From Dimorphilus gyrociliatus (taxonomy: Eukaryota > Animalia > Annelida): a stretch of 64,000 bases of DNA. The DNA lies in the NCBI GenBank assembly GCA_904063045.1, contig CAJFCJ010000013.1:912156-976155 (forward strand), read 5' to 3'. Every line of letters starts with the position of its first letter. Within the stretch, counting starts at the first letter, position 1. This document shows positions 1 through 64,000 of the stretch, in pieces. A program made the position numbers and the translations under genes. The notes below the pieces were generated by a model, which was not told where the DNA came from, ran no database searches, and worked only from the letters and a program-made list of their open reading frames with translations.

Positions 1-1557
1 CATCAAACTTTCCCTGTAAATAAGCAACTTTATATTGGCCATTTACTTTTTTTTTATAACATTTTATCCCTCCCCTCCCCCCTCACCTATTTAAATTATT
101 TGCATTTATTGTACCTTGTTGTTTTACACCTGCTTTCTTTTCAGCTCATACGAGAGGTTGATTGAAAGGAAAACAAAAGACATCTTCAAATATTTATAAA
201 TCTTTTCCTGTCAAAAAGAAAAAAAAGAATAAAATTTGTATTGTAGATGGCGATAGGACTTGTCTTTAGTGTTTTATTAAGAGAGAAAAGCCTTTAGGTA
301 TTCTAGACGGGTATAAAATTGAAAAAAAGAACTTGAATCGTTTTTCAAGGGCCATCCATCAAAAAAAGAGTCTGTAGTTCCAAACGAACATCTTGAATGA
401 ATGAATAGACTCTAGTCTATTTAGTGACCGGTGTCACAAAGGACACGTGAGAAAGGTCAAGTTAGTTAAATAACGAAAATCTGAAGAATCGTCTATATTA
501 GCGGGAGGAAATAGAATGGGAAAGGAGAGAAATTTCAGTTCAATTATTGAAGTTCAATAGAAATTATATAATAAGTAATTAGGGAGATAGTGGCTATTCA
601 CTAAAAATTTACTACTTTAATAAGGTATGAGACCCCCTAGATAGAGAGAATTACGTAATAGAAGAATGATCTACTTCGTAGTATATCTCTCAGCTGGCGT
701 GCATTTGAACAGAATTCAGAAAGAAATAGCATATGAATAAAAGCAAAGCCCATTATAAACAACATTTGCCAGGGTCTTTACCGACTTCCTGCTAATACAA
801 TCCAGTAAGAAAGCTTCTAGCAGAATACAATCGAAACCTTTTTTATGAACGTTCCAAAATTGGGTGTACAAATTGTAGACCAAATATTCTTTATGAATAC
901 CTTATAAAGTTCCTCTAGTCTCTTTTTTATATATTAATAGATATATTGTATATAGAGGGGAAGGGTTGGAGAATGAGATGACGGATTGAAAAAAATATTT
1001 GGTATAGGGGATAGTTTGGAAAAATCAATGTAATCTGGCGCAAAAAATAATTCAAATGTCCAATAGCCGCGATTCTTACTATAATACGAAATCGATTCCG
1101 AAACGTTAATCAAAGCGCACGAAAACGGTCAATTAATAGGGATTAGGCCGTAGAAGAAAAAAAAAGGGCTTTTCGAAATCAATACGCCATACTCCAAAGG
1201 GTTCCTTTCTTTCCTTCTCTCCCGCCTTCGAATAGCACAGTTTTGAACATAGGACGACGAAAGAAAGTCAGCTAGCCCGTAAAATTCGTAAATAATACAA
1301 CGATAGCCCATAAGCGCAGGTGCTGTATATTTTGGAGTGGTTAATGTGTACGCTCTTGAACACTTCAAAAGATTCCGACTGAACCGATAGACGGCGTTGT
1401 TAAAAATAAATTTCGTCGGTCCGCTATTCTTGTTTTCATATATCGACCAGATTGAACGCGGCCGTCGCACAGACAAGTGGCGAAATTGTACGCTGACCGT
1501 TCAGGTGTCCTATTCACCTGGTCTTATAGGCGTTCTCTATTGAAAGGATTACGAAAG

Positions 1558-2460
1558 ATGGAGGATGATAGTAGTAGATTATGCGTTCGGATAGGAAACG
1601 CAGATAAATGGATAACTGGCTTAACGAAGAGAACGACATGTGATGACGTTATATACGCTCTGTTGAAACATACGAAGAAGGACGGCGATGATTTATGGTC
1701 CTATTCAATGTTTGAAAGGTGGAGGGGAGTTGAGAGACAATTGAGTGGTAGAACAAAAGTTTTAAAGGTATGGAGAGCTTGGGGCGATCAGAGGCATTCA
1801 GTGAAATTATACGTTAGAAAGAGGAGTTCATATAGTAGTTCAAAACGTCATAAACGACGGCAACCACTTCAAGTTCATAGAGTTGTTGGCCGCATAATAG
1901 AACAAGAGAAGCAAATACAAGATCAAATGGAGCGTTTGGAACGTCTCGACAATCAAATAGATAAATACGAGACGAGATCTCATCTGAAAAGAATGCAAGA
2001 AGACGGTAACAACTACGTTCAAAACTCGTATTGGAGATCTTCGTCGTCGTCCTCTGACGAACGTGGCGATTGCCTCTTTCCCTGTATAAAGTCGGCCGAT
2101 TTACAAGCCTACGAACGAATGTGTGACAGTTTAATAAAATTACAAAAGCGAATCGATAATGAACAATCAAAATTTGAAAATTTGGCCACCAGCGTCCTAA
2201 ACGAAAACCTGCATTATCAATTAGAAAAATGTTGTAGTTTGAATAGTGAGCAAGCACGTCAATTAGAAGATGTCGAATCGAATTTATCTTTTTATTCTGA
2301 AGAGTTAAGTAGGAAAAAGAGTTTCTTAAGAATTTTAGAAGAAGAATTGAACCGAGATAACAAATCAGCAGATAACGATTCAGATACAGGCTTAAGCTCT
2401 TTACATAGCGACGCCGAAACGACCCCAAATATTCGCCCCCTCTTAGAGACGCTTGTCTGA
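1558..2460 (+). CDS. RASSF10: N-terminal RASSF family protein (RASSF9/10-like), intronless, about 300 aa
   Basis: First ATG at 1558 within ORF 1477..2460. N-terminal RA domain (KWITGLTKRTTCDDVIYALL...SMFERWRGVERQL...KVLKVWRAWG), coiled coil, and C-terminal DSDTGLSSLHS...ETLV* typical of RASSF9/10 (PDZ class I end). RASSF9 versus RASSF10 is not resolved. Confidence 0.85.
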   Translation: MEDDSSRLCVRIGNADKWITGLTKRTTCDDVIYALLKHTKKDGDDLWSYSMFERWRGVERQLSGRTKVLKVWRAWGDQRHSVKLYVRKRSSYSSSKRHKRRQPLQVHRVVGRIIEQEKQIQDQMERLERLDNQIDKYETRSHLKRMQEDGNNYVQNSYWRSSSSSSDERGDCLFPCIKSADLQAYERMCDSLIKLQKRIDNEQSKFENLATSVLNENLHYQLEKCCSLNSEQARQLEDVESNLSFYSEELSRKKSFLRILEEELNRDNKSADNDSDTGLSSLHSDAETTPNIRPLLETLV

Positions 2461-2831
2461 ATAGTATTGTTGTACTATATAATAAGTTCACTACCTCAAG
2501 TCTCTTTTATACAAGAATTTACGGTATATGGTGCTATAATAGGGTACATGTTAGTGGGTATTTTTCTTCTTTTTTTAGTTAAATACGCGATAAATGTGAT
2601 CATGCATAATCAGCATAATAGAATATAAATACACCTGTTTTACATAAACGAAATAGTAGTTTATATTATCGTTGGCTGATTGAAACGTGCCGATTTCAAT
2701 ACTTTTTTTTTTTACACGATAAACGGCATAGAATATTTTATAAAAAAAGAAAAAGAAAGACAGAATAAAATAAAGAAAAACAATATTTACAAAAGACCGC
2801 CATTACCGTTAATATTTGGGGTTAAAATATA

Positions 2832-5734
2832 TTAAGAGTCAGATAGTGAGGAGGATGAATCTGATAGTTCTGACCTTGGCGTTGTTCGGGTAAGCGCACG
2901 AACTTTCGAGACGAAGTCCTAAAAGGGAATAAGTAAAGTACGTTTATCTCTCTTGTACGTGTCACGTCACGATATATAACAACTTACGGGCGACCGCGAA
3001 CTTGGGCGTTTTGTATGCCTTTGCCTGCTATAACTTGATCTGTATGAATGTAATGAATCAATTTATAAGAAAGCTTTTATAATAGTTGCGTGTCACCTCA
3101 GTTTTATACCTTTTGTATTTTTTGTCGTCGCTGCATTGGTCGAGTTCCAATAACGGACTGAATTGTTAATGCGATAAATAAACCTTAATTAACTATTTAA
3201 AGTTTATTCAAAAGCTTACCTAGATTTCCGTTTCACTATGGACGAAGACGGCGAACCAATACCTTCTATTGGTTTATCATCGTCATCTTTTGTAACCTGT
3301 AATGCTCCCGATTTGACCATTGTTGCAAACAATGCTGCTTTCTTCTTTCTTTCGGCTTGTACTAGTTTTTCTTTATTTTTTTCAGCAACCTTTATCAAAT
3401 TATAAGTAAACATTTGATAAAAATATTAATAAACATTGGCAATAAAAAATTTAACAAGCTCAATTCTCTTACTCGTTTTTCTTTTACCTTTTCTCTTGCT
3501 ACCTGCATTAATTTAGCCGCAACCTTCTCTCTCGCCAATTGCAAATGTGCGTTTCTCTTGGCTACTTCCGGATCGATAGTTACTGGAGGTGGCGGCGGAG
3601 GAGGAGGTGGTGGAGGTGGCACGGGTTGTTTATCCTCCTCAGTTTTCTTAATTGAAAAACTAACAGCTTGCGGCGGAGCTAAATAGTAAATTGATCAGAA
3701 TTATTACATAAAGTTAAATTGCCTTAAGGCGCCTATTTTATCCTTACTGTAAACAGTAGGCGGTGCTTCGGTTTCGATAGCGTTTAACTGCGCTTCGTAA
3801 CCTTTGGGATCTTTGCCCTGTTGCTGTTGAAAAGAAGATAACATTTTATAAAAATATATCAATTTTTTAAGCATTGATCCTTATTATAAATAATATACTA
3901 CTACTATACTACTATTATAAAGCATAAAAGAAAGAGTGAATTAATTTCCTTACCGTTAAATGCCATTCTCTTTTGAAAATAAAATACGAGTGGTGAGGAT
4001 GATTGGTTGTCAAGAAACTAAATTTTTCCTCTTTTTTTCGGCGAACATTTATTTCAAAATGTGGACCATTCTTTGCAACATATTCAGCCATTTTATCTAT
4101 AACCACTTGGACATTTGGTGGAGGTAATTTCAAGTCAGTTGTCTCACGTTGAGGGTTTGGTCCAGTAATTGGATTCGGTGAATTATTTTGTGAACGAACT
4201 GCTTCGGACGACTTTTGTCTGTGGAATAAAAAGAAAAGAACAAAATAAGCAAGATTTTAACAAACGAATCCATCGATTAGATATATATACATATATATAT
4301 ATATATATATTATATGAGGATTGTCAAGCATCAGTAAAAACATCTATATTTTTCAATATACTCATTCCTGAAAATTTGTTACTAGTACATATTATACGTA
4401 TAAAATTACTAATTTCAAACCTGTGATATTAAAAACCTTTTTACACGTACGTAAAATTTCGATCAGACCGAGATGACCGTCGTTAATGACTTTCGTAGCT
4501 GAGCAGCTATACATTTCATCAGAATAGATTGTCAAGTTAAATGTTAAATGTCAACGAACAATCTCCAAAACTTCCCAAAAAGTAACACTTACTCTTCATA
4601 ATTTTCTATTTGGTCGTCTCTTTTCTCCAGGTTTTTACCCAACGAATTCAGTAGCTTCGCGTATGGTGTATCGTTTATATTTAGGGCAGGTAAGTTCTTT
4701 CTTATCACTGATAGGATATTATCTTCCACTTTCGGTTTCGTCTTTGGAGCGAGAGAAGGATGCAGGTAGCAGTCGTCGTCATCGTCATCGTTCGATTCTT
4801 CACCGTCACTTTGCTTTTTTGCCTTTTTAATTGGTGGGAAATAACGACCAGACTTCATGGTTCTAATTAAAATTTGATAATAAGGAAATAAAGCATTTGC
4901 TGATTCAAGAAATTCAAATTCAGGTTTATTCTTTTGTTTGGTTCTTATCATTATTTCCATTTGGGGGCCGTGTTCTGCCACAAATTGGGCAGTTTTTTCA
5001 ATAATGATATGTTCTTTTAATTTTCGAGGCTATAAATAGAAAATTGTTTTATTAAAGGTTTCCCTTCAACGCGATAAAATTGCACTAACAAGAGTTGTTG
5101 TTGAGGGAAAATCCATTTGTGGGGCGGGAACAAAATCTTCGTCCTCCTCTTCAGCAGCTTTAGCTTCATCATCATTTTCTTTTATCTGATCTGGACTTTT
5201 ATAAGTAAAACCAACAGCAGCATATGTTTGGCCTTCGTCATTTAGACGTTTTTGCTTTTCCTCTGAAAAAAAAAGCCATTCGTCATCTTCTTTTCTCACT
5301 AAACGGATCATTTGTAATACCTTCCTGAATTTCTTGCTCATTGACGTCAACGTGCAGTTCTAGAAATCTTTCCCGTTCGCATTGCTCCTCAATGTTTCGT
5401 TCTTCCTGCGTTAAGGTTAAGTCCTTAGTAATCTTATCAGCGTCATAATCGCATAAATCCATTAAATATCCTCTTCCATCGTGCCTAAAGGTCCGGGTAA
5501 AGCGTGATTACTCTTTATAAAAGTCATCTAATAACAGATTTACCTATCTATTAAGAGTGTTTCATCCCCGTTCCAAGGAACTAGAAAATGTCCGGCTTCT
5601 ATCATTTGTGCTTTCTCGTCGTCTCGAAACATTTTACACTGATATCCAAATACAAATAAATCTTCATATTTTTCCTTCTCTTCTTGAAGTTTTTCTGCAT
5701 TCTTTTGTAAATTTCTTAGTTTTCCAGCTGCCAT
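2832..5734 (-). CDS. SFSWAP: Splicing factor suppressor of white-apricot homologue, multi-exon
   Basis: N-terminal DRY_EERY domain ([14 protein letters not shown]...LLIDR|HDGRGYLMD...[12 protein letters not shown]), SURP modules ([24 protein letters not shown]; [18 protein letters not shown]), poly-Pro exon at about 3588-3620, GT-AG introns. Last exon inferred to end ...SLSDS* at 2832. Confidence 0.88.
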
Positions 5735-7226
5735 AAAATAGACGTTTTTTTCTTGTTTTGAACGCCAAGTTTATATGTGTACCGACATGGTAGGTTAATA
5801 GACTGGTGTCTTTTCCTTCAATAAAATTGTATAAGAATATCTACGCCATATGTGCAAAATCAATTATGGAACACCGAACCACATCTAACGTCAAAGTAAT
5901 AGTGCCATCTTTATGAGGATTCTAGAATTTAAAATGTAATCATTTTAAAGTAATTAAGAAAAGAGGCCATTATAGAATAAGACGACAATCTCTTTATACG
6001 CGAAATCCTTATATGAAACCGTGAATAGATAAAAGTTTATTCCCTTAATACTTCAAAGCAGATTTTTCTCAATGAAAAACAAATATATTTAGAGTACAAC
6101 TGAAAAAACAACAACATCAAAACATAACAGTTTAAAATTGTTCAATGATTATGTCTGCTTTTTAAGAATCTATTTTTCGTCATAGCGTCGTAAAGAAATG
6201 ATAATCGATTTACCTTTGCAAAAGATATCTATTTCGTTATTTCTGTTTATGTAACGCTCATTAATTTAGTTGAGCGAACCTTTGAATAACGGACTAATTT
6301 GCTAAAGGAGATTTAATCACGTATTATTTACTATATAAAGTGAAGTTTATTAAGTGGATATTATTACCATTAGCTTAAATGTGGTATTTATAGAAATTAA
6401 TTTCGAATTAATAACTTTTAATCTTAACTACTTTTTTTTATTTTCATATAAAAAAGCTTCTAAATAACTATAAAGTAATAAAACGAGGACGATTTCACAA
6501 TGGTTCTACGAGTTTTAAGCATTTTTATTGAATAATTAATTTGTATATACAGGTATGCGAAGCGCCATCTACCTGACAGATTATAATATACCGGATCGAT
6601 GATGATTGAATATCTTTAAAGCGTCTGCTCAGCTTGAATTGTGAGATGAAATAGATAAATTGATAATAAGAAGTAAGTATCTAACCGTTGATATTTCGCT
6701 TTAGGATAGTCTAGTGTAAATAATTGTATTCAAATCACAAACCAAACAGCATATATCCCACGAGACGGCGTTCATTAATTGCTTTGTATTAAACGCACAT
6801 AGAGAATTGATAAAGTGTACTGTTCGCTTTGTTAATATATAATAAAGAAAGTATAAAGACGTATTTGTAGATGGCTATAGCTATCTATGTAACGGTGTAA
6901 TAGGAAGTTTCATTTTTAGTCATGCATCTGAAATTGCAAAATTAAGCCTATATTGTAATATTGCTCTTTATATATTTTCTCTCTGTTTTTTTTTTTTACT
7001 TTTTAGATAAGATACAACATTAGCGTTTGGCAGGTGAGATTATTTCAATATATCTAAATATTTACTAAAATTGAACTATATTCTGTTTTCCTTTTGATTT
7101 GAATGAACTTAACAATAGTTAAATTCTTCTTTCATCTTGCATATAGGCCTACAGATACGTACGTGTATAGATTACATTGCCCCTGATTAGTATTGATTTT
7201 AAATACAGATTCAGCTAAAACCGAAC

Positions 7227-10200
7227 ATGAACATCGAACAATTGTTAACTTGCAACGAAACACAGTTTATTAAAATGATTAATAACGTTGAACAGCAAGT
7301 AAGCTTTTATTGAAGTTTTTATTGTATTTTTTTAATACATAGTTTGAACTTTTAAAACAATCTTTTTTATATAGTTTTGCTTGTTTATGTGCATGCTTGT
7401 AATATTCGTGTGTATGTGTGTATGTTTTATACATATATTTATGCTTATCTTCTTTTCATTGTCCTACAATTCTACCGCCTCCTTCTCATTCCTATCTACA
7501 TTTATTACTGCTATCTACTTTGCATCTGTATTTTATACAACTGTACTACTCATTTTGTCATCAAAAAATATTTTATAGAAAATGATGCCGATAGTAGAAT
7601 TGTTCCAAGAAGAAATGGAAAAGCAACAGAATCTATTTGATATTTTGGAAGAGGAATTGCAGGCATGCTGCAATGATGAGGAAAAAGAAAAGATTAGAGA
7701 TAAAATGAATGAATGTCAAGATCGTTTAACCGTACTTATCAAAAGGAATTTAAGATGCTTGAACATGGTATGTACAAATAAGAAAGAATGTGAAAGAGTA
7801 AAATCATCTTTCTATTTCTCTTAATAATCTTTTCAAAAAAAAAAGAAACAAAAAAGTATAAATAATATTTTTCTTCATTGTAGTTGTAAATATACGCAAT
7901 AAGCGTATATATTTATATGACTATAATTCTAAAGAACGGACGCCATCTTTATTTTTTGTTCTTTTTTTTTATGGTTAGATTTTTTTTTTATATATTTATT
8001 ACTCACTCTTTTATTCCAATTGTTGTCTATAGGAAGAAAATGGTTTTAAGAGTAAAGACCATAAACACGAAAATAATGGAACTAGTCATACAAATAATTC
8101 TAATATAGAGGCAAAAAAAAAATATAAAGTTCACCTACCTGGTAAAGATAAATTTTGTTTTGTTTCGTTTAATTTGTTTAATTGATTTTAATTTTATAAA
8201 CATAGACAAACATTTGTAAATTTGTATGTTTATAAACAATTTATTGAATATTAACAGATGGATTAACGAAACCTTCAATATTGAAAGATATTTATTTTTC
8301 TCGTTCGGAAAATGATGAATTAGTTGAGGAGAGAATCACTTTAAAAAATTGGAATCCAGTTTGTTTATTATTTTCTTTTTTCAAATAGAAATAATTCAAA
8401 GGATAATAATGCTTGCGATACTATATATTTTTTTTTCCTTTCAATTTATAAACAGGTACTGTTACTGAAGGATTTATATAAGATTGAATTGAAAAAAGAT
8501 GTAAGCTTCTCTGTTCTCTTCTTTTATTATGTTTCTTTTTCTTCTTCTTCTTCTTCTTGTGTTCACTATTAATAATAAATAATAATAATAATAATAACAT
8601 ACGTCCGCAGGAAATTTTCAACGATTCAGATGAAAAAATTGAAAAATTTGAAGGATGGATTGAGAAATTGCCAATTAATTTTATAAAACCGACTAAATTA
8701 AAAAAATGGTGTAAACGTTTTATTACTATTGACGAAGGACAATTACAGTACTACGAGGTTTTTATTATTATATAAATTAATTATCTTTTTTTTTGTTCAT
8801 TTACTATTCTTTGTCTTCTTCTTCTTCCTTTTCTTCTTCTAGCCTGGAGAAGAGATTTTAGAAGTAAGTTTATATTTATTTTCATATTGAAATGTCAACT
8901 AATAAAAAGAGTATTTTATGAAAATTTTCTTTTAGACGAAATATTCGAGAATGTCGCCTAATGAAACGTTCTTAATAGTTGGCGGTTCAATAGATGAGTT
9001 AGGAGATTTTCAATTGGGATTAAACGACAATGTAAATGAATAATTGTACAACTGATTTAATTGATATGAATATTTGTAATTTGTATCTTCCTATTTTCAT
9101 AAATTAGAGGGGACGATATCTTGTTTTGAAATGTTCTGATGAAAAAGATTATGAAAATTGGAGGAGGAATATCATGTCACATAGATCTTACGTTCCGCCC
9201 TCTTCGGCCGTTCGACCGTATTTAGACATGCCGTGTACACCGGATAAGGTATAATATAAATTAATCTGAGGAAATTTTTTTTTTATTATTAAAAGCTTAA
9301 ATATTTACAGAAAGTTTTAATAGTTGATATTGGCAGTTGTTCAATTCGAGCTGGTCGTCTAAAAACTGACCGTACGTTTATAAATAACTTAATAGATACT
9401 TTTTTTTTTATCTATTATATACTGTATATATCATATAACATCCATAATATACTGTATATAAATATACAGTATATATGTTTTTTTGTTTTTGCAGTGTTTT
9501 TAATTATCTTTCTCTTTTTAGCAACGTTGCCAGAATTATTTATACCTTGCGTTGCTGCTTGCAATCGAGATAATAAAAAAACTGTTTATGGGTTTGATGC
9601 TTTTAAGCCTGAAGTTCGAGCCAATTCGGATTTCGTGCAACCAATTAAATTATCAAGGACCGTTGATAAGGTTAGAATAAATATAACTAATATAGTGACC
9701 TTTTTTTATAAAAAAAATCCTTTTTATATATCTAATATCTTCGCCTTTTCCTTTTCACTATCTATTAATTTTACTTTCTTCTTCTTTTTCTCTCTAATAT
9801 AGTATACATTCGATTTGGATGTTCTACTTCCTCTTTTGGATTATATTTGCGATCAATTGAAAATCATATCGGCTGAATACTGGGTTAGTTAGTTTTACTA
9901 ATAATACTATATATTACTGTATATTAATATATAATATAATTAGATTTTTTCAAGTGTTAAATTTATTATTCTAAAATACAGCTGTTGCTTAGTCTACCGT
10001 CAACGTCAAACAATCAAGTTTTAGAGAAATTTATCGATTACGTATTAACTAAAATGAAGATGAAAGGGATTAATATTTGTAATGAGTCGATGCTTTGTCT
10101 TTATGCTCACGATTCACATACGGGAATAGTGTTAGATTGTGGTGATCGTATTCAAATAGCTCCGTTTACCGATGGTTAATTTAACATATTATTACCGTTA

Positions 10201-11294
10201 TGGCTACATTAGCCAAAAACGCCTTTTAATATTTTCATTCTCCATTTTATATCGTTTTCTCCATTAAAACAGGCTATATTGTAGAAGAAGCTATAAGGAG
10301 ATTACCTTATGGAGGTCAGGCCGTAGCGCAATCTTTAAATGCGGACCTCACGCAATCCGAAAATTCTTATAGATTGTTTACTCCCGTTGAATATAATATT
10401 GTCAGATATGTTATGGAAAGAAGTTGCTACATTTCAAAAAATTATAAAGAAGAAACTCTGAAATTAAAAAACAATCCCGATAGTATAAAAATAAATTTAA
10501 ATTTGGAAAAGTTTAATGTGACTTCCGGAGCTTGCCAGTAAGTTACATCGCCTTAATTAGCCTTCAGATTAACAAAAGCAGAAAAAAAATCAACTTAAAA
10601 ACGACCTTGCCATTAACTCTCCAACAAATATCTTATAACCTTGTAAATTGACAAATTTCGTTTTATATTCTTTCCCCTTAACGAGTTCACTTGTCTACAC
10701 TAAACGAAGGAGATAAGGAAAAACTACTATGGTTTTTAGGTGAATGATATAATCGTTTTTTTTTACATAGGACAATTTGCCATGATATTGGACGTTTTAG
10801 AGCACCTGAAGGCTTATTTAATACGGAATTATGGGGTCTAGATGTTCCATCTCTACATAAACTTATCAAAGAATCTGTTTCAAAGTGTCCTTTGGATATA
10901 AGAAGGCGCATGTGGCAGTTAGTTTCTTATTGTCATTCTATATCGATTTTTTGTGATACCGTTCTATTTTTTCATTTTTATAGAAGTATCTTTTTGAATG
11001 GTGGATTAACTACTATGCCAGGTTTTGTAGAACGTCTTCAAGCAGAACTTTGCAAGATCGTCCCGCCGTCTGTTGCCGTTCAAGTAAGAACTAAATATAT
11101 ACAGTAGCTAGTTTGTATGTTTGTATTTTTTTTATTATTCATTGTAGATTCACGCATCACCTAACCGCTATCATACATCATATATTGGTGCATGTATTCT
11201 TGCCTCTTTAGTCGCCTTCCAGTCAGCCGGTATATCTCAGGAAGAGTGGAGAAAAAATAGAGCTACCAGCCTCAAAAAAGTTACTAAGTTTTAA
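7227..11294 (+). CDS. Coiled-coil + PH domain + actin-fold fusion protein, multi-exon
   Basis: Hand-spliced exons: MNIEQLL...(7227), KMMPIVELFQEE coiled coil, PH (FEGWIEKLP...KKWCKRFITIDEGQLQYYE...RYLVLKCSDEKDYENWRRNI), then actin motifs VLIVDIGSCSIRAG, HTGIVLDCGD, RFRAPEGLF, CPLDIRR, IFLNGGLTTMPGFVERLQAEL, YIGACILASL...ISQEEW. Stop TAA at 11292-11294. The joins between 8030 and 8600 are less certain. Confidence 0.8.
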
Positions 11295-12062
11295 TTGATT
11301 ACTTATATTTGGTCTCTTTGTTGGAAATAAAATAACTTAAGAAGTTTTCATAAACAGTTTATAAAAAATAAATATATTTGAATTCACTTATATTTGATTC
11401 AATCCTTTTGTAATCAATGATAATTAAGAGTTTTCTTTCAGTTTGTTAGAAAAGAATAATAAATTTTGTATTAATTAATTCGAAAGTCAATTTATATTTA
11501 ATTAAAGAACCAAGAAAGAAGATCAGGAATAGTATCATTTAATTAAAATTTTGCACTCCCAGAGTAGGAATAAATACTTTATCTATAAACGGATTATGTG
11601 TTTTTTTTCAGTTGGCATTATTGCTCGTAAACAAATACATGCACAAGGATAGCTCATAAATAATTTATAACGTTTACTTTTCCCATTTTCTATGAAGAGA
11701 TGACAGACTATATACTTACAGAGCAATAGGCTTATCTTCCATATCATTTTATCCGTACTTTAATTGGTCTTATCTTCCTATTCCATTATCAAATTGTTTC
11801 CATGTGTATAAATATATACACAGCGATAATGTTTTCCCTCCTCCTAAAAGGAAATTGCCCGAAAGAGATAATAATTATAACAGCAAAAAGGAAAGAAATA
11901 CTATATAAAGAAGATAATAAAATAATTAAATAACATCTATTTATTAGTAAATTCCAGTTGAAATTTTGGAACCATACCATAAAATTTTCAAATTCATAAA
12001 CAAAGAACAAACAAGAAGGGAAGAAGTAAACGTTCTAGTTTAAATCTTGTAAAATACACGGG

Positions 12063-15000
12063 TTAAAGGTAATTAGCACTTATAAATAGGATCAATAAAA
12101 TTATAAACAAATTAAAACATCCAAAATACATAAGAAAAGTTAAATAGCTATAACTTGAGCAGAATAACGCTAATAAAACAAGAAAGTAAAAGGCTAGAAA
12201 AAACTTGTTAGCACATAATCTGAGAGAGAACCTTGGTCCATTCTTGAGAACAGATTTTTGATAATCGCTAGCACGATTTATTGTCGAGTGATTTAAAACA
12301 TCTAGGCCAACTGGTTCTAGTGTAAGAAATCGCCATAATGGATTAAATATATGACGGTCCGATCGAAGGTAGTTGAGAAGAGGACGTAGTTCGAAAGATA
12401 AAAAGAATGATAATGATAGGAGGAAGCGTACCATCCAATAAAACTCATTTGGCTTTATATCTTGTATGTCACGAGGAAGGATAGAAGTTCTAAGTGGAGG
12501 TGAAAAAGTGGGTATTTTTCTTTCTTCTTCCATTTCAGCTTCAGATAAAATATTCGGTATTTCTCTCTAACAAAGGTGAAAAGAAAAACGTAATTTCACA
12601 AGATTATCTCTAAAAATGTTTGAAGCGTACATCAAAGTATTTGCAATACTGAATTAGTGTATATTTACGAAATGAATCAAAGGTTTCATTTCCACTAATT
12701 ATATCGCAAGAGAGAAAGGTTGATCTATCGGCAAGGCTATAATCATTTAAAAACCAGGTTTCCTGTCGGGGAAATGAAAATGAATAGTAAATTCAAATAA
12801 AAAGAGAAACAAATTATTATAACGATAAATAGAAAAAAGGCTGGAGGATGTTAAAAAAAATGAATACGTCTATTTAAAACTTTACTATGTTTAATGCTTT
12901 CCATCGATTTTTTTGCTTGTCAATGTTACAATAGGCATGAACGATATTCTGTAACAGTTCTCCAACGACGTCTTCATTATAAATAAGAGGTTTTATTTCT
13001 CTACTTATAACGTCATATTTAACTTCTGTCTCTTCCAATTCTATAGAAATAATATATTTTTCATATATTTAATTAAAGATTCTAAAAGAAAAAAAAATAA
13101 TCAACTTACTATCAAAGTATTCATCTATAAATTTTCTACAACCGATTAATACTTCTACCACTCTATAGAAACCGTGAGCAACAACAGGATCCATTAAATT
13201 TACGCTGAGTAAAGACCTTAATAAAATATCGATTGTTTTCGTGTACAACCCAATATGTAAATGAATAAAATTCTTCCACTCGGACCCAATTTCCGATGGT
13301 CTTGAAAGTCTCGCTCCATTTTCATCAGACATGTAACGCCAAGGTTGAACAATGGACCACCATAATTCCATACACAATCTCAAGTGCATTATATCCGACC
13401 AATTCTCAAGAGATTTATGCAAAGAAGGCGTTAGTGCTTCATAAAAATCAGCTTGTAAAGATAATCTGTATCGGGTTGTGGGTGGAAAAATTTTATTTTT
13501 ATAGTATCGTTAAGTGAAAGAAATTGGAACAAAGGTGATCTACAGAACATCAATAGAAATAAAAAATAAACTAACCTACTACTAACATCCAATGCATTTG
13601 CATTATTAACGTAGAGATGTAGCCATTTAACAATCATTAAGTAAATACGAAAATCCTTTCCAATAAATATATATTCGTCAATATAAATAAAATCAACCAT
13701 CTATTATAATTTATTTTGATTAGTTAAAAACGACATTATGTTATTGAAATTAAGTTTACTTACTGTCCCATTGCGATTCTATATATGAAGAGAAAGAAAA
13801 ACAAGGATTTAGTTCATATAAGAGGAATAGTAATAAGCAAAAAAATATTGACTATAGACCGTTGTTAAAAGTACAGTTTTTCATGGATGTATTGTATATA
13901 GTCTAAGAAGTATAGAGATCTAACACTAGCTAACTATATAGCTTTCAAATGTAAAGGTAGCAGTTTAGTCAACGATTAAGATAATGAAATGGAAGAAAAG
14001 AGAACAAATTACGAAGAAAGAGGAAAAAAATAGAGTATAAAGCATAAAAAGCGAATGTAAAAGATCTTTGTTATTGAAAATACTACTAATTCGTTATTTC
14101 ATAAAAAGCTACTTACAATCTGTAAGTAAAGATTTCCCTGCTCTTTTTCCTGTTCATTGTCATTATACACGATCTCTCGGTAACAATACACATAGATGAA
14201 TATCTAAGCGAAAAGAAAACTTATTGTAAAATCCTTATTGTCTTTATGAAAAAAAAATGCTTTATATATATTTATATATTGCCATTTTACAATACAAACT
14301 TCGAGAAAATTCTTGCCAATTTCACTAATTAGATTTAGTAACTTTTCCTGGTCGTCTAAAACAGCTTTGTCTTCACTAATTATAAAAAGAATAAAATAAA
14401 ATGTATAAATAAATAGATATCTCTTAATTAAGAACTTAAGTTAAGAAAAATAGCAACGTACAACGTAAGTCTATATTTTGATTTTCCTTGTTCGATAGAT
14501 TTGAATATTTCTGAATTTGATATGTTCAACGGCATAAAGTAATCTAAATATGAACTAAATAGATCAAGATATAATTTTCCTCTTGTAGATGGTGCCTGGT
14601 AAGATAATATTAAAAAATATTAATAAAATGAAATTCAAAGAAAGTTGTAATAAATTTATATTATTTACATAAAAAAAATTTAAATTTAAAGATAATTAAA
14701 TTGTATTACTAACCACCTGATTCCTGATTTTCATCATGAGTGAAAAATAATGATGGAAAAAGAAGCTAAGAGGATCTGAAAAGATAAAAAAAGAATATTA
14801 AGCTTAACAATAGCTTTTATAAAAAGAAAAAGAATTTGTAACCAGTTTTGATCTCATTAGTTCCAATATTGATATGTTGCAAGTAGACAGTCGTCTTTTT
14901 CTTCTATTGAAAAATATTATTGTTAAATATCTCAAGAGGACAGTTTAGGATAAAATATGTTCTTACGCAGAATACTTTTAAGGCCAAACTTTGCCTGAGT

Positions 15001-15568
15001 ATAGTGGATATTGCGAAACACTTTATAAATGTTAGTAGCGGTCCATCAATATCTAAAAGACTTTTGGCTGAGGGTACTTCATTATCAGATATTGTGTCCA
15101 AACTAATATCCGAGAAAACTAAATGTATAATATCCTGATAGACAGCTCGTATATCCTAAAGATATATTGATCTTAAATGGGTTAAAACTTTAACAAATAG
15201 TAAGTCTTACCAAATTATCCCAACTCTTTAGTAGATTGTGGACTATAGATACTTTTTCGGCGAAGCTTTCTTTGATAAGCAGCTCAGAACGAATTCGCTG
15301 AATTGTAAAAAATATTCGAATATGGTGAGCGATAATGCATAAATCAGTTGCACGAAACACCTGTACATCGTATAAACTTGCTCACCTTAAAGGCTTCTTT
15401 AACGTGAATATGAGAAAGATCATATCTATGAGAAAATGATAAATTTGATAATCCTTGCTGCATATTGCAGCTGGGCGATTTTAAACATTCAGTTAACCGG
15501 ATATTTGGAGCTAGATTTGAGATGGTAGTGTCCGAGTAGTCGGAAATGGTAAGCAGCCGAAGCGCCAT
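12063..15568 (-). CDS. SMPD4: Sphingomyelin phosphodiesterase 4 (neutral sphingomyelinase 3), multi-exon
   Basis: MELWWSIVQPWRY resembles SMPD4 LEMWLSYLQPWRY; WKNFIHLHIGLYTK resembles WAPFVQENLLMYTK; YLDYFMP; C-terminal GPRFSLRLCAN followed by a hydrophobic transmembrane tail. ATG at 15568, stop at 12063. Confidence 0.8.
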
Positions 15569-17126
15569 CGGTTTCGTGCAGCGAAAACTGGTGTCAGGAA
15601 TATTTTAACAAAAACACCCCAAACGTTGGAGATAGTAAAAGCTTCAAAAAAGTTGGTTTCTTTTCTTTTATTCTCTTTATAGACTGTAGTTATTTAGTAG
15701 GTCTATACCTCTTTGTAATGTAATTACAACGGAAAAAGATTAAATTTTCATCGCGATTAACATTTTTTTGTCTGTAGAATATTTGTACAGATCGGTTAAA
15801 AATAGTGCAAAATTTCCTCGTTAAGAACTTCTTTAGATATTTTTTTTAAATAAGAAAGATTCATTCAACATGGTTATTAACTCATTGACTAGAGACCAAA
15901 AGAAGAGAATATGAATAAATGGAATATATGTATCTATATATATGTAAATGTATATATATAGAAACATCATGAGGAAGAATAGCAGCTAAAGCTGGTTGGA
16001 TAAATAAGCTAATTTACACTTAGGATGCGAAGTGATATAGAAATATTTTTCTTTCCAGTTACGAAATCAATACGAAAAGCTTAGGGGTTTAAACGTGACA
16101 TACAAGGATTAGGAGAAAAAAATCGTACAAAATCCCATTTCGTCCTCTTCAAATCTATATATTTACCTGCTGGATGCTATTTTACATTAATACTAGACTA
16201 AAAAGACTGGGGGTTTTATCGATCGTATATGTGTCATTGTTTAAAAGTAAAGAGAAAAGGGGAACGGGTGAGAGAGAGAGGGGAGGGGGGATTCACAGTT
16301 GCTAGAAAAATTAACGAGATATCGTGTGGCGTCGCGGCATAATTAACCCCGTATTTCTCCCGTACAAACTAAGAAGCCTGGTAAACGTGCGCCAAACTCA
16401 ATTTTCCAAGTGCTTTACGCCCTTCTACATTGTTGTTTGCTCTCTTTCCACCCTTTTCCGATTAATAACGTTATCGATCGTTTGGCAGAGAAATGCATCT
16501 TTCAACCTCTCTTATAGAGTTATAAAACAACGATTATCAGTCGATTTACCGCCCAAAAAAAAAAAAAAAATGTCCAATTTAAACTTTATTATCAATTTCC
16601 TGTTGACTATAGCTGTGTCTTTGTTAATTGATCATTTTTAAAAATGTTTATTGTTTTCCAGGTTTGTTTTCATGTTTATTTAATTTATATTAATGAAATA
16701 TTTAAACAGTCGCTGTAACCTTAATGTATATCATAAATTTTACACAGAGTTTTTCCATAAGCTCTTCTGAGAGGACCGAGCGACAGCTAGTAATTAAATA
16801 ATAGTTTGTCGATATACATTTATTCGGCTGACTTTTTTTTCTCTTTCCCTTTATACCGCATATATATATTGTTACAGCTATATACATAAGATACAATTTA
16901 AAGTGTATCCAATCTAAATGGCAAGCCTACTACGTCTTTATTATATTGTATAGGTACATTTGTATAAGTTTACAAATTGAAACACGCAGATAGTTTGATA
17001 TATCGGCTGTATTTAACTTTAGAATTAGATCGGGATATGTTTTTTTTTCTTTTTTTTATATCATTTTCCGTTTTTTTTTCCTATTTATATAATTTATGTT
17101 TCTCGCAGACGCAGGATGAAGTAAAG

Positions 17127-18365
17127 ATGCGTCTAAGCACGCAACGGTTACTTATCTATGGTATTTTATGCGTTTTGATAACCATATTATTGTATTCCTG
17201 GTTCTCTCCTTGTAATGATGATACCGTAAGGAGCCGAATGGTGAGAGCAGATGCAGGCAAAGTGGAGGTGGCTGATGGAACAAAAAAATACACTTATTCT
17301 AGAGAAACGCCGATTATTTTTATTGGCGGTGTTCCGCGTTCTGGGACAACACTTATGAGAGCCATGCTAGACGCCCATCCCGATATACGTTGTGGTGAAG
17401 AGACTAGGGTAATACCGAGACTATTGGGGATGAGGAGCCAATGGTCAAAATCGGCTAAAGAATCGAAGAGGCTAATGGAAGCCGGCCTTACGGATCAGGT
17501 TATCGATTCAGCCTTATCCGCTTTCATTTTAGAGATAGTAGCCAGACATGGCGATGCTGCACCAAAGCTCTGCAATAAAGATCCTTTTACTCTTAAATCT
17601 GCCTTCTATCTCTCAAAATTGTTTCCTAATTCTAAGTTTTTATTGATGGTAAGAGATGGTAGAGCGGTTGTACATTCAATTATCAAGAGACACGTGACAA
17701 TTTCCGGTTTTGACCTGCACGATCACGGGCAATGTTTGTCTCGGTGGAATGATGCAGTTGAAACGATGATGACTCAATGTTCCAAGGTCGGTGCTGAACG
17801 ATGCCTGGTTGTTCATTACGAGCAGCTTGTTTTACATCCGGAGAAAATGATGAAAAAAGTTTTGGCATTTTTAGACGTCGAATGGACCACCGACGTTCTT
17901 CATCACGAACGTTTCGTAGGGAAAAAGGGCGGAATCTCTTTATCTAAGTAAGTACACCCTACAGTCAATGTTAATATAAATGAGTCAAAATAAAAGAGAA
18001 AATAGTGTGGAACCTAATAGCTAGACGGAAAATTGAAACTTTTTTAAGTTAGTCGTTTCACGATAATTCGTGACTATTTCAGAACTGAGCGTTCCACGGA
18101 TCAAGTTATTAAGCCAGTGAACTTGGACGCCTTAACAAGTTGGGTTGAAGAATTTCCTATAAACGTCCGGCGGAAAGCGGCATCGTTGGCTCCAATGCTT
18201 AGTAAATTGGGTTATGACCCTACAAAATTTCCACCCAATTACGGAAAACCAGACTCTAAAGTTGCTCAAAATACGGATGAAGTTCACAGACAGGCCGCCT
18301 ACTGGAAAAAACGCGCTGATATGTTTGTAAAGGGCGAAGCAAACCTTACTGGTAGCCCAAGTTAA
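17127..18365 (+). CDS. TPST: Protein-tyrosine sulfotransferase, two coding exons (17127-17947, 18083-18365)
   Basis: Type II transmembrane N-terminus; [35 protein letters not shown] (5'PSB); CNKDPF; [15 protein letters not shown]; SK|[13 protein letters not shown] across a GT-AG intron. Confidence 0.96.
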
Positions 18366-18759
18366 CACCACTAGATGGCGTATCATCGATACCTGTAATT
18401 CTTTCATCTCGTCTTACGTAACAGCAAACCCAATGATTTTAATGCTTTTTTTCTTAAGACTTCGCCATTATAGACCTAAACAAAGGTTTTACTGCATAAA
18501 CTGTCTTTTTGCTTTAGTTTGTTTTTTATTTATTGTTATATTACCCCTCTCTTCGTCTTTTTACATCTAAACAGAAAAACTTTTTTTTACTTTCTTATCC
18601 TATTTTTGGTTCTTTCTTTTGGCATTTTTCTTTGTTAAATTAATATGTTTAGTAGGATTATTTTTTGTTTTGCCTGTTTGTTAAACAGCTGTTTATTGTA
18701 TATTAAAATGAAGAAATGATATTTACAGTATTTGTTAATATCGGGCAGATAAGGGAAGA

Positions 18760-18845
18760 AGAGATATAAAAGCAATAGTAACAACAATAACAACATCAAT
18801 AATAATGATGATGATAATAATAATAATAATAATAATAGTAATAAT
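18760..18845 (+). repeat. (AAT/AAC/GAT)n trinucleotide low-complexity tract between TPST and SLC43
   Basis: Directly visible imperfect triplet repeat. Confidence 0.9.
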
Positions 18846-19603
18846 AGGGAATATATGAACAAATACTAACAACTGGAAAGAGAATGAATAATAGTAATAA
18901 TGATACTGATTATAAAAGTCGTGTTCGTTACCTATAATGATATTAGGAAATGTAATTTTATGAATTAAATTGTGAAAAGATTATTATAGTCTAACATCTG
19001 TGATCTGTGAGGTTAACAATCTTCAAAATGATTTAATATAAATTGGAAATTGAACAAGGAAGAGAGAAAGAAGATATCGAATATTATATCTACTCTTTTT
19101 CATAAGGAAAAATATACAATCCTATCGAAAAGGAGTCATTTATTTGTTAATCTTCTTTCAATTTTCTCTTTTTTAATAATACAAAACTAAATTAATAAAA
19201 TGAAAAAATAATGAATTTTTAATTATCTTGTAGTAGTTTATAATTAAGGTTTTTTATGTAAGCTAATATACTAGATGAGAAGATGTCCACTAGGTTAAGA
19301 AACAGAAGGAGATGAAGAATGAAAATCTTGTATATCTTCCATTTTTTTCCTAGATGATAAATAATAAGTTTTTACATTATAAACTGTTTAAAAGCTATTA
19401 AAATCCTCTAAGAAAGGAAATAGAATGACTAGAATGGAAAGTAATTTTTGTTGTTGTACGCTGTTAATTGGGAAACAAAGTAAAAGGGAGAAAAGCGACG
19501 CCCGTGGCGCGGCAAATTTTCAAACGTGACTACACCGAGAAGTGCTCCGTTTGCGGGCGTTATAGTAAAAAACGCTTCAACGACAGCGACAGTCTATTAG
19601 AAT

Positions 19604-21689
19604 ATGGCGCAACGGGCAGTGCTAATCGTTTGGAGTTTAACAGAATGTTTAATTTTAACTGGTTTTCTAACAAGACCAAATATCCTAATCGACATATTGG
19701 ATAAGCAGGAGTTCTTTCATACATCGTGCAAAGATAATAGGACATCGTGCGACGAGCAGATTTCATCGGTTAAGCAATGTGTATATTTAAGTACTGCAAT
19801 TAGTTGGGTTCTTATGCTACCGGTTGGCTTCTTCTACGACAAATTTGGAACCCTTTTAACAAGAGTTATGATTATGTAAGCATTAATTAATAAATAAGAA
19901 CGTGTAAATATAGTATAATCTATTAAAATAACATTATAAACCAATGAAAATCAACAAGAAATATAGTGTACAACCCTAGGAATCACTGGATGATTACCCT
20001 TTTTTTTAAAAATATTCTAAGCCACCTTTAGTTGGATAAAGTTGCTCATTATCTAAGTAATCATCTTATAAAAATTTCCATTTTCTATCATATAGTTCGT
20101 AATCAATTTTTATCATTTTTTCTCTTTTATTTTATTAATTTTCTATAAGACTTAACTTTACTTTGGTAAATTATAAAGTAAGACTGAAATAAGTGCCTAT
20201 TTTGCTTTAGTATTAATTCATCAAATTTTTTAAGGTATTATTTATAACTTAATAGCTTAAATACAATATATATATATGTATATATATACAATATACATAT
20301 TTATATATAAAAGTCTATAAATTAATACCAGTTTATAAAATTTACTTGGGCTCTTATTATAAGTAAAAATTATAATTTTTTTGCAGGATTGTTTGTTTTT
20401 TTAAAAAAAAAAGAAAGAAAATTTTTTTTATTTTTTTATTTTATTCTTTTTCCAGATTTATATTTACAACTGCAATGCTGACACTGGCTTTTACTCACGT
20501 TTGTACGGTTCTTTATATATATTTTACCTGTCTTTTTTTTATTGTTATAACTCAGTAATATTTACTTTCATTCTATACATTTTACTATTTCTTTTAAATG
20601 TAGATCATTCATGGCTGTTGTATATATCTTGCGTACTGATTGGAATATGTGGCTCTAGCGTGGCTGTTACAAATGTTCAAACAGCGAATCTATTCGTCAA
20701 TCATAGGAACCTTCTACTAGTGACTCTAGTTAGTTGTTCGAAATTGACGTCCGCCCTTCTTCCGTTATTACTCAAGGTTTCTGCTCTAATTAACAAAGAT
20801 TAAGCATTATTTCTTTTATCTTATTTTTAGTACACCAGCGATCAACAAGTGAAAATACAATCGTCTTTTATGTTCCTAACAATTCTCATATTACCTTTGC
20901 TCATTGGAACAATTGCTTTCCTACCAAAGCGGGTGATTCCTTGGCCATTACCGGAAGGATATAATTTAAATAGGCCGGAGACGCTCCATCAGTTCGTCGT
21001 TGGCAGGAGGAACGAGACTGACGCCCCATCCTTAATAAAATCATTAAAAAATCCCCTATTCGCTTATCAGATTCTCTGGTACGTTCTACTATGCCTAAGG
21101 ATCATCTATTTCCGTAATTATTTGGCAACGCAAGACCGCCCAACCGGTAATTGTCTACATATTATAATACCATGGTAACCGTATTCTAATACACTTTACA
21201 GAAATCAACGTGACAGACAAGTTGTCTACGTTTCTCTGTTCGCTAATCGCACCGGCTTTTGGAGCCCTTCTCGACAGAGCTTCTACGTTTTCAGATTCCA
21301 TCAAAAAATTCATTCTATGCTATAGTTTTATACTGCTTTTATCTTCCCTACAATCCGCCTTGTCTGTTCTAAATCAAACTTTGATAGCAGCTTGCGTAGT
21401 CGACAACCTATTACAAGCGTCTCTTTATGGAACTAACGCCGCCTTCATGGCTAATTTCTTTCCTCATAAACATTTCGGTACTCTTTTAGGCTTTACCTGG
21501 GCTTTAGAAGGTTGTCTCTGGCTTACTTATAAAGCTGAACTACGTTACGTAAATTACGTTACGTACGGTTGTATTATTGGAGCATCTGCTTTTCCCGTTC
21601 TTATGTATTTCAACGGTAATCGTCGCCAAAGAAACGATACGGAAGGATGTGATATCGATGAAGCAGCTAACGAAGAGACGAAGATGTGA
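19604..21689 (+). CDS. SLC43A: SLC43 family (LAT3/LAT4/SLC43A3-like) MFS transporter, multi-exon
   Basis: SLTECLILTG...F..SC.....SCDEQ; LPVGFFYDKFGT; TNVQTANLF; FLPKRVIPWPLPEGY; FPHKHFGTLLG; many hydrophobic helices. Confidence 0.8.
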
Positions 21690-22163
21690 AAAGGGCAATG
21701 TCAAATGTTGTATTCTACAGATTTATAAAGAAATAAAACGAAACGGAAATTAATTAATTTTCTCTCAAACTGGAATTTGTTTTCTCTTTTTACTATCTTT
21801 CGATATATTCTCTTATATCTGCCAATCACGTAGTTTCTCTTTTTTCTTCATTGTCTAGTACCCTTACTACTTTTTCTTCATCTTCTCTTTTTCTCTTTTT
21901 TCAACTATTTATCAATATTTTGCACATTTGCTGTCTATCTTCCTCTTTCTATCTAATTCTTTAATTTCTCTTTATATCTTATTATCTTGTTGCGAGTAAC
22001 TTCTTTGTTTTCTATTTGAATTTATCATTTTATTAGAATAATCATTATTACAATGGAGCTTCAACAAAAGATAGCGAAAGAAAAAGAAAATAGAAAATTG
22101 CCATTAGAAAGTACACGGCGTGTTTTTCTTTAATAAAAAACAGAAAGAAATAATGTATAAAAG

Positions 22164-25100
22164 TCAAGTTGTATCGAGCCTGATAACACGCAACTTATTC
22201 GCATCTACTAAGATACAAGCAGCTTCATTAGAACCTCCGCAATAATAACTAGAAGAGAACACCGTTAACAGTCTGGCGCTATATTGCACCTGGAATCCAG
22301 CTTCTTTTACTTCGTGAGCTCTTATTACATGAGAAAATCCATTCTTTTCAAGAAAGCTTTTCAAAGCTCCTAAATTCCAGAAATTCCCCGCTCCCCTACG
22401 AGTGTTTGGCGCGAATCCTTCATTCTTTTCAAAAGCTTCCTTAACATAATCGTTCATTAGTTCCGATGATTCGGGTATTGGATCACTCCACATTAAATCC
22501 CATGCCAATAGACTATCTTCTTCGGGATTAGACAGGGGGCAAGGTATATTATTTATGGCTTCCATTCCTAAATAATTCTGACCGTCCATAAGTAATTTGG
22601 TCGATGGTATACCACCGTGTACGCAAAATATTTTATCATCAACAACAGCAGCAATGGGCATAACGTCAAAACACCTATTTATCTTTTCCCAAATCATAGA
22701 GCCATCTTTCTCTCCAAACATGTCAATGCATTGTCTAAATTGAAAAAGAAACAAAAGGAGAGATAAATTAGATATAGGTCGCTTGGGGAAAGAATAAAAA
22801 ATGAATAAAAACAAACAACTTGGCTAAATATACACTTACGAATGAAAATTAAATTGCTTCTGAACATCGCGCACCTCGTGATTTCCTCGTAATAGAAATA
22901 CCTTGTGGGGGGCGAGCAATTTCTGAGCGAACAAATACGACACAACCTAGTCAGAAGAAAGATAATTAGAAAGGATATTTATATACTAGAAGGAAATTCC
23001 CCCTCCTCCCCACCTATGCTTGCCTCTTCATCATTTAAAACAGACAAGAAGAAGACGAAGAAGAGGGAAAAAGCATTTTGTCTCTAAATAGATTAAAATA
23101 AAAAAATTACCTCAATTCCATGGTCTCCTCTATCTACGTAATCACCTAAAAATAGGTAATTGGCAGGTGTAAGCATTGGTCCCATACGCCACAAAGATTT
23201 CTCGAAGCAAATTAAATCTCCAAAATTTCCATGAATATCACCTTTTTTTTAGTTTGTAGTTTGTTTTTTAGTAAAAAAAAAACAAAGAAAAAGTTTAAAA
23301 ATATGCTTTTGTTTTTTGCCATTAAAGAAAGAAGGAAAAAAAAAAAGTAGGGTAGAAGAGAGAAAAAAAAGAGAACGTAAAAAAGCGTCTAAATCAATAA
23401 TCGTGAGATATATAAACAGTAAGCGTACCTAGAATAAAAGTCGGCGGTTTCACTTTCAATAAACGAGGCTCTTCCTTTAATTTTTCGTAAACTTGATCGG
23501 TTAAGGCTGACAAACATTTACATAATCCATCCGATTGTACTTTACCCCAGCTCATTGATTTCTATAGTTGAAGAGAGGAGGAAGGGGAAAAAAAGATTAA
23601 CAATAAGTAATTAAATAATATATTGTTATATTACTGTCTTTATTGCTATTTAATTAAATTAAATACCTAGAAAATAGATAAATATGGAAATAATAAAGAA
23701 TGGAACCTTGACTAATTCGCCACCAGAATTTTTCGACTGACGTTCAAAATATCTAAGCCCGTTTAGCATCTCGTTTGCGTGAGATTTCTAAAATTAGACA
23801 TAAAAGTAACAAACAAAGAGTTTTTATAATCTTCTTTTCTATATGATATATCCTTACCGAATTGAAACAATCGACGCTCTGCATTCTATGAAATCTACTT
23901 GTATCTCCTTCTAAATCTAATTCGTTTGTATCAGAAACGGCGCAAGTACCTGAAATAAATAAGAAAAAAGAAAAAATTATCTTTGTCTTTTTTTTTTTTA
24001 AAAAGAAAATATGATAAAAATTCAATTTCAAGATAATTAACATAAAAAGAAAAAAAACCTGTTAAGTCCCATATTGAATTAACGTCTGAAAAACCTCCAC
24101 CCCTTTTTACTCTCACGGAATGCGTCGCTAATTCGTAGCCTCTATCAGGCTTCTTAATTGCCATTTGCTTGGGAACGCTATGAGGAACTTTAAAGTCGAA
24201 CGATTCCATAGACTCTTTTTTGTTTTCAAGTAATAAAAGGTTATGATAATGTTATACTGTCGTTGTTATTAATAATTAAAAACCTGGTATAGTGCATTCC
24301 ATGTCATTCGACCTAAGACGTTTATACGAGGGTTTAGAGTTAGTTTCAGGTTTATCTACTGATGTCATAACGGGAAAAGGCAATCGATAAATAGTTGATG
24401 TGCCTCTAAACTTTAATAAGCCAACTGATTCTAGAAAATTTTGCAGAGTTAATTGATCGTTTAGCCAAATAAACGATTTAGCCCCGTTTATTGCATCCTC
24501 GTCGACTTCTTTGGCATTTAAACTAGTCATTTTCGCCCTTCGGATATCGTGGACAATTTTCCGAAAATCTTCTCTGGTAAGGTTCATTTCATCGGCTCTT
24601 CTATAATAATCAAACATATGTCTACATCGTATCTCTGCAGGCAATCCTCCGTGTGGAGTACTAGGTTCCATAGATGCTAAACCTTGTAGAACATTTTTAA
24701 AGGTTAAACGCCCAAATCGTAGTGAGTCAAACGACCTATATAAAAATATATATATATAAATACTGTATATAAGAAAAGAAATAATTTATGTATGATTATA
24801 CGATTATAACAGCACTAAATTCTCAATATATATAATTTACCGAAAGTACGAATCAAAGTTCTCTTTAATGCCTTTTGTTCTCATATAATTTTCGAACGTA
24901 ATCTTGTCCATCGCCTCTGCTGGCGATGTAAATTTGAAAAATTCGTTACAGAGTTGCTCCTGATCTAGAAGCGTGATATTACGTTAATAGCGTCTATAAT
25001 ATGTTCTAAAGAAAGCTTATTTATTTATAATTGATATCCAGACCTTGAGTTGATATCTTTGCGGCATATATTAATTCGGCAGCAGGATTTGTTTGAGATG

Positions 25101-25817
25101 TATTAATAACGTTTGTATCTACTATAAAATCAGCAGTTTCCTCCATCGACTTATAAGTACCAGAGTATTCTCCACCTACGCAAAGAAAAGTAGTGTGTTT
25201 TTTTATTATTATCTGATTTTTTTGCTTTATTACTAACGTAAACGTTGCAATTCATGAAGTGGTTGACGGTCTAAAAGTTTCTCACAGTCGTATAGTTTGT
25301 CTAAATCGGACAAATCAGCCCACTTACATTCTTTCTGCTAAAGGGGAAATGATTGTAAATAATGGTAATATATTATAAATTGTAATATATTGGAAAATAA
25401 GCTATAGTACATTTTTTGCTTTTCCCACTAAAAATGTTCTAATTGGCTGAGCAAGAAATAAATAATGTTGTTGAGTTGTTGCATTTCCGACTTTGAGACT
25501 TCTGACCTTTAGTAGTTTGTTCAAATAGATCTGAGTTCCAGCGATCTATAAATATTAAATAAACAGAAAATATGTCTGAATAGTTTGTAAAATGAATGTA
25601 TTCAAAGTTTTCTTTCTGCATAGGTTCATCTATACTTAGTTACCTCTGTCGCAATTTTTATGGCTGATTGTTTAATGGACTCACTATTACTGACAATTCC
25701 TGAAATGAACCACCAACCACGATCTGAATACTTTTGCAATAGTATCTGCTCCAATGGATTATCATCTTCACTTTCGGCTGGAACACATATTGAAACGGTT
25801 ATTTGAATTTCATTCAT
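22164..25817 (-). CDS. PPP-family Ser/Thr protein phosphatase with N-terminal Nudix-like and EF-hand-like regions, multi-exon
   Basis: All PPP motifs present: [42 protein letters not shown]. Upstream EF-hand-like helices ([18 protein letters not shown]; [17 protein letters not shown]) and a Nudix-like N-terminus ([16 protein letters not shown]...E.....AIKIATE|IAG). Confidence 0.88.
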
Positions 25818-26002
25818 TTCTCGAAAATAGACGTTTTTTACATAACTTCAGGCAAAACATATATACTAATTACCAGTTTTCACCCACGCGCTGTTGCTAA
25901 GAAACAGTTATAGTTAGTTTAATTGTACCTAAAAAGTATTTTAAAAGGCTCTTCTATAAGAAAACAAAACAATTTTCTTTAGAAGAAAGAAATAAAATAT
26001 AA

Positions 26003-29000
26003 ATGCCATCACCCTATCAAATTTTATTTGAAATTAGCAAGTACTAAGAATAATTATTGCAAAACTAATACGTCTGCCCTCTCTATAGAAAGAAAAATAA
26101 AAGTATTGAAGAGTTTTCTGCTAAATTTTTGTCATTTTTCAATAAAATACAGGTTATATTTATCGATAGAGAACTCGTAGTAATTTCTTCTAAAAGGCAA
26201 CTTAAACAATGGCGAATATCTCACCCAACAAGGCGACACTACATAAAAGGGACATTATCAGTAAAGAATGCTATCCTTACGATAGGTTCCCAATTCATTG
26301 TTTCCTTAAAAGATCCAAATTCGTTCGTATAGTTTATATATTTTAACATTATTTTCAATATTTCATTGTTATACTTCGTTCTAAGAACCATTTAACTTCG
26401 AAGTCTATACTCCATCTAGAAATGGAAAATTTAAGTTTTATGAATGATTTTGTTATGTATGCTCTTTCAAACTGTAGTGGAGAAGGGGTAAATATCTTTA
26501 TAATATTATTTCTTTCTTTCAATCAATCAATCACTCATTTCGAATTTCTACAGTTTGAATTTTATTTATCATCATCTTCATTTAACGGCTATAGATTCAC
26601 CGATTGGTTAATTTATTGGCTATCTAGACATTTGTCGAAGAAGAGTATGGTTTGTTTACTTCTATTTAAAATAAAACCATTATTTTGATATACATGGGGG
26701 ATTGCTTATAGAATCATACGAAAATATCCAATATACCTATAACGTCTGGAGGAATATTCAACCTCAATACAACTGAACTTGTTTGTGAATGATTAAGAAT
26801 TTATCGCTGGAATATTAACAACATTATTTTTTTAAAGCAATTTCCTGCATCTTCTTGCTTTTCAATTCCCGAAAAATGTTTCAATTTTATCAATACTCTT
26901 AAATCTCTTAATCCCTATATTGATAGGTGTCTATTAAAAGAAGAAAATTGCAGAAATGAGTCAATTGGTTGGCAATTTATTCCCATAAGATGTTTATATA
27001 ATTGTTATTTTTTGAAATTTATAGCGTCACTTGAAAATTATAATAAACATATTTTGGATACTACTAAAATGGTTATTGTACATTTTGAGAAATTGTACCC
27101 TGAATCGCAGACAAAATGTCATCCATTTAAAAGGATGAGTTTCATTGACATTTTAACAGATAATTATCACGTTTCGACATCATCTCCAATGAAATTTTTG
27201 AAATGCGATTCGTATTTCTTATACGAATGCTTTGAAGTGAGTTCATCCTTTTTATCAATACTATAAAACGTCTCTATTAATCCTTATTGTTCCTTTCTAT
27301 AGGAATTCTATCCACTATTCTACTGTGAGAAATCGGTAGCAATAGTTCCTTGCACTACTTTAGAAGGAAATCAAAGTGTACTAGCCAGTCATTTCTGTGA
27401 TATCGCTATCTCATTTATTTTAAACGTAAGCGCTTTTACCTTTAAAAAAGAATTAATTAGCGTCTAATTGATTATTTAAAAAACAAAAGGTCTTAAAACC
27501 GTTAAATGTCCATGGAATTCTCTTCGTATGCATAGGAAAGGAAGATAAAACTTTAATAAGCAGTTTCAATAGTTATCTATTGAAAAAGAAGAATGATTTA
27601 GCAAATTTGATTGGTGAACAAATGAAGTTTGTCTCTATCTTATATATATATATATATATATTAATTATACAAAAATTATATTCTGATTAAATGTTAAAAG
27701 AGTAGAAGTTCTTGAAAAATTGGACCAAGCTGGACAAAATAGAGTGCATCATCTAGTTGCTCTCCACGAAATATTATCATTGTGCATTGAGAAGAAAAGT
27801 ATTGATATATTATTCCTTCAAGATGTTAACAGATCGGTATTTACAATAATAATCATTGGTATATATCGGTTTAAAAAGATTATATATATAATAGGCTATA
27901 TATAAATCTGCTGACAAACTCCACAAAATAATTATATCAAATTGCGAGTGGCTAAAGGTGTGTATGACCTACTTAAAAGTGATAATAATTAAAAAAACAA
28001 CCGAAATTTTGTTCATAGTACGGTAGTCCAGCTATTAATGAATTTAAAAAAAGTATTAGTAGTATGAAGAATGTACTAGCACATCCTTCAGAAATTGTTA
28101 CAAACATTCCTCCGAGTATTATGAGTTCTGGTAACGTCTGAATATATTTTTGTATTTCTTCACTCAAGTGAAAATAATTCAATTTCTTTTTATCTTAGCT
28201 GCCAAAAATCTGACCCCTTACCTGGTGAACGATGATACGAGAAAGAAGCACAAATCCCTTTTGGAAAGTTTAGAAGAATCGTATTCCGAAGATATATTTG
28301 TAAAGATTGTTTAATAATATTTAAATGATAATTTTTTAATATGGACTTTTATCATTTGCAGTCGGAAAAGGCAACAAGTAGATATTCTAATATTGTACAA
28401 TCGTTGATGCGTTTTCCCTATTCGACTGCACTGGAATTTCTACATATTACAGTAAACTTTTGTGCTTAAAAAAAAAATAGAAGCCCTTTGTAAATTGCTA
28501 AAAATTTTCAGGGAGATATAATAAGTTATAGAGAGGTTCTAAGAGAAACTAAAAGATATGTCACAAAGCCATCAAAATTGATTAATAAAATGAATGAGAT
28601 GGGAGAAAACCTGACAAAAGCTGATGAAATTTGTGACTATTATTTGCCTTTTCTAGATAAAGGAACATCGTATTACGATTCCGGCCATCTTATAGCATCA
28701 GAATTAAAATGCTGTCCAGTTGTAAGATTCATATTTGAATTTTTATTTTGCAATTTCCATATGCAAATTTAATTCTTCTGTACAGGATCTCCAAGAAATG
28801 GGATTGGGACTAAGGATAGTAAAGCAGACTTTCATTTTACCTCATTGCCTAAATCGTTATACGAATAGAGAAGTACGAGCAATACTTATAAAAGGAGAAA
28901 ATCTACGAGATCATAAATAACTTAGGTTTATCAACAGTTACAATCGCCTAACTCAGATCAAGCCTCCATTGCGTACAAGTTTGTGCATGGAATTGATAAC

Positions 29001-32000
29001 TCCCTCTCATGGCGAATTATTCAAATGTTCTTTCTAGTATATTATCATGCAAAGTCGTACTTTGTTGCGAAATTATATTGCAATTTAATTATTATTCAAT
29101 GCGGAACTTCAGAGTTATCCGTCCACGTAGAAAGTTAGTATAAAAAAACAAAGTTGTAAAAGAAAAATGACTGATATAAATACTAATTATTCCATTACTA
29201 TAGATAATGAAATAATTATAATTTGTTCCACTGTAAGAACTGATGATAGTCATCTCTATTTGGCCAATTTTCTAGTAGAAGCTTGCTCTATTGCAGAGTA
29301 TATTTTACATCTTGGGAAAGTCTATTATCAAGTTATTATTATCATATATTCATAGATATATATTTTTTATTATATATTGAAAAAAATCACATATAAATCT
29401 GTCAATTTTTTTACCTTTCTTTAATCAAGAAAGAAGAAATTCACGAATGGAATGGAAAAGATGACAAACAAAAGTTTAATGAATTCAGTAAAAGATAATT
29501 GATAAATTATTTTCTCTCTTTATCTCTTTTCTTTCTTCATATCCTAATACTATTTTTTTTTTATAAAAAAGGAAATAACTTTGTTATTAGATTGGAACAT
29601 GAGTTTATTGACGTTGAGAAGCAAAGTAATCTATTTAAAAAGAGAATGATTTGGGTAATTTAATCTTTTTATTAAAAAAAAATAATTAACAATCTTGTGT
29701 TTTTTTTAATAAAAAAAAAACAAAGCTTTTTCACAAAACTGTAAATCCAACTTCCTTCGAAGAGGTTCCATTTTGCGAAGATGTACCTGAAAATAGAAAT
29801 GAAAGAAAATTATCTAAATGCCGTACCAATACTACTGAGTTTAATAGAAAAAACCAATTATTATACTGGAAAATGAATGTTACAAACTTTAACCGAATCG
29901 AAATACCAGCAAACTGCGATATATTAATAGCGTATAAACAAAATTAAATTTTGCTATTGTTTATCAATCTAATTAATCTTATTTTTTTATAGGTCACAAA
30001 AGTATGTAACTATGTCTTTATGTCTTTCCTTTTATATTTACTATTTTATAAAATTATTATCTAAAAAGAATGGATCCTACTACTATAGCAGTAAAAGAGA
30101 AAAAGAAGAAGACTATAGATGATAATACAAATATTCATTATTTAGAATTGAGCATAAAAGACACTGTAGTACCGATTGTTTTAAGATCTGAATCAAGAAT
30201 TATGATAAAAATGAAGGAAATAGGATATTGTACATCGGTAAGTAGGGGAAATGAATTTTTCTGTAAAACAAAATAATGCAACTCTAATATCCTATATGTA
30301 CATTTGTTGAAAGGAAAAAACTGTTTCAAGATTACTTATTTATGCTGATGAAGTACTCATTCATAGAGATATCATACCAGTAACTGATTACAACGTGAAA
30401 ATTACTCCAAAAGAAGATTATCCGACTATTAACTTGGATTTTGCACCTGTACATTTTATTCTTGATACATTATATCTTTTCTTTCCTCATTTTTCTTTTC
30501 ATTTAATTAATTTACTCATTTTTCCTTCGATTTGCCTCCCTTCTAAGACTATCGAATACGATAAAGGATCCTTACTTAAGGTTGGCATGAAATTTGAGGG
30601 CTGGGACGTAGAGACTCGTCAGACACGTGTCGCTTCTATAGGTTTAATTGTTCGAATTGTTTTAATAGAGTTTTATAATTACCAATTTATCATATTGTAG
30701 CGGCTATTGACCCATTCGAAAATCAGATTTTAGTTCACTTTGACAGAATGCATGATTACAGTTTCTGGATTGATGCATCGGAATCGATACATATCTATCC
30801 CGTTGGTTGGACTGAAGAGAATGAAGATAAAAAAACAAATTCTAATAGACTACAACCTCCCCAAGATTATGACTCTTCAACATTTAATTGGACAGATTAC
30901 CTGGAGTATCTTAATAAAACTGCAATACCAAAAGCTTGGTTTGATAAGGTAATATATAATTTGTATATAAAATTTACAATAAAGAAAACTTTACTTACCA
31001 AAAGCGAGACAATAATTCAAAAGATATTTGTCCAGCAATCATCAATTTTCCAAAAGAATTCGACTATAAAATAATGAACGACGGTAGATTTTATCACCTT
31101 AATTAGCTAACTAATCAACTAACTAGAACATATTTTTCTACAGCACTCTTTACAAGCGCTTGTAAACTGATATTGGAGAATACAAGAAAACTTAGTGGAA
31201 TAATGAAAACTCCGACTGGATCCCGTCAATGGATCCTAAATACAAATGTGCCTTTAACGAGAACAAAATGCTTTCGATTGAAAGATATAGAAGAGTCGAA
31301 GATTAATTTTGCGTACTTACTTTGCGAAGGAAGTAGACCAGCCGATATGCATATATTTACTAACTTGGAAAGAGAAATTAAAGATATATCGGAAGAGAAT
31401 ATGCTCTTATTTAAAAAGTTTACGATATGCCAATTAGCAAGGATATTACAAAATGTTAAAGATCAAAGAAAAGCGAGAAATTATTCAAAAATAGCATCTT
31501 TATATTTTTATTTTTGCTATTTGGTTAAGACGCATCAATTAGACGACATTGCCGAATTTGGAAAGACTTCTAAAACAACTAAAAGTCTTTGTAAATTTAT
31601 TGATAAATATTTCGAACAGTCGGAATATTTTAAAGATAGGAATGGAAAATCTTCTATAGCATGTTCATATCATAAAAAGAGATCGCAAGCTCGTGATGAA
31701 GGTAGTTTTTGCGAACAAATAGTTTCCTCGCTAATTGAAGTGTTAGACACCATAAACTCCAGCAACGTTAAATTGTTTTTAAGCTGGCCCGATAGGTTTG
31801 ATTGTCTTGTTATATATTATATAAACTATATAATAGTCTATATTACAGAATTAATGGAATATCCAGTATTGATGTAGATGGGATAGAAGATATACCGAAA
31901 CATTTAGGATATATATATAAATGTATGTTCTTGACGAATTTAACAATAGAAAATTGTGGAATTAAGGAAATAGGAGACGAAATTATTCACCTTTCGAATA

Positions 32001-35000
32001 CATTAGAGACAATATCACTTTCTGGGAATCCTATTGTGAAAATGTCTGATAATTTTTACAAATTACGCGGTCTTCAACGGATAAATGTGTCTAATACGAA
32101 AATAACGAATCTTTCTAGGCAGTTTCTTGAATTCAATGCCTTACGAGATCTTAACGTTTCTGATAATTATTTGGACGAGTTTCCCAGCTTTCTAAGCAAA
32201 CTGACATCTTTAATACACTTAAACGTATCCGGTAAAGAGATATATCCTTTTCGAGAGAAGCAGGCTTTAACGAAAAAGGATTTTGAAAATTATTTATTGA
32301 GCTTAAATGAACATTGCGTTAATATTCCCAATGTTAGACGTGTCTTTGAAGAGAAGATAATAAATAAAGAATACATAGAAGGAGAACAAATTGAAGAACT
32401 TCACGCCCAAATATTTAAGGAAATGCCTCATATTAGAAAATTTCCAGAGATTGACGACAACAGCTTTCAACGATTAGAAACGCTATTGTTAATGAATCAG
32501 AATTTGTTATCTATAGATCCGTCTATTGTTAAGATAAGTCGGCTAAAGCGTATAGACCTTAGCAATAATCCATGTTTGGAGGAAGTACCAGCTATTAGCA
32601 CTAACGAATTAAGATCAATATCATTAAAAGGCTGCGGTTCTTTGAAAACTCCTCCAAAGGAAATAGTAGCTAAGGGGCATTTTGCTGTTTTAGGATACCT
32701 TAAACGACTCTCTAAAGGTTCAGTAGTTTGTCGAAGAACTAAACTAATGTTAGTGGGTCTAGGAGGAGCTGGAAAGACCAGTTTGATGAAATCACTTATT
32801 TCCGAACAACCCACCAAAACACCTCCTGACGTTACTGACGGTATTGATATCGTTAATTGGGATGTAGGATCGTTAGTCTATTCTCTTTGGGATTTTGCTG
32901 GTCAAACTGTTTATTATAACACACATCAATACTTTTTATCAAATAGAGCCATATATATCCTAGCGTGGAATGTTCGCCTGGGACACGAACACTCCGGTTT
33001 AAAGTTCTGGCTTAGTTCTATTGAATGCCATGCTCCAAAGACACCGGTTTTAGTTGTTGGAACTCATATCGACGAAGTAAGAAACATTTTAAGATATTCT
33101 TTAAAAGTTTAAATTCGAACCTTTATAGATATATACTGTATATATATATATTAATACATTCCTATTTTTCAAGGTTGAAAAATCAGAATTACCGGAAATC
33201 GAACTACAAAGACGTTATACTCAGATTAAAGGATTTTATTACGTATCGTCGTTAACTAATATTGGAATTGATGAACTACGAAACGATTTAATTCAAATAA
33301 CATTGAAACAAAAATATATGGACGAAAAGATACCAAAGATATGGTTAGACTTTGAGGAGATCCTACTAAAGTAGATTTTCTAATACTGTATTCCTATTAG
33401 TGGTGTTAAGCTAATAATTGTTATTTAGATACAGAAATTCCAATTGTAACGTGCTAGAATTTTCAACGATTGCTAAAGTAGCAGAAGAGAAATGCCATAT
33501 CAGCCGAAGTGAACTAGTACAATGTATTGAATTTTTACACGAATTGGGAGCAATACAATACTTCAATAACGAATTCCTAAAGAATAGAATTGTAGTTAAT
33601 CCCCAATGGATTGTTGATGTAATGGCTTGTGTTGTTTCTGTTAAATTAAGCCCCATTGTTGATGGTAAATTCTATCATAAAGATATACGGTCAATTTGGA
33701 AAGATGACCAATTTCCAGAAGATATGCTCAGCTGGTTGTTAAAATTAACTGAAGAATTTGATTTAACATTTTGCCTTAAGCAGGATAAAGCTAACCTGGT
33801 ACCTTGTTTACTACCTGAAAGAGAACCGGAAGTAAGTAAATTCCATTTGAAATATTATATATACATTCACTGATATCATCTTTTTCTTATAGTTTGAATG
33901 GAAAAATCTGATTGAATCGGACGATGAAATCGAAATGAAAATGATATATAAGTTTGATTATCTACCATCCGGTCTATTTAATAGAGCCCAAGTAAGACTA
34001 CATCAATTCTGCGATGAGTCGCTTATATGGAGAAAAGGAATGTTATTGAATAAGAATATACATAGAGCTTTAATGAAACAATTAAAGTAAGCATCAAATT
34101 ACTCTTCCAACTCTCTTTAGAAACTTAATGCTGCGCATAAATTCTCTAGCGATACTACTGTTCTCGTTCGAGCTCAAGGATTAAAGCCCGACAATGTTCT
34201 ATTTTTAGTTCATGAAGTTTTTGAAACGTTAATTGCAGAATCATTTAGCGGTGTGAGATACGATTATAGCATACCTTGTCCAGAGTGTCTTCGATACGTA
34301 ATTAATTTCTCTTGTTATTGTTTAAAACTAAATACTTTAATACTAATCCTTCGCTGTTTAATAGTTTAGTGCCGATCCTTCAATGATACCGGGTCAAAGG
34401 ATTCGAAAAGCAATTGCTCTTAAAGTACCATTTCTGCAATGCGTTGAAAATTTCCATACTATGTCGATAACTCAACTAAGATCTGCTCTACCTCCTGAAA
34501 ATTCGGAAGATTTCGATATTCAACTGCAAAAAAGCGTTAATGAATTGCGTAATATCAAATCAAACCTTTGTTTGAGTATTATCATTATGTACTCGGAATC
34601 GGATTTACCAAAATCCGGCTTAGAATATACAGTAGTCGGTTTACCTATGTTACAGAGAGACCTGAAAAATAAAGGATACGATACGTATGTTAATCAAAAC
34701 AATTTTTTATTATAGAGTGTATAAATCTATTTATCTATTTAAAATAGTAAAACAATTAATGATATGGATAATCTGTCTATGGAAGAGATGATTAGTACTA
34801 TAAAGGAGTCTCAGGTTTAAAAAAAATTTGTAGTTTATAAAATAGAACACGAGAACGCTAATTAAAGAAAAATGTTCCATTTTTTGCAGATTGTTTTGGT
34901 ACTAATTAGCGATGCTTTCGTAAAAAATCAAACAACAAAAAATTTATTCATATACATTAAAAAATTTCTTAATAAGAGAACTCAGTTAATTCTTACTAAT

Positions 35001-36711
35001 GATGATAAAGAATGGAAAAGCGACTTCGAAGTCGGACCTCTTTGCGCCGATGATGTTTTTATATCGATGAATAGTATTGATAAATATCAGCTTAGATTTC
35101 AAGATTTAATCGATAATATTTCAAAACATGAAACTTTGAGTCGTGTTAGTATTCTCTCTTTTCCACCTTTTTATTCCGCTATTAAAATAATTCTTCTCTT
35201 TTATAGACTGATTGGCCACCCTGTTTTATTAGCTATTGTTGGTCTAATTCTTTATCAGCAATCGCTAAGGGAACAAAATCCACCGACAAGAGTAAAGGAC
35301 TAGTTGATCCTAGAGACTTAAAAGATGTTCTTGAAAAGAATGATATTAAATGTTGGATGGACGTTGAGCAAGTTGGTCAATCGGGTTTATTTCAAGATAT
35401 TGCAGAAGGTTTAAAACACGCTCGAGTGGTTGTTGTATGCGTATCCGACGAGGTATGATTACAATTATTTTGTCAGCAGATATATATAAATTATGCTGTA
35501 TATTGTATCTAGTACGTTAACTCCCGAAACTGCCAAATGGAATTTCGTTTTGCCGCTATTACATTAAGACTACCAATTATTTTCGCTGTAGTAGGTACCG
35601 GTCAGGATTGGGTTCGCTCAGAAGTTTGTATTAACCTTGTTGATTACCTTATTATATATATGATATAAAATATAATTCAATCATTTAGATTGGAATGATA
35701 TCGTTAAATCATTCAAGAGTTAATCTACAATCACCTAATTATGATTTGAACGATGTTGCTGAGCTAGTTAAACCACATTTAGACAATTTTGACGATATTA
35801 AGAATAAAGAAATTGCTCTAAAAGAGAAAATTGATCAAAGAGCTTACAAAGAGATATTAGAATTGGCTCAAAGGAAATTATTGCGTCAAGTTATTGGTTT
35901 AGCTAATAAAATCAACGTTGGCTATTTACCTCATTTACCAATTTTAGATTTTGAATGCGATCAAGATTCTAAGATAAAAAACTATCAATTTGTCTTTCTT
36001 TGTGAACACGAAGAAGGTTGGCATATTCCTAATGAAAAAGCTTCGAAACAATGGGACATGAGTCCTGGTACATCGGATGAAAATGAAAACTTAAAGCTAT
36101 GGTCTCCCTATTTAGCTAGAATCTTTGCCATTCTAAAGTTCACATCCATTGAACTCTCGATACTAAAATTCAGTATTGGTCAAGAAATTGTTAACGGGTT
36201 AATTGAAAAATCAGTTCAAGCAGAAGATATTAGCGATTCCAGTTTCGAAAAGGCCTACACGCAAATTATGAATTCTCTAAACGAACTGGTAGACATATTC
36301 CTGAATGAGGATAGCTGTTTAGCTAGATGCTATACAGGCAGTGGAAAAATACTTTGGCTTTGTAAAGAACATCAGAATCTTCCAAGAATAACTAAATTAG
36401 AACTAGAAGAAGGGGACAAAGGACGGGCGTTAAATTCCGTAGAATCCGATAGAGATCAGAGATTTGCTGATCGAGTTAAAATGGCTAACAAAGTAGGTGC
36501 AGAGAAGAGCGTACAGTTGAGAGGAAAATTTATAGGTGCTCAAGTGGCCGCTGATTCTGCTGTCAAGTTAAATAAGATGAAAGAAGCTGATGTAGCTAAA
36601 AATATTGAAAAATCAGATTCAACAATTGATATAGCTGAAACTGCTAAAACTGTTATTGGACAATCTATAGCAAAAGAAAAACAAACCAGTAGAGCCTGCG
36701 TTATCACTTGA
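26003..36711 (+). CDS. Giant ROCO protein A: degenerate Roc-COR, MBT, LRR, Roc, COR, pseudo-TIR, TIR, CaaX; multi-exon
   Basis: LRRs (31.85-32.65 kb); Roc KLMLVGLGGAGKTSL, WDFAGQ, VGTHID; COR EFLHELGAIQYF...VNPQWIVDVM and YKFDYLPSGLFNRAQVRL; TIR CFISYCWSN...CQMEFRFA; MBT LKVGMKFEGWD...LVHFD...FW...YPVGW...FNWTDYL; ends RACVIT*. The MBT-to-LRR join is inferred via a 56-nt intron (30949-31004) and a short exon 31005-31083. The start at 26003 is tentative. Confidence 0.8.
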
Positions 36712-37201
36712 TACGAGAGTATAAATTACAAAGAAAATAATCTATTACAAATTTTTTTAAATCGCTGGTAGACTAATATTTCACGGTCGAATATTTTTGA
36801 TGTTTTGCTACAGTTTTTACAATAACTGTTCATTTAATCCTGCTGTAAACTTTATATTACCGGCCTTTCTTCACAGTCCATAAAGAGAATTAATTAAAGG
36901 TATACGTAAACTTCACAGTCCCTTGAATAATTTTTAATAGTAGAGAAGACAATACTAATTAATTGTCATTAGCTACATATTTTTTCCATCAGTAAACAAA
37001 CCTGCCATTGTAATGACATCTATCTCCTTTCAGTTTTATCGTGTATTACAAAAAAAACTAACCTTTTTCAAAATTATCATTCTATTTAAAAAATGAAAAA
37101 TAGGAATATAGATGGCGTTCAATATTTCATTGAGTACAAATAAGATTTTTTAGTACTAATTAATTAATTTAATGTCAAATTTTCAACACTCAATTGGGAC
37201 A

Positions 37202-37284
37202 GGTGGATTAGTCCAGTGCTCATAGCTCCTGTCCGCACTCTCGCGGCATTTAAAGCCCGGGATCGAAGCTGGTTAAATCCAGCG
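37202..37284 (+). ncRNA. Degenerate tRNA-like element A (tRNA-Glu-like); Pol III-type pseudogene, SINE head or ncRNA
   Basis: GC-rich island. Terminal helix GGTGGAT/ATCCAGC (6 of 7 pairs); A-box-like TAGTCCAGTG at tRNA position 8; CTCTC and GCCCGGGATCGAA resemble tRNA-Glu(CTC) GCCCGGGTTCGAT. Cloverleaf imperfect. Confidence 0.4.
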
Positions 37285-38920
37285 AAAATAATTAAAATAT
37301 AACAGTTTGCACAAAATTATCTCCAAGGCCAAACCGTCTTGGAAGAGCTTGTAAATAATAACAAAATGCAAAAGGAAACGTTAAATGTTGTACATAGAAA
37401 AAATTGTAAATAAAGGCACACAAAAAGTACCTAAAGAGAACAAATGTAAATATTGTAAATAAGGGTTGAATAAACCCATTTTGCTAAAATATTCACCTTA
37501 ATTTTTCATCTTATAAATAATTTGGTTATTGTTTTATTCCTAACATATACAATACATATACTGTATATATACTATATGTATACGTTCTTTTCGTGACGTC
37601 ATAACATTACGCCTTACAATTTTTTTCATTCTTTTCAAAAAATTTTAAAAAACTGATACTAATATTATGTTTAATTCTCGGTTTATTTAAGCATAAAAAA
37701 GCTTTTTTTTTTGCTGTAAACTACTTTTAGATACTTTTTAATTAGTCTAGAAAAAAAGGTAGACTGACGCCATCTGGTATTTGAATTATTGACACACCCA
37801 ACCCCCCTTCCCAACAGTACATAGTTGTTCCAGTCCACGTAAAATCTCGTCTTTTAACGTGCATGGAACTGTTGTTAAAACATGTGACGTTATTTAGGCA
37901 AAAATGACGGTAAAGCATTTATTCTATCTATGAAATAAGTATTGATAAGTTACCTAGTTTTTAGATGCATGTTTAAAATTTCTTACAGCTTCTGAGTTAT
38001 CTGCATTTTAGTTTTTATTACAAAAAGGAATTCCTATGTATAATAAACTTTTTCGTCAGTCAGGAAATTGGGGAATTTTCTTCCACTAAAAGCAAACGTC
38101 AAGAATATAATAAAAACCTACAATTTACTTTACAAGAGTAATAATATAGTTCGGAAGAGGAAGAGTGGAGCAGAACAAAATGGAGTACTTTTTTTTGCCG
38201 CCAAATTGTTGACAACAACCAACTGCTACAAAATTTAAATAAGCCCTACATATGAACTCGAATTTGGCCTGATAAGTCAAAAAATAATTCATCTCAATAA
38301 CAAATTTTCAAAAGATTATCTATGCAATTTTTTCAGAAAAAGAAAAAAGGGACAATTCAGGAAAGCTACGCATTTTTTGCAACATAAAGTCAGAAGTCAA
38401 CATGAAAAAGAGAAGAAGAGTTAGGAGGACAGTAAATTCAAATTCGATTAAGATGAATATCAATTAAGAGAATATCAAGTCAAAAATGATTTATGCATTT
38501 TGTCTTAAATTTATTTTTTAAAAGTTTTTTCTATAAAAAATTTTTTTTATTTTTTTTTATTTTTCCTTTTTCAATTATGTTTTTTATTATTCTTTCTATT
38601 TTTATTTTTAATATTTTTATTTTTCGATTTTTTTATATTTTACTTATATTTTCTTTTATCGTTTATCGTTCATGCAATATCAATATATATATATATTTAA
38701 TTAACGTTTATCATATTCCGTGCTTTGAACATGTTTTTCTAATAATTGTTTACATTCACATTTACAGTACACTTAACATTTAATGAGTATCAGTTAATGA
38801 CAATTGTAGTTTCTTTCGTGTCTATCTTTACCCAGAATTAATCCAATGTTTTGTAAACTCGTCCCTTTTGCCCAATACAATCTGATTACTTCCAAAGTTT
38901 TTTTAACGTCCATTTTTACC

Positions 38921-38986
38921 AACTGGCGGGTTTCGAACCCGTTACCATAGATGGTGCGGCCGGGAGCTCCTAACGCTATGCCAGTC
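38921..38986 (-). ncRNA. Degenerate tRNA-like element B with A box and B box
   Basis: Minus strand GACTGGCATAGCGTTAGGAGCT...CGGGTTCGAAACCCGCCAGTT. A-box TGGCATAGCG and T-arm CGGG-TTCGAAA-CCCG lie at canonical T8-to-T54 spacing (46 nt); terminal helix GACTGG(C)/(G)CCAGTT; no proper anticodon stem. Confidence 0.5.
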
Positions 38987-39067
38987 CTCAACGGCCCAAA
39001 TAACAGTTCTTAAAACTTGCTATTGAAACGCACTTTTAACAAAACTAACTATACATCAAATACTACA

Positions 39068-39250
39068 TGGCGCCATCTGTGATGTAACAATTTGATAAGA
39101 TTTCGGAAGATTTTAGTACAAGAAGTAACCCAATCAATAACAAAATCATCTTACATTGGAGAGAATAGGGAATTTCTCTTTCTCTGTCCAATTATATTAA
39201 ATTTGGAGATTCTTTCGCAAATTTTCAATATAGAACTTTAGATGGCGCCA
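39068..39250. promoter_or_regulatory. Inverted pair TGGCGCCATCT (39068-39078) / AGATGGCGCCA (39240-39250), YY1-like motif, between divergent elements B and C
   Basis: Perfect 11-bp reverse complements. The core resembles the YY1 consensus CGCCATNTT/AAGATGGCG and recurs in intergenic DNA elsewhere in the window. Confidence 0.45.
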
Positions 39251-39331
39251 AGTGCTTTTTTTTGTGTTAGAAACTAATTAGACTCAAGGTAAATCTGAGT
39301 TTTAGTAACACACTTTCGGGGTCGCCGGCTT

Positions 39332-39447
39332 GGGCGCATACGAGGAAGCCAAGGCGATTGTACCCTCGCATCCGTTCGGTAAGATACTGTTCAGGGTTCG
39401 AACACACTTAGCGCCCCAACAAACTTCTTTTTTTTTTTTTTTTTTTT
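39332..39447 (+). ncRNA. Degenerate tRNA-Leu/Ser-like element C followed by an oligo-T (Pol III terminator-like) run
   Basis: Terminal helix GGGCGC/GCGCCC; CGAG..AAGGCG resembles the type II tRNA D-arm CCGAGCGGTCTAAGGCG; GGGTTCGAACAC is B-box-like; T20 run at 39428-39447; T-stem does not pair. Confidence 0.45.
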
Positions 39448-39960
39448 CTTTTATATTCTTATTTCAATTTATCTGCGTCTCCTTGATTTATTTTGTTTTT
39501 ATATTTATTTTATTATTATTACTATTATCGGTATTATTATGATTTTGAATAAAACACGAAACCCAACTATTTTTCAAGTACAAAATAGAAAATTTTATAA
39601 TTCAAAGCGGTAATTTAATTTGTGATATTAAAAATTAAATCTCTTTAAGAAGATTAAGATGATGTTTTCTTGAAATAATATTTAAGATCAACTAGACAGC
39701 GCCCTCTATAAACGAAGCATTACGCAAAGACATCACTTCCGTTCCTAGAAGCAAGATAGAAAACATTCGAAAAAAAGAATAAATCTTAAAGGTGATAGAG
39801 TTTGGCTTTTTTCTTTGTTTTTCTCTTCTCAACTTTGATTAAAACTCATAAAAAACGTATTAAGTATACATTGAAATTCTTAGTAACTACTCAACAGATT
39901 GACTGCTATAAAAAGGAGAAAGCGAAAATTTTCATTATTCGCCATATTGAACTTGGAACA

Positions 39961-40443
39961 ATGAATACCAAAAGGAAAATAATAGTTTTAGACCCTGTTC
40001 TTGAGGTGCAAGAAGATGAAAAACAGCCAACTTCTTCGACTAGTTCAAAGTCGGATTCCGGGTCCGGCTCTCCGGCTAGTATGACCAGCCCTTACGAAAA
40101 TAAAGCAACTCCAACCAGGCCGCCTACACTTTCAACGTCAAAAAAACGTAAATTATCCAATAATTTGAAGAGCAGCTTAAAGCGTCTGAGAGAAACGGTT
40201 GGAAAGTATCCAAAACGTATAACTTGGGAAGAAGAGCCAAAAAGTCACTTTTCGCAGTCGGCTAGAAAAAACGTTACGTTTGACCCTTATCTGGACGAAC
40301 CTGTAGTAGAACGAAAATCAAAAGGAGATTCTAATACTGATAAGAAGAAGACTATAAGTCTCAACATTATGCAGAATCTGGAGCCGAGCAAACACGAAAG
40401 ATACATTGATTATTTGGATGAAGATGAGTCTTGGCCGTTCTAG
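39961..40443 (+). CDS. Intronless orphan, about 160 aa, disordered Ser/Lys-rich protein with RVxF-like motifs
   Basis: ATG at 39961 in ORF 39802..40443; more GC-rich than its flanks; KKRKLS (NLS-like), KRITW, RKNVTF; no recognisable domain. Confidence 0.6.
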   Translation: MNTKRKIIVLDPVLEVQEDEKQPTSSTSSKSDSGSGSPASMTSPYENKATPTRPPTLSTSKKRKLSNNLKSSLKRLRETVGKYPKRITWEEEPKSHFSQSARKNVTFDPYLDEPVVERKSKGDSNTDKKKTISLNIMQNLEPSKHERYIDYLDEDESWPF

Positions 40444-41513
40444 GTAACTGTCTATGTTTGATTATGTTATTATTAAAGTCTATAGTTTATTAGTTGTCTA
40501 TCTTATTGAATTTAAATTCTCATTTATTCCTTTATCATTTATTTTTATATCTAAGTTTTGTTATTTTTTGAATGTTTTATATTATTTCAATTATGATTGT
40601 AAAAGTGTATATTATATATACATGTGCTATATTTTATTATCATATTAATATTCAATAGTATAATCGTGATAGGATCCTGTTTTTTTATAAAAATAAATTT
40701 ATTTATCCTTTATCAAAATAGGTGTAAATTGCGGGCTCTTTCAAGGATGTTGATTTTTTTTTTACACCAAAGGCTGATCCGTGTCTTCTTTATCTTATAT
40801 TTTTAGAAGTTCTATTCCATCTTATGATTTTTAGTTCTTTTTTAGCTATATTCTTAAAAGAACTTACGCCAATCAACCGGCTAGTCTAGATACTTTAAAC
40901 TACTCTCTATCTAACAGGTTGATATGCTTTTCTATTAGTTTATCTTTGTTTGTTCCAAAAACATTTTTCTTTTTACTTCATCATCTGATTTACTTCAAGG
41001 TCTGTAACATCATTTTCTCTCCTTGAATAAGTTCTTATAGTTTTCATTAAGAATGGCATGCTAGATTTTAGGAACGTTTATCCTAACATCATATTATCGT
41101 CCTTAAAATTAATTCCATAAACGAATGTTTCGCTTCGAATATTAAATGGTTTTTAAACAAGAAATCCACTTACGTTGAATACATTTCGCTTAAATTCTTA
41201 AAGAGGATAACAAATAGCTCAGGTATTAAAGACCCATAAGATTATTGTAATCTGACTAGATATCTTATTGAATAATATTAGTATAATCATACTAATTATA
41301 ATATGTATCTTTTTGTATTTCAAAGAAATTCATAACAATAAAATTTGTGTCATTAAAGAAATAAACACTAATTAGAGTGCCTTATTCTCTAAGTATTGCA
41401 AGTATTGTAGATATTTCTATGTGATGGTTGTTTGTCGTATCCATGCAATCATTTGTGATTACATTAAAAGAGTAATTTGTATGAGTTATTTATTGATGGT
41501 AAACTAGACAGAA

Positions 41514-44500
41514 TTACATTATTAGGCATGCCCGACTTTTCGTCTTTCGATTACCGGACAAAAGCTCCTGAACCATCATCTTCTTAGGAGTTTCGATGGA
41601 TTGATTAGAATCAGTATTCCCTCTTGATTCCAATTTCTTTTCGTTTCTTTTCTCTAAATAGTTGGCGCCTTCAACTGCTATTTCGGCTCCTTTAAATTTT
41701 CCACGGATTTCAACGCTTTTTCTCCTATCTTTTATTTTATCTAGTATACCAATTGAAAATTGTTCATCTTTTGTCTGAATGGGAGTTTGTTCTTGAATAA
41801 CTTCTTTGTTATCTATCAAATTTACACGTAGTTGTTTCTGATGTATATTACAAAGCCAGGCTAATTTTCCATTAGTCATTTGACATTTAGAAAGAGGTTC
41901 AACCGCAGTTCTTTTAGGCTGATTTTTTGCCTCCATATTATTTATAGACGTTAATAACGAATTATAGCAGCTCTCAACGTCCAGCTCTTTATTCTCTTCG
42001 AATACGGATTTGGCGTAATTCAACGCTTTACCAACCATAGCGTCTCCCTCTTGCGTATTGAGAATGAGTAGAGGAATTGCTGTTTGTTTCAATATTAAAT
42101 ACAATTTGGCAAGGTAACCACACCATTTTCTAAACGTATCATCAACTTCGTTACTTTGCCAGTCGATAACCCATTCAATTTTATTGTTTTCCGGTGGAAT
42201 GTGCCATCCCTAAATAGGTAAATGAAACGATATTAGGCGGAGATTATCCAATGATAGAAATAAGCTTACCTCATCGTATTCGCACAAGAAAAAGAAACAA
42301 TATCCCACTATGTCATTGTCCTTTGAGTCGTTTGAATTCCTTTTTAAAAAGTCAATTACTGGTAGACGAGGTAGTTTTCCCTGACAGAAGACTTTGTCAA
42401 AAGAGGATAAATATCTAACAAACTTCCTTTCAGTCAGTTCTAATAGTTCACTAAATTCTTTCTTTTTTGATATAGTGTTATTGGATGATGATTTCTTTGG
42501 TTTATCTTCTTTGTTCTCTATGTAACCCTTAATCAATTCAATTATCTTTTTAGTATCTTCTTCCAAAGAAATCATATCGAATTTAGGATAATCTAATCCA
42601 AGCATCCCGACTTCAGATTTAATCCATCCCAAACCACTTCCAACAATAACGATAATAACTGGTAAACGTAAAGTTAGAGCTGCAAAACGAAATTCCATAA
42701 TGCAGTTTTTCGATGTGACGTACTCTTCCGATACGCATGCAATCACAACTTTAGCCATTTTGAGACCTTCCGCAATATCCTGATAAAGACCAGCTTGACC
42801 AACTTGTTCAATATCCATCCAACATCTAATTCCGGCTTCTTCGAGTTTTGTTTTTAAATCCCTGGGATCAATCCTGCCAAGAGCGGATTCTATCAATTTC
42901 GTTCCTTTTTTTACAGCCTGTCTAGAGTTGCTCCACGAGTAGCTGATGAAACAATGAGGTTGAGCCTGCCTTTTTTCGCAATCGTATTCTTTACAAATAG
43001 ATTTCCTCAAATCTTTCATTTTTGTATCAAAATTCTTAAACTCTTTCATATTAACATAAACCTGAAAATACAAGAAGAGATCGTAAAAAATTGATTCAAG
43101 TCGATAAAAATAACAACAGCATCAGAGCACAAAATTCCAATATCGGGATCCTTTTTCCAATTTTCATTGTTATCAATTAAGACTAATCGTATCTTAGCAT
43201 CAAATTGTTTCTTTGCGTAAAGGAAAAGCTGTTTACAAGTTTCATTACAGACAAATTTATGAGTCATGAAAACCATAATAGTATCCGATTGTTTTAACGA
43301 CATAATCGTCTCTTCAACTTGATTTTCTGATTCTTCGTTGTAGCTCGATCTTTGAAGATTAAATTAAAGGATGATAAGAAAGTCATTTAAAAAAAATTTT
43401 ACGTACACAGACACTTCGGTATCTTCCAAATTTTCTTGTATCATCTCCGGAGTTACAATATCTCCAGATTCGGCAGTAGTTTTATAATCTTCCAAACAAT
43501 AAAGAATAGCAAGATTATTTTTAATAGATGATTTCATCTTTTTAAGATCTCTTAATGAGCTTTGTAGTTGAGAGTCAAAATCTTCATTATTTTCTGGAGG
43601 TAACATATCTAGAGGGAAAGATAATTCAACAGGATTAAATGATAATTTCATTTATCAGCTATTTTAATAATTTTACTTTGTAGTTGATTTAAGGATAAGG
43701 TATGAAAATTATCATAACATTGCATAAATGGTATCTTGAAATCTAAGGCTCTTCGAATTCTCGTAGACGGTAGCATAGATGGTTCGGATAATCCGTGACG
43801 TACGCATTCACTACAAGGAACGTGATAATCGTATTTTACTCCGACAAAAGATTCTGCAATTAGGTTTTCGAATACTTCGTGAACCATAAACAAAATATTC
43901 TCTGGTCGTGGTCCTCGAACTTCAACCAAAACCGTTGATTTGCTATAATCGATAGTTGTAAATATTTTACATCATTTCTATTCATTAAAATGTCGATTAT
44001 ATTGTTACAAACTCTGTTTTTTTAATAAATCCTCTATGGATATTTTTCCTTAGAAGAGAGCCGTCTTTCCATAGTTTCAATTCATCACTGTATTGATGGA
44101 GCCTTACTTGAGCTCTATTAAAAAGTCCGGATGGAAGATAATCGAAATTGTAAATCATTTTCGTTTGAACTTCTTGTTCGCCCAAGGTATCTCCTTCCCA
44201 GAAAGTCTTTATAAGCAAATAAGTCCATTTATATAGTATATATAAAAAAAAAACTATAAATGGCCTACTTCAGTATCAATTGATGGAAGGAGACAAGGAA
44301 TTAAATTAGCCGATCCTGATTTTAAGGGAAATGATAAATCAAATTCTTCCGTTAATCTAATAAGCCAATAGTGCAGTTCGGATGGATAAATATTGGTAGG
44401 CCATACTTTATTTAGGTCACAATGCAACAGTTTTCCATTCTTCAAACGTAAAATTCATAATTAAATAGTCATTATCGAAAAGGAAATTCTCTAATAGACC

Positions 44501-47500
44501 TACTTTTACGGCATTATCATGAACGGAAATGACGCAAGCCATCACATCGACAATCCATTGAGGATTGATGACTACTTTATCCTTTAGAAATTCATTTTCA
44601 AAATGTTGTAGGGTTCCCAACTCGTGTAACAAACGAATCGCTTGAAACGTCTTAATTAAATCGAAGAAAGAGAGAGAGAGAGAGAGAGAGAGATAGAGGG
44701 AAATAGATGATAAATTAATAATTTGGAATTACTAACTAGTTGGAATTTACCTCAAATTTATCATTAAATCCAAACATTGCCCCAAAACCAATAACTTCTT
44801 CCAACGAGAGAAGACTGGTAAAGACTCTGTATCTATTATAAAAGATAACGAAATGGCAAAAGATTACATATGAATTTTTCAATTCAAAATCCAATTTACT
44901 CAATGATTTTATTCTCAAAATCCAACCAAATTTTAGGTATCTTTTCATTCATGTATTGCTGTTGTAGTGTAACTTCAACCATATTATCAACAAGTGTATT
45001 CACACCCTTTAGTAAAGGTTATATATATATATATATTGTATATACTTGTAAAGATGGTACAATAAATCTACATACTTGACCTGTTTTTGATGAAACGTAA
45101 TGGAATCCTTTGATTTGAGGATATCGTCTTTGAAGATGATGGATAGTTAATTCAGCTTTCTCAACCTAAGAGAGAATTGTTTTATTGTAAAATACGGCGG
45201 AGTGGATAAAATTAAAAATGAACTATACTTCGTCTATATGAGAGCCCACAACAAAAATTGGAGCTTTCGGAGCATGACATTCAATAGAACTTAACCAAAA
45301 TTCAAGACCAGCGTGCTCATGGCCTAGCCGACAATTCCATAGGAGAAAATAAACAGCTCTATTCGAAAGGAAAAATTGATGGGTGTTATAATAAACTGTT
45401 TGTCCGGCAAAATCCCAAATTGAATATTCAACTGATTGAACAAGCCACTTCTTTATTGTAATTCCATCAGTAACTGTTGTATTTATAGTATCATGACGAT
45501 CGTCATCAGATTTCTCTTTCATCATTCTATTGATAAGGCTGGTTTTCCCCGCACCTCCCAAACCTACCAACATTAATTTTGTTCTTCTACATTGAGTTGA
45601 ACCTTGTAATAGTCTTCTCATATAACCCTGAATAAATTTTAGACCTTTTACTACAATTTCTCTTGGAGGTGTTTTTAGTGCAGGGCAATTCTTCAATCGC
45701 AAGATTTCTATTGGAAGATGGCAAATTTCGGCGCTAACCTCCTCAAGAACAAAATTATTGGATAGATCTAAGATTTTCAAGGAAACCAAATATTTAATAC
45801 TGCTGTCCAAGACTTGAAAACTTTGATATTGCAATTCCAAAACAGTTAAGCTTTGACAAATCGTATTGTCTTTACACATATTAAATTTTAAATTTGAAAT
45901 TCTGGGTAATTTAGAATATAATCCAGAGCAAAACAGCTCCATCTCTTCCGTTGTCCATGAGTTACTATTCTGTAAAGCGGTTTCTTTAATCAATTCCTCC
46001 AAAGCATTATTATCCAAATTGAACTTGTTAAGATGCTTCCAATGTTGATGTGCTAATTGTCTAACATCATCCGTCAAGATTGATTTATTGATTCTATCCG
46101 GCATATAACCAAAAGCGTTAAATTTGAGTGTAATCAGATTTGATAGACGAAAGATGACCAATGGAAATATACTAAAAACGTTATATGATATAATTAAGAC
46201 CTCTAAATTATTTAGTTCAGCCAATTCGTCGGGCAGAGAATTTATAGGTAGGGAAGATAAATTTAAATATGTTAATCGCTTAAATGCACAAATTATCATT
46301 GGAAATGCTTTTAAAGCAGAGCACTCTGTCACTTCTAAGTGTGAAATTGTTGGTGCTAATGAAATTAGCTCTTGTGGTATATCTTCTATATCGATACCAT
46401 GCAATTTTAACGCTGTTATTGAGCTATTAACAAACGTAGTTAACTCTTCCTTTGGTATATCCACAACTTTCTGATTTAAAGAATGATGAAAATTACAAAT
46501 TATCTTTCGTTCACCTATCTTTATGTATTTTCGTTCGTTTGAGAAATAGGAAAAGCATTTTCTCCATTTTTCACTTGGGGATTCTTCAGACTTATCAATT
46601 TTCTTTGTTGTAGATAAACATTTTATAATCAAAAATGAAAAATAGAATAATAGCTGAGCCATTTCACAAGTACAATCTCTCTATTTGGACGAGGAGAATA
46701 TTTTGATAAAATACGCATCAATTATTTTATCTAATATTACGAAACTTACCATTTCATGATCTTCAAACTTCCAATTAGAAAACACTATAAACGATAAATT
46801 TTCCATTTGGGGACTATATTCTTGAGTCTGACCTGCACTTTTAATGATATGCTTGGTACGATGATTATTGTCCTCTGATTCGTAGCAGAAGGCATACGGT
46901 ATTAGCGTTTTACTTTTTATTATATCCGATAGAAAGGGTAAACATGTATCTCTCAGTTCATTCCTCATTAGAAAACCAATTGGATATTGAGCTACTGTTA
47001 TTAAATCTTTAATACTTCGAGAAAGACGCCCCTTTTTCTCAATGAAGTCTGTTTATGGAGTAAAAAAACAAATAGAGATTCAAATGAGCATAATCTATTT
47101 ATTTACCAACCCCTAGCTAGATTTTTATTTTCTGAATAAGGTTGCGCAACCAACTCGGTAAATCGTTTGTTTATATCCGGTTCACTTAATTTCTTAATAA
47201 CTTCTTTAGGAATTTGTTCGAACGCCATACACTTGATGAACTCTTCCCAATCAAGTTCTCTATCAGTAGTATCTTTTTGTTATAAATAAAAATCAATACG
47301 GCATTTCATTTTGATGAAAGATTAATAATAATAATAAATTGTATACCTATAAAGATATTTTTGCAGTATTCTTTTAATATCAGCAACGACAGTGATTTTA
47401 AATCTACCCATTTGAATTGTTCTTTAAGCCAACAATGGCTTATTTTAAGCTCTTTTTTATCATAACAGATATCACCTATAAAAATTAAATAAGATAGAAA

Positions 47501-50500
47501 GCATTTAAAAAGGGATTGTATTATTCGTACATATCGTAGCAATAGTAGCCTTAATAGATTTATCTTCTTTCTCAGCCATTACTTGAAACTTTTGTCCAAC
47601 CGCAATTTTATTTGGGGCTAATTCGTAGTTAATCTTCTACAAAACGAATATATAAAAGAAAACAGAATAAGTAAGATTTAGTTAAGTTAAACGAAGAGAA
47701 ATACTTACTGGAGCAAAAGTAAAATCTATATCGCTATTCGCAGCCAAATCCTCTCTAGTTTGTATAATCAATTGATAATAATCTTTAGGAACGTCTATAC
47801 AATCAGTAACTACATTATCAAGAGAAATTTTCATTTCAATTTCGTCACTATTCACGTGGAAATGATTTTTCGGATGATGTTTATATAATAATTGAATCTT
47901 TAAAAATGATAATTCGGCATAATACATTTTCCTTTGTATTCTTTCTCGATTATTCTTCCAAGATATTTCGTATCCATGATTTACAGTGTCGAATAGAAAC
48001 TGTACCGTATTCCTAGAGTAAGATAAAATTTTGTTTATAGGGATAAGATGAAAAATTTATTCAAACCATACATTTCTGATCTGAAAAGAAAAGAGCAATT
48101 AATTATTGATTTGAAATAAAATCCCATCGCCAACAACCCTTCGACCCTACCATCCCTGCCTTATTAGAATTACTATACATACATTAGAAGTATACTGTGT
48201 TTAACAGTTATTGGTCTTATTTTGAATGTATGGAAAAATAGCGGATCCATTAATGTTTTACAAAAGTATTTCTTTATTTTATAATCTTTGTTGGGATTAA
48301 TATTCATTGTTCTCAAAGTAAACTTTGAATTTTCTTCATCAGTAAAGTATATATCATCCATAGAAGATGGATTAAGTTCCTTACACATTTTCCAAATTAA
48401 ATGCGTTCTTAATGAATTCTCTTCTCTTACATCTTTAAACGATGTATAAAATACTTTAAAGTTATTAACTGTCAAATGAAGAATTAGGTAAAGATTGAAT
48501 GAAGAATAGGATTTATTTTAGATATACAAACAAAACGATAAGTTCTTCTCATCATCATAGTTTAGTTCGCTGCCCCATGGACTATCTAGTGTTCTCTTAT
48601 AAGAATAATAATAATAATTTAATTATAATCGATAAAGAAAAGTTTCACTCTTCTCACCTTGTAATATATTGACGACCTGTAAAATGCAAATTCAATAATT
48701 GTTGCTATTTCAAATAAAAAGCCAGCTATTAATGATGGCGCCTCTGGGAAGTCAAGAGTAGAACATATTACTTCTACATCAGAATTTCCCTCAAAAGAAA
48801 TGCAAGTTTCTACTGGACCATCATGAAGAACAATTCTTCCCTTTCTGAGCTGAACCAGGTAACCAAATGGATGCCCAATTTTGTACACTGAGGTAACCAA
48901 GTACAACAATAATCTGTGTAGTTCATCTGTATAAAGTTGACTGCAAATATGATAGTTCAGAATGACTGAGGTAGCTTCCTTTAAATTCTATACATGTATA
49001 TAGAGATATGCATAGAAAAATGAAAAACATCTTAGTATTTAAGTACGAAAACAAACTTTGCAATTTTCATACGCAGCTTCCGGTTCGGGTAAATCGTTTG
49101 AAAGGACACAGCAATTTGGAGATAAATCTAATACTAATCCCAATTGACAAAAAATATTCTTATTCAAATTAATTTCTTTCCTAGTCTAATAAAATGGAAT
49201 TGAAATTTATTATAATCATGTTAATTTAGTAAGGAAACAATTTAGGATAAGAACCAATAGATGACTGCTTTCAGCAAACGCTTTTGTCATATTCGTACAA
49301 ATTGGAGTATCCTTTGTTAAGAAGTAATACTCTCCTTTAAGATCATCTTGACATGGCTTGGAGTTTGCTTTAAGGGTTTCGAGAACTTTCGACAACCACT
49401 GTCGGCAGACAATGTGATAATCTTCATAGAAAAGTGACTTTACGAGCAAAATGAGACCCTGATTGACAAAAATTCCCTAAAAGAAGAGAACATTAAAAAA
49501 CTATGAAATTACGATCTTGTCGAGAAATTGCACAGCCTTGAAGTAGGGAAACCGATACATCGCCATAGCAATATCTGTACTGTATGTATTATCCAAAGCT
49601 ATTTCATTATACTGAAATCTAAAATCTAGGATATCTCGACGGATAATCCTCCTTGAATTAATAGCAGGTGCGTCTAGGTATGAATTATAATTCTATTATA
49701 AATCACATATAAACATTTTATGCCTATTACCTTGGCCAAATGAATCAACTGGAATAGTTTTAACAATTTCGTCTAGTGAAATAAACTCACTCTTTGTCTT
49801 TGTCATCTTCGCAAGTTTATCTCGTAACGACTCAACATTAGGGCATGTAGTCTTTAAATATTTAAGGTACAAATAAATAAGACTAAAGGCTATAATAATA
49901 ATAAATTAAATCGAATACCTTGAGATATCCTCTAGAAGAAGTTAAATTAACCGCCAAATTGGAAATCACTGTTGATAATGACTTTGAAGAACTTAAGTCC
50001 TTATTTCAAATATACTATATAATAGAGTAAAAGAATTATTTTAGTACGAAATACCTTTTGAAAATTTATCAACTGAGGCTGAAGATTTGAGTAGGAATAA
50101 AGCTCATTTTGGCTTAAAACCTCAGACAGAGCCAAATAATTATGTAAATTACGTTGATCTTTGAAATCCATATTTGCCAAATGATCTAATCTATACATTT
50201 AAAGGATTGCTTGAATAAAGTTTTTAATTAATTATCAATTCATTACGTTATCCGCCGTATTACGTTTTGCATTTCCTCTCTTCTTCCTTTTAACTTCTCT
50301 GATATTGAATTAACTTTTTTTGGTGCATTGCGATCAATTTGTAGTTCTTCTTCATTACTAGAATCATCACTTAACTCTGCATCACTATTTTCTTTCACCT
50401 GTTCTTCAACAAGGACTGCGGTAGGTATATTACTTTTTTCTAGAACCTCCCAGAAATTAATCAAGGGGAAATGTCGCGGAAGTAATTTCTTAAATGAAAA

Positions 50501-52242
50501 AAAGGGAAGAGATGAAATCTATTATAATAGGATGTTAATATTATACTTTGGTTATCATATATTCTACGATATTGCTACAAGCATCGATAATTCTGTTCTG
50601 ATCAAAATTTTTACATATCGGTACTATTATCAAACATTTATCAGTAGATATTAGAGGTAGGAATTCCTGGAATGGGTAAGAAACAAGAATTTTAATATGT
50701 AATATATGAAAAGTATATCCTCAACCTCGGAACATTCGTAATAAATGGCCGAGTCTATTTCGAAAGAGCGAAATGAATCGAAATCTTGAAATTTAATTTC
50801 AGACTTCAAAAGATAATGTTTTAGGTCAAATCTAGGCCATTTTCTTTCCTCAAACGGTCCTTCATACATTGATCTAAAGTGTACAATGACAATTTTTTTC
50901 TCCCTCACAGATCGTTTTTTGTGAGAAGCAGTAAGATCTTTTATAAAAGAAAAAATAAACGGAAGAGTTTGTCATTAATCGCTGAAGTTTAAAAAAAGTT
51001 TTCGATTTCTTCGTACCGTATCGTTTCGTTTCGCTTTTTATTGTAACTAATTCCAGAGGATCAACATATGGGTCAAGAGATCTCATATTTACGGTAAATT
51101 TTAGCATTTCTCGACTGGGAATAGCTACAGCATCTAAATTCAGATACTGTTGAAATAAATGATAAAATTAAATTGTATAATTGAATGAATATCTAACCTT
51201 GTTTTTACTCCAAGTCGAAGGACTTCTCATTATGGAACTAAGTTCGAAAAGGGTCCAGGAAGCTAGCTTTTCGCAGTTTGAAAGGTGAATCTAGAAAATA
51301 ATTAGATTAAATTTAAGAAAAACAATATCAATTTTCTAACATTTGCTATCAACATTTTTGAATTATTCTTCACTATCCAATAAATAGCCCAATCAGTTAA
51401 TGAACTACAGCCATGTAGTTTAAGTTCAGTTAATTTCGTATTTGCCTGTTACAAGAAAATATTTGTTTTAAATAAGAAAAGCATACCAGTTAGATAATAA
51501 GTTTTACTTGTGATTCTTCATCGTTTGGGAGTGCATAATAGAAGAATAAATCGTTTATAGTTGAAAGATTCGTCACGTTGACTGTGGTAAAACTCATCCT
51601 CAATAGTGAAGTAGTTCTAAGCAAATTCTTGAGAAAAAGATAAATATAAGATTTGAATTGATTTTTCGCAGAGACTACTACTCGACTTACATGTGGATTT
51701 TCGCTTAAAATTGCGTGAATACACACTTTCGATGACGAAAATATAACAGGGTTTGTTAGCAAACTATCAGTTATTTCTGCTGCTGCAAACTCCTCTGGTT
51801 GTTTCGAAGGAAGTGTCGAAAATTTTTGTGGTGTAATTCGTGTTTTAAGAACACCGTGTTGTTTAATCCCTTTTGATTTCGTTTTATCTTTTTTTACTGC
51901 TTCTTCGGGAGTAGCAAGTATTACATTTTCACCTTCTTCAGTCGGTTTGTTACTTTCCTTTTCTTCAACAGATTGTTGTGTATTTGCACCTTCATCTTCT
52001 TCGGAAGGTTTGTTCGCTTCCTCAGGAACAGTTTCCTTTTTCTGATTTGAATCTTCTTCGGAAGGTTTGTTCGCTTCCTCAGGAACAATTTCCTTTTTCT
52101 GATTTGAATCTTCTTTGGAAGGTTTGTTCGCTTCCTCAGGAACAATTTCCTTTTCCTGATTTGAATCTTCTTTTGCCGATTCAATACCTTCAGCCTCCAA
52201 TTTATCGGTAGTAGGAGGAGCAGGACCTTCTGATGCATCCAT
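41514..52242 (-). CDS. Giant ROCO protein B, paralogue of A with the same domain order; multi-exon
   Basis: ATG at 52242 (MDASEGP...). LRR + Roc (KLMLVGLGGAGKTSL, WDFAGQ, VGSHID) in ORF 45223..46662; COR LHELGTLQHF...INPQWIVDVM and YNFDYLPSGLFNRAQVRL; TIR HCFISYSWSN...CIMEFRFA; MBT-like IAVGQKFQVM...LDWEEFI; ends KSRACLIM*. Confidence 0.8.
44669..44692 (+). repeat. (AG)12 microsatellite forming the pyrimidine tract of a ROCO B intron
   Basis: Perfect dinucleotide run; reads (CT)n on the coding strand near the acceptor. Confidence 0.9.
51995..52170 (-). repeat. About 3 copies of a 57-bp coding tandem repeat (19 aa, EDSNQ[K/E]KE[I/T]VPEEANKPS[E/K]) in ROCO B exon 1
   Basis: GGAAGG anchors at 52003, 52060 and 52117 (period 57); units nearly identical. 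Confidence 0.95.
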
Positions 52243-52999
52243 TCTTATATTTATAGTATGGTTTTTAAGGTATTCCAAAAAACACTGACTTTAATCCAAG
52301 AAAGGAGTAATTACAATAAAAAAACAAGATAAATTGCTTCAGCAGAATCTATAAAAATATGGTTTCGATGTATTTTTTTTTAATTGCTTATATTCTTAAA
52401 CCATTCTATACAATTTACAATACGCAATATCATTTTCCATCATTTGTATTATATAATAATGTATCAACTGTGGAAAAACAACAAAATTTAGATTCTATTA
52501 ATATACTTTAACAGTGAAAATAGCTGTGTGAGGCCATTAACCAGGCTAGTTACCCTTAGTAACATACAATAGATATTGAACGTAGCAGTTCATATATTTC
52601 GTATGTGCAGTTTATAAATGTATATATATTAGTGTTTATAGGAAATTACTGCTGATTGAATTGAAGAAAAGTACATATTATAGTTATTTACAGATTAGGA
52701 TAGGTTGAAGGATGAGCGTACTTTCCAATCTAATCCCTAAACATTACCCCTATTCGCCTAAGTCGTAATATCAATAACTTTCCTTTACAATATTAGCTAT
52801 AACATTTACGCCGATCCATATTTCTTGTATTTGTTAAGATCAAAAATAAGTAAATTTCATAAATATTTATTTAAATCTTTCAAAAAGTATTCAAATCATG
52901 AAAGAAATAGGATAATTAGCAAAATAGTAAATACTGGTGTTGGTGGCGCCATCTAGCTAGTTGCCCAGTGCCAATATCATTCGCATTTCACATCATATA

Positions 53000-53626
53000 A
53001 TGCAAGTTTCAACTCCGTCTAAGACGTTGCCCCTTGATCTCTCTTTAGGAAGTCCAAAAGTCAGTCCAATAAAATCCTGCTCTATAGGATCCAGCTTGAA
53101 GACTGAAAGAGACATGGAAGAAAGTAGAATAGATTTTAAGGTAGAAGACAGGGAAGAGAAGAACATATTCAAGACGACGAGAGAAGTTGATGAGAAGGAG
53201 AGAAATTCTTTTCTACGTCCCCTAGATCCAGTCTATGGAGGAATTGACGATCCAACGAAAACAGATAAAGACGACTTACCTCTCCAAAAGTTATTTCAAT
53301 TGGTTCAGCGGGTTAGTGTTTTCTTCGAATCGGGTTCTGACCCGTATAAAATTGATAGCAAGACTCATCAGTCTAAAAGACAAACCTATCAAAAGATCCC
53401 TTTAGACGTCGTTTCGTCGACCGATCCTCAGGGTTTACGATACACCTCCAGAAGAAACGAGAAACGGATTCGTAAGCATCACGAAAATTTTCCGGACGAT
53501 TCTCCATACAGATGTCCCTATTGCAGCAAGGAATACGAATGGAAGAGTTCTGTCCGTCATCATATAGAAGTTGTTCATCATAAGATGAACGAAAAAGAGG
53601 AAAATCTAATAGATCCTCCTCAATGA
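53000..53626 (+). CDS. Intronless single C2H2 zinc-finger protein with an N-terminal PLDLS motif
   Basis: ATG at 53000; YRCPYCSKEYEWKSSVRHHIEVVH; TLPLDLSLG matches the PxDLS CtBP-binding consensus. Confidence 0.75.
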   Translation: MQVSTPSKTLPLDLSLGSPKVSPIKSCSIGSSLKTERDMEESRIDFKVEDREEKNIFKTTREVDEKERNSFLRPLDPVYGGIDDPTKTDKDDLPLQKLFQLVQRVSVFFESGSDPYKIDSKTHQSKRQTYQKIPLDVVSSTDPQGLRYTSRRNEKRIRKHHENFPDDSPYRCPYCSKEYEWKSSVRHHIEVVHHKMNEKEENLIDPPQ

Positions 53627-56560
53627 TACTGTGTGGAAAAAAAGAAACAAAAGTGTCCAATATTTATTATTGTTTTGCAGAAGGCCTACAGCTGTTATTT
53701 GTCCTATTTTATTTATAAGGAAATTGTTACAGTATTTTTCATTAGTTCTTTAGAATAAATGTGTAAATTTACCACAATCGTTTCTTTATCACCTTATCAG
53801 CGACTTGCGCGCTTGATAAATGGATTTCGTATCATTAACTGACCAGTTGATCATCTGCAGGTCCGCGCATAAGTGCTACAATCATTATAATGTTATCAAA
53901 TGACACGTAATATTTTCTTGAGTATGTTGAAGTGTGTGACCTGTTGAAAGATTTTTTCTTTCCTATCGATTCTTCTGCATGAATAAAGTTTAGTTGTTAA
54001 AAATCAATTATCTAATATTTAAATGATTTGTAGAGATTTTTATCCAATTGCTTATCCTCTCCCCTCCCCCCTCCCCCCCACCAACAGCGAATTTTATTAT
54101 ACAAAATCACACAAACAAACACTATTTCGTTCTCTCCGCCTATTTTTTCTGTGTCTCTTGCTCTTTTTCTTTTCCTAATTCTCTCCCCATCGCTGTCGCT
54201 CATCTCCCAAAGATTTATCTTTTCCCTAAGAACATTTTCTACGGCTTTATCTTCTGAGTAATTAGCTCTCTCCAGTGGTACTTCCGTTCCTTTGAATTCT
54301 TTTCTTTGCACCTATCTTACCAACAGCTTGATCTTTTCCGGATCTATCCATCATTTTTTTGTTTATCCAAAATTTTTCCTAGCCGTTAAATAACTTTTTA
54401 AGGTTTATTTTCTCGTCAAAGACTTTTATTTTACGACCATATTAGGATTTTTGTAAAATTAAATCAAAAAAGAAAGATTGCTTTTTTTGGGAAAGTATCA
54501 CTTTCGAGCATTCTGAAATTTATTGAAGTTCGGAAGGATTTATGATTGTTCTAATGGGGCGAAACTTTCATCGTCGAATATTTGTTAATTCTAGATCAAA
54601 GCGTACAATGGAACCTTTTCGCTCTAAGGATACACGGTACATTAACACCTCAATTGTCAGATGGCGCTAAGATAAAACTGTAGATGACGTTACGATAAAA
54701 GTGGAGGCGGTATATTCTTAAAATTTAATTGTTTAATTTAACTTTATTAAGGTATTATATGGATTATGAAGCATATATAAGACTAAATTTATCAAGTATT
54801 TTATCGGATTATTCTTATAATAGTGTTTAAATAATAGGATTAATGCAAGATTATCAATTTAACCAAACCGTTAGGTAACTTATATTATCACTCTTTTCGG
54901 GGTTATATTTCGGGCGTGTAAGCCTTATTAAAGATTAAAATAGATCATTGTTTATTGTTGTAGAATATACATGTAACTTTAATTCTAATTATTTTAGAAA
55001 TGGATACTTCTATATTAAAATTTTGTTCTTTTTTCCAAGAGAATGTTCTCTGTTTTTTTTTAAAAATTCTCCTCCAATCATCCGAGTTAATCATTTTTAA
55101 TTTTGATTTATATATAAAAAAAATTTCCTGGATTAGAGCATTCATTCTGGATATCTTCGTTCCTCTTCAATTCGTTAAATTTATAGCAGTTAAATGACGT
55201 GAAAACTATGATAGATTTTGATAAATGATTTAGGAAAATAGGGTAATTTCTTAATCAATAAGATAATCTTTAAATCTTTATCGTCCAACTAGGCACAAGT
55301 TTTTTATGTGAATATGATATATATAACAAAAAAAGATATATTCGCATCACTCTAAAGTAGAATACTTGGAAATTACACTATTTTATTATAATCGCTAGGT
55401 CAGTGAAGTTTTTATCAGTCTTTTAATACATTAACCTGTTGAGTATTTCTATGTGATAATTTTCATCTCGAAAGAGTGGAAAAACCTTATCTCTTTTATG
55501 AAACTTGTTAAAATAATTTATCCTTAGGGAATCGAAGAGCTTTCGACCTGTTCCGCGATTTATTTATACTGCCATAGGTTTAGTTATAAATGGCATGATG
55601 TATAAATGGGACAAGTCCAACTAATAATAAATTACCAGGATAGAAACATAATCTTAGAAATTAGATTATTATTAATTTAAAGCGTATTGAAGACAATTGT
55701 TGTGCATTTTATTCATATTATATTGTAATACATTAAGACAAATAGTGACATTTGCTTAAAAAAAAGGTCATATTATTTCAATAAAATTTACTCTGATTTT
55801 AGCTTTGAAATGAGACAAAGTGTTCTTCAGAAAGAAGATCATAGATGAGAAGAGTGTACAATATTTTTTTTTATTGCGGCATCATACAGTTCTGATGTCT
55901 CTGTGATATCATTTCTAATAATATATTGCATATGTATACCTGTAGTATTTCACAATATACGTTTTGATATACCATCAGTATATCTGTTCATTGATACTTT
56001 CAATTTGTTTTTTATTTGTTTGTACTTGTTGTCATTTAAAGATTTACATCTCTTCTATTTCTTATATGATCTTGTATTTGGATTAAATATCTATTAGAGA
56101 ATGAGAAAACTTGTCTCGTAGCTATTATTGTCTTAAAATAGCAAAATAATAATTTTTTATCTCTTTTTTTTCTAAAATAACCTTTTTTCCAAAAGTAGAC
56201 TAAACGTTAAGAATAATTTTTAAAATACAAGCAAAATAGTAGAAATATTAAATCATTTAAAAGAAATTAAATACATATTGATTGATGCTTCTTGTCTTCG
56301 TTTTCTTCATCTTACGTTTAACTTTTTATATATTAAACGCAGAAAAATGTTTTCATCATTATTAACTGCAACAGCAGAAAACACGGATATCGGATCCGAA
56401 TGAAGAAGCTTCGATAACGGTAGCAGAGGGAGGCCACCACGTGCATCAGACTCATATGAAGTTGAATACAATACAACAAATTTGCTAGTAGAGAAGTATT
56501 TATCTGGATAGGATAGTCATCTACCGTTGATCTACACAGGTAGAATATAATTATATAGGC

Positions 56561-59392
56561 TTATTTTGGGCGATGACGAAGGATACAAGAGTATTTTGCC
56601 AATAGCTCAACATTCTCGCTATAAATAGATTTTTGATTGAGTTGGGCTTGAGATAAATTATGACCTAAATCTGTTAAATGCCTATCTAAATTTCCGAATA
56701 CAATTTCATGAGGAGAGACGTTTTTACCATTTATTATCCTTTTATTAATAGCATCTTGAACTAGAAACAATATTTGTAACCATATCTGTTCACCTCTCAT
56801 CTCTTTAATAATACTAATGATTTCGTTACAGACTTCATTCGTCTTTCTTTCAATAATTCTGTTTTTATCAACTCTAATCCTTACTAGAGATATTCCTAAT
56901 ATCCCTAAGAATTTGTCGAGTTCCATAGGATTAATATCTACATAACAGCCGAGAAGTACCCTCTTTGGCACACCAAAAGTTGAGAAATATTTTTCAAGCA
57001 AAATCGGAGCTATTTCCGATACTTCTAAACTTTTTATTGAATAAAGACTTGAAAATTGAGAAAAAAGATCAATCACTACTAAAATATACTTATAACCATC
57101 CGCTGTATAATTCATTGGACCAATAAAGCCTATTCCAATCAATTCGAAAAGGTCAATCGGGGAGGCAACTGCATCTGATAAACCAGATTCGCGAAACAAT
57201 TGATAATTATGACGATATATATCACGAGAAATATCTTTTGAAATTTTACATTGGATTTCTTTATCCTCTTTTGACTTTTTATGGAAATTAGTCTCTAAAT
57301 CAATAAAATGATTGAATCTACCTTCGAAAAAAGTCTGAGCAATTTCACTCAAATTCACCCTTTCTTGAGAGTTTGGTACATGGCGTATGGTGAAATCAAA
57401 CTGAGATAGGATACTTGTCCATTTGTTTTCTATACGACTATCTGAACGTTCTCTAAAAATTCGAGATATATTATAAATATCGGTATACAAATAGAACGGA
57501 CATTTGTTTAAGTAATTCTGAAATCTTTGTATTCCCCAACAGGCCGCTAAGCTTTCTCTTTGATACAAACTATATTTGCTCTCTCTATGGCTAAGGGTCT
57601 TCGACGCATAACAAATAGAGAATAATTTCATTTTTCCATCTTCGTCATCCCTAAACTCTTGTTTCAATACAGCACTAAGAGATATTTCCGAGCATGTAGT
57701 CATCAAATGAAATCTTTTATCAAAATCAGGAAATTTAAGAGTTGGACAGTTGAGAATCCTCTCTTTTAGAATATGAAAATTTAGTTTGGCTTCTGGTGAC
57801 CAAACAAGACGAGCTGTTTCAACGTGATTTTTAATAAGACCATACAAAGGTGAAGAAATTTCGGCAAAATCTTTAATAAACTTACGATAGTAACCGCAAA
57901 TACCGATTGAACTTATCAAAGTACTGTGAGATTTGGGTAACTTAACCCTACGAATCAATTCAAGTCTATCTCTGTCCATTTCTATTCCATCAACGCTAAT
58001 CATATGCCCTAAAAATTTTACATACGGCTTGGCAAACTCACATTTAGATGACTTAATCTTTAATTTAAATTCGTCTAGCCTACGAAATAGCCTTTCTAGC
58101 GCTATTAAATGATCTGAAACATTTTTGCTAAATACGATAATGTTACCGAGAAAATTTAAGCAGAAATCTCTCATATCGCCCAATACAAACTCATTCATCA
58201 AATACATGAAATATGCTGCGGCATTTGTCAAACCGTAGGGCATTCTATTGAACTCAAAAAGGCCAAAAGGCGTTAAAAAAGCCGTTTTAGGTTTATCCAT
58301 TTCCCTTATTTTAACATGATGATAAGAGCTTGCCAAATGAATAATTGAGAAAATCTTATTCCCTCCTAAATGATCGAAAAGATCCTCTGGAGAGGGTAGA
58401 GGATATTTATCTCTTACAGTCATTTTGTTCAATCGGCTAAAATCAATACACATAAGTGTCGTAAAGCCTTTCCTTCTAATAAATGCTAGACGAGATGCCC
58501 ACTGAGATCGACTAGGCCTAACTATACCTGCTTTTACTAATTGTTTTATATGTTCTTTGCATTCTCTTTTCTTTCTGCCGTTCATATAATGGGGAATTTC
58601 TCGAAAAGCTAGAGCACCTTCTTTTAAGGTTATTTTCATTGGAGGAAAATCTGTATCACCAACGTCGTATTGACCTTTCGAAAAAACTGTCGAATACCTA
58701 CGCATAATATACCAGAATTTTTGCTCGTCACTTGAGTTTAATACCTCTAAACCTATTCTTAGAGGAGGCAAAGATATCGAATTATCAATCGGCTGTGGGT
58801 TTATATAACTTACTCCCGAAATAAAGGGTGAATCGTCATCTGATCTAACTGACATGGGTATCGTTGCATTATCAATTACTAAAACACCGTTGGAAAAATC
58901 TAGAGTAACTCCATATTTTTCCAAGAAATCCAGACCAAGTATGCAAGGCAAATGAGTTTGTTGTCGAATAAGAAACGTGTGACCTACGAGATAACCGTTC
59001 AATTGTAGAATTATGAATATTTCACCTAAACTGTTCATTTCATTCGCCGTTTCAATTTCCTCCACTTTCAGACTATCTTGCCTAATTCTCTCCTCGTAAC
59101 CAAGACGTCTAACAATGTCTATTGATACATAGGAAAGAGGAGATGAGCTCAAGATCTTAACGTTAAACTGAACATTTTGGCAAGATCCTCTTATCATATT
59201 ATACGCTGAATCAATGCTAATATTTGAAGGAGAGCTATCTGTTAAACTAACTGTTTCTTCTCTACTAGATTCTGCTCTACCGTATACTCGTTCACCAGAG
59301 TCTGACTCACCTCGAGCGTCAGCCCAATCTTCATCAAATGCCACCGAGTCCCTTTCAGACGAGTTCTCAAATTTGCCATTATGCTCTGCCAT
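56561..59392 (-). mobile_element. Ty3/Gypsy pol-derived intact 943-aa ORF (PR-RT-RNase H-IN order) with catalytic residues substituted; probable domesticated gene
   Basis: CILGLDFL (PR); PSRSQWASRL...MCIDFSRLNKMT..DKYPLP and GLFEFNRMPYGLTNAAAYF (RT); YASKTLSHRESKYS (RNase H); GYKYILVVIDLFS and STFGVPK (IN). No stops or frameshifts; no gag or LTR recognised. Confidence 0.85.
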
Positions 59393-62020
59393 AGCCAGTA
59401 ATATTTACTATTTTTCTTGCTCTTTCTTCAATTTTCTTAACCAAAATTCTAAAATCCAAGAGACGAATAAGTCAGCTCTTTAAAGGGTCTCCTTTTATCT
59501 CTTGAACTCTTCAGTACAAATTCCAATAATCTTCTGATGTACAAATGCAAGTATTACTTTTATAATTGATAGTTGAAGCGACCTCTAGATGTTTTCTTAG
59601 CCAGTAGACAAAATATTGCTTTTATCTTTTCTTTTTGACATAAAAAAGAAATATTGAGTGTAAAGCTAGGAAATAACTCTTAGTTTTTCACTATTGCTAT
59701 TTTAAGCAGGTCAGAAGGTATACTATAAACCATTGTTCATAGAAAAATCTCTCTGTTCTCCGCTAACATTTCCATTAAATGTTGAAAAGAGAGAGAAAAT
59801 TGAATTTCAAGATATTACATTAGGCTTATACTCAAATAGATAATTTATAGCAAAAAAGAAGGAAAGAGAGAGAGAGAGTTACATCATCGACAATACGCTG
59901 TATTAAATTATCTTAAGCAGTAAATCTTATGTTTGTCTACTTCTCAACTAGGCCTATTAATTATGTAAAATAATCCTCAAAGAAAAAAGAGAAAAGAAAA
60001 GGAACATGTAAAATGGACGGAAAAATTGTTCTTTTTTTTTCTTTTTACACAATTTATACAATTAATCTTATATCTTGAACGATTTTACGAACTTCGAATA
60101 AAAGATCTATAAGTCATTCTCCTACTTTACATCTCTCTCTCTCTGTTTGCTAATTAATTTCAGACTTAATGAATTACTGAAAATAGACTAATAATCTTTC
60201 TCAAACGCTTAGAAAAATATAGTAATAAGAAAGATGTTATTAATGCGACAAAACAACAAACTTCCCTTGTTTATTGTTATTCTTAATATTTATTCAAAGA
60301 GTAACTTTTCATTATTTTTTTTTTTGACGTTGATCTTTAACCTCTTTCAACGATTAGCCATTGTTCTCACTGTTAACTACCACGTGATAGGAGATCTCAT
60401 TTGTAACAATAAATTGTATAGAATATATTGTATATTACATTGCATATAAGAAATCTTAACAGTTCACTAATCCCCAATAAACACAAAAAAATCAAATTGC
60501 TTAATACACCTGCCGATTTTTACTTTATTAATTTGTGTAAAGTTGTTACGTAACAATGACTAAATGAATTGTTAAAAGTGTAGTGACTGTCAACTTTTTA
60601 TCTTCCGTTATGTACTAGCAAAAAAAAAGAGATCAGTAAACAAATAGTAGAACATAAAAAAATAAACAAGCTCAACTATTCCCCACGGTGCTTATCCTTG
60701 AACAAATTAATCTTAACGTATGATAGAAAGGTTAAAGGAGAGGAAAGGAAAGGAAAGAAACGTAAATTCATCTTCAATAGCAATAGAAATTGTTTTAGTG
60801 GTCTCTAGACTGAAATTTTTAGTTATTATTTTTCTATAGGCGCTCTTCTTTCTCTGATTATCATCTCTTCTCCACACTCAATATCTATTTCTTAAAATTA
60901 CTCATTTTACATAAAGTAGAAGCGTTTATAAGAGTATTATATTTAAAAGGAATTTGGTAAAGTTGTGTTATCCTTTTAATATTTTATCTTTCTTTCCTTA
61001 AACTATTCCGAAAGTATTCTTAGCAATCTTAGTGCGTACTCTACGGTTAATTTTACGATCTTTTGTAGGAAGCCATCTCCAACAGACTCTCGGAAACGGC
61101 GAAGAGGTCCTTAACCTCTCCCTCTCTCCCGCTTTAAACTTTAAGTTTAAACATTTTTTTACTTTTATTTTTCAACATCTAAGATTACTTCCAGAAGGAA
61201 TCCAAGGCCGTGATAACTTGGATTTAAGTACAACGATATGATATTGTTCTTCATTTCATTTTCGGAAGCCTATTATAATCTAATTTCGATATTAATTATT
61301 ATCTTAATAACTTGAGAGGTCAAAAATATTTCCATCTCTCAAATGAAGATCCTAAATTTAATGAAATTGTTCTGAATGTGCATACATAATCATGAAAAGC
61401 ACATGGAGGGTATAGGCTGCAAGTCAATGTTAATTTTTTAAACTATTATCGTCTGTATTGAGCAAAAAAGTTTCAAATTTTGACAAATATGTCAATTAAA
61501 ATGAATAGGCAGCGCTATCTTGACTTTAAATTAGTTTGAACGAAGTAAAATGAAATATTAGTTTGACAATATGGCGGCATACACGTGTTTTTTGTTTTGG
61601 ATGAAATTTGGTCAAAAACAAGCGAAATTTGATTTTTAAAATTATGCAACTGCTGAATAATAAGCAAAAGAAACTTTTGGAAGTTTCAAAAAATAAAATA
61701 TATGTATTTTGATAAATTGACCTAATTTGTATTAGTAAAACTATAACGAACTTAAAAAAAATGCAGAGATAATAGGCCAATTTAGCATAAAAAATTGAGT
61801 AGTGTTACGCTTTTTGTAAAAAAGTATATAAGGAGTAGGCGAAATCACGTAAATTATTTGTGAATACGCCGTATAACAATGAGTTTGAAAAAGTTATTGT
61901 CAAAGTTAGTAATTGGGACTACCTGGGTGCTATCCCCAAAAAGTTCTTACTTTATTTTGTTTACTAGTAATATCTATAGTATTAGCTTGTAGAATATAAG
62001 TTTTCGTTTTTTTTTTCTAG

Positions 62021-64000
62021 TAACTTTGAAGTGCCTGGTATAAAGATTTTACATATTAATGATGTACCAACTTACGTAAAAAGAAGAAGGTCGGTGCCTA
62101 GAAAAAGTCACTTTAAAACATTATCTACCGAGGAAGGTAACTTTCAGTTTATTTTTTTTATGTCATTACGCTATGTTTTTTTATTGTTTAACAGGCGCCG
62201 CGTCATGGCGTGGTAAAAAACGTAATAGGCCAAAGAAAAAGCCCCCGGAAACGGTGCAACAAGGGACGGCAACAAATTCAGCAACATCTAAGGCTAAAGG
62301 CAAGTAATTATTAAGTATTTTATGAACTTATGATAATTTCTTTTTCTGAACAGGCAACATGGTTGGCCTACCACGTGGTAACGCGGATTCTACTCAATCA
62401 ACTACCACAGCACCAAATAACGTACCAAAAGTTGTAGAAAGACTTGAAAACATTGTTGCAGAAGATTTAAGGGTGCCTAGCGTTAAAGGTAAAAATTAAA
62501 TATTTTATTGATGAAGCATTATTAACTTTAACTTTAAAAAAAGTCGAAAACGCATTCTTTTTCAAATTATACAATATAATTAATATAATTTGTTTTTTTT
62601 ATTACAGCGGCAAGCAAGCTTCACGATAAAGAACCTAATGATAGACCAAATAACCAAGGAAAATCTAGTAATTCGGTTACGGAACAAGCGACTGTTAACG
62701 CAATAGGCAAGCTTTGGCAATTGCTTTTCATTGAAAATTATCTCATCTATTTGATTTTACAGCGTTCGGAGGGCCATGTTCTACAGCAGGTCAAAACAAA
62801 GAAGTGAAAAAGCAACAAAAACCCCTAAGATCGATTCTAAAAAGAGCCAAACCGAATATTACATGCAAGCATTTTCAAATTATTCAGTACAATTATATAA
62901 TTTTTACTTTTTATTACAGCAACCGAATTACCATGTAGTAATGTAGATAACAGTGAAGAAAAACGTAGTGACCCAACTATAACAACACCTGTACACTATA
63001 TTACAGGTAAGCACTCGAAATTTATCAACTATTTCATATAACTATTTTATACAAACTAAATAATATTTTTATAATACAGTAGTCCAAGCACCGCGTTGTA
63101 CGGGAGATTTCTATAAACAGCGACAAAAATTGCCGATGAGCGGAGGAAAACCAAACGCCCCGATTAGATTCTTACACAGAATAGGCAAGTGCTTACTAAT
63201 TATTTCAAGTAATAGTACAATTTGAACTTTTTTATAGTGAATCCATTACTAGTCTGTAGTACATCTGCAAACGAACATTGCCTTGAAAACTCTTACAAAT
63301 TACAAATTAATCATGGCAAACGAAGGGTATCATGGGCAGTACCATTGGCAAATTTTTCGACAGGTAAATATTTACCAGTTTTTCATGTTTATCTCATGAT
63401 GTTTTTTTTTATATCAAATTACAATTCTTTAATGCAGATCTAAACGAACGTACTGATAAAGGACCAAACAATATACCGGACAGAACTGGAAAACCTAATG
63501 AATCGACTACCATGACAACGGGACCACACACCGTAGGCAAGTATTTACAAATTATTACAAGCAACTATCTTTACTTAATATTTCCTAATATAGTTATCAC
63601 CGTATCCGATTTAAACGAAGGTCCAAATGTACCCTCTAATATAAAGTCTAACAATGCATCAAATAGAACAGAGAGGCTTGATAAACAGATTGCTACAGGC
63701 AAATATTTACATATTATTAAAAGTCAATTACATAACCTATATTTTACAGTGCCGGCTTCTAATGCAGATCTAAATGAACATGATAGTAATGCTCCCAACA
63801 ATATACCAAACAGACCAGGAATTCTTGATAAACCAGTTGCAAATAATGCGACACCTTACGCTACAAGTAAGTATTTAAACATTATTTCAAACAATTACGT
63901 AATCTTGTCTTTTTCATACAGTAGTCGAATTTAAACGTGACACAATTTCAAATGAACATGTACCTAGTACACCTACAGCTAATAAATTAGCATCAAATGC
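62021..64000 (+). CDS. Partial uncharacterised low-complexity (N/T/P/K-rich) protein built from short phase-1 symmetric exons; continues beyond the window, 5' end uncertain
   Basis: Exons 62195-62299, 62354-62488, 62608-62706, 62763-62864, 62920-63006, 63080-63184, 63238-63363, 63438-63536, 63594-63698, 63750-63866 and 63922- are all stop-free. All ten complete ones are 3n long, with pyrimidine-rich YAG acceptors. The later exons are related repeats (DLNE...PNN[I/V]P). Confidence 0.7.

What the first reader, a model, noticed from the sequence alone, without database searches (positions are those of the whole stretch)
26003..52242. ROCO proteins with a second, degenerate Roc-COR module at the N-terminus and an embedded MBT repeat
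Seen: besides the intact LRR-Roc-COR, both genes carry COR hallmarks upstream. A has RFPYSTALEFLHIT|GDII...RYVTKPSKLINKM (28.4-28.6 kb) and B has RFPYFKAVQFLDKI|GIF...HIVCRQWLSKVL (49.3-49.55 kb), with the same intron position; compare the true COR EFLHELGAIQYF...VNPQWIVDVM. COR-B-like segments follow (A: AYKFVHGIDNSLSWRII...IICST...LANFLVE; B: LHRLLLYL...LRKGRIVLHDG...VICST...IAGFLFE). Weaker Roc-like remnants precede them (A: VEVLEKLD versus VGTHID; B: IKFQDFDS versus IWDFAG), with no intact P-loop found. A single MBT repeat lies between this module and the LRRs. Known: Roc-COR dimerises through COR, and MBT repeats read methyl-lysine and usually occur in tandem. Inference: an internal pseudo-Roc-COR could act as a built-in dimer partner or regulator of the active GTPase. 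I do not know this architecture from characterised ROCOs (LRRK1/2, MASL1, DAPK1).
Basis: partly seen in the sequence, partly recalled or inferred. Interest (0 to 1): 0.82.

Follow-up and report, generated by a model that had tools for sequence, protein, structure and literature searches.

The report
Dead second Roc-COR in ROCO-TIR genes
Two neighbouring genes of the small marine worm Dimorphilus gyrociliatus encode giant immune-type GTPase (ROCO-TIR) proteins that carry, ahead of their working Roc-COR switch, a second copy of that switch that has lost its GTP-binding motifs. The dead copy is an old feature of the family that I could not find described in the literature.

Summary
The core observation holds. 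Gene A (+, CDS 26209-36711, 38 exons, 2674 aa) is covered by one spliced 9-kb RNA contig that joins all N-terminal exons to the LRR-Roc exon. Gene B (-, 52242-41514) is the public single CDS DgyrCDS9494; gene A is DgyrCDS9493.

The N-terminal module is a Roc-COR copy:
- For B, its profile matches the family's own live Roc-COR (hhalign 98.6%, E 5e-16, 399 columns).
- The AlphaFold model for B (pLDDT 77, pTM 0.81) hits only Roc-COR structures (C. tepidum Roco, LRRK1, LRRK2; Z 16).
- A is more diverged but collinear with B (hhalign 95-96%; Foldseek top 19 hits all Roc-COR).

P-loop, G3 and G4 are lost.

Corrections:
- A's pseudo-Roc lies at 27.06-27.7 kb, not at VEVLEKLD.
- Only A keeps a detectable MBT; B's has decayed.

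The dead module is present in 96 of 112 long family members, from Trichoplax to amphioxus. MBT-LRR-Roc-COR-TIR has already been drawn in silico (Trichoplax 2014, Aplysia 2022). I found no paper on the dead module. This scan already reported the same dead module on other paralogues of this genome. The proposed role as a dimer partner is untested.

The parts
26209..36711 (+). Gene A CDS (public DgyrCDS9493 = P0159, incomplete): 38 coding exons, 2674 aa, ends in CVIT
   Evidence: Joints of one 9008-nt spliced contig of run X1 plus length bookkeeping. P0159 is identical over its shared blocks.
27060..27707 (+). A pseudo-Roc (aa ~183-330): G-domain fold without P-loop, G3 or G4
   Evidence: Collinear with B's pseudo-Roc. 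The AF2 model's N-domain matches small GTPases and G-alpha at Z 8.4-9.2, 140-149 residues aligned.
27708..28376 (+).
   Evidence: Long helices in the AF2 models; alignment.
28377..28872 (+). A pseudo-COR-A (aa ~471-594), with ..LEFLHIT|GDII..KPSKLINKM
   Evidence: hhalign of the worm-only alignment against live Roc-COR, 95-96%. The glycine (G311 of P0159) is >=90% conserved in alignment A2.
28938..29486 (+). A pseudo-COR-B (aa ~595-721). Exons 29204-29331 and 29430-29487 are absent from the public protein
   Evidence: The contig length demands 464 nt here. hhalign. Foldseek COR-only hit 3dpt, 6.7e-6.
30548..30948 (+). A single MBT repeat (core plus the arm that follows), split by intron 30642-30700
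   Evidence: Pfam MBT E 3.6e-9, 37 bits, full profile. L3MBTL3 4fl6 domain E 1.2e-13.
31850..33435 (+). A LRR region and live Roc (GLGGAGKT, DFAGQ, THID)
   Evidence: Pfam LRR_8 2.5e-16, Roc 3.5e-20.
33436..34391 (+). A live COR-A and COR-B
   Evidence: Pfam COR-A 5.7e-25, COR-B 1.7e-12 and 1.2e-7 on single exons. COR-B 1.5e-27 on P0159.
35207..35721 (+). A TIR domain
   Evidence: Pfam TIR_2 1.3e-6 on one exon, 2e-11 on P0159.
41514..52242 (-). Gene B CDS (public DgyrCDS9494 = P0164, which stops before the TIR). My splice model is approximate
   Evidence: Splice-PWM model. P0164 is identical over shared blocks to aa 2236. The tail is homologous to A. No RNA was laid on B.
50247..50937 (-). B pseudo-Roc with an acidic insert (KKIVIVHFRSMYEG, IKFQDFDS); approximate
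   Evidence: hhalign. AF2 strands E13-19..E134-139. The N-part matches Arl2, Arf and G-alpha at Z 9-9.8.
49057..49692 (-). B pseudo-COR-A (..AVQFLDKI|GLI..CRQWLSKVL); approximate
   Evidence: Iterated HMM iE 6.9e-7 before its own inclusion; hhalign.
48658..48987 (-). B pseudo-COR-B (LRKGRIVLHDG..VEVICST..IAGFLFE)
   Evidence: hhalign. AF2 residues 473-582 at pLDDT ~90. VIA Z 16 on Roc-COR structures.
47347..47633 (-). B decayed MBT remnant
   Evidence: No Pfam or PDB sequence match. Local score against A's MBT is 52, versus 30.6 +/- 4.7 for shuffles.
45229..46653 (-). B LRR and live Roc exon
   Evidence: Translation. Pfam Roc 1.5e-23 on P0164.
43677..44832 (-). B live COR-A and COR-B
   Evidence: Pfam COR-A 5.2e-28, COR-B 3.6e-24 on P0164.
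42270..43061 (-). B TIR-bearing exon (not in the public protein)
   Evidence: 65% identity to A's TIR exon; tblastn.

Best explanation
Shown:
- A and B are tandem, convergently oriented paralogues of an ancient animal family of giant cytosolic ROCO-TIR proteins.
- Each protein reads: variable N-terminal head; dead Roc-COR; (MBT); helical linker; LRR; live Roc-COR; TIR region; C-terminal domain; CaaX-like end.
- The dead module is a full internal copy of Roc + COR-A + COR-B. It keeps the fold and a few hallmark residues (the COR-A glycine, the COR-B W..G strand) but has lost the P-loop, the G3 DxxG and the G4 motif. It should therefore not bind or hydrolyse GTP.
- It is far older than these two genes. 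It occurs in relatives from Trichoplax, molluscs, annelids, a brachiopod, nemerteans, rotifers, a nematode, a hemichordate and amphioxus.
- It evolves about four times faster than the live module (12-15% versus 50-60% identity across phyla).

Inferred:
- Roco proteins switch between COR-mediated dimers and monomers during the GTP cycle. So the most likely job of the dead copy is to act as a pseudo-GTPase scaffold for the live Roc-COR.
- It could do this as a cis 'pseudo-dimer' partner that holds the protein off, or as the contact for assembly with other copies.
- Either way it would gate the clustering of the TIR effector domains, in the manner of NLR-type immune switches.
- I put about 0.3 on cis pairing specifically.
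For: Single gene:
- One 9008-nt spliced contig spans 26000-31793 and continues beyond, with GT..AG joints.
- The reading frame is open through 38 exons.
- The public CDSs DgyrCDS9493 and DgyrCDS9494 also join both halves.

Homology to Roc-COR:
- The family's live Roc-COR HMM hits the N-terminal parts of 35 relatives directly at iE<1e-3 (Ptychodera 6.4e-13, paralogue DgyrCDS9499 2.9e-11).
- On iteration, B joins at iE 6.9e-7 before its own inclusion.
- hhalign of the N-module alignment against the live Roc-COR alignment gives 98.6%, E 5e-16, 399 columns running from beta1 of Roc to the end of COR-B.
- The worm-only alignment led by A gives 95-96%, E 4e-8 to 2e-9.

Fold:
- B module: pLDDT 77.4, pTM 0.81. 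All 34 Foldseek hits at E<=1e-3 are Roc-COR structures. VIA Z 16.2 on LRRK2 1322-1860 and C. tepidum Roco 441-938.
- A module: the top 19 Foldseek hits are all Roc-COR, and the G domain scores Z 9.2.

Dead motifs.

Age and spread: 96 of 112 relatives with at least 900 aa ahead of the live Roc carry the module, and 0 of 78 shorter ones do. Trichoplax scores 5.4e-15.

Live module intact and highly conserved.
Against: - A's own sequence is too diverged to match alone (hhalign E 0.11; HMM iE 0.03). Its case rests on collinearity with B (blastp E 1.8e-20), the paralogue alignment and the fold.
- A's model came from the public protein, which lacks 62 residues of pseudo-COR-B.
- A's whole-module rigid-body match is weak (TM 0.2-0.3, pTM 0.60).
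- B has no RNA evidence here.
- Nothing measures nucleotide binding or any contact between the two modules.
- The complex prediction gave no verdict.
- A module at 12-15% identity could be under weak constraint.
Confidence: 0.8

Rival explanations
1. The dead module acts on its own rather than on the live Roc-COR. It could be a COR-type dimerisation or oligomerisation platform between two protein copies, or a docking site for another protein (for example a small GTPase or a ligand-recognition partner).
For: - COR-B is the best-predicted and best-conserved part of the module (pLDDT ~90; consensus W..G...Q.G.V in A1).
- The heads ahead of it vary between paralogues (MIP-T3 CH-like, discoidin, acidic repeats). 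That pattern fits a receptor-like front end.
Against: No partner is identified and nothing was tested. It is equally compatible with cis pairing.
Confidence: 0.3
2. The module is a decaying relic of an old internal duplication with no function beyond spacing.
For: - Only 12-15% identity across the family, against 50-60% for the live module.
- All catalytic motifs are gone.
- A has diverged beyond single-sequence detection.
- B has also let its MBT decay.
Against: - It is kept, in the same order and with the same hallmark residues, in 96 of 112 long relatives from placozoans to amphioxus.
- It still folds confidently in silico.
- A neutral stretch of about 600 codons would not stay open and recognisable over that time.
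Confidence: 0.12
3. The likeness to Roc-COR is chance or convergence: an unrelated alpha/beta domain followed by winged-helix-like domains.
For: - Pfam's Roc, COR-A and COR-B models do not see the module in A or B.
- G-domain-like Rossmann folds are common, and Z 8-9 is middling.
Against: - One continuous 399-column profile alignment in the right order, at E 5e-16.
- Direct HMM hits in 35 relatives.
- Pfam COR-B at 5e-5 in the amphioxus N-half.
- Every significant PDB match is a Roc-COR protein.
Confidence: 0.04
4. The N-terminal exons belong to a separate gene, wrongly fused to the ROCO gene.
For: - A contig across two genes does not by itself prove one message (the tool's own caveat).
Against: - For A, an uninterrupted frame runs across 27 RNA-supported joints into the LRR exon.
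- The same order of modules occurs in about 100 proteins of other phyla.
Confidence: 0.03

Closest known systems
Roco/LRRK Roc-COR tandem (C. tepidum Roco 6hlu/3dpu, LRRK1 8e05, LRRK2 8tzh/6vno)
   Same: - The live module has every Roc and COR feature.
- The dead module shares the three-domain fold and order (Z 16, 370-440 residues aligned for B).
   Different: - These proteins carry two Roc-COR units in one chain, the first without P-loop, G3 or G4 and with a long helical insert between G domain and COR.
- There is no kinase.
- The effector is TIR.
Invertebrate MBT-LRR-Roc-COR-TIR proteins described in silico: Trichoplax TRIADDRAFT_57945 (PMC4104024, Fig. 1), Aplysia LOC101848126 (PMC9334734), sea-anemone 'NG1' LRR-Roc-COR-TIR (PMC5094078)
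   Same: - Same family: Trichoplax P0211 and Aplysia P0196 are hits of my search.
- Same MBT, LRR, Roc, COR and TIR order as gene A.
   Different: - The passages I read in those papers (text searches for MBT, ROCO/ROC, COR and TIR) list only the domains that InterPro or Pfam sees, and none mentions a second Roc-COR.
- Here the dead module is shown, including in Trichoplax (5.4e-15).
MFHAS1/MASL1 (human LRR-Roc-COR protein)
   Same: - LRR-Roc-COR core without a kinase.
- Some relatives are labelled MFHAS1 by annotators.
   Different: MFHAS1 is about 1050 aa. To my knowledge it has no TIR, no MBT and no second Roc-COR.
Pseudo-GTPase domains (e.g. those of p190RhoGAP; from my own knowledge, not tested here)
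   Same: G-domain fold kept and nucleotide-binding motifs lost, within a larger signalling protein.
   Different: Here the dead G domain keeps its whole COR partner and sits in the same chain as its live paralogue.
TIR-effector immune switches (plant TNLs, SARM1, bacterial STAND-TIR systems; from my own knowledge)
   Same: Works-like analogy: LRR sensor, NTPase switch, TIR output that needs clustering.
   Different: - The switch is a Roc-COR GTPase, not an NB-ARC or NACHT ATPase, so it is not a member.
- No immune role has been shown.

Membership tests
ROCO (live module) | Roc G domain with G1 P-loop, G3 DxxG and G4 | tested here: met
   Pfam Roc 3.5e-20 (A exon) and 1.5e-23 (B). GLGGAGKT, DFAGQ and THID/SHID are present. 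These positions are invariant in alignment A3.
ROCO (live module) | COR-A and COR-B directly after Roc | tested here: met
   Pfam COR-A 3.4e-26 / 5.2e-28 and COR-B 1.5e-27 / 3.6e-24 on P0159 / P0164.
Roc-COR (N-terminal module) | Sequence homology to Roc + COR-A + COR-B in that order | tested here: met
   hhalign 98.6%, E 5e-16, 399 columns (B-led). 95-96% (A-led worm alignment). Pfam's own models do not reach it.
Roc-COR (N-terminal module) | Predicted three-domain Roc-COR fold | tested here: met
   B: Foldseek 2.3e-9 to 6hlu, VIA Z 16.2. A: Foldseek 1.5e-7 to 3dpu, G domain Z 9.2, weaker as a whole.
Roc-COR (N-terminal module) | Nucleotide-binding motifs (Walker A GxxxxGK[ST], DxxG, [NT]KxD) | tested here: not met
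   B has VHFRSMYEG at the P-loop site and QDFDSF at G3. A has VHFEKLYPE and only a GKED trace at G4. 74 of 80 family modules lack a Walker A. It is therefore a pseudo-GTPase, not an active Roc.
MBT repeat | Match to Pfam PF02820 above its gathering score | tested here: met
   Gene A: 37.2 bits against a cut-off of 22, E 3.6e-9, profile 1-68 of 69. Gene B: not met, with no hit at E<=0.05 and no PDB MBT hit at E<=10.
MBT repeat | Aromatic cage for methyl-lysine (Asp, Phe, Trp, Tyr of L3MBTL1 repeat 2; residue identities from my own knowledge) | tested here: inconclusive
   In the alignment to L3MBTL3 repeats, A keeps the Asp (EGWD), the Phe (HFD) and the Tyr (DYSFW) but has Met where the Trp stands (HFDRM). 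Binding was not tested.
TIR domain | Match to Pfam TIR_2 / TIR | tested here: met
   TIR_2 2e-11 on P0159. B's TIR exon is 65% identical to A's. Catalytic residues were not examined here.
NLR / STAND | NACHT or NB-ARC ATPase | tested here: not met
   No such Pfam family on P0159, P0164, P0210 or P0004. The resemblance is functional analogy only.

The most novel reading that the evidence does not exclude
The dead Roc-COR docks in cis on the live Roc-COR through the COR-B surfaces that Roco proteins normally use to dimerise. That would make these proteins single-chain versions of the Roco dimer. Ligand sensing by the head, MBT or LRR, or GTP loading, would open the pseudo-dimer and free the TIR domains to cluster and signal. 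This would be an animal immune switch built on a GTPase/pseudo-GTPase pair and conserved since before Bilateria.
Probability: 0.2. Interest if true: 0.85.

Novelty: new variant of a known kind. Interest (0 to 1): 0.62.

Why it matters
How Roc-COR dimerisation couples to the GTP cycle is the central open question for LRRK2 and Roco proteins. A natural family in which a live Roc-COR sits in one chain with a catalytically dead copy of itself would be a ready-made asymmetric system for testing that coupling. The family has kept this arrangement from placozoans to amphioxus.

The finding also changes the annotation of more than a hundred 'uncharacterised' invertebrate ROCO-TIR proteins, which immunome surveys list as odd TLR-like or MyD88-like genes. 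About 600 residues of their unexplained N-terminal halves now have an identity.

For this genome, it corrects two public gene models (DgyrCDS9493 and DgyrCDS9494).

Tried and rejected
- **Pfam on ten N-terminal exons of A, one by one:** nothing at E<=10. The exons are too short, so this is not evidence of absence.
- **Own-genome searches with exons 28512-28721 and 31146-31793:** each found only itself. The N-terminal halves of the paralogues are too diverged for this tool.
- **A alone (aa 300-800) against the live Roc-COR alignment:** E 0.11.
- **Adding A to the family alignment with mafft --add:** A was misaligned and hhalign gave E 0.34. I discarded this as an alignment artefact.
- **Reading A's KLDQAGQ as the G3 motif (hhalign):** rejected. 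The collinear A/B alignment and B's model place it in the helical insert, and the true G3 site of A is at ..MKF..LKCDSYF.
- **A family-wide pseudo-TIR after the dead COR:**
  - The live-TIR HMM gave no N-terminal hit below 1e-3.
  - hhalign of the following 300 residues against the TIR alignment gave E 0.68.
  - That segment set still overlapped COR-B in many proteins, so its intended negative control against Roc-COR was not clean.
- **Complex prediction, live Roc-COR (A3) with pseudo-COR (A1 326-591):** score 0.00, 'no answer', and my alignments were not used. This is neither support nor evidence against.
- **Splice dynamic programming:** a low intron penalty over-spliced. I fixed it with a high penalty plus manual curation against B.
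- **tblastn mapping of P0164 onto the window:** failed under my identity filter. B coordinates therefore come from my approximate model.
- the joined spliced protein of A was never sent to any search or fold tool. Only single exons by reference, or the public proteins P0159 and P0164, were used.


Full report
**What is there**

The window is AT-rich (about 31% G+C). It belongs to a 77.9-Mb assembly (window = contig C13:912156-976155). The public names of the paralogues' proteins identify the organism as the annelid Dimorphilus gyrociliatus. Two long genes face each other:
- Gene A lies on the + strand.
- Gene B lies on the - strand.

Six-frame comparison shows they are paralogues. Their C-terminal halves are 40-65% identical. 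Their N-terminal halves show only faint similarity.

On single exons of A, Pfam finds LRR_8, Roc (3.5e-20), COR-A (5.7e-25), COR-B, TIR_2 and half an MBT repeat. The Roc exon has eight further close copies in the genome. Four of them lie within about 130 kb on the same contig.

**One gene or two?**

The only public run that holds the region (X1) is stored as contigs, and these are spliced. One 9008-nt contig covers 26000 to 31793 and runs on, with GT..AG joints throughout.

I rebuilt the joints that the tool did not list, using the contig's own coordinates as a length constraint:
- An intron at 27627-27700, dropped by the tool at a TA repeat.
- A 9-nt micro-exon at 29993-30001.
- Between 28938 and 29654 two chains fit. 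I kept the one with the better splice sites.

The 3' half was modelled with a splice-site matrix learned from the 27 RNA-supported introns, then curated against B.

The result is 38 coding exons, ATG at 26209, stop at 36709-36711, and 2674 residues ending in CVIT.

Comparison with the public proteins:
- DgyrCDS9493 (P0159, 2330 aa) is identical to this model over its shared blocks. It starts at residue 186 and lacks five internal stretches, among them residues 660-721 of the module in question.
- DgyrCDS9494 (P0164, 2369 aa) is gene B. It joins the N-terminal half to LRR-Roc-COR in one CDS but stops before the TIR exon.

No search or fold tool received it. Those tools received single exons by reference, or P0159 and P0164.

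**Is the N-terminal module a Roc-COR?**

I built an HMM of the family's own live Roc-COR from 222 sequences. I searched it against everything upstream of the live module in about 190 relatives.
- It hits the N-terminal parts of 35 proteins directly at iE<1e-3, always with the COR part and often the end of Roc. Examples are Ptychodera 6.4e-13, the worm paralogue DgyrCDS9499 2.9e-11, and amphioxus 7e-6.
A scores 0.6-0.7 at its FLHITG site.
- A profile rebuilt from the first 18 hits brings in B at iE 6.9e-7, over residues 680-909, before B itself is in the profile. About 80 proteins join.

Profile-profile comparison of the N-module alignment (B first) with the live Roc-COR alignment gives 98.6% probability, E 5e-16, over 399 columns in one piece. 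The pairings in B are:

| Dead module | Live module | Site |
|---|---|---|
| KKIVIVHFRSMYEG | TKLMLVGLGGAGKT | beta1 / P-loop |
| IKFQDFDSFRSF | EYSIWDFAGQTVY | G3 |
| AVQFLDKIGLI..CRQWLSKVL | AIRLLHELGTL..NPQWIVDVM | COR-A |
| LRKGRIVLHDG..VEVICST | LWKDGSLLRKN..VLVEVRG | COR-B |

**Structure**

B's module (P0164:335-925) was folded from a 72-sequence alignment of N-modules only, without templates.
- It gives pLDDT 77.4 and pTM 0.81.
- All 34 Foldseek matches at E<=1e-3 are Roc-COR structures. These include C. tepidum LRR-Roc-COR 2.3e-9, RocCOR 3dpu 7.9e-9, LRRK1 1.4e-8 and LRRK2 1.3e-7.
- VIA-align gives Z 16.2 over 369-396 residues on LRRK2 1322-1860 and C. tepidum 441-938.
- The first 260 residues alone match Arl2, Arf and G-alpha at Z 9-9.8.

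A's module had to be folded from the public protein (P0159:1-540), which lacks the last beta-alpha-beta of COR-B.
- It gives pLDDT 72.3 and pTM 0.60.
- Its top 19 Foldseek hits are again all Roc-COR (3dpu 1.5e-7, LRRK1 4.4e-7, COR-only 3dpt 6.7e-6).
- Its first 210 residues match small GTPases and G-alpha at Z 8.4-9.2.
- The whole-module superposition is poor (TM 0.2-0.3).

**Gene A in particular**

A is the most diverged member. Alone it matches nothing. Its assignment rests on four things:
- Collinear similarity to B over residues 29-768 (blastp E 1.8e-20).
- A worm-only alignment led by A that matches live Roc-COR at 95-96% (E 4e-8 to 2e-9).
- The shared intron before the COR-A glycine.
- The fold.

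A's pseudo-Roc lies at residues ~183-330 (27060-27707).
- TKMVIVHFEKLY sits at the P-loop site.
- ..MKF..LKCDSYF sits at the G3 site.
- ILFVCIGKEDK sits at the beta5/G4 site.

The cited VEVLEKLD lies in the long helical insert that separates the G domain from COR in both genes.

**Dead or alive?**

Neither module has a Walker A, a DxxG or an [NT]KxD, and 74 of 80 family modules lack a Walker A. The live module is the opposite. It is 50-60% identical across phyla, with invariant P-loop and DFAGQ residues. The dead module is 12-15% identical.

**MBT**

A has one complete MBT repeat, core plus the arm that normally precedes a next repeat.
- Pfam E 3.6e-9.
- L3MBTL3 single-repeat E 1.2e-13.
- Three of the four cage positions I know from L3MBTL1 are kept. 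The Trp position is Met.

B has nothing that Pfam or a PDB sequence search can see. It shows only weak positional similarity to A's repeat (score 52 against 30.6 +/- 4.7 for shuffles). The paralogue P0004 also lacks a detectable MBT.

**Spread and age**

Relatives with the same C-terminal half come from molluscs, annelids, a brachiopod, nemerteans, rotifers, the nematode Plectus, hemichordates, amphioxus and Trichoplax. Many list an MBT.

| Residues ahead of the live Roc | Relatives | With the dead module |
|---|---|---|
| At least 900 | 112 | 96 |
| 300-899 | 78 | 0 |

Trichoplax scores 5.4e-15, so the duplication predates Bilateria.

Two further observations on relatives:
- In amphioxus, Pfam itself gives a sub-threshold COR-B (5e-5) followed by a TIR_2 (8.6e-5) in the N-terminal half. 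This hints that a whole Roc-COR-TIR unit was once duplicated. I found no such pseudo-TIR family-wide.
- The extreme N-terminal heads differ even among the worm's paralogues: a MIP-T3 CH-like domain, a discoidin domain, and acidic repeats in B.

**What it likely does**

Nothing here measures function. The architecture (variable head and LRR, a GTPase switch, TIR output, a CaaX-like end) reads like an NLR-type switch that uses Roc-COR in place of a STAND ATPase.

From the literature on C. tepidum Roco and LRRK2, Roco proteins cycle between COR-mediated dimers and monomers. A dead copy of Roc-COR in the same chain is therefore best explained as a pseudo-GTPase scaffold for the live one. I rate cis pairing at about 0.3.

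The single complex prediction allowed returned 'no answer'. It counts neither way.

**Prior knowledge**

The combination MBT + LRR + Roc + COR + TIR is not new:
- It is drawn for Trichoplax in a 2014 review (PMC4104024, Fig. 1).
- It is mentioned in an actiniarian immunome paper (PMC5094078).
- It is described for Aplysia LOC101848126, one of my hits (PMC9334734).

Four full-text searches found no description of a second or pseudo Roc-COR within one ROCO protein. Phrases such as 'second Roc domain' refer to the other protomer of a dimer.

After my own tests I found that this scan had already reported the same dead module on other paralogues of this genome (s1-172110, s1-081912). My results agree with those reports. 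They add A and B, the state of the MBT in each, and the Trichoplax case.

**Verdict**

The finding is real and partly corrected. It is an undescribed variant of a known protein family rather than a new kind of system. The mechanism is open but directly testable.

Noticed in passing
window 29204-29487, 26209-26760 and other blocks of gene A: The public model DgyrCDS9493 (P0159) starts 185 codons too late. It also omits five coding stretches that the RNA contig's length requires or that homology supports (my aa 660-721, 788-818, 1037-1062, 1622-1646, 2131-2159). One omission cuts the Roc domain, which explains its weak Pfam Roc score.
   Followed up: partly
window 41514-43061 (-): The public model DgyrCDS9494 (P0164) ends before the TIR exon and the C-terminal domain. 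By homology to A, both continue in frame to a stop at 41514.
   Followed up: partly
window 29993-30001 (+): A 9-nt micro-exon (GTCACAAAA) with good splice sites on both sides. The read tool reported it as 'CAC between' the joint 29933^30065.
   Followed up: yes
window 49459-49512 (-): After B's FLDKI codon there are two in-frame acceptors 18 nt apart, giving introns of 36 or 54 nt. This could be alternative splicing that adds GIFVNQ, or the upstream site may simply be unused.
   Followed up: no
window 51920-52200 (-): B's first exon encodes three near-identical acidic repeats of about 19 residues (..EEANKPS.EDSNQKKE.VP..). They are absent from A.
   Followed up: no
window 34392-35144 (+) and 43115-43608 (-): Between live COR-B and the Pfam-detected TIR there are about 200 residues conserved between A and B. 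Their strand/helix pattern looks like a second, Pfam-invisible TIR-like domain.
   Followed up: no
P0007 (Branchiostoma lanceolatum) residues 676-865: In the N-terminal half of the amphioxus relative, Pfam gives COR-B (5e-5) followed by TIR_2 (8.6e-5), then two MBT repeats. This suggests that a whole Roc-COR-TIR unit was duplicated.
   Followed up: partly
P0215 (Owenia fusiformis) residues 21-189 and 663-984: This annelid relative has a fully intact Ras/Roc-type GTPase at its extreme N-terminus (Pfam Ras 8.8e-39) in addition to the dead Roc-COR and the live one.
   Followed up: no
G000 C13:944755-1072686 and C61, C63, C5, C57: There are nine close copies of the Roc exon, five of them clustered within about 130 kb. 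The heads differ between paralogues (MIP-T3 CH-like in DgyrCDS14676 and DgyrCDS14632, discoidin in DgyrCDS14654). That looks like exon shuffling at the N-terminus of a receptor-like family.
   Followed up: partly
window 36697-36711 (+): Gene A ends in CVIT, a CaaX-like motif. It is the subject of another note of this scan.
   Followed up: no

Follow-up and report, generated by a model that had tools for sequence, protein, structure and literature searches.

The window, a 64,000-nucleotide stretch of the Dimorphilus gyrociliatus genome, contains two convergent, intron-bearing genes arranged tail to tail, A on the forward strand and B on the reverse strand. Their draft proteins align end to end, with 44% identity between the two paralogues from the LRRs to the C-terminus. 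Both share the domain order (MBT)-LRR-Roc-COR-A-COR-B-TIR-TIR, in which the MBT repeat belongs to a long N-terminal region. Downstream of the second TIR module, TIR2, a helical stalk leads to a conserved Cys/His domain, after which come a disordered tail and a CaaX box. Pfam scans identified LRR and Roc in both genes, COR-A in A and COR-B in B, all with scores exceeding the cutoffs. The second copy of each COR domain (COR-B in A, COR-A in B) was placed by alignment. In both proteins COR directly follows Roc, which is the criterion for ROCO proteins. Together with the TIR_2 matches and the alignment between A and B, these data confirm the original prediction of ROCO paralogues with a genuine TIR.

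Gene structures

Transcription of gene A is documented by a 9,008-nt spliced RNA contig, which matches the gene with 0 mismatches and 12 GT..AG joints and lacks all of its introns. The MBT-repeat exon (30701..30948, +; Pfam MBT 32.3 bits, cutoff 22) is spliced into one transcript with the ROCO-TIR part. At 31002 the contig has a loose end that reads the end of this exon, and GT..AG joints follow. The LRR exon runs into Roc (31849..33076, +) and its borders are RNA joints. The LRRs in it occupy approximately 31898-32566 (LRR_8, 59.6 bits) and Roc approximately 32741-33073 (72.8 bits), with the G1, G3 and G4 motifs GLGGAGKT, DFAGQ and THID. The end of Roc, COR-A, COR-B and the start of TIR1 are located at 33174..34684 (+), where every joint is seen in the RNA. 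COR-A is at 33429-33831 (Pfam COR-A, 88.3 bits). COR-B was assigned to 33893-34086, 34150-34297 and the start of 34365-34684 by alignment to B and to P0003 and P0005. The remainder of the degenerate TIR1 (34748..35144, +) is formed by exon 34890-35144 and a micro-exon, 34748-34814, that was brought to light by the RNA contig. TIR2 is encoded in exons 35207-35452 and 35513-35623 and extends into 35689 to about 35790 (+). Its two introns, 35453-35512 and 35624-35688, are both absent from the RNA. The first half-exon of TIR2 alone matches Pfam TIR_2 with 29.1 bits (cutoff 28). The last exon (35689..36711, +) completes TIR2 and then encodes a long helix (residues 20-75), the Cys/His core (residues 84-246, about 35938-36426, from alignment A2), a second long helix and the disordered tail. 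The CaaX box CVIT (36697-36708) and the stop codon (36709-36711) were read from the sequence.

The exons of gene B are predictions, with splice choices based on GT..AG sites and alignment to the paralogue. The LRR and Roc exon is located at 45229..46680 (-). The LRRs in it occupy approximately 46296-45715 (LRR_14, 41.7 bits; LRR_8, 31.7 bits) and Roc approximately 45579-45232 (86.3 bits), with the motifs GLGGAGKT, DFAGQ and SHID. The end of Roc, COR-A and COR-B (43677..45165, -; COR-B 45.8 bits by Pfam) are distributed over predicted exons 45165-45076, 45006-44900, 44832-44751, 44650-44504, 44439-44269, 44206-44013 and 43942-43677. The degenerate TIR1 (43115..43608, -) is predicted to consist of exons 43608-43407 and 43349-43115. 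An uninterrupted exon at 42270..43061 (-) encodes TIR2 (42974-42510) and runs on into the C-terminal domain. TIR2 matches Pfam TIR_2 with 50.5 bits (E 3.5e-13, cutoff 28). The last exon (41514..42209, -) contains the Cys/His core from GWH on and then the tail, and ends with the CaaX box CLIM (41528-41517) and the stop codon (41516-41514), both read from the sequence.

The G1, G3 and G4 nucleotide-binding motifs of Roc are intact in both proteins. Pfam found no NB-ARC or NACHT in A or B, and the sole match to such a domain, nSTAND6, was sub-threshold (E 0.024) and located on the Roc P-loop. The proteins are therefore built on Roc-COR rather than a STAND ATPase, as had been proposed. By analogy they are NLR-like, outside the TIR-NLR and STAND receptor class. 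In the modelled part of the proteins, downstream of the N-termini, a scan revealed no transmembrane helix. The top hydrophobic 19-residue windows in this part are inside the TIR or LRR folds and include charged residues.

Tandem TIR modules and the C-terminal region

Each protein contains two TIR modules. The Glu-bearing TIR of the original prediction is present, and it is preceded by a degenerate TIR1 with a Leu at the catalytic position (KNLFIYI in A, CKQLFLYA in B). TIR2 contains the motif SRNCQMEFRFA in gene A, with the Glu codon GAA at 35540-35542 (+), and SKNCIMEFRFA in gene B, with the Glu codon GAA (TTC on the forward strand) at 42693-42695 (-). FISYCW/FISYSW and CWMD are located upstream of this motif in both genes. 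The motifs and the codon coordinates are exactly as first described. The Ser codons of β-A are at 35231-35233 (+) in gene A and 42944-42942 (-) in gene B. A profile score above the gathering cutoff and a flavodoxin-like TIR fold place TIR2 in Pfam TIR_2, PF13676, and at the sequence level a chance origin of the TIR motifs is excluded.

The Glu (E94) is kept in all 63 aligned family TIRs. S11, Y12, N16, S17, D36, P37, R38, W52, D54, S82, Y85 and S88 are also invariant in this set, and A and B retain every one of these residues. In the profile alignment Cat1 (E 4.6e-9), RPP1 and Roq1 have the Glu of their C-x-x-E helix at the position of E94, which in the AlphaFold2 (AF2) model of the gene B TIR2 (pLDDT 88.6) is within helix αC (89-101). 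In a 2026 preprint, Glu1833 of the paralogue A0A7I8VYT1 was independently classed as a catalytic-position GLU by structural alignment. The profile alignment and this published call support the suggestion that the Glu occupies the catalytic position. Ser567 of SARM1 is reported to be required for NADase activity (10.1101/2025.04.09.647920). Judging from the common F-I-S-Y motif and the range offset in the fold comparison, S11 probably corresponds to it.

The Glu is necessary, but neither diagnostic nor sufficient for NADase activity, because TLR1 and TLR6 carry it at the aligned position in the profile alignment and TLR2, which also has it, was inactive in the 2026 preprint screen. Compared to NAD+-cleaving TIRs, the activity of A and B is predicted only, and they differ at two places. 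The residue at E-4 is an Asn in the family, whereas it is a Trp in SARM1 (D-W-V-H-K-E) and the aligned plant TIRs (S-W-C-L-D-E). A Latimeria TIR that also has an Asn at E-4 (S-R-N-C-K-K-E) depleted NAD+ in the 2026 preprint screen. In addition, the stretch between β-A and helix A is longer. No solved TIR matched the profile in this region; the matches begin at about profile position 38-40.

The tandem arrangement is ordered. A degenerate Leu-TIR precedes the Glu-TIR across the family. Among 107 tandem-TIR relatives, a non-Glu TIR precedes a Glu-TIR in 57 and both TIRs have the Glu in 32, with the reverse order in about one.

Contrary to the original prediction, the TIR is not the C-terminal domain: approximately 330 residues follow TIR2 in both proteins, closing with the CaaX box. 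A Cys-x-x-x tail of like form is found in relatives from four phyla, and the C-termini of A and B are predicted to be prenylated. The Cys/His core contains the invariant residues C105, E106, W111, H112 and C225 (alignment A2). A Pfam search of the C-terminal Cys/His region gave zero matches. The AF2 model of the gene A C-terminal domain has a pLDDT of 79.6.

Relatives of A and B

Sequence comparison identifies A and B as old paralogues in a family of giant ROCO proteins that is conserved in metazoans. Approximately 1,000 relatives exist, and the long ones, from annelid, mollusc, brachiopod and amphioxus, share the architecture. Two of them, DgyrCDS9496 (CAD5120946, A0A7I8VYT1) and DgyrCDS14676 (CAD5126586), are encoded at separate loci and are 44-49% identical to A and B from the LRRs onward. 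They have the TIR1(Leu)-TIR2(Glu)-C-terminal domain order in common with A and B, their TIR2 is 61-62% identical, and DgyrCDS9496 too has a CaaX end (CLLL). Their N-terminal regions are divergent. The Dimorphilus genome and its relatives also contain many Death-TIR and TPR-TIR proteins.

The LRR-Roc-COR core is shared with human MFHAS1, LRRK1/2 and DAPK1. These human proteins are not known to carry a TIR. The output of LRRK1/2 and DAPK1 is a kinase, and MFHAS1 is without a kinase. An amphioxus member of the family has been automatically named 'MFHAS1'. Unlike SARM1/TIR-1, AbTir, Cat1 and the plant TNL TIRs, A and B contain no SAM, ARM or STAND ATPase.

Proteins with the same LRR-Roc-COR-TIR_2 order have been reported, with MBT in some members. 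For the Actiniarian sea anemone 'Novel Gene 1' (NG1, 2016), LRR-Roc/Ras-COR-TIR_2 and a Trichoplax counterpart with MBT are described (PMC5094078), and for Aplysia (2022) MBT-LRR-ROC-COR-TIR proteins classed as 'TLRs' (PMC9334734). These proteins are invertebrate-only, and an immune role was proposed for them from architecture alone. The available NG1 and Aplysia descriptions do not mention the dead and Glu TIR pair, the Cys/His domain, the CaaX box or the catalytic residues. The 'TLR' label is unlikely because these are cytosolic GTPases with a CaaX box. A Toll-like receptor was also rejected on the grounds that the Roc-COR GTPase separates the LRRs from the TIR.

The analogy to TIR-NLRs in the original prediction is not a new idea. 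Kaur et al. (eLife 2021, PMC8195603) described bacterial LRR-AP-GTPase(Roc)-COR-effector conflict proteins and explicitly likened them to NLRs. These follow the same logic: the LRRs are at the N-terminus, Roc-COR is the switch, and the effector slot at the C-terminus can accept a TIR. However, they are prokaryotic, and MBT, the tandem TIR, the Cys/His domain and the CaaX box are outside the description available. Both the architecture and the concept of LRR-Roc-COR-effector proteins as NLR analogues are thus already published, and A and B are further members that add little to the catalogued family. The useful outputs are the RNA-verified exon model of gene A, the rule of a dead TIR first and a Glu-TIR second, the Cys/His domain and the CaaX box.

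Possible functions of TIR2

How far enzymatic TIR signalling in animals extends past SARM1 is under active investigation. A deeply conserved, membrane-anchored GTPase with a Glu-TIR would be a natural place to seek a regulated signal derived from NAD+ that does not involve STAND receptors. A putative NADase function of TIR2 in A and B is plausible. The best explanation, to which we give an even chance, is that each gene encodes a GTPase-switched, membrane-tethered ROCO protein whose TIR2 processes NAD+. The protein would be cytosolic and tethered to the membrane by its prenylated C-terminus. Roc-COR would act as a nucleotide-dependent dimerization or conformation switch, as in other ROCO proteins, and upon activation the tandem TIRs would form an ordered assembly. 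TIR2 in this assembly would process NAD+, either consuming it or generating a signal of the ADPR type. Input or autoinhibition may come from the LRR and MBT parts at the N-terminus. We infer LRR sensing and GTPase switching from the domain architecture. The enzymatic step is the most likely single reading, although close to a toss-up.

Two family TIRs have been assayed, both as isolated domains in E. coli, and neither was recorded as active (2026 preprint). One is from A0A7I8VYT1 (residues 1746-1890) and is 61-62% identical to TIR2 of A and B; the other comes from a Rotaria protein of 2,825 aa. For neither of them were cADPR, 2'cADPR, 3'cADPR or NAD+ depletion recorded. RUN1, RPS4 and RPP1 controls were likewise blank in the same table. 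The screen measured these three products only, and its authors name unmeasured products as a limitation. The use of TIR2 alone in the sole published assay, the exon model of gene A, the dead and Glu TIR rule, the Cys/His domain and the CaaX box together favor assays of the tandem TIRs or longer constructs over isolated domains.

In SARM1 and plant resistosomes, a TIR opens the active site of its neighbor. A similar partner role can be proposed for TIR1. The tandem TIR1-TIR2 and COR dimerization are suggestive of self-association that builds a composite active site. A specific but rather unlikely form of this is that TIR1-TIR2 is a built-in asymmetric dimer, in which TIR1 would open the TIR2 site to create a composite NADase site in one chain, gated by the nucleotide state of Roc-COR at the prenyl-anchored membrane. 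Such a dimer would explain the inactivity of the lone TIR2 in the published screen. If so, the family would be a GTPase-driven animal counterpart of TIR-NLR resistosomes, with the Cys/His domain as a further module.

The inactivity of both assayed family TIRs is also expected if the TIRs are non-enzymatic, a possible but less likely explanation. A GTP-switched, membrane-anchored ROCO protein would then nucleate TIR-TIR assemblies that recruit TIR adaptors, and the Glu would be a structural or interface residue, consistent with its presence in TLR1, TLR6 and the inactive TLR2. The fold comparison, which leaves SARM1 tied with MyD88 and a Toll-related receptor of Hydra, gives MyD88, IL-1RAcP and Hydra TRR-2 among the top structural matches, and Death-TIR-TIR relatives occur among the sequence matches, as such a scaffold would suggest. 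However, polar residues including the Ser and Glu are strictly invariant from annelid to amphioxus, a pattern that fits a ligand or catalytic pocket better than an interface. Exactly this Glu is lost in the degenerate TIR1 and never in TIR2. The negative screen, limited to isolated domains and three products, also missed RUN1, RPS4 and RPP1.

Those unmeasured products leave room for TIR2 being an enzyme with a substrate or product outside those assayed, which we regard as improbable. Examples include slow linear ADPR, pRib-AMP/ADP, di-ADPR, ADPr-ATP, N7-cADPR, NADP+-derived products and, as reported for plant TIRs, nucleic-acid-derived 2',3'-cNMP; a preprint describes plant TIRs as 2',3'-cAMP/cGMP synthetases. 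The invariant N16, S17, D36, P37 and R38 are in the longer, family-specific stretch unmatched by solved TIRs, which is consistent with other chemistry. NAD+ depletion, however, was also unrecorded for both family members.

That one or both genes are non-functional, decaying duplicates with the motif as a relic is very unlikely and, for gene A, close to refuted: A and B are just 44% identical, but both frames are open across all predicted exons to the CaaX box, the family-invariant TIR residues are complete in both copies, and A is transcribed and precisely spliced.

Architecture of the ROCO paralogues

Genes A and B, the two convergent ROCO paralogues, lie tail to tail with 3' ends at 36711 (+) and 41514 (-), respectively. 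The window has a G+C content of about 31%, and the reading frames are interrupted by short GT..AG introns. Spliced models of both genes were built from GT..AG sites and cross-checked paralogue against paralogue. From the leucine-rich repeats (LRRs) to the end, the two proteins are 44% identical and can be aligned throughout. Both contain, in order, LRRs, Roc, COR-A, COR-B, a first TIR (TIR1) and a second TIR (TIR2). A helix, a Cys/His core, a second long helix, a disordered tail and a CaaX box come after TIR2, hence the proteins do not end in a TIR domain as originally predicted.

Pfam finds LRRs and Roc upstream of the TIR in both genes; the COR-A scan covered gene A and the COR-B scan gene B. 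No STAND ATPase was found by Pfam in either. The Roc motifs are GLGGAGKT, DFAGQ and T/SHID (A/B). TIR_2 scores 50.5 bits in gene B (E 3.5e-13, cutoff 28), and 29.1 bits in the first half-exon of gene A alone (cutoff 28).

The C-termini are CaaX boxes, CVIT in gene A (36697-36708, +) and CLIM in gene B (41528-41517, -). Relatives from an annelid, molluscs, a brachiopod and amphioxus terminate in a Cys-x-x-x tail of this form. No transmembrane-like segment was seen in the modelled parts of A and B. The recurrence of the CaaX box across phyla suggests that the protein is cytosolic and carries a lipid anchor.

Between TIR2 and the Cys/His core lies a helix of about 55 residues. The C-terminal domain (A, 35938-36426, +; B, 42374-42270 and 42209-about 41800, -) carries the motifs LCExExGWH and WLCxxH. 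In the family alignment Cys105, Glu106, Trp111, His112 and Cys225 are invariant and His228 is near-invariant. Such conserved residues might make up a metal site or else a Cys/His catalytic pair. The domain matched no Pfam family, and Foldseek found no match among solved structures in the PDB. In a VIA wide search, coiled-coil matches to helix 248-307 dominate, and Atlas feature scores are below 0.9. The sole lead comes from Atlas, where the shape weakly resembles that of a cyanobacterial Roc-COR cluster (TM score 0.45 over 195 residues). We infer a role for this domain, as well as sensing roles for the LRRs and the MBT repeat.

The catalytic-position glutamate and the tandem TIRs

The FISYxW, WMD and Glu motifs quoted in the original prediction are present in both proteins, inside Pfam TIR_2. 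TIR2 of gene A reads CFISYCWSNS, CWMDVEQ and SRNCQMEFRFA, with the Glu encoded by GAA at 35540-35542 (+). The equivalent motifs in gene B are CFISYSWSNS, CWMDIEQ and SKNCIMEFRFA, with GAA at 42693-42695 (-). In TIR1 of both proteins, the catalytic position is occupied by Leu. Together with the Glu, S11, Y12, N16, S17, D36, P37, R38, W52, D54, S82, Y85 and S88 (alignment columns) are invariant in 63 family TIRs.

Sequence comparison indicates that the Glu does align with the catalytic position. When the 63-TIR profile was compared with solved TIRs, the best match was the bacterial NADase Cat1 (E 4.6e-9), followed by RPP1, TLR6, TLR1 and Roq1. The family Glu falls opposite that of the C-x-x-E helix in every alignment shown, including those to Cat1, RPP1 and Roq1, and the misalignment that would have spoken against the claim was not found. 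In the available parts of a 2026 preprint, catalytic-position residues were assigned by structural alignment to ThsB (10.64898/2026.04.20.719644). That assignment gives GLU 1833 for A0A7I8VYT1, a Dimorphilus paralogue of A and B at another locus, and LEU for its other TIR (10.64898/2026.04.20.719644). Our own check showed the Glu of CQMEFRFA to be residue 1833. The match of SARM1 to the profile is confined to positions 40-82 (E about 0.5), and our call is based on the Cat1, RPP1 and Roq1 alignments, range offsets and the published structural call for A0A7I8VYT1. S11, one of the invariant residues, is the F-I-S-Y serine and corresponds to Ser567 in SARM1, which is 2.6 Å from the catalytic Glu and has been reported as required for activity (10.1101/2025.04.09.647920). 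An AlphaFold model of gene B TIR2 (pLDDT 88.6) places the Glu in helix 89-101; its BB-loop region is uncertain.

Two other comparisons were set aside. Single-sequence phmmer with the gene B TIR against the PDB gave spurious RecA repeat matches and a marginal Cat1 match, and was replaced by the 63-sequence profile. Foldseek ranked SARM1 first, which was rejected as support for an enzyme-type TIR, as re-ranking by VIA-align ties enzymatic and scaffold TIRs.

With the gene B TIR exon as query, an exhaustive profile-free search retrieved 1,022 relatives (E ≤ 0.001). The (MBT)-LRR-Roc-COR-A-COR-B-TIR(-TIR) architecture is shared by the long relatives, which come from Dimorphilus gyrociliatus, Branchiostoma, Lingula, Haliotis, Pecten and Argopecten. 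The two database proteins of Dimorphilus are encoded by other genes and are paralogous to A and B. Each of the 25 long members examined carries L, I, M, F, A or S at the catalytic position of its upstream TIR. Of 107 relatives with two TIR hits, a non-Glu TIR precedes a Glu TIR in 57, both carry Glu in 32, and the reverse order occurs about once; the second TIR essentially never lacks the Glu. A separate invertebrate Death-TIR-TIR family outside the window (P0127-P0143 in our search, 870-1,480 residues) shares the TIR type, and many of the Glu-Glu cases may belong to it.

Possible functions of TIR2

We consider a prenyl-anchored ROCO switch the most likely explanation, with about an even chance of being correct. 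The protein would be held at the membrane by its prenyl anchor, the state of Roc-COR would control assembly of the tandem TIRs, and TIR2 would process NAD+.

The catalytic-position Glu alone is not enough to call A or B a NADase, because it is also found in TLR1 and TLR6 in the 63-TIR profile alignments and in TLR2. In the available parts of the preprint, TLR2 is inactive in the assay, and the authors attribute this to the Glu facing out of the pocket (10.64898/2026.04.20.719644). The call is also not licensed because two TIRs of the A/B family are blank in its Table S4. Row 136, a 2,825-residue Rotaria protein, and row 137, A0A7I8VYT1, which is 61-62% identical to A and B, have empty 'Active' and product cells (10.64898/2026.04.20.719644). 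A third reason is the residue four before the Glu, which is Trp in SARM1 and the aligned plant TIRs and Asn in the A/B family.

These observations would suit a TIR scaffold without catalysis, which is possible but rather doubtful. The polarity of the TIR pair and the invariant polar residues are the best argument that the Glu has a function. The polarity also suggests that the tandem pair is the functional unit, in which case a negative result for TIR2 on its own, as published, would be expected. Other results in the preprint point the other way as well. The RUN1, RPS4 and RPP1 controls are blank too, a Latimeria TIR with Asn at the same position depleted NAD+, and Roc and COR appear in the Figure 3 legend, which gives the domain architectures found in active TIR proteins (10.64898/2026.04.20.719644).

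The assay covered isolated domains and three products only, a limit stressed by the authors, which lessens the weight of the blank rows (10.64898/2026.04.20.719644). An enzyme with a substrate or product outside those measured would fit the blank rows; we regard such other chemistry as improbable. That A and B are decaying copies is very unlikely.

The finding is real and was correctly read at the sequence level, and this kind of protein is already known. The available text of earlier studies describes the sea-anemone LRR-Roc-COR-TIR_2 'Novel Gene 1', a Trichoplax variant with MBT and fusions of Roc to TIR_2 in bacteria (2016, PMC5094078), LRR-Roc-COR proteins whose variable effector slot can hold a TIR and which are presented as NLR analogues (2021, PMC8195603), and Aplysia MBT-LRR-ROC-COR-TIR proteins (2022, PMC9334734). 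TIRs of the A/B family were catalogued and tested in 2026 (10.64898/2026.04.20.719644). In the parts of these four sources available to us, no discussion was found of the dead-plus-live ordered TIR pair, the Cys/His domain or the pan-phylum CaaX box.

Transcript of gene A and the surrounding region

Contigs of the public sequencing run X1 lack introns, indicating an RNA origin of the run. Gene A is covered over 31143-36999 by a 9,008-nt contig with no mismatches and 12 GT..AG joints. Introns 35453-35512 and 35624-35688 inside the TIR are both removed. A 67-nt micro-exon within TIR1 (34748-34814, +) is visible through the RNA contig only; in gene B, the corresponding residues appear to lie within one longer exon (43349-43115, -). 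The contig also joins an MBT-repeat exon (Pfam 32.3 bits) to the transcript. It extends about 3.4 kb further 5', so the 1,722 residues modelled fall far short of the full protein A, in agreement with relatives of 2,100-3,300 residues. Splicing of gene B is predicted from GT..AG sites and the paralogue cross-check.

Paralogous exons reach upstream to about 26.8 kb (A) and about 51.2 kb (B). The tail-to-tail paralogy (26793-36711, +; 52290-41514, -) extends well beyond the ROCO core, with matching exon fragments in the same order on both arms, for example ...MRFPYSTALEFL and ...YRFPYFKAVQFL, or ...IVIVHFEKLY and ...IVIVHFRSMY. This reflects either very long N-terminal regions in both genes or inverted duplication of a multi-gene block. 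N-terminal regions of the Dimorphilus paralogues are too divergent to guide upstream exon finding. No further copies of the gene family were found within the window.

The RNA contig runs 428 nt past 36999, so the gene A 3' UTR is at least about 700 nt (36712-about 37427, +). It reaches into the 4.8-kb intergenic region between the convergent genes. ARAGORN found no tRNA genes between them (36700-41520). Summed X1 contig depth is about 975 at 33000-33199 and about 90 elsewhere; near 33147-33159, several contigs diverge abruptly into unrelated sequence. The jump is probably due to a low-complexity or repeated stretch drawing unrelated contigs, since it lies inside the AT-rich intron 33077-33173 of gene A.

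What the first reader, a model, noticed from the sequence alone, without database searches (positions are those of the whole stretch)
56561..59392. Probable domesticated Gypsy pol: 943 open codons with every enzyme's active site broken
Seen versus the Ty3/Gypsy consensus: protease D(S/T)G reads ILSSSPL; RT motif A LDL reads IHL; RT YxDD reads FLGN (58143-58154); RNase H TDAS reads TTCS; integrase first Asp (IDF) reads IGF and second Asp (SDxG) reads LGCY. The integrase HHCC finger and gag are not recognisable, and a new acidic disordered N-terminus is present. Structural motifs are nevertheless kept and there is no stop or frameshift. A neutrally decaying copy with this many substitutions in AT-rich DNA would be expected to contain stops. 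Known: mammalian RTL1 is a comparable exaptation. Inference: an invertebrate host gene using dead PR/RT/RNase H/IN folds, for example as a nucleic-acid binder or a dominant-negative retroelement restriction factor.
Basis: partly seen in the sequence, partly recalled or inferred. Interest (0 to 1): 0.8.

Follow-up and report, generated by a model that had tools for sequence, protein, structure and literature searches.

The report
Domesticated dead Gypsy pol gene
A small marine worm keeps one intact, apparently transcribed gene made from a retrotransposon's whole enzyme polyprotein with every active site knocked out, and a second species keeps it at the same chromosomal place under strong selection, so it is a host gene with a new non-enzymatic job.

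Summary
Window 56561-59392 on the minus strand is one 943-codon ORF with the Ty3/Gypsy pol order: protease, RT, RNase H, integrase core. It has lost the protease Asp, all three RT Asp, the first RNase H Asp and both integrase Asp.

The domestication reading is strongly supported.
- The gene is single-copy in a 78 Mb genome that holds dozens of intact Gypsy elements, which are only 34-43% identical to it.
- It has no LTR, gag or env remnants around it.
- A 944-aa, 65%-identical orthologue lies in a second species in the same gene order, with the same dead RT motifs.
- Synonymous sites between the two are saturated (pS 0.70). NG86 dN/dS is about 0.13 overall and 0.03-0.08 in the RT/RNase H core.
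- A unique 14-nt motif and a TATA box upstream are conserved in both species.
- Contigs from two studies cover only the gene and a roughly 850-nt 3' tail, which looks like a transcript.

Function is inferred only. The most likely role is a non-catalytic nucleic-acid-binding scaffold built on the RT/RNase H core, which is unusually basic. The rival is a dominant-negative inhibitor of the resident Gypsy family.

The closest known cases are mammalian RTL1 and monotreme RTOM1-3. This one arose independently, keeps the whole pol and has no gag.

The parts
56561..59392 (-). Complete intronless ORF, 943 codons plus stop: the dead-pol gene
   Evidence: Only full-length copy in the genome.
59210..59392 (-). 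Residues 1-61: acidic N-terminus, modelled at low confidence and read as disordered; poorly conserved
   Evidence: pLDDT about 30. Net charge -10. Raw pN/pS 0.90.
58844..59209 (-). Residues 62-183: retropepsin-like domain. D-S/T-G replaced by L-S-S at 59144-59152; the ILG-D-F-L motif is kept
   Evidence: 29% identity to the resident element's protease, E 1e-11. pLDDT about 90. Raw pN/pS 0.44.
57803..58765 (-). Residues 210-530: RT fingers, palm, thumb and connection. Catalytic Asp replaced by H352 (58337-58339) and by G416-N417 within FLGN (58142-58153). The strictly conserved finger Arg (aligned with HIV-1 R72 from memory) is L313
   Evidence: Foldseek TM 0.87-0.89 to solved RTs. Raw pN/pS 0.12.
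57368..57802 (-). Residues 531-675: RNase H-like domain. First Asp replaced by T566; catalytic Glu and second Asp kept
   Evidence: Raw pN/pS 0.17.
57158..57367 (-). Residues 676-745: shortened linker where the integrase HHCC zinc finger used to be
   Evidence: Alignment gaps against active pols. Low pLDDT.
56678..57157 (-). Residues 746-905: integrase catalytic-core fold. D,D,E reads G755, G815, E
   Evidence: tblastn to the resident element's integrase, 27-30% identity, E 1e-22. phmmer to PFV integrase, E 3e-4. Motifs. Raw pN/pS 0.41.
59576..59589 (-). Conserved upstream 14-nt motif TCTAGAGGTCGCTT, unique in the genome and identical in the orthologous locus
59555..59566 (-). Conserved TATA-box element ATTATAAAAGTA. 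The RNA-like contig's 5' end at 59519 lies about 40 nt downstream
55706..56560 (-). Probable 3' UTR of about 850 nt, with AATAAA at 55708-55713 just before the contig end
   Evidence: Contig coverage at the same depth as the ORF in run X1. Sequence. No ORF of 80 aa or more there.

Best explanation
SHOWN. This is a single-copy, intronless host gene derived from the pol of a Ty3/Gypsy element. The donor lineage still lives in this genome and is probably the 'Dingle' family described for the annelid Dimorphilus gyrociliatus. The insertion lost its LTRs, gag, any env, the integrase zinc finger and the integrase C-terminus. The protease, RT, RNase H and integrase active sites were disabled, and the RT dNTP pocket was taken apart as well. 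The RT and RNase H changes and the second integrase Asp are identical in the two species, so they predate the split; the first integrase Asp is still present in the other species. Since the split the gene has stayed at one chromosomal place under purifying selection, strongest on the RT/RNase H core. It has its own conserved TATA-box promoter.

INFERRED (about 40-45% of my weight). The protein works without catalysis as a nucleic-acid-binding scaffold or clamp. The RT fingers-palm-thumb plus RNase H-like core, which is very basic, holds RNA or an RNA/DNA duplex. The protease-like and integrase-core folds, which evolve faster but are still constrained, serve as protein-contact modules. The acidic, probably disordered N-terminus is a new tail.
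For: - Single copy. DNA search of the whole 77.9 Mb assembly finds only this locus plus a short 3' fragment. More than 48 other pol matches are only 34-43% identical, and many are intact.
- No element remnants. There are no flanking direct repeats. tblastn with the resident elements' ORFs hits nothing outside the ORF in 50-64 kb.
- Orthologue. P0001 is 944 aa, 65% identical over 98% of the length, with 4 gap positions.
- Synteny. The two genes upstream of it have their best, and for one its only, matches in this genome on the same contig, in the same order and on the same strand.
- Selection. pS 0.70 (saturated), pN 0.21, NG86 dN/dS 0.126, and 0.03-0.08 in 100-codon windows over RT/RNase H. 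Raw pN/pS is 0.12 for RT and 0.17 for RNase H, with bootstrap upper bounds of 0.16-0.24.
- Comparison with neighbours. The RT core is 86-87% identical while the neighbouring host genes are 51% and 61% identical.
- Neutral decay is excluded.
- Dead residues shared by both species: G-N for D-D, T for the RNase H Asp, L313, S319.
- Phylogeny. The pair is sister to the genome's own Gypsy clade (SH-like 100), with a long stem (0.76) and short tips (0.08, 0.12).
- Promoter footprint. The 14-mer and TATA element are conserved although synonymous sites are saturated, and the 14-mer is unique in the genome.
- Transcript-like coverage. Runs X1 and X3, from two studies, cover 55706-59519 at depth about 20 and 3-10. 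The flanks are at 0-2.6, while the DNA run X2 covers everything.
- Fold kept. Mean pLDDT 80.5; TM 0.87-0.89 to solved RTs. 38 of 57 RT columns conserved in active pols are kept.
- For binding. The RT/RNase H core has net charge +25 and +23, above all 118 active-type cores compared (median +13, maximum +22).
Against: - Only two species carry it in the databases searched. The age and breadth of the gene are therefore unknown.
- dS is saturated, so dN/dS values are rough.
- Expression rests on contigs from runs whose library type is not on record. The strand, the transcript ends and the existence of the protein are not shown.
- Several Arg conserved in active RTs (R269, R313, R319, R397) are lost. 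So the retained positive charge need not lie in the original nucleic-acid cleft.
- Nothing here measures binding.
- The PR-like homodimer prediction gave no verdict.
Confidence: 0.8

Rival explanations
1. Same domesticated gene, different job. It acts as a dominant-negative or decoy against the resident Gypsy (Dingle-like) elements. It would co-assemble with their Pol through the protease, RT or integrase interfaces, or compete for their RNA and primer, and so poison replication. This would be analogous to gag-derived restriction factors.
For: The gene derives from the same lineage as elements that are still intact and numerous in this genome. All oligomerising folds of pol are kept while catalysis is lost. 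The protease-like and integrase parts evolve faster than the core.
Against: The RT/RNase H core is under very strong purifying selection, not the diversifying pattern usual for restriction factors. Identity to the resident pols is only 34-43%, which is low for co-assembly. It is unknown whether the second species has such elements. The PR-like dimer prediction gave no verdict.
Confidence: 0.15
2. A decaying or non-autonomous Gypsy relic whose long ORF survives by chance or through recent insertion.
For: It is pol-derived, and it sits in a genome with many Gypsy copies.
Against: It is single-copy with no LTRs. A syntenic orthologue is intact after saturating synonymous divergence. Simulation gives stops in 98% of copies after only 2% neutral change.
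Confidence: 0.02
3. A still mobile, very low-copy element whose pol works with unorthodox catalytic residues or is mobilised in trans.
For: Active TE pols also show low dN/dS.
Against: All three RT Asp and the strictly conserved finger Arg are gone in both species. There are no LTR, gag or PBS-like parts. The position is fixed, with a conserved host-type TATA promoter.
Confidence: 0.02

Closest known systems
Mammalian RTL1 (PEG11), a domesticated Metaviridae gene
   Same: Single-copy, intronless host gene from a Ty3/Gypsy element. It keeps protease plus structurally conserved but likely inactive RT and RNase H domains and is under purifying selection (PMC11011659).
   Different: RTL1 is built around a capsid (gag) domain and lacks integrase. 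The worm gene has no gag and keeps the integrase core. They arose independently: the worm gene is sister to the worm genome's own Gypsy clade. In the worm gene the protease Asp is also lost.
Monotreme RTOM1-3, retroviral RT-derived genes
   Same: RT-derived ORFs that lack all three catalytic Asp. They are conserved between two species under purifying selection and are transcribed; function is unknown (PMC9514029).
   Different: They derive from an endogenous retrovirus and are RT only, in a tandem triplet inside a host intron. Here the whole pol (PR-RT-RH-IN core) of a Gypsy element is kept as one gene in an annelid.
Integrase- and protease-derived vertebrate genes (GIN1, NYNRIN, KRBA2, SCAND3, ASPRV1)
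   Same: Pol-derived domains of Metaviridae or retroviruses reused as host genes, often with the ancestral activity lost (PMC3670739).
   Different: Each keeps a single pol domain or a pair of them, often fused to host domains. None is reported to keep the full PR-RT-RH-IN array.
Dingle (Dinophilidae Gypsy-like elements), the resident LTR retrotransposon family
   Same: Closest relatives by sequence. Shared lineage-specific motif variants include Y-H-H in motif A+, C-L-N before motif C and Y-Q-K/R-E in RNase H. The family is described in PMC7854359.
   Different: Those elements are multi-copy and carry gag, intact D-S-G, D, D-D, D-A-S, HHCC and D,D,E. The paper reports LTRs and an env for them. 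The dead-pol gene has none of these.
Prp8 (functional analogy only, from general knowledge)
   Same: A host protein whose RT-like, endonuclease-like and RNase H-like folds have lost catalysis and serve as an RNA-holding scaffold.
   Different: Prp8 is ancient, pan-eukaryotic and derived from a group II intron. No homology or shared function is shown here.

Membership tests
Autonomous Ty3/Gypsy (Metaviridae) LTR retrotransposon | Pol domain order PR-RT-RNase H-IN with homology to Metaviridae | tested here: met
Autonomous Ty3/Gypsy (Metaviridae) LTR retrotransposon | Flanking LTRs, and gag upstream of pol | tested here: not met
   No flanking direct repeats. No gag, env or other element ORF matches outside the ORF. 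The same holds for the orthologous contig.
Autonomous Ty3/Gypsy (Metaviridae) LTR retrotransposon | Catalytic residues of PR (D-S/T-G), RT (D, D-D), RNase H (D,E,D) and IN (D,D,E) | tested here: not met
   L-S-S; H and G-N; T,E,D; G,G,E
Autonomous Ty3/Gypsy (Metaviridae) LTR retrotransposon | Multiple dispersed copies | tested here: not met
   One full copy in 77.9 Mb
Retroelement-derived domesticated host gene | Single copy at a fixed locus, with an orthologue in conserved gene order in another species | tested here: met
   Only two species are available.
Retroelement-derived domesticated host gene | Purifying selection on the protein after immobilisation | tested here: met
   dN/dS 0.126 overall and 0.03-0.08 in the RT/RNase H core. 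Raw pN/pS bootstrap intervals lie below 1 for all folded domains. Neutral simulation.
Retroelement-derived domesticated host gene | Own regulatory region and expression | tested here: inconclusive
   Conserved unique motif plus TATA box. Gene-restricted contig coverage in two runs of unrecorded library type. No stranded reads, CAGE or protein data could be examined.
Retroelement-derived domesticated host gene | Demonstrated host function (phenotype) | not testable with these tools
   Needs knock-down or knock-out.
RTL1/SIRH family | Metaviral capsid (gag) domain and common descent with mammalian RTL genes | tested here: not met
   No gag. The gene groups with the worm's own Gypsy clade.

The most novel reading that the evidence does not exclude
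The worm has turned a complete but enzymatically dead Pol into a pol-derived restriction factor. The protein would enter or mimic the replication complex of the resident Dingle elements, through protease, RT or integrase oligomer interfaces or by capturing template and primer, and would block reverse transcription or integration. Known retroelement-derived restriction factors come from gag or env, so a pol-derived one would be a new class.
Probability: 0.15. Interest if true: 0.8.

Novelty: new variant of a known kind. Interest (0 to 1): 0.62.

Why it matters
Host genes made from retroelements are mostly gag, env, or single pol domains, and nearly all well-documented cases are vertebrate. Here a whole pol array (protease, RT, RNase H, integrase core) has been kept as one protein with every active site disabled. 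Its RT/RNase H core is more conserved than neighbouring host genes.

I found no report of this architecture. I also found no report of a pol-derived domestication in an annelid.

It offers a compact, tractable case for asking what a dead reverse transcriptase fold is good for. The published genome paper for the probable host species reports stage-specific RNA-seq, CAGE and ATAC data. The case can also test whether pol, like gag and env, can be turned against its parent element.

Tried and rejected
- Splicing. A 62-nt 'joint' at 56666/56729 in runs X1 and X3 looked like a possible intron. It has no splice-site ends, and it matches a 271-nt duplicate of the ORF's 3' end on contig C129 that carries the same 62-nt deletion. 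It is not splicing.
- More orthologues. A second word search with the conserved RT/RNase H core alone found nothing above 45% identity. The second cluster member, P0210, is the same species as P0001 and differs by 1 nt.
- Big representative search. I did not run it. The operators marked it costly, and the main claim does not rest on absence of relatives.
- Mixture-model ML tree. It did not finish in time, so the tree cited is FastTree LG+CAT. Rows covering fewer than 380 of the 431 core residues were left out, as were identical duplicates; 120 rows remained.
- PR-like homodimer prediction. No verdict, score 0.23 against a mark of 0.32. This is neither support nor evidence against.
- Bacterial-type promoter and terminator scan. 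It does not apply to a eukaryote.
- Poly(A) tail on the orthologous contig. The A-run at its end is followed by other bases, so it is a genomic A-run and not evidence of a tail.
- Pfam on the two syntenic neighbour genes gave no family.
- Literature searches found no report of this gene.
- Findings search by words returned nothing.
Full report
**1. What is there**

Between 56561 and 59392 there is one open frame of 943 codons on the minus strand. The plus strand is full of stops. The frame is closed about 4 codons upstream of the ATG.

Pfam recognises RVT_1 (residues 313-465) and the two RT-associated RNase H models (531-665). An integrase core match (764-816) is only faint. Against solved structures the best sequence matches are Ty3 Gag-Pol/RT (7q5b, 4ol8; E 1e-53 to 1e-55) and CaMV RT. 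PFV integrase matches residues 748-902 at E about 3e-4. tblastn with ORFs of the genome's own Gypsy elements also matches the protease part (29% identity, E 1e-11) and the integrase core (27-30%, E 1e-22). The domain order PR-RT-RNase H-IN is therefore real.

**2. The dead sites**

I aligned the protein with Ty3, six intact pols from the same genome and nine pols from elsewhere.

| Site | Active elements | This protein |
|---|---|---|
| Protease | D-S/T-G | L81-S82-S83 |
| RT motif A | Asp | H352 |
| RT motif C | D-D | G416-N417, within F-L-G-N at 58142-58153 |
| RNase H, first Asp | Asp | T566 |
| Integrase, first Asp | Asp | G755 |
| Integrase, second Asp | Asp | G815 |

The RNase H Glu and second Asp, and the integrase Glu, are kept. 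The zinc-finger region between RNase H and the integrase core is cut from about 190 residues to about 65. There is no gag.

Of the 57 RT columns that are at least 85% conserved in 50 active-type pols, 38 are kept. The lost ones include the three Asp and a finger Arg conserved in 50 of 50 (L313). From memory, that Arg aligns with HIV-1 R72, which contacts the incoming dNTP. So the dNTP site was taken apart while the framework stayed.

An AlphaFold2 model built on a 52-sequence alignment has mean pLDDT 80.5. The PR-like domain (62-183), RT/RNase H (210-672) and the IN core (746-905) are confident. Residues 1-61, 184-205, 675-720 and 921-943 are modelled at low confidence. The RT/RNase H part superposes on CaMV, Ty3, XMRV and MLV RTs with TM 0.87-0.89.

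**3. Not a transposon copy**

The assembly is 77.9 Mb in 349 contigs. A DNA search finds this locus alone, plus a 271-nt copy of the ORF's last 75 codons and the start of the 3' UTR on contig C129.

A protein search finds at least 48 other pol matches, many with open frames of 1000-2000 codons. They are only 34-43% identical.

No direct repeats flank the ORF. No gag, env or other element-ORF similarity exists anywhere in 50-64 kb outside the ORF. The surroundings are host genes: ROCO GTPases with TIR domains, a sulfotransferase and an RA-domain gene.

**4. Orthologue, synteny, selection**

The word-based protein search returned one outstanding hit, P0001. It is 944 aa and 65% identical over 98% of the length, with 4 gap positions. 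Every other hit is at most 37% identical. It lies on a 9-kb contig from another sample (L035). A second sample of the same species differs by one nucleotide.

Upstream of it on the same strand are two genes. One has its best hit in this genome at C13:985136-986179 (51% identity; it belongs to a local gene family). The other has its only hit at C13:984491-984877 (61% identity). Both lie on the minus strand, upstream of the dead-pol gene (C13:968716-971547), in the same order. The locus is therefore orthologous.

The two coding sequences are 68% identical at the nucleotide level. NG86 gives pS 0.70 (saturated), pN 0.21 and dN/dS 0.126. In 100-codon windows over RT and RNase H where dS could be corrected, omega is 0.03-0.08.

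Uncorrected pN/pS is biased towards 1 by saturation. Even so, the values are:

| Domain | Raw pN/pS (95% bootstrap) |
|---|---|
| RT | 0.12 (0.09-0.16) |
| RNase H | 0.17 |
| PR-like | 0.44 |
| IN core | 0.41 |
| N-terminal tail | about 0.9, not distinguishable from neutral |
| C-terminal tail | about 0.7, not distinguishable from neutral |

The RT core is 86-87% identical, which is more than either neighbouring host gene.

The orthologue has the same G-N, T566, L313 and S319. It has N instead of H at the motif A Asp, L-P-S at the protease site, and G at the second integrase Asp. It still has Asp at the first integrase position. The RT was therefore already dead in the common ancestor, and the protein has been conserved since.

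Active TE pols also show low dN/dS, so that number alone would not decide the matter. What decides it is the combination: a fixed orthologous locus, a single copy, dead sites shared by both species, and conservation.

In a simulation, 2% neutral substitutions per site already introduce a stop in 98% of replicates, and 35% give about 39 stops.

**5. Origin**

A FastTree LG+CAT tree of 120 RT/RNase H cores places the two dead proteins together (SH-like 100). They are sister to the genome's own Gypsy clade (SH-like 100 for the joint clade). The stem is long (0.76) and the tips short (0.08, 0.12). The mixture-model run did not finish. Lineage-specific motif variants are shared with those elements.

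Several facts fit the published Dimorphilus gyrociliatus genome, whose dominant TE is the Gypsy-like family 'Dingle' (PMC7854359): the assembly size, the count of about 350 scaffolds, the abundant Gypsy family, and an earlier scan note calling the organism a small marine worm. I treat this identification as probable, not proven. That paper does not mention domestication.

**6. Regulation and expression**

Upstream of the ATG the two species share a 14-nt motif (59576-59589). It occurs nowhere else in the genome, and one-mismatch matches are no more frequent than for the control pattern. About 10-17 nt after it both share an identical ATTATAAAAGTA element (59555-59566), followed by further conserved blocks. 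Because synonymous sites are saturated, this is a phylogenetic footprint of a promoter.

When public runs were laid on 55300-61200, the DNA run that may be the assembly's source covers everything evenly. Run X1 (2017, another study) covers 55706-59519 at depth about 20 and the flanks at 0-2.6. Run X3 covers only 55835-59396. X1's 5' contig end lies about 40 nt downstream of the TATA element. Its 3' end lies just past an AATAAA at 55708-55713.

This is what an unspliced mRNA of about 3.8 kb with an 850-nt 3' UTR would give. However, the library types are not on record and contigs carry no strand. I therefore call expression probable, not shown.

**7. How it most likely works**

- Shown: no catalysis is possible at the RT or protease sites, and the RNase H and integrase sites each lack essential carboxylates.
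- Shown: selection is concentrated on the RT/RNase H core.
- Shown: that core has net charge +25 (+23 in the orthologue), higher than all 118 active-type cores compared (median +13, maximum +22).
- Inferred: the protein acts by binding, most likely RNA or an RNA/DNA duplex held in the former polymerase cleft. The PR-like and IN-core folds would act as contact modules.

The main rival is a dominant-negative or decoy action on the resident Gypsy elements. It is attractive because the parent family is alive in the genome. It fits poorly with the very strong constraint on the core and with the low identity to those elements. A homodimer prediction for the PR-like domain gave no verdict.

**8. Comparison with what is known**

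RTL1 carries PR plus likely inactive RT and RNase H, but it is built on a capsid domain and lacks integrase (PMC11011659). RTOM1-3 of monotremes are retroviral RT-only genes that lack the three Asp, are under purifying selection and are testis-expressed (PMC9514029). The chordate catalogue of Metaviridae-derived genes lists gag-, protease- and integrase-derived genes (PMC3670739).

I found no report of a gag-less, full-pol, all-dead domesticated gene, nor of one in annelids. I therefore rate it a new variant of a known kind.

**9. Limits**

- Only two species are available.
- dS is saturated.
- Expression evidence is indirect.
- Function is untested.
- The species name is inferred.

Noticed in passing
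G000:C129:15354-15622 (locus L002 1441-1709), matching window 56458-56667 and 56729-56789: A 271-nt duplicate of the dead-pol gene's last 75 or so codons plus the first 100 nt of its 3' UTR. It is 92-95% identical and carries a 62-nt deletion. Contigs with exactly this deleted form appear in the RNA-like runs X1 and X3 at depths similar to the gene itself, so the fragment may be transcribed within another unit.
   Followed up: partly
whole genome; loci L006-L034: Dozens of Gypsy pol copies have uninterrupted frames of 1000-2075 codons, several near-identical to one another. They form at least two subfamilies (L006/L007 type and L031-L034 type). The family looks recently active.
   Followed up: partly
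window 51994-52172 (inside the minus-strand ORF 51490-52278): Three tandem copies of a 57-nt unit, 95-100% identical, inside a 262-codon ORF with no Pfam match.
   Followed up: no
window 31802-33112, 42210-43073 and 45223-46662: LRR-Roc (ROCO) and TIR-domain exons cluster in the window. The upstream syntenic anchor gene of the orthologous contig (L035 2-1063) has paralogous matches within these ROCO genes, so the dead-pol gene sits at the edge of a ROCO gene cluster in both species.
   Followed up: partly
L035 1271-1642 and G000:C13:984491-984877: A 123-aa ORF, single-copy in this genome and 61% identical between the two species, with no Pfam family. It is a conserved orphan gene that serves as the synteny anchor.
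   Followed up: no
window 59393-64000 versus L035 1643-5392: The spacer between the anchor genes and the dead-pol gene is 12.9 kb here but 3.75 kb in the other species. The extra DNA includes the symmetric-exon array noted by other readers at 62137 onward.
   Followed up: no
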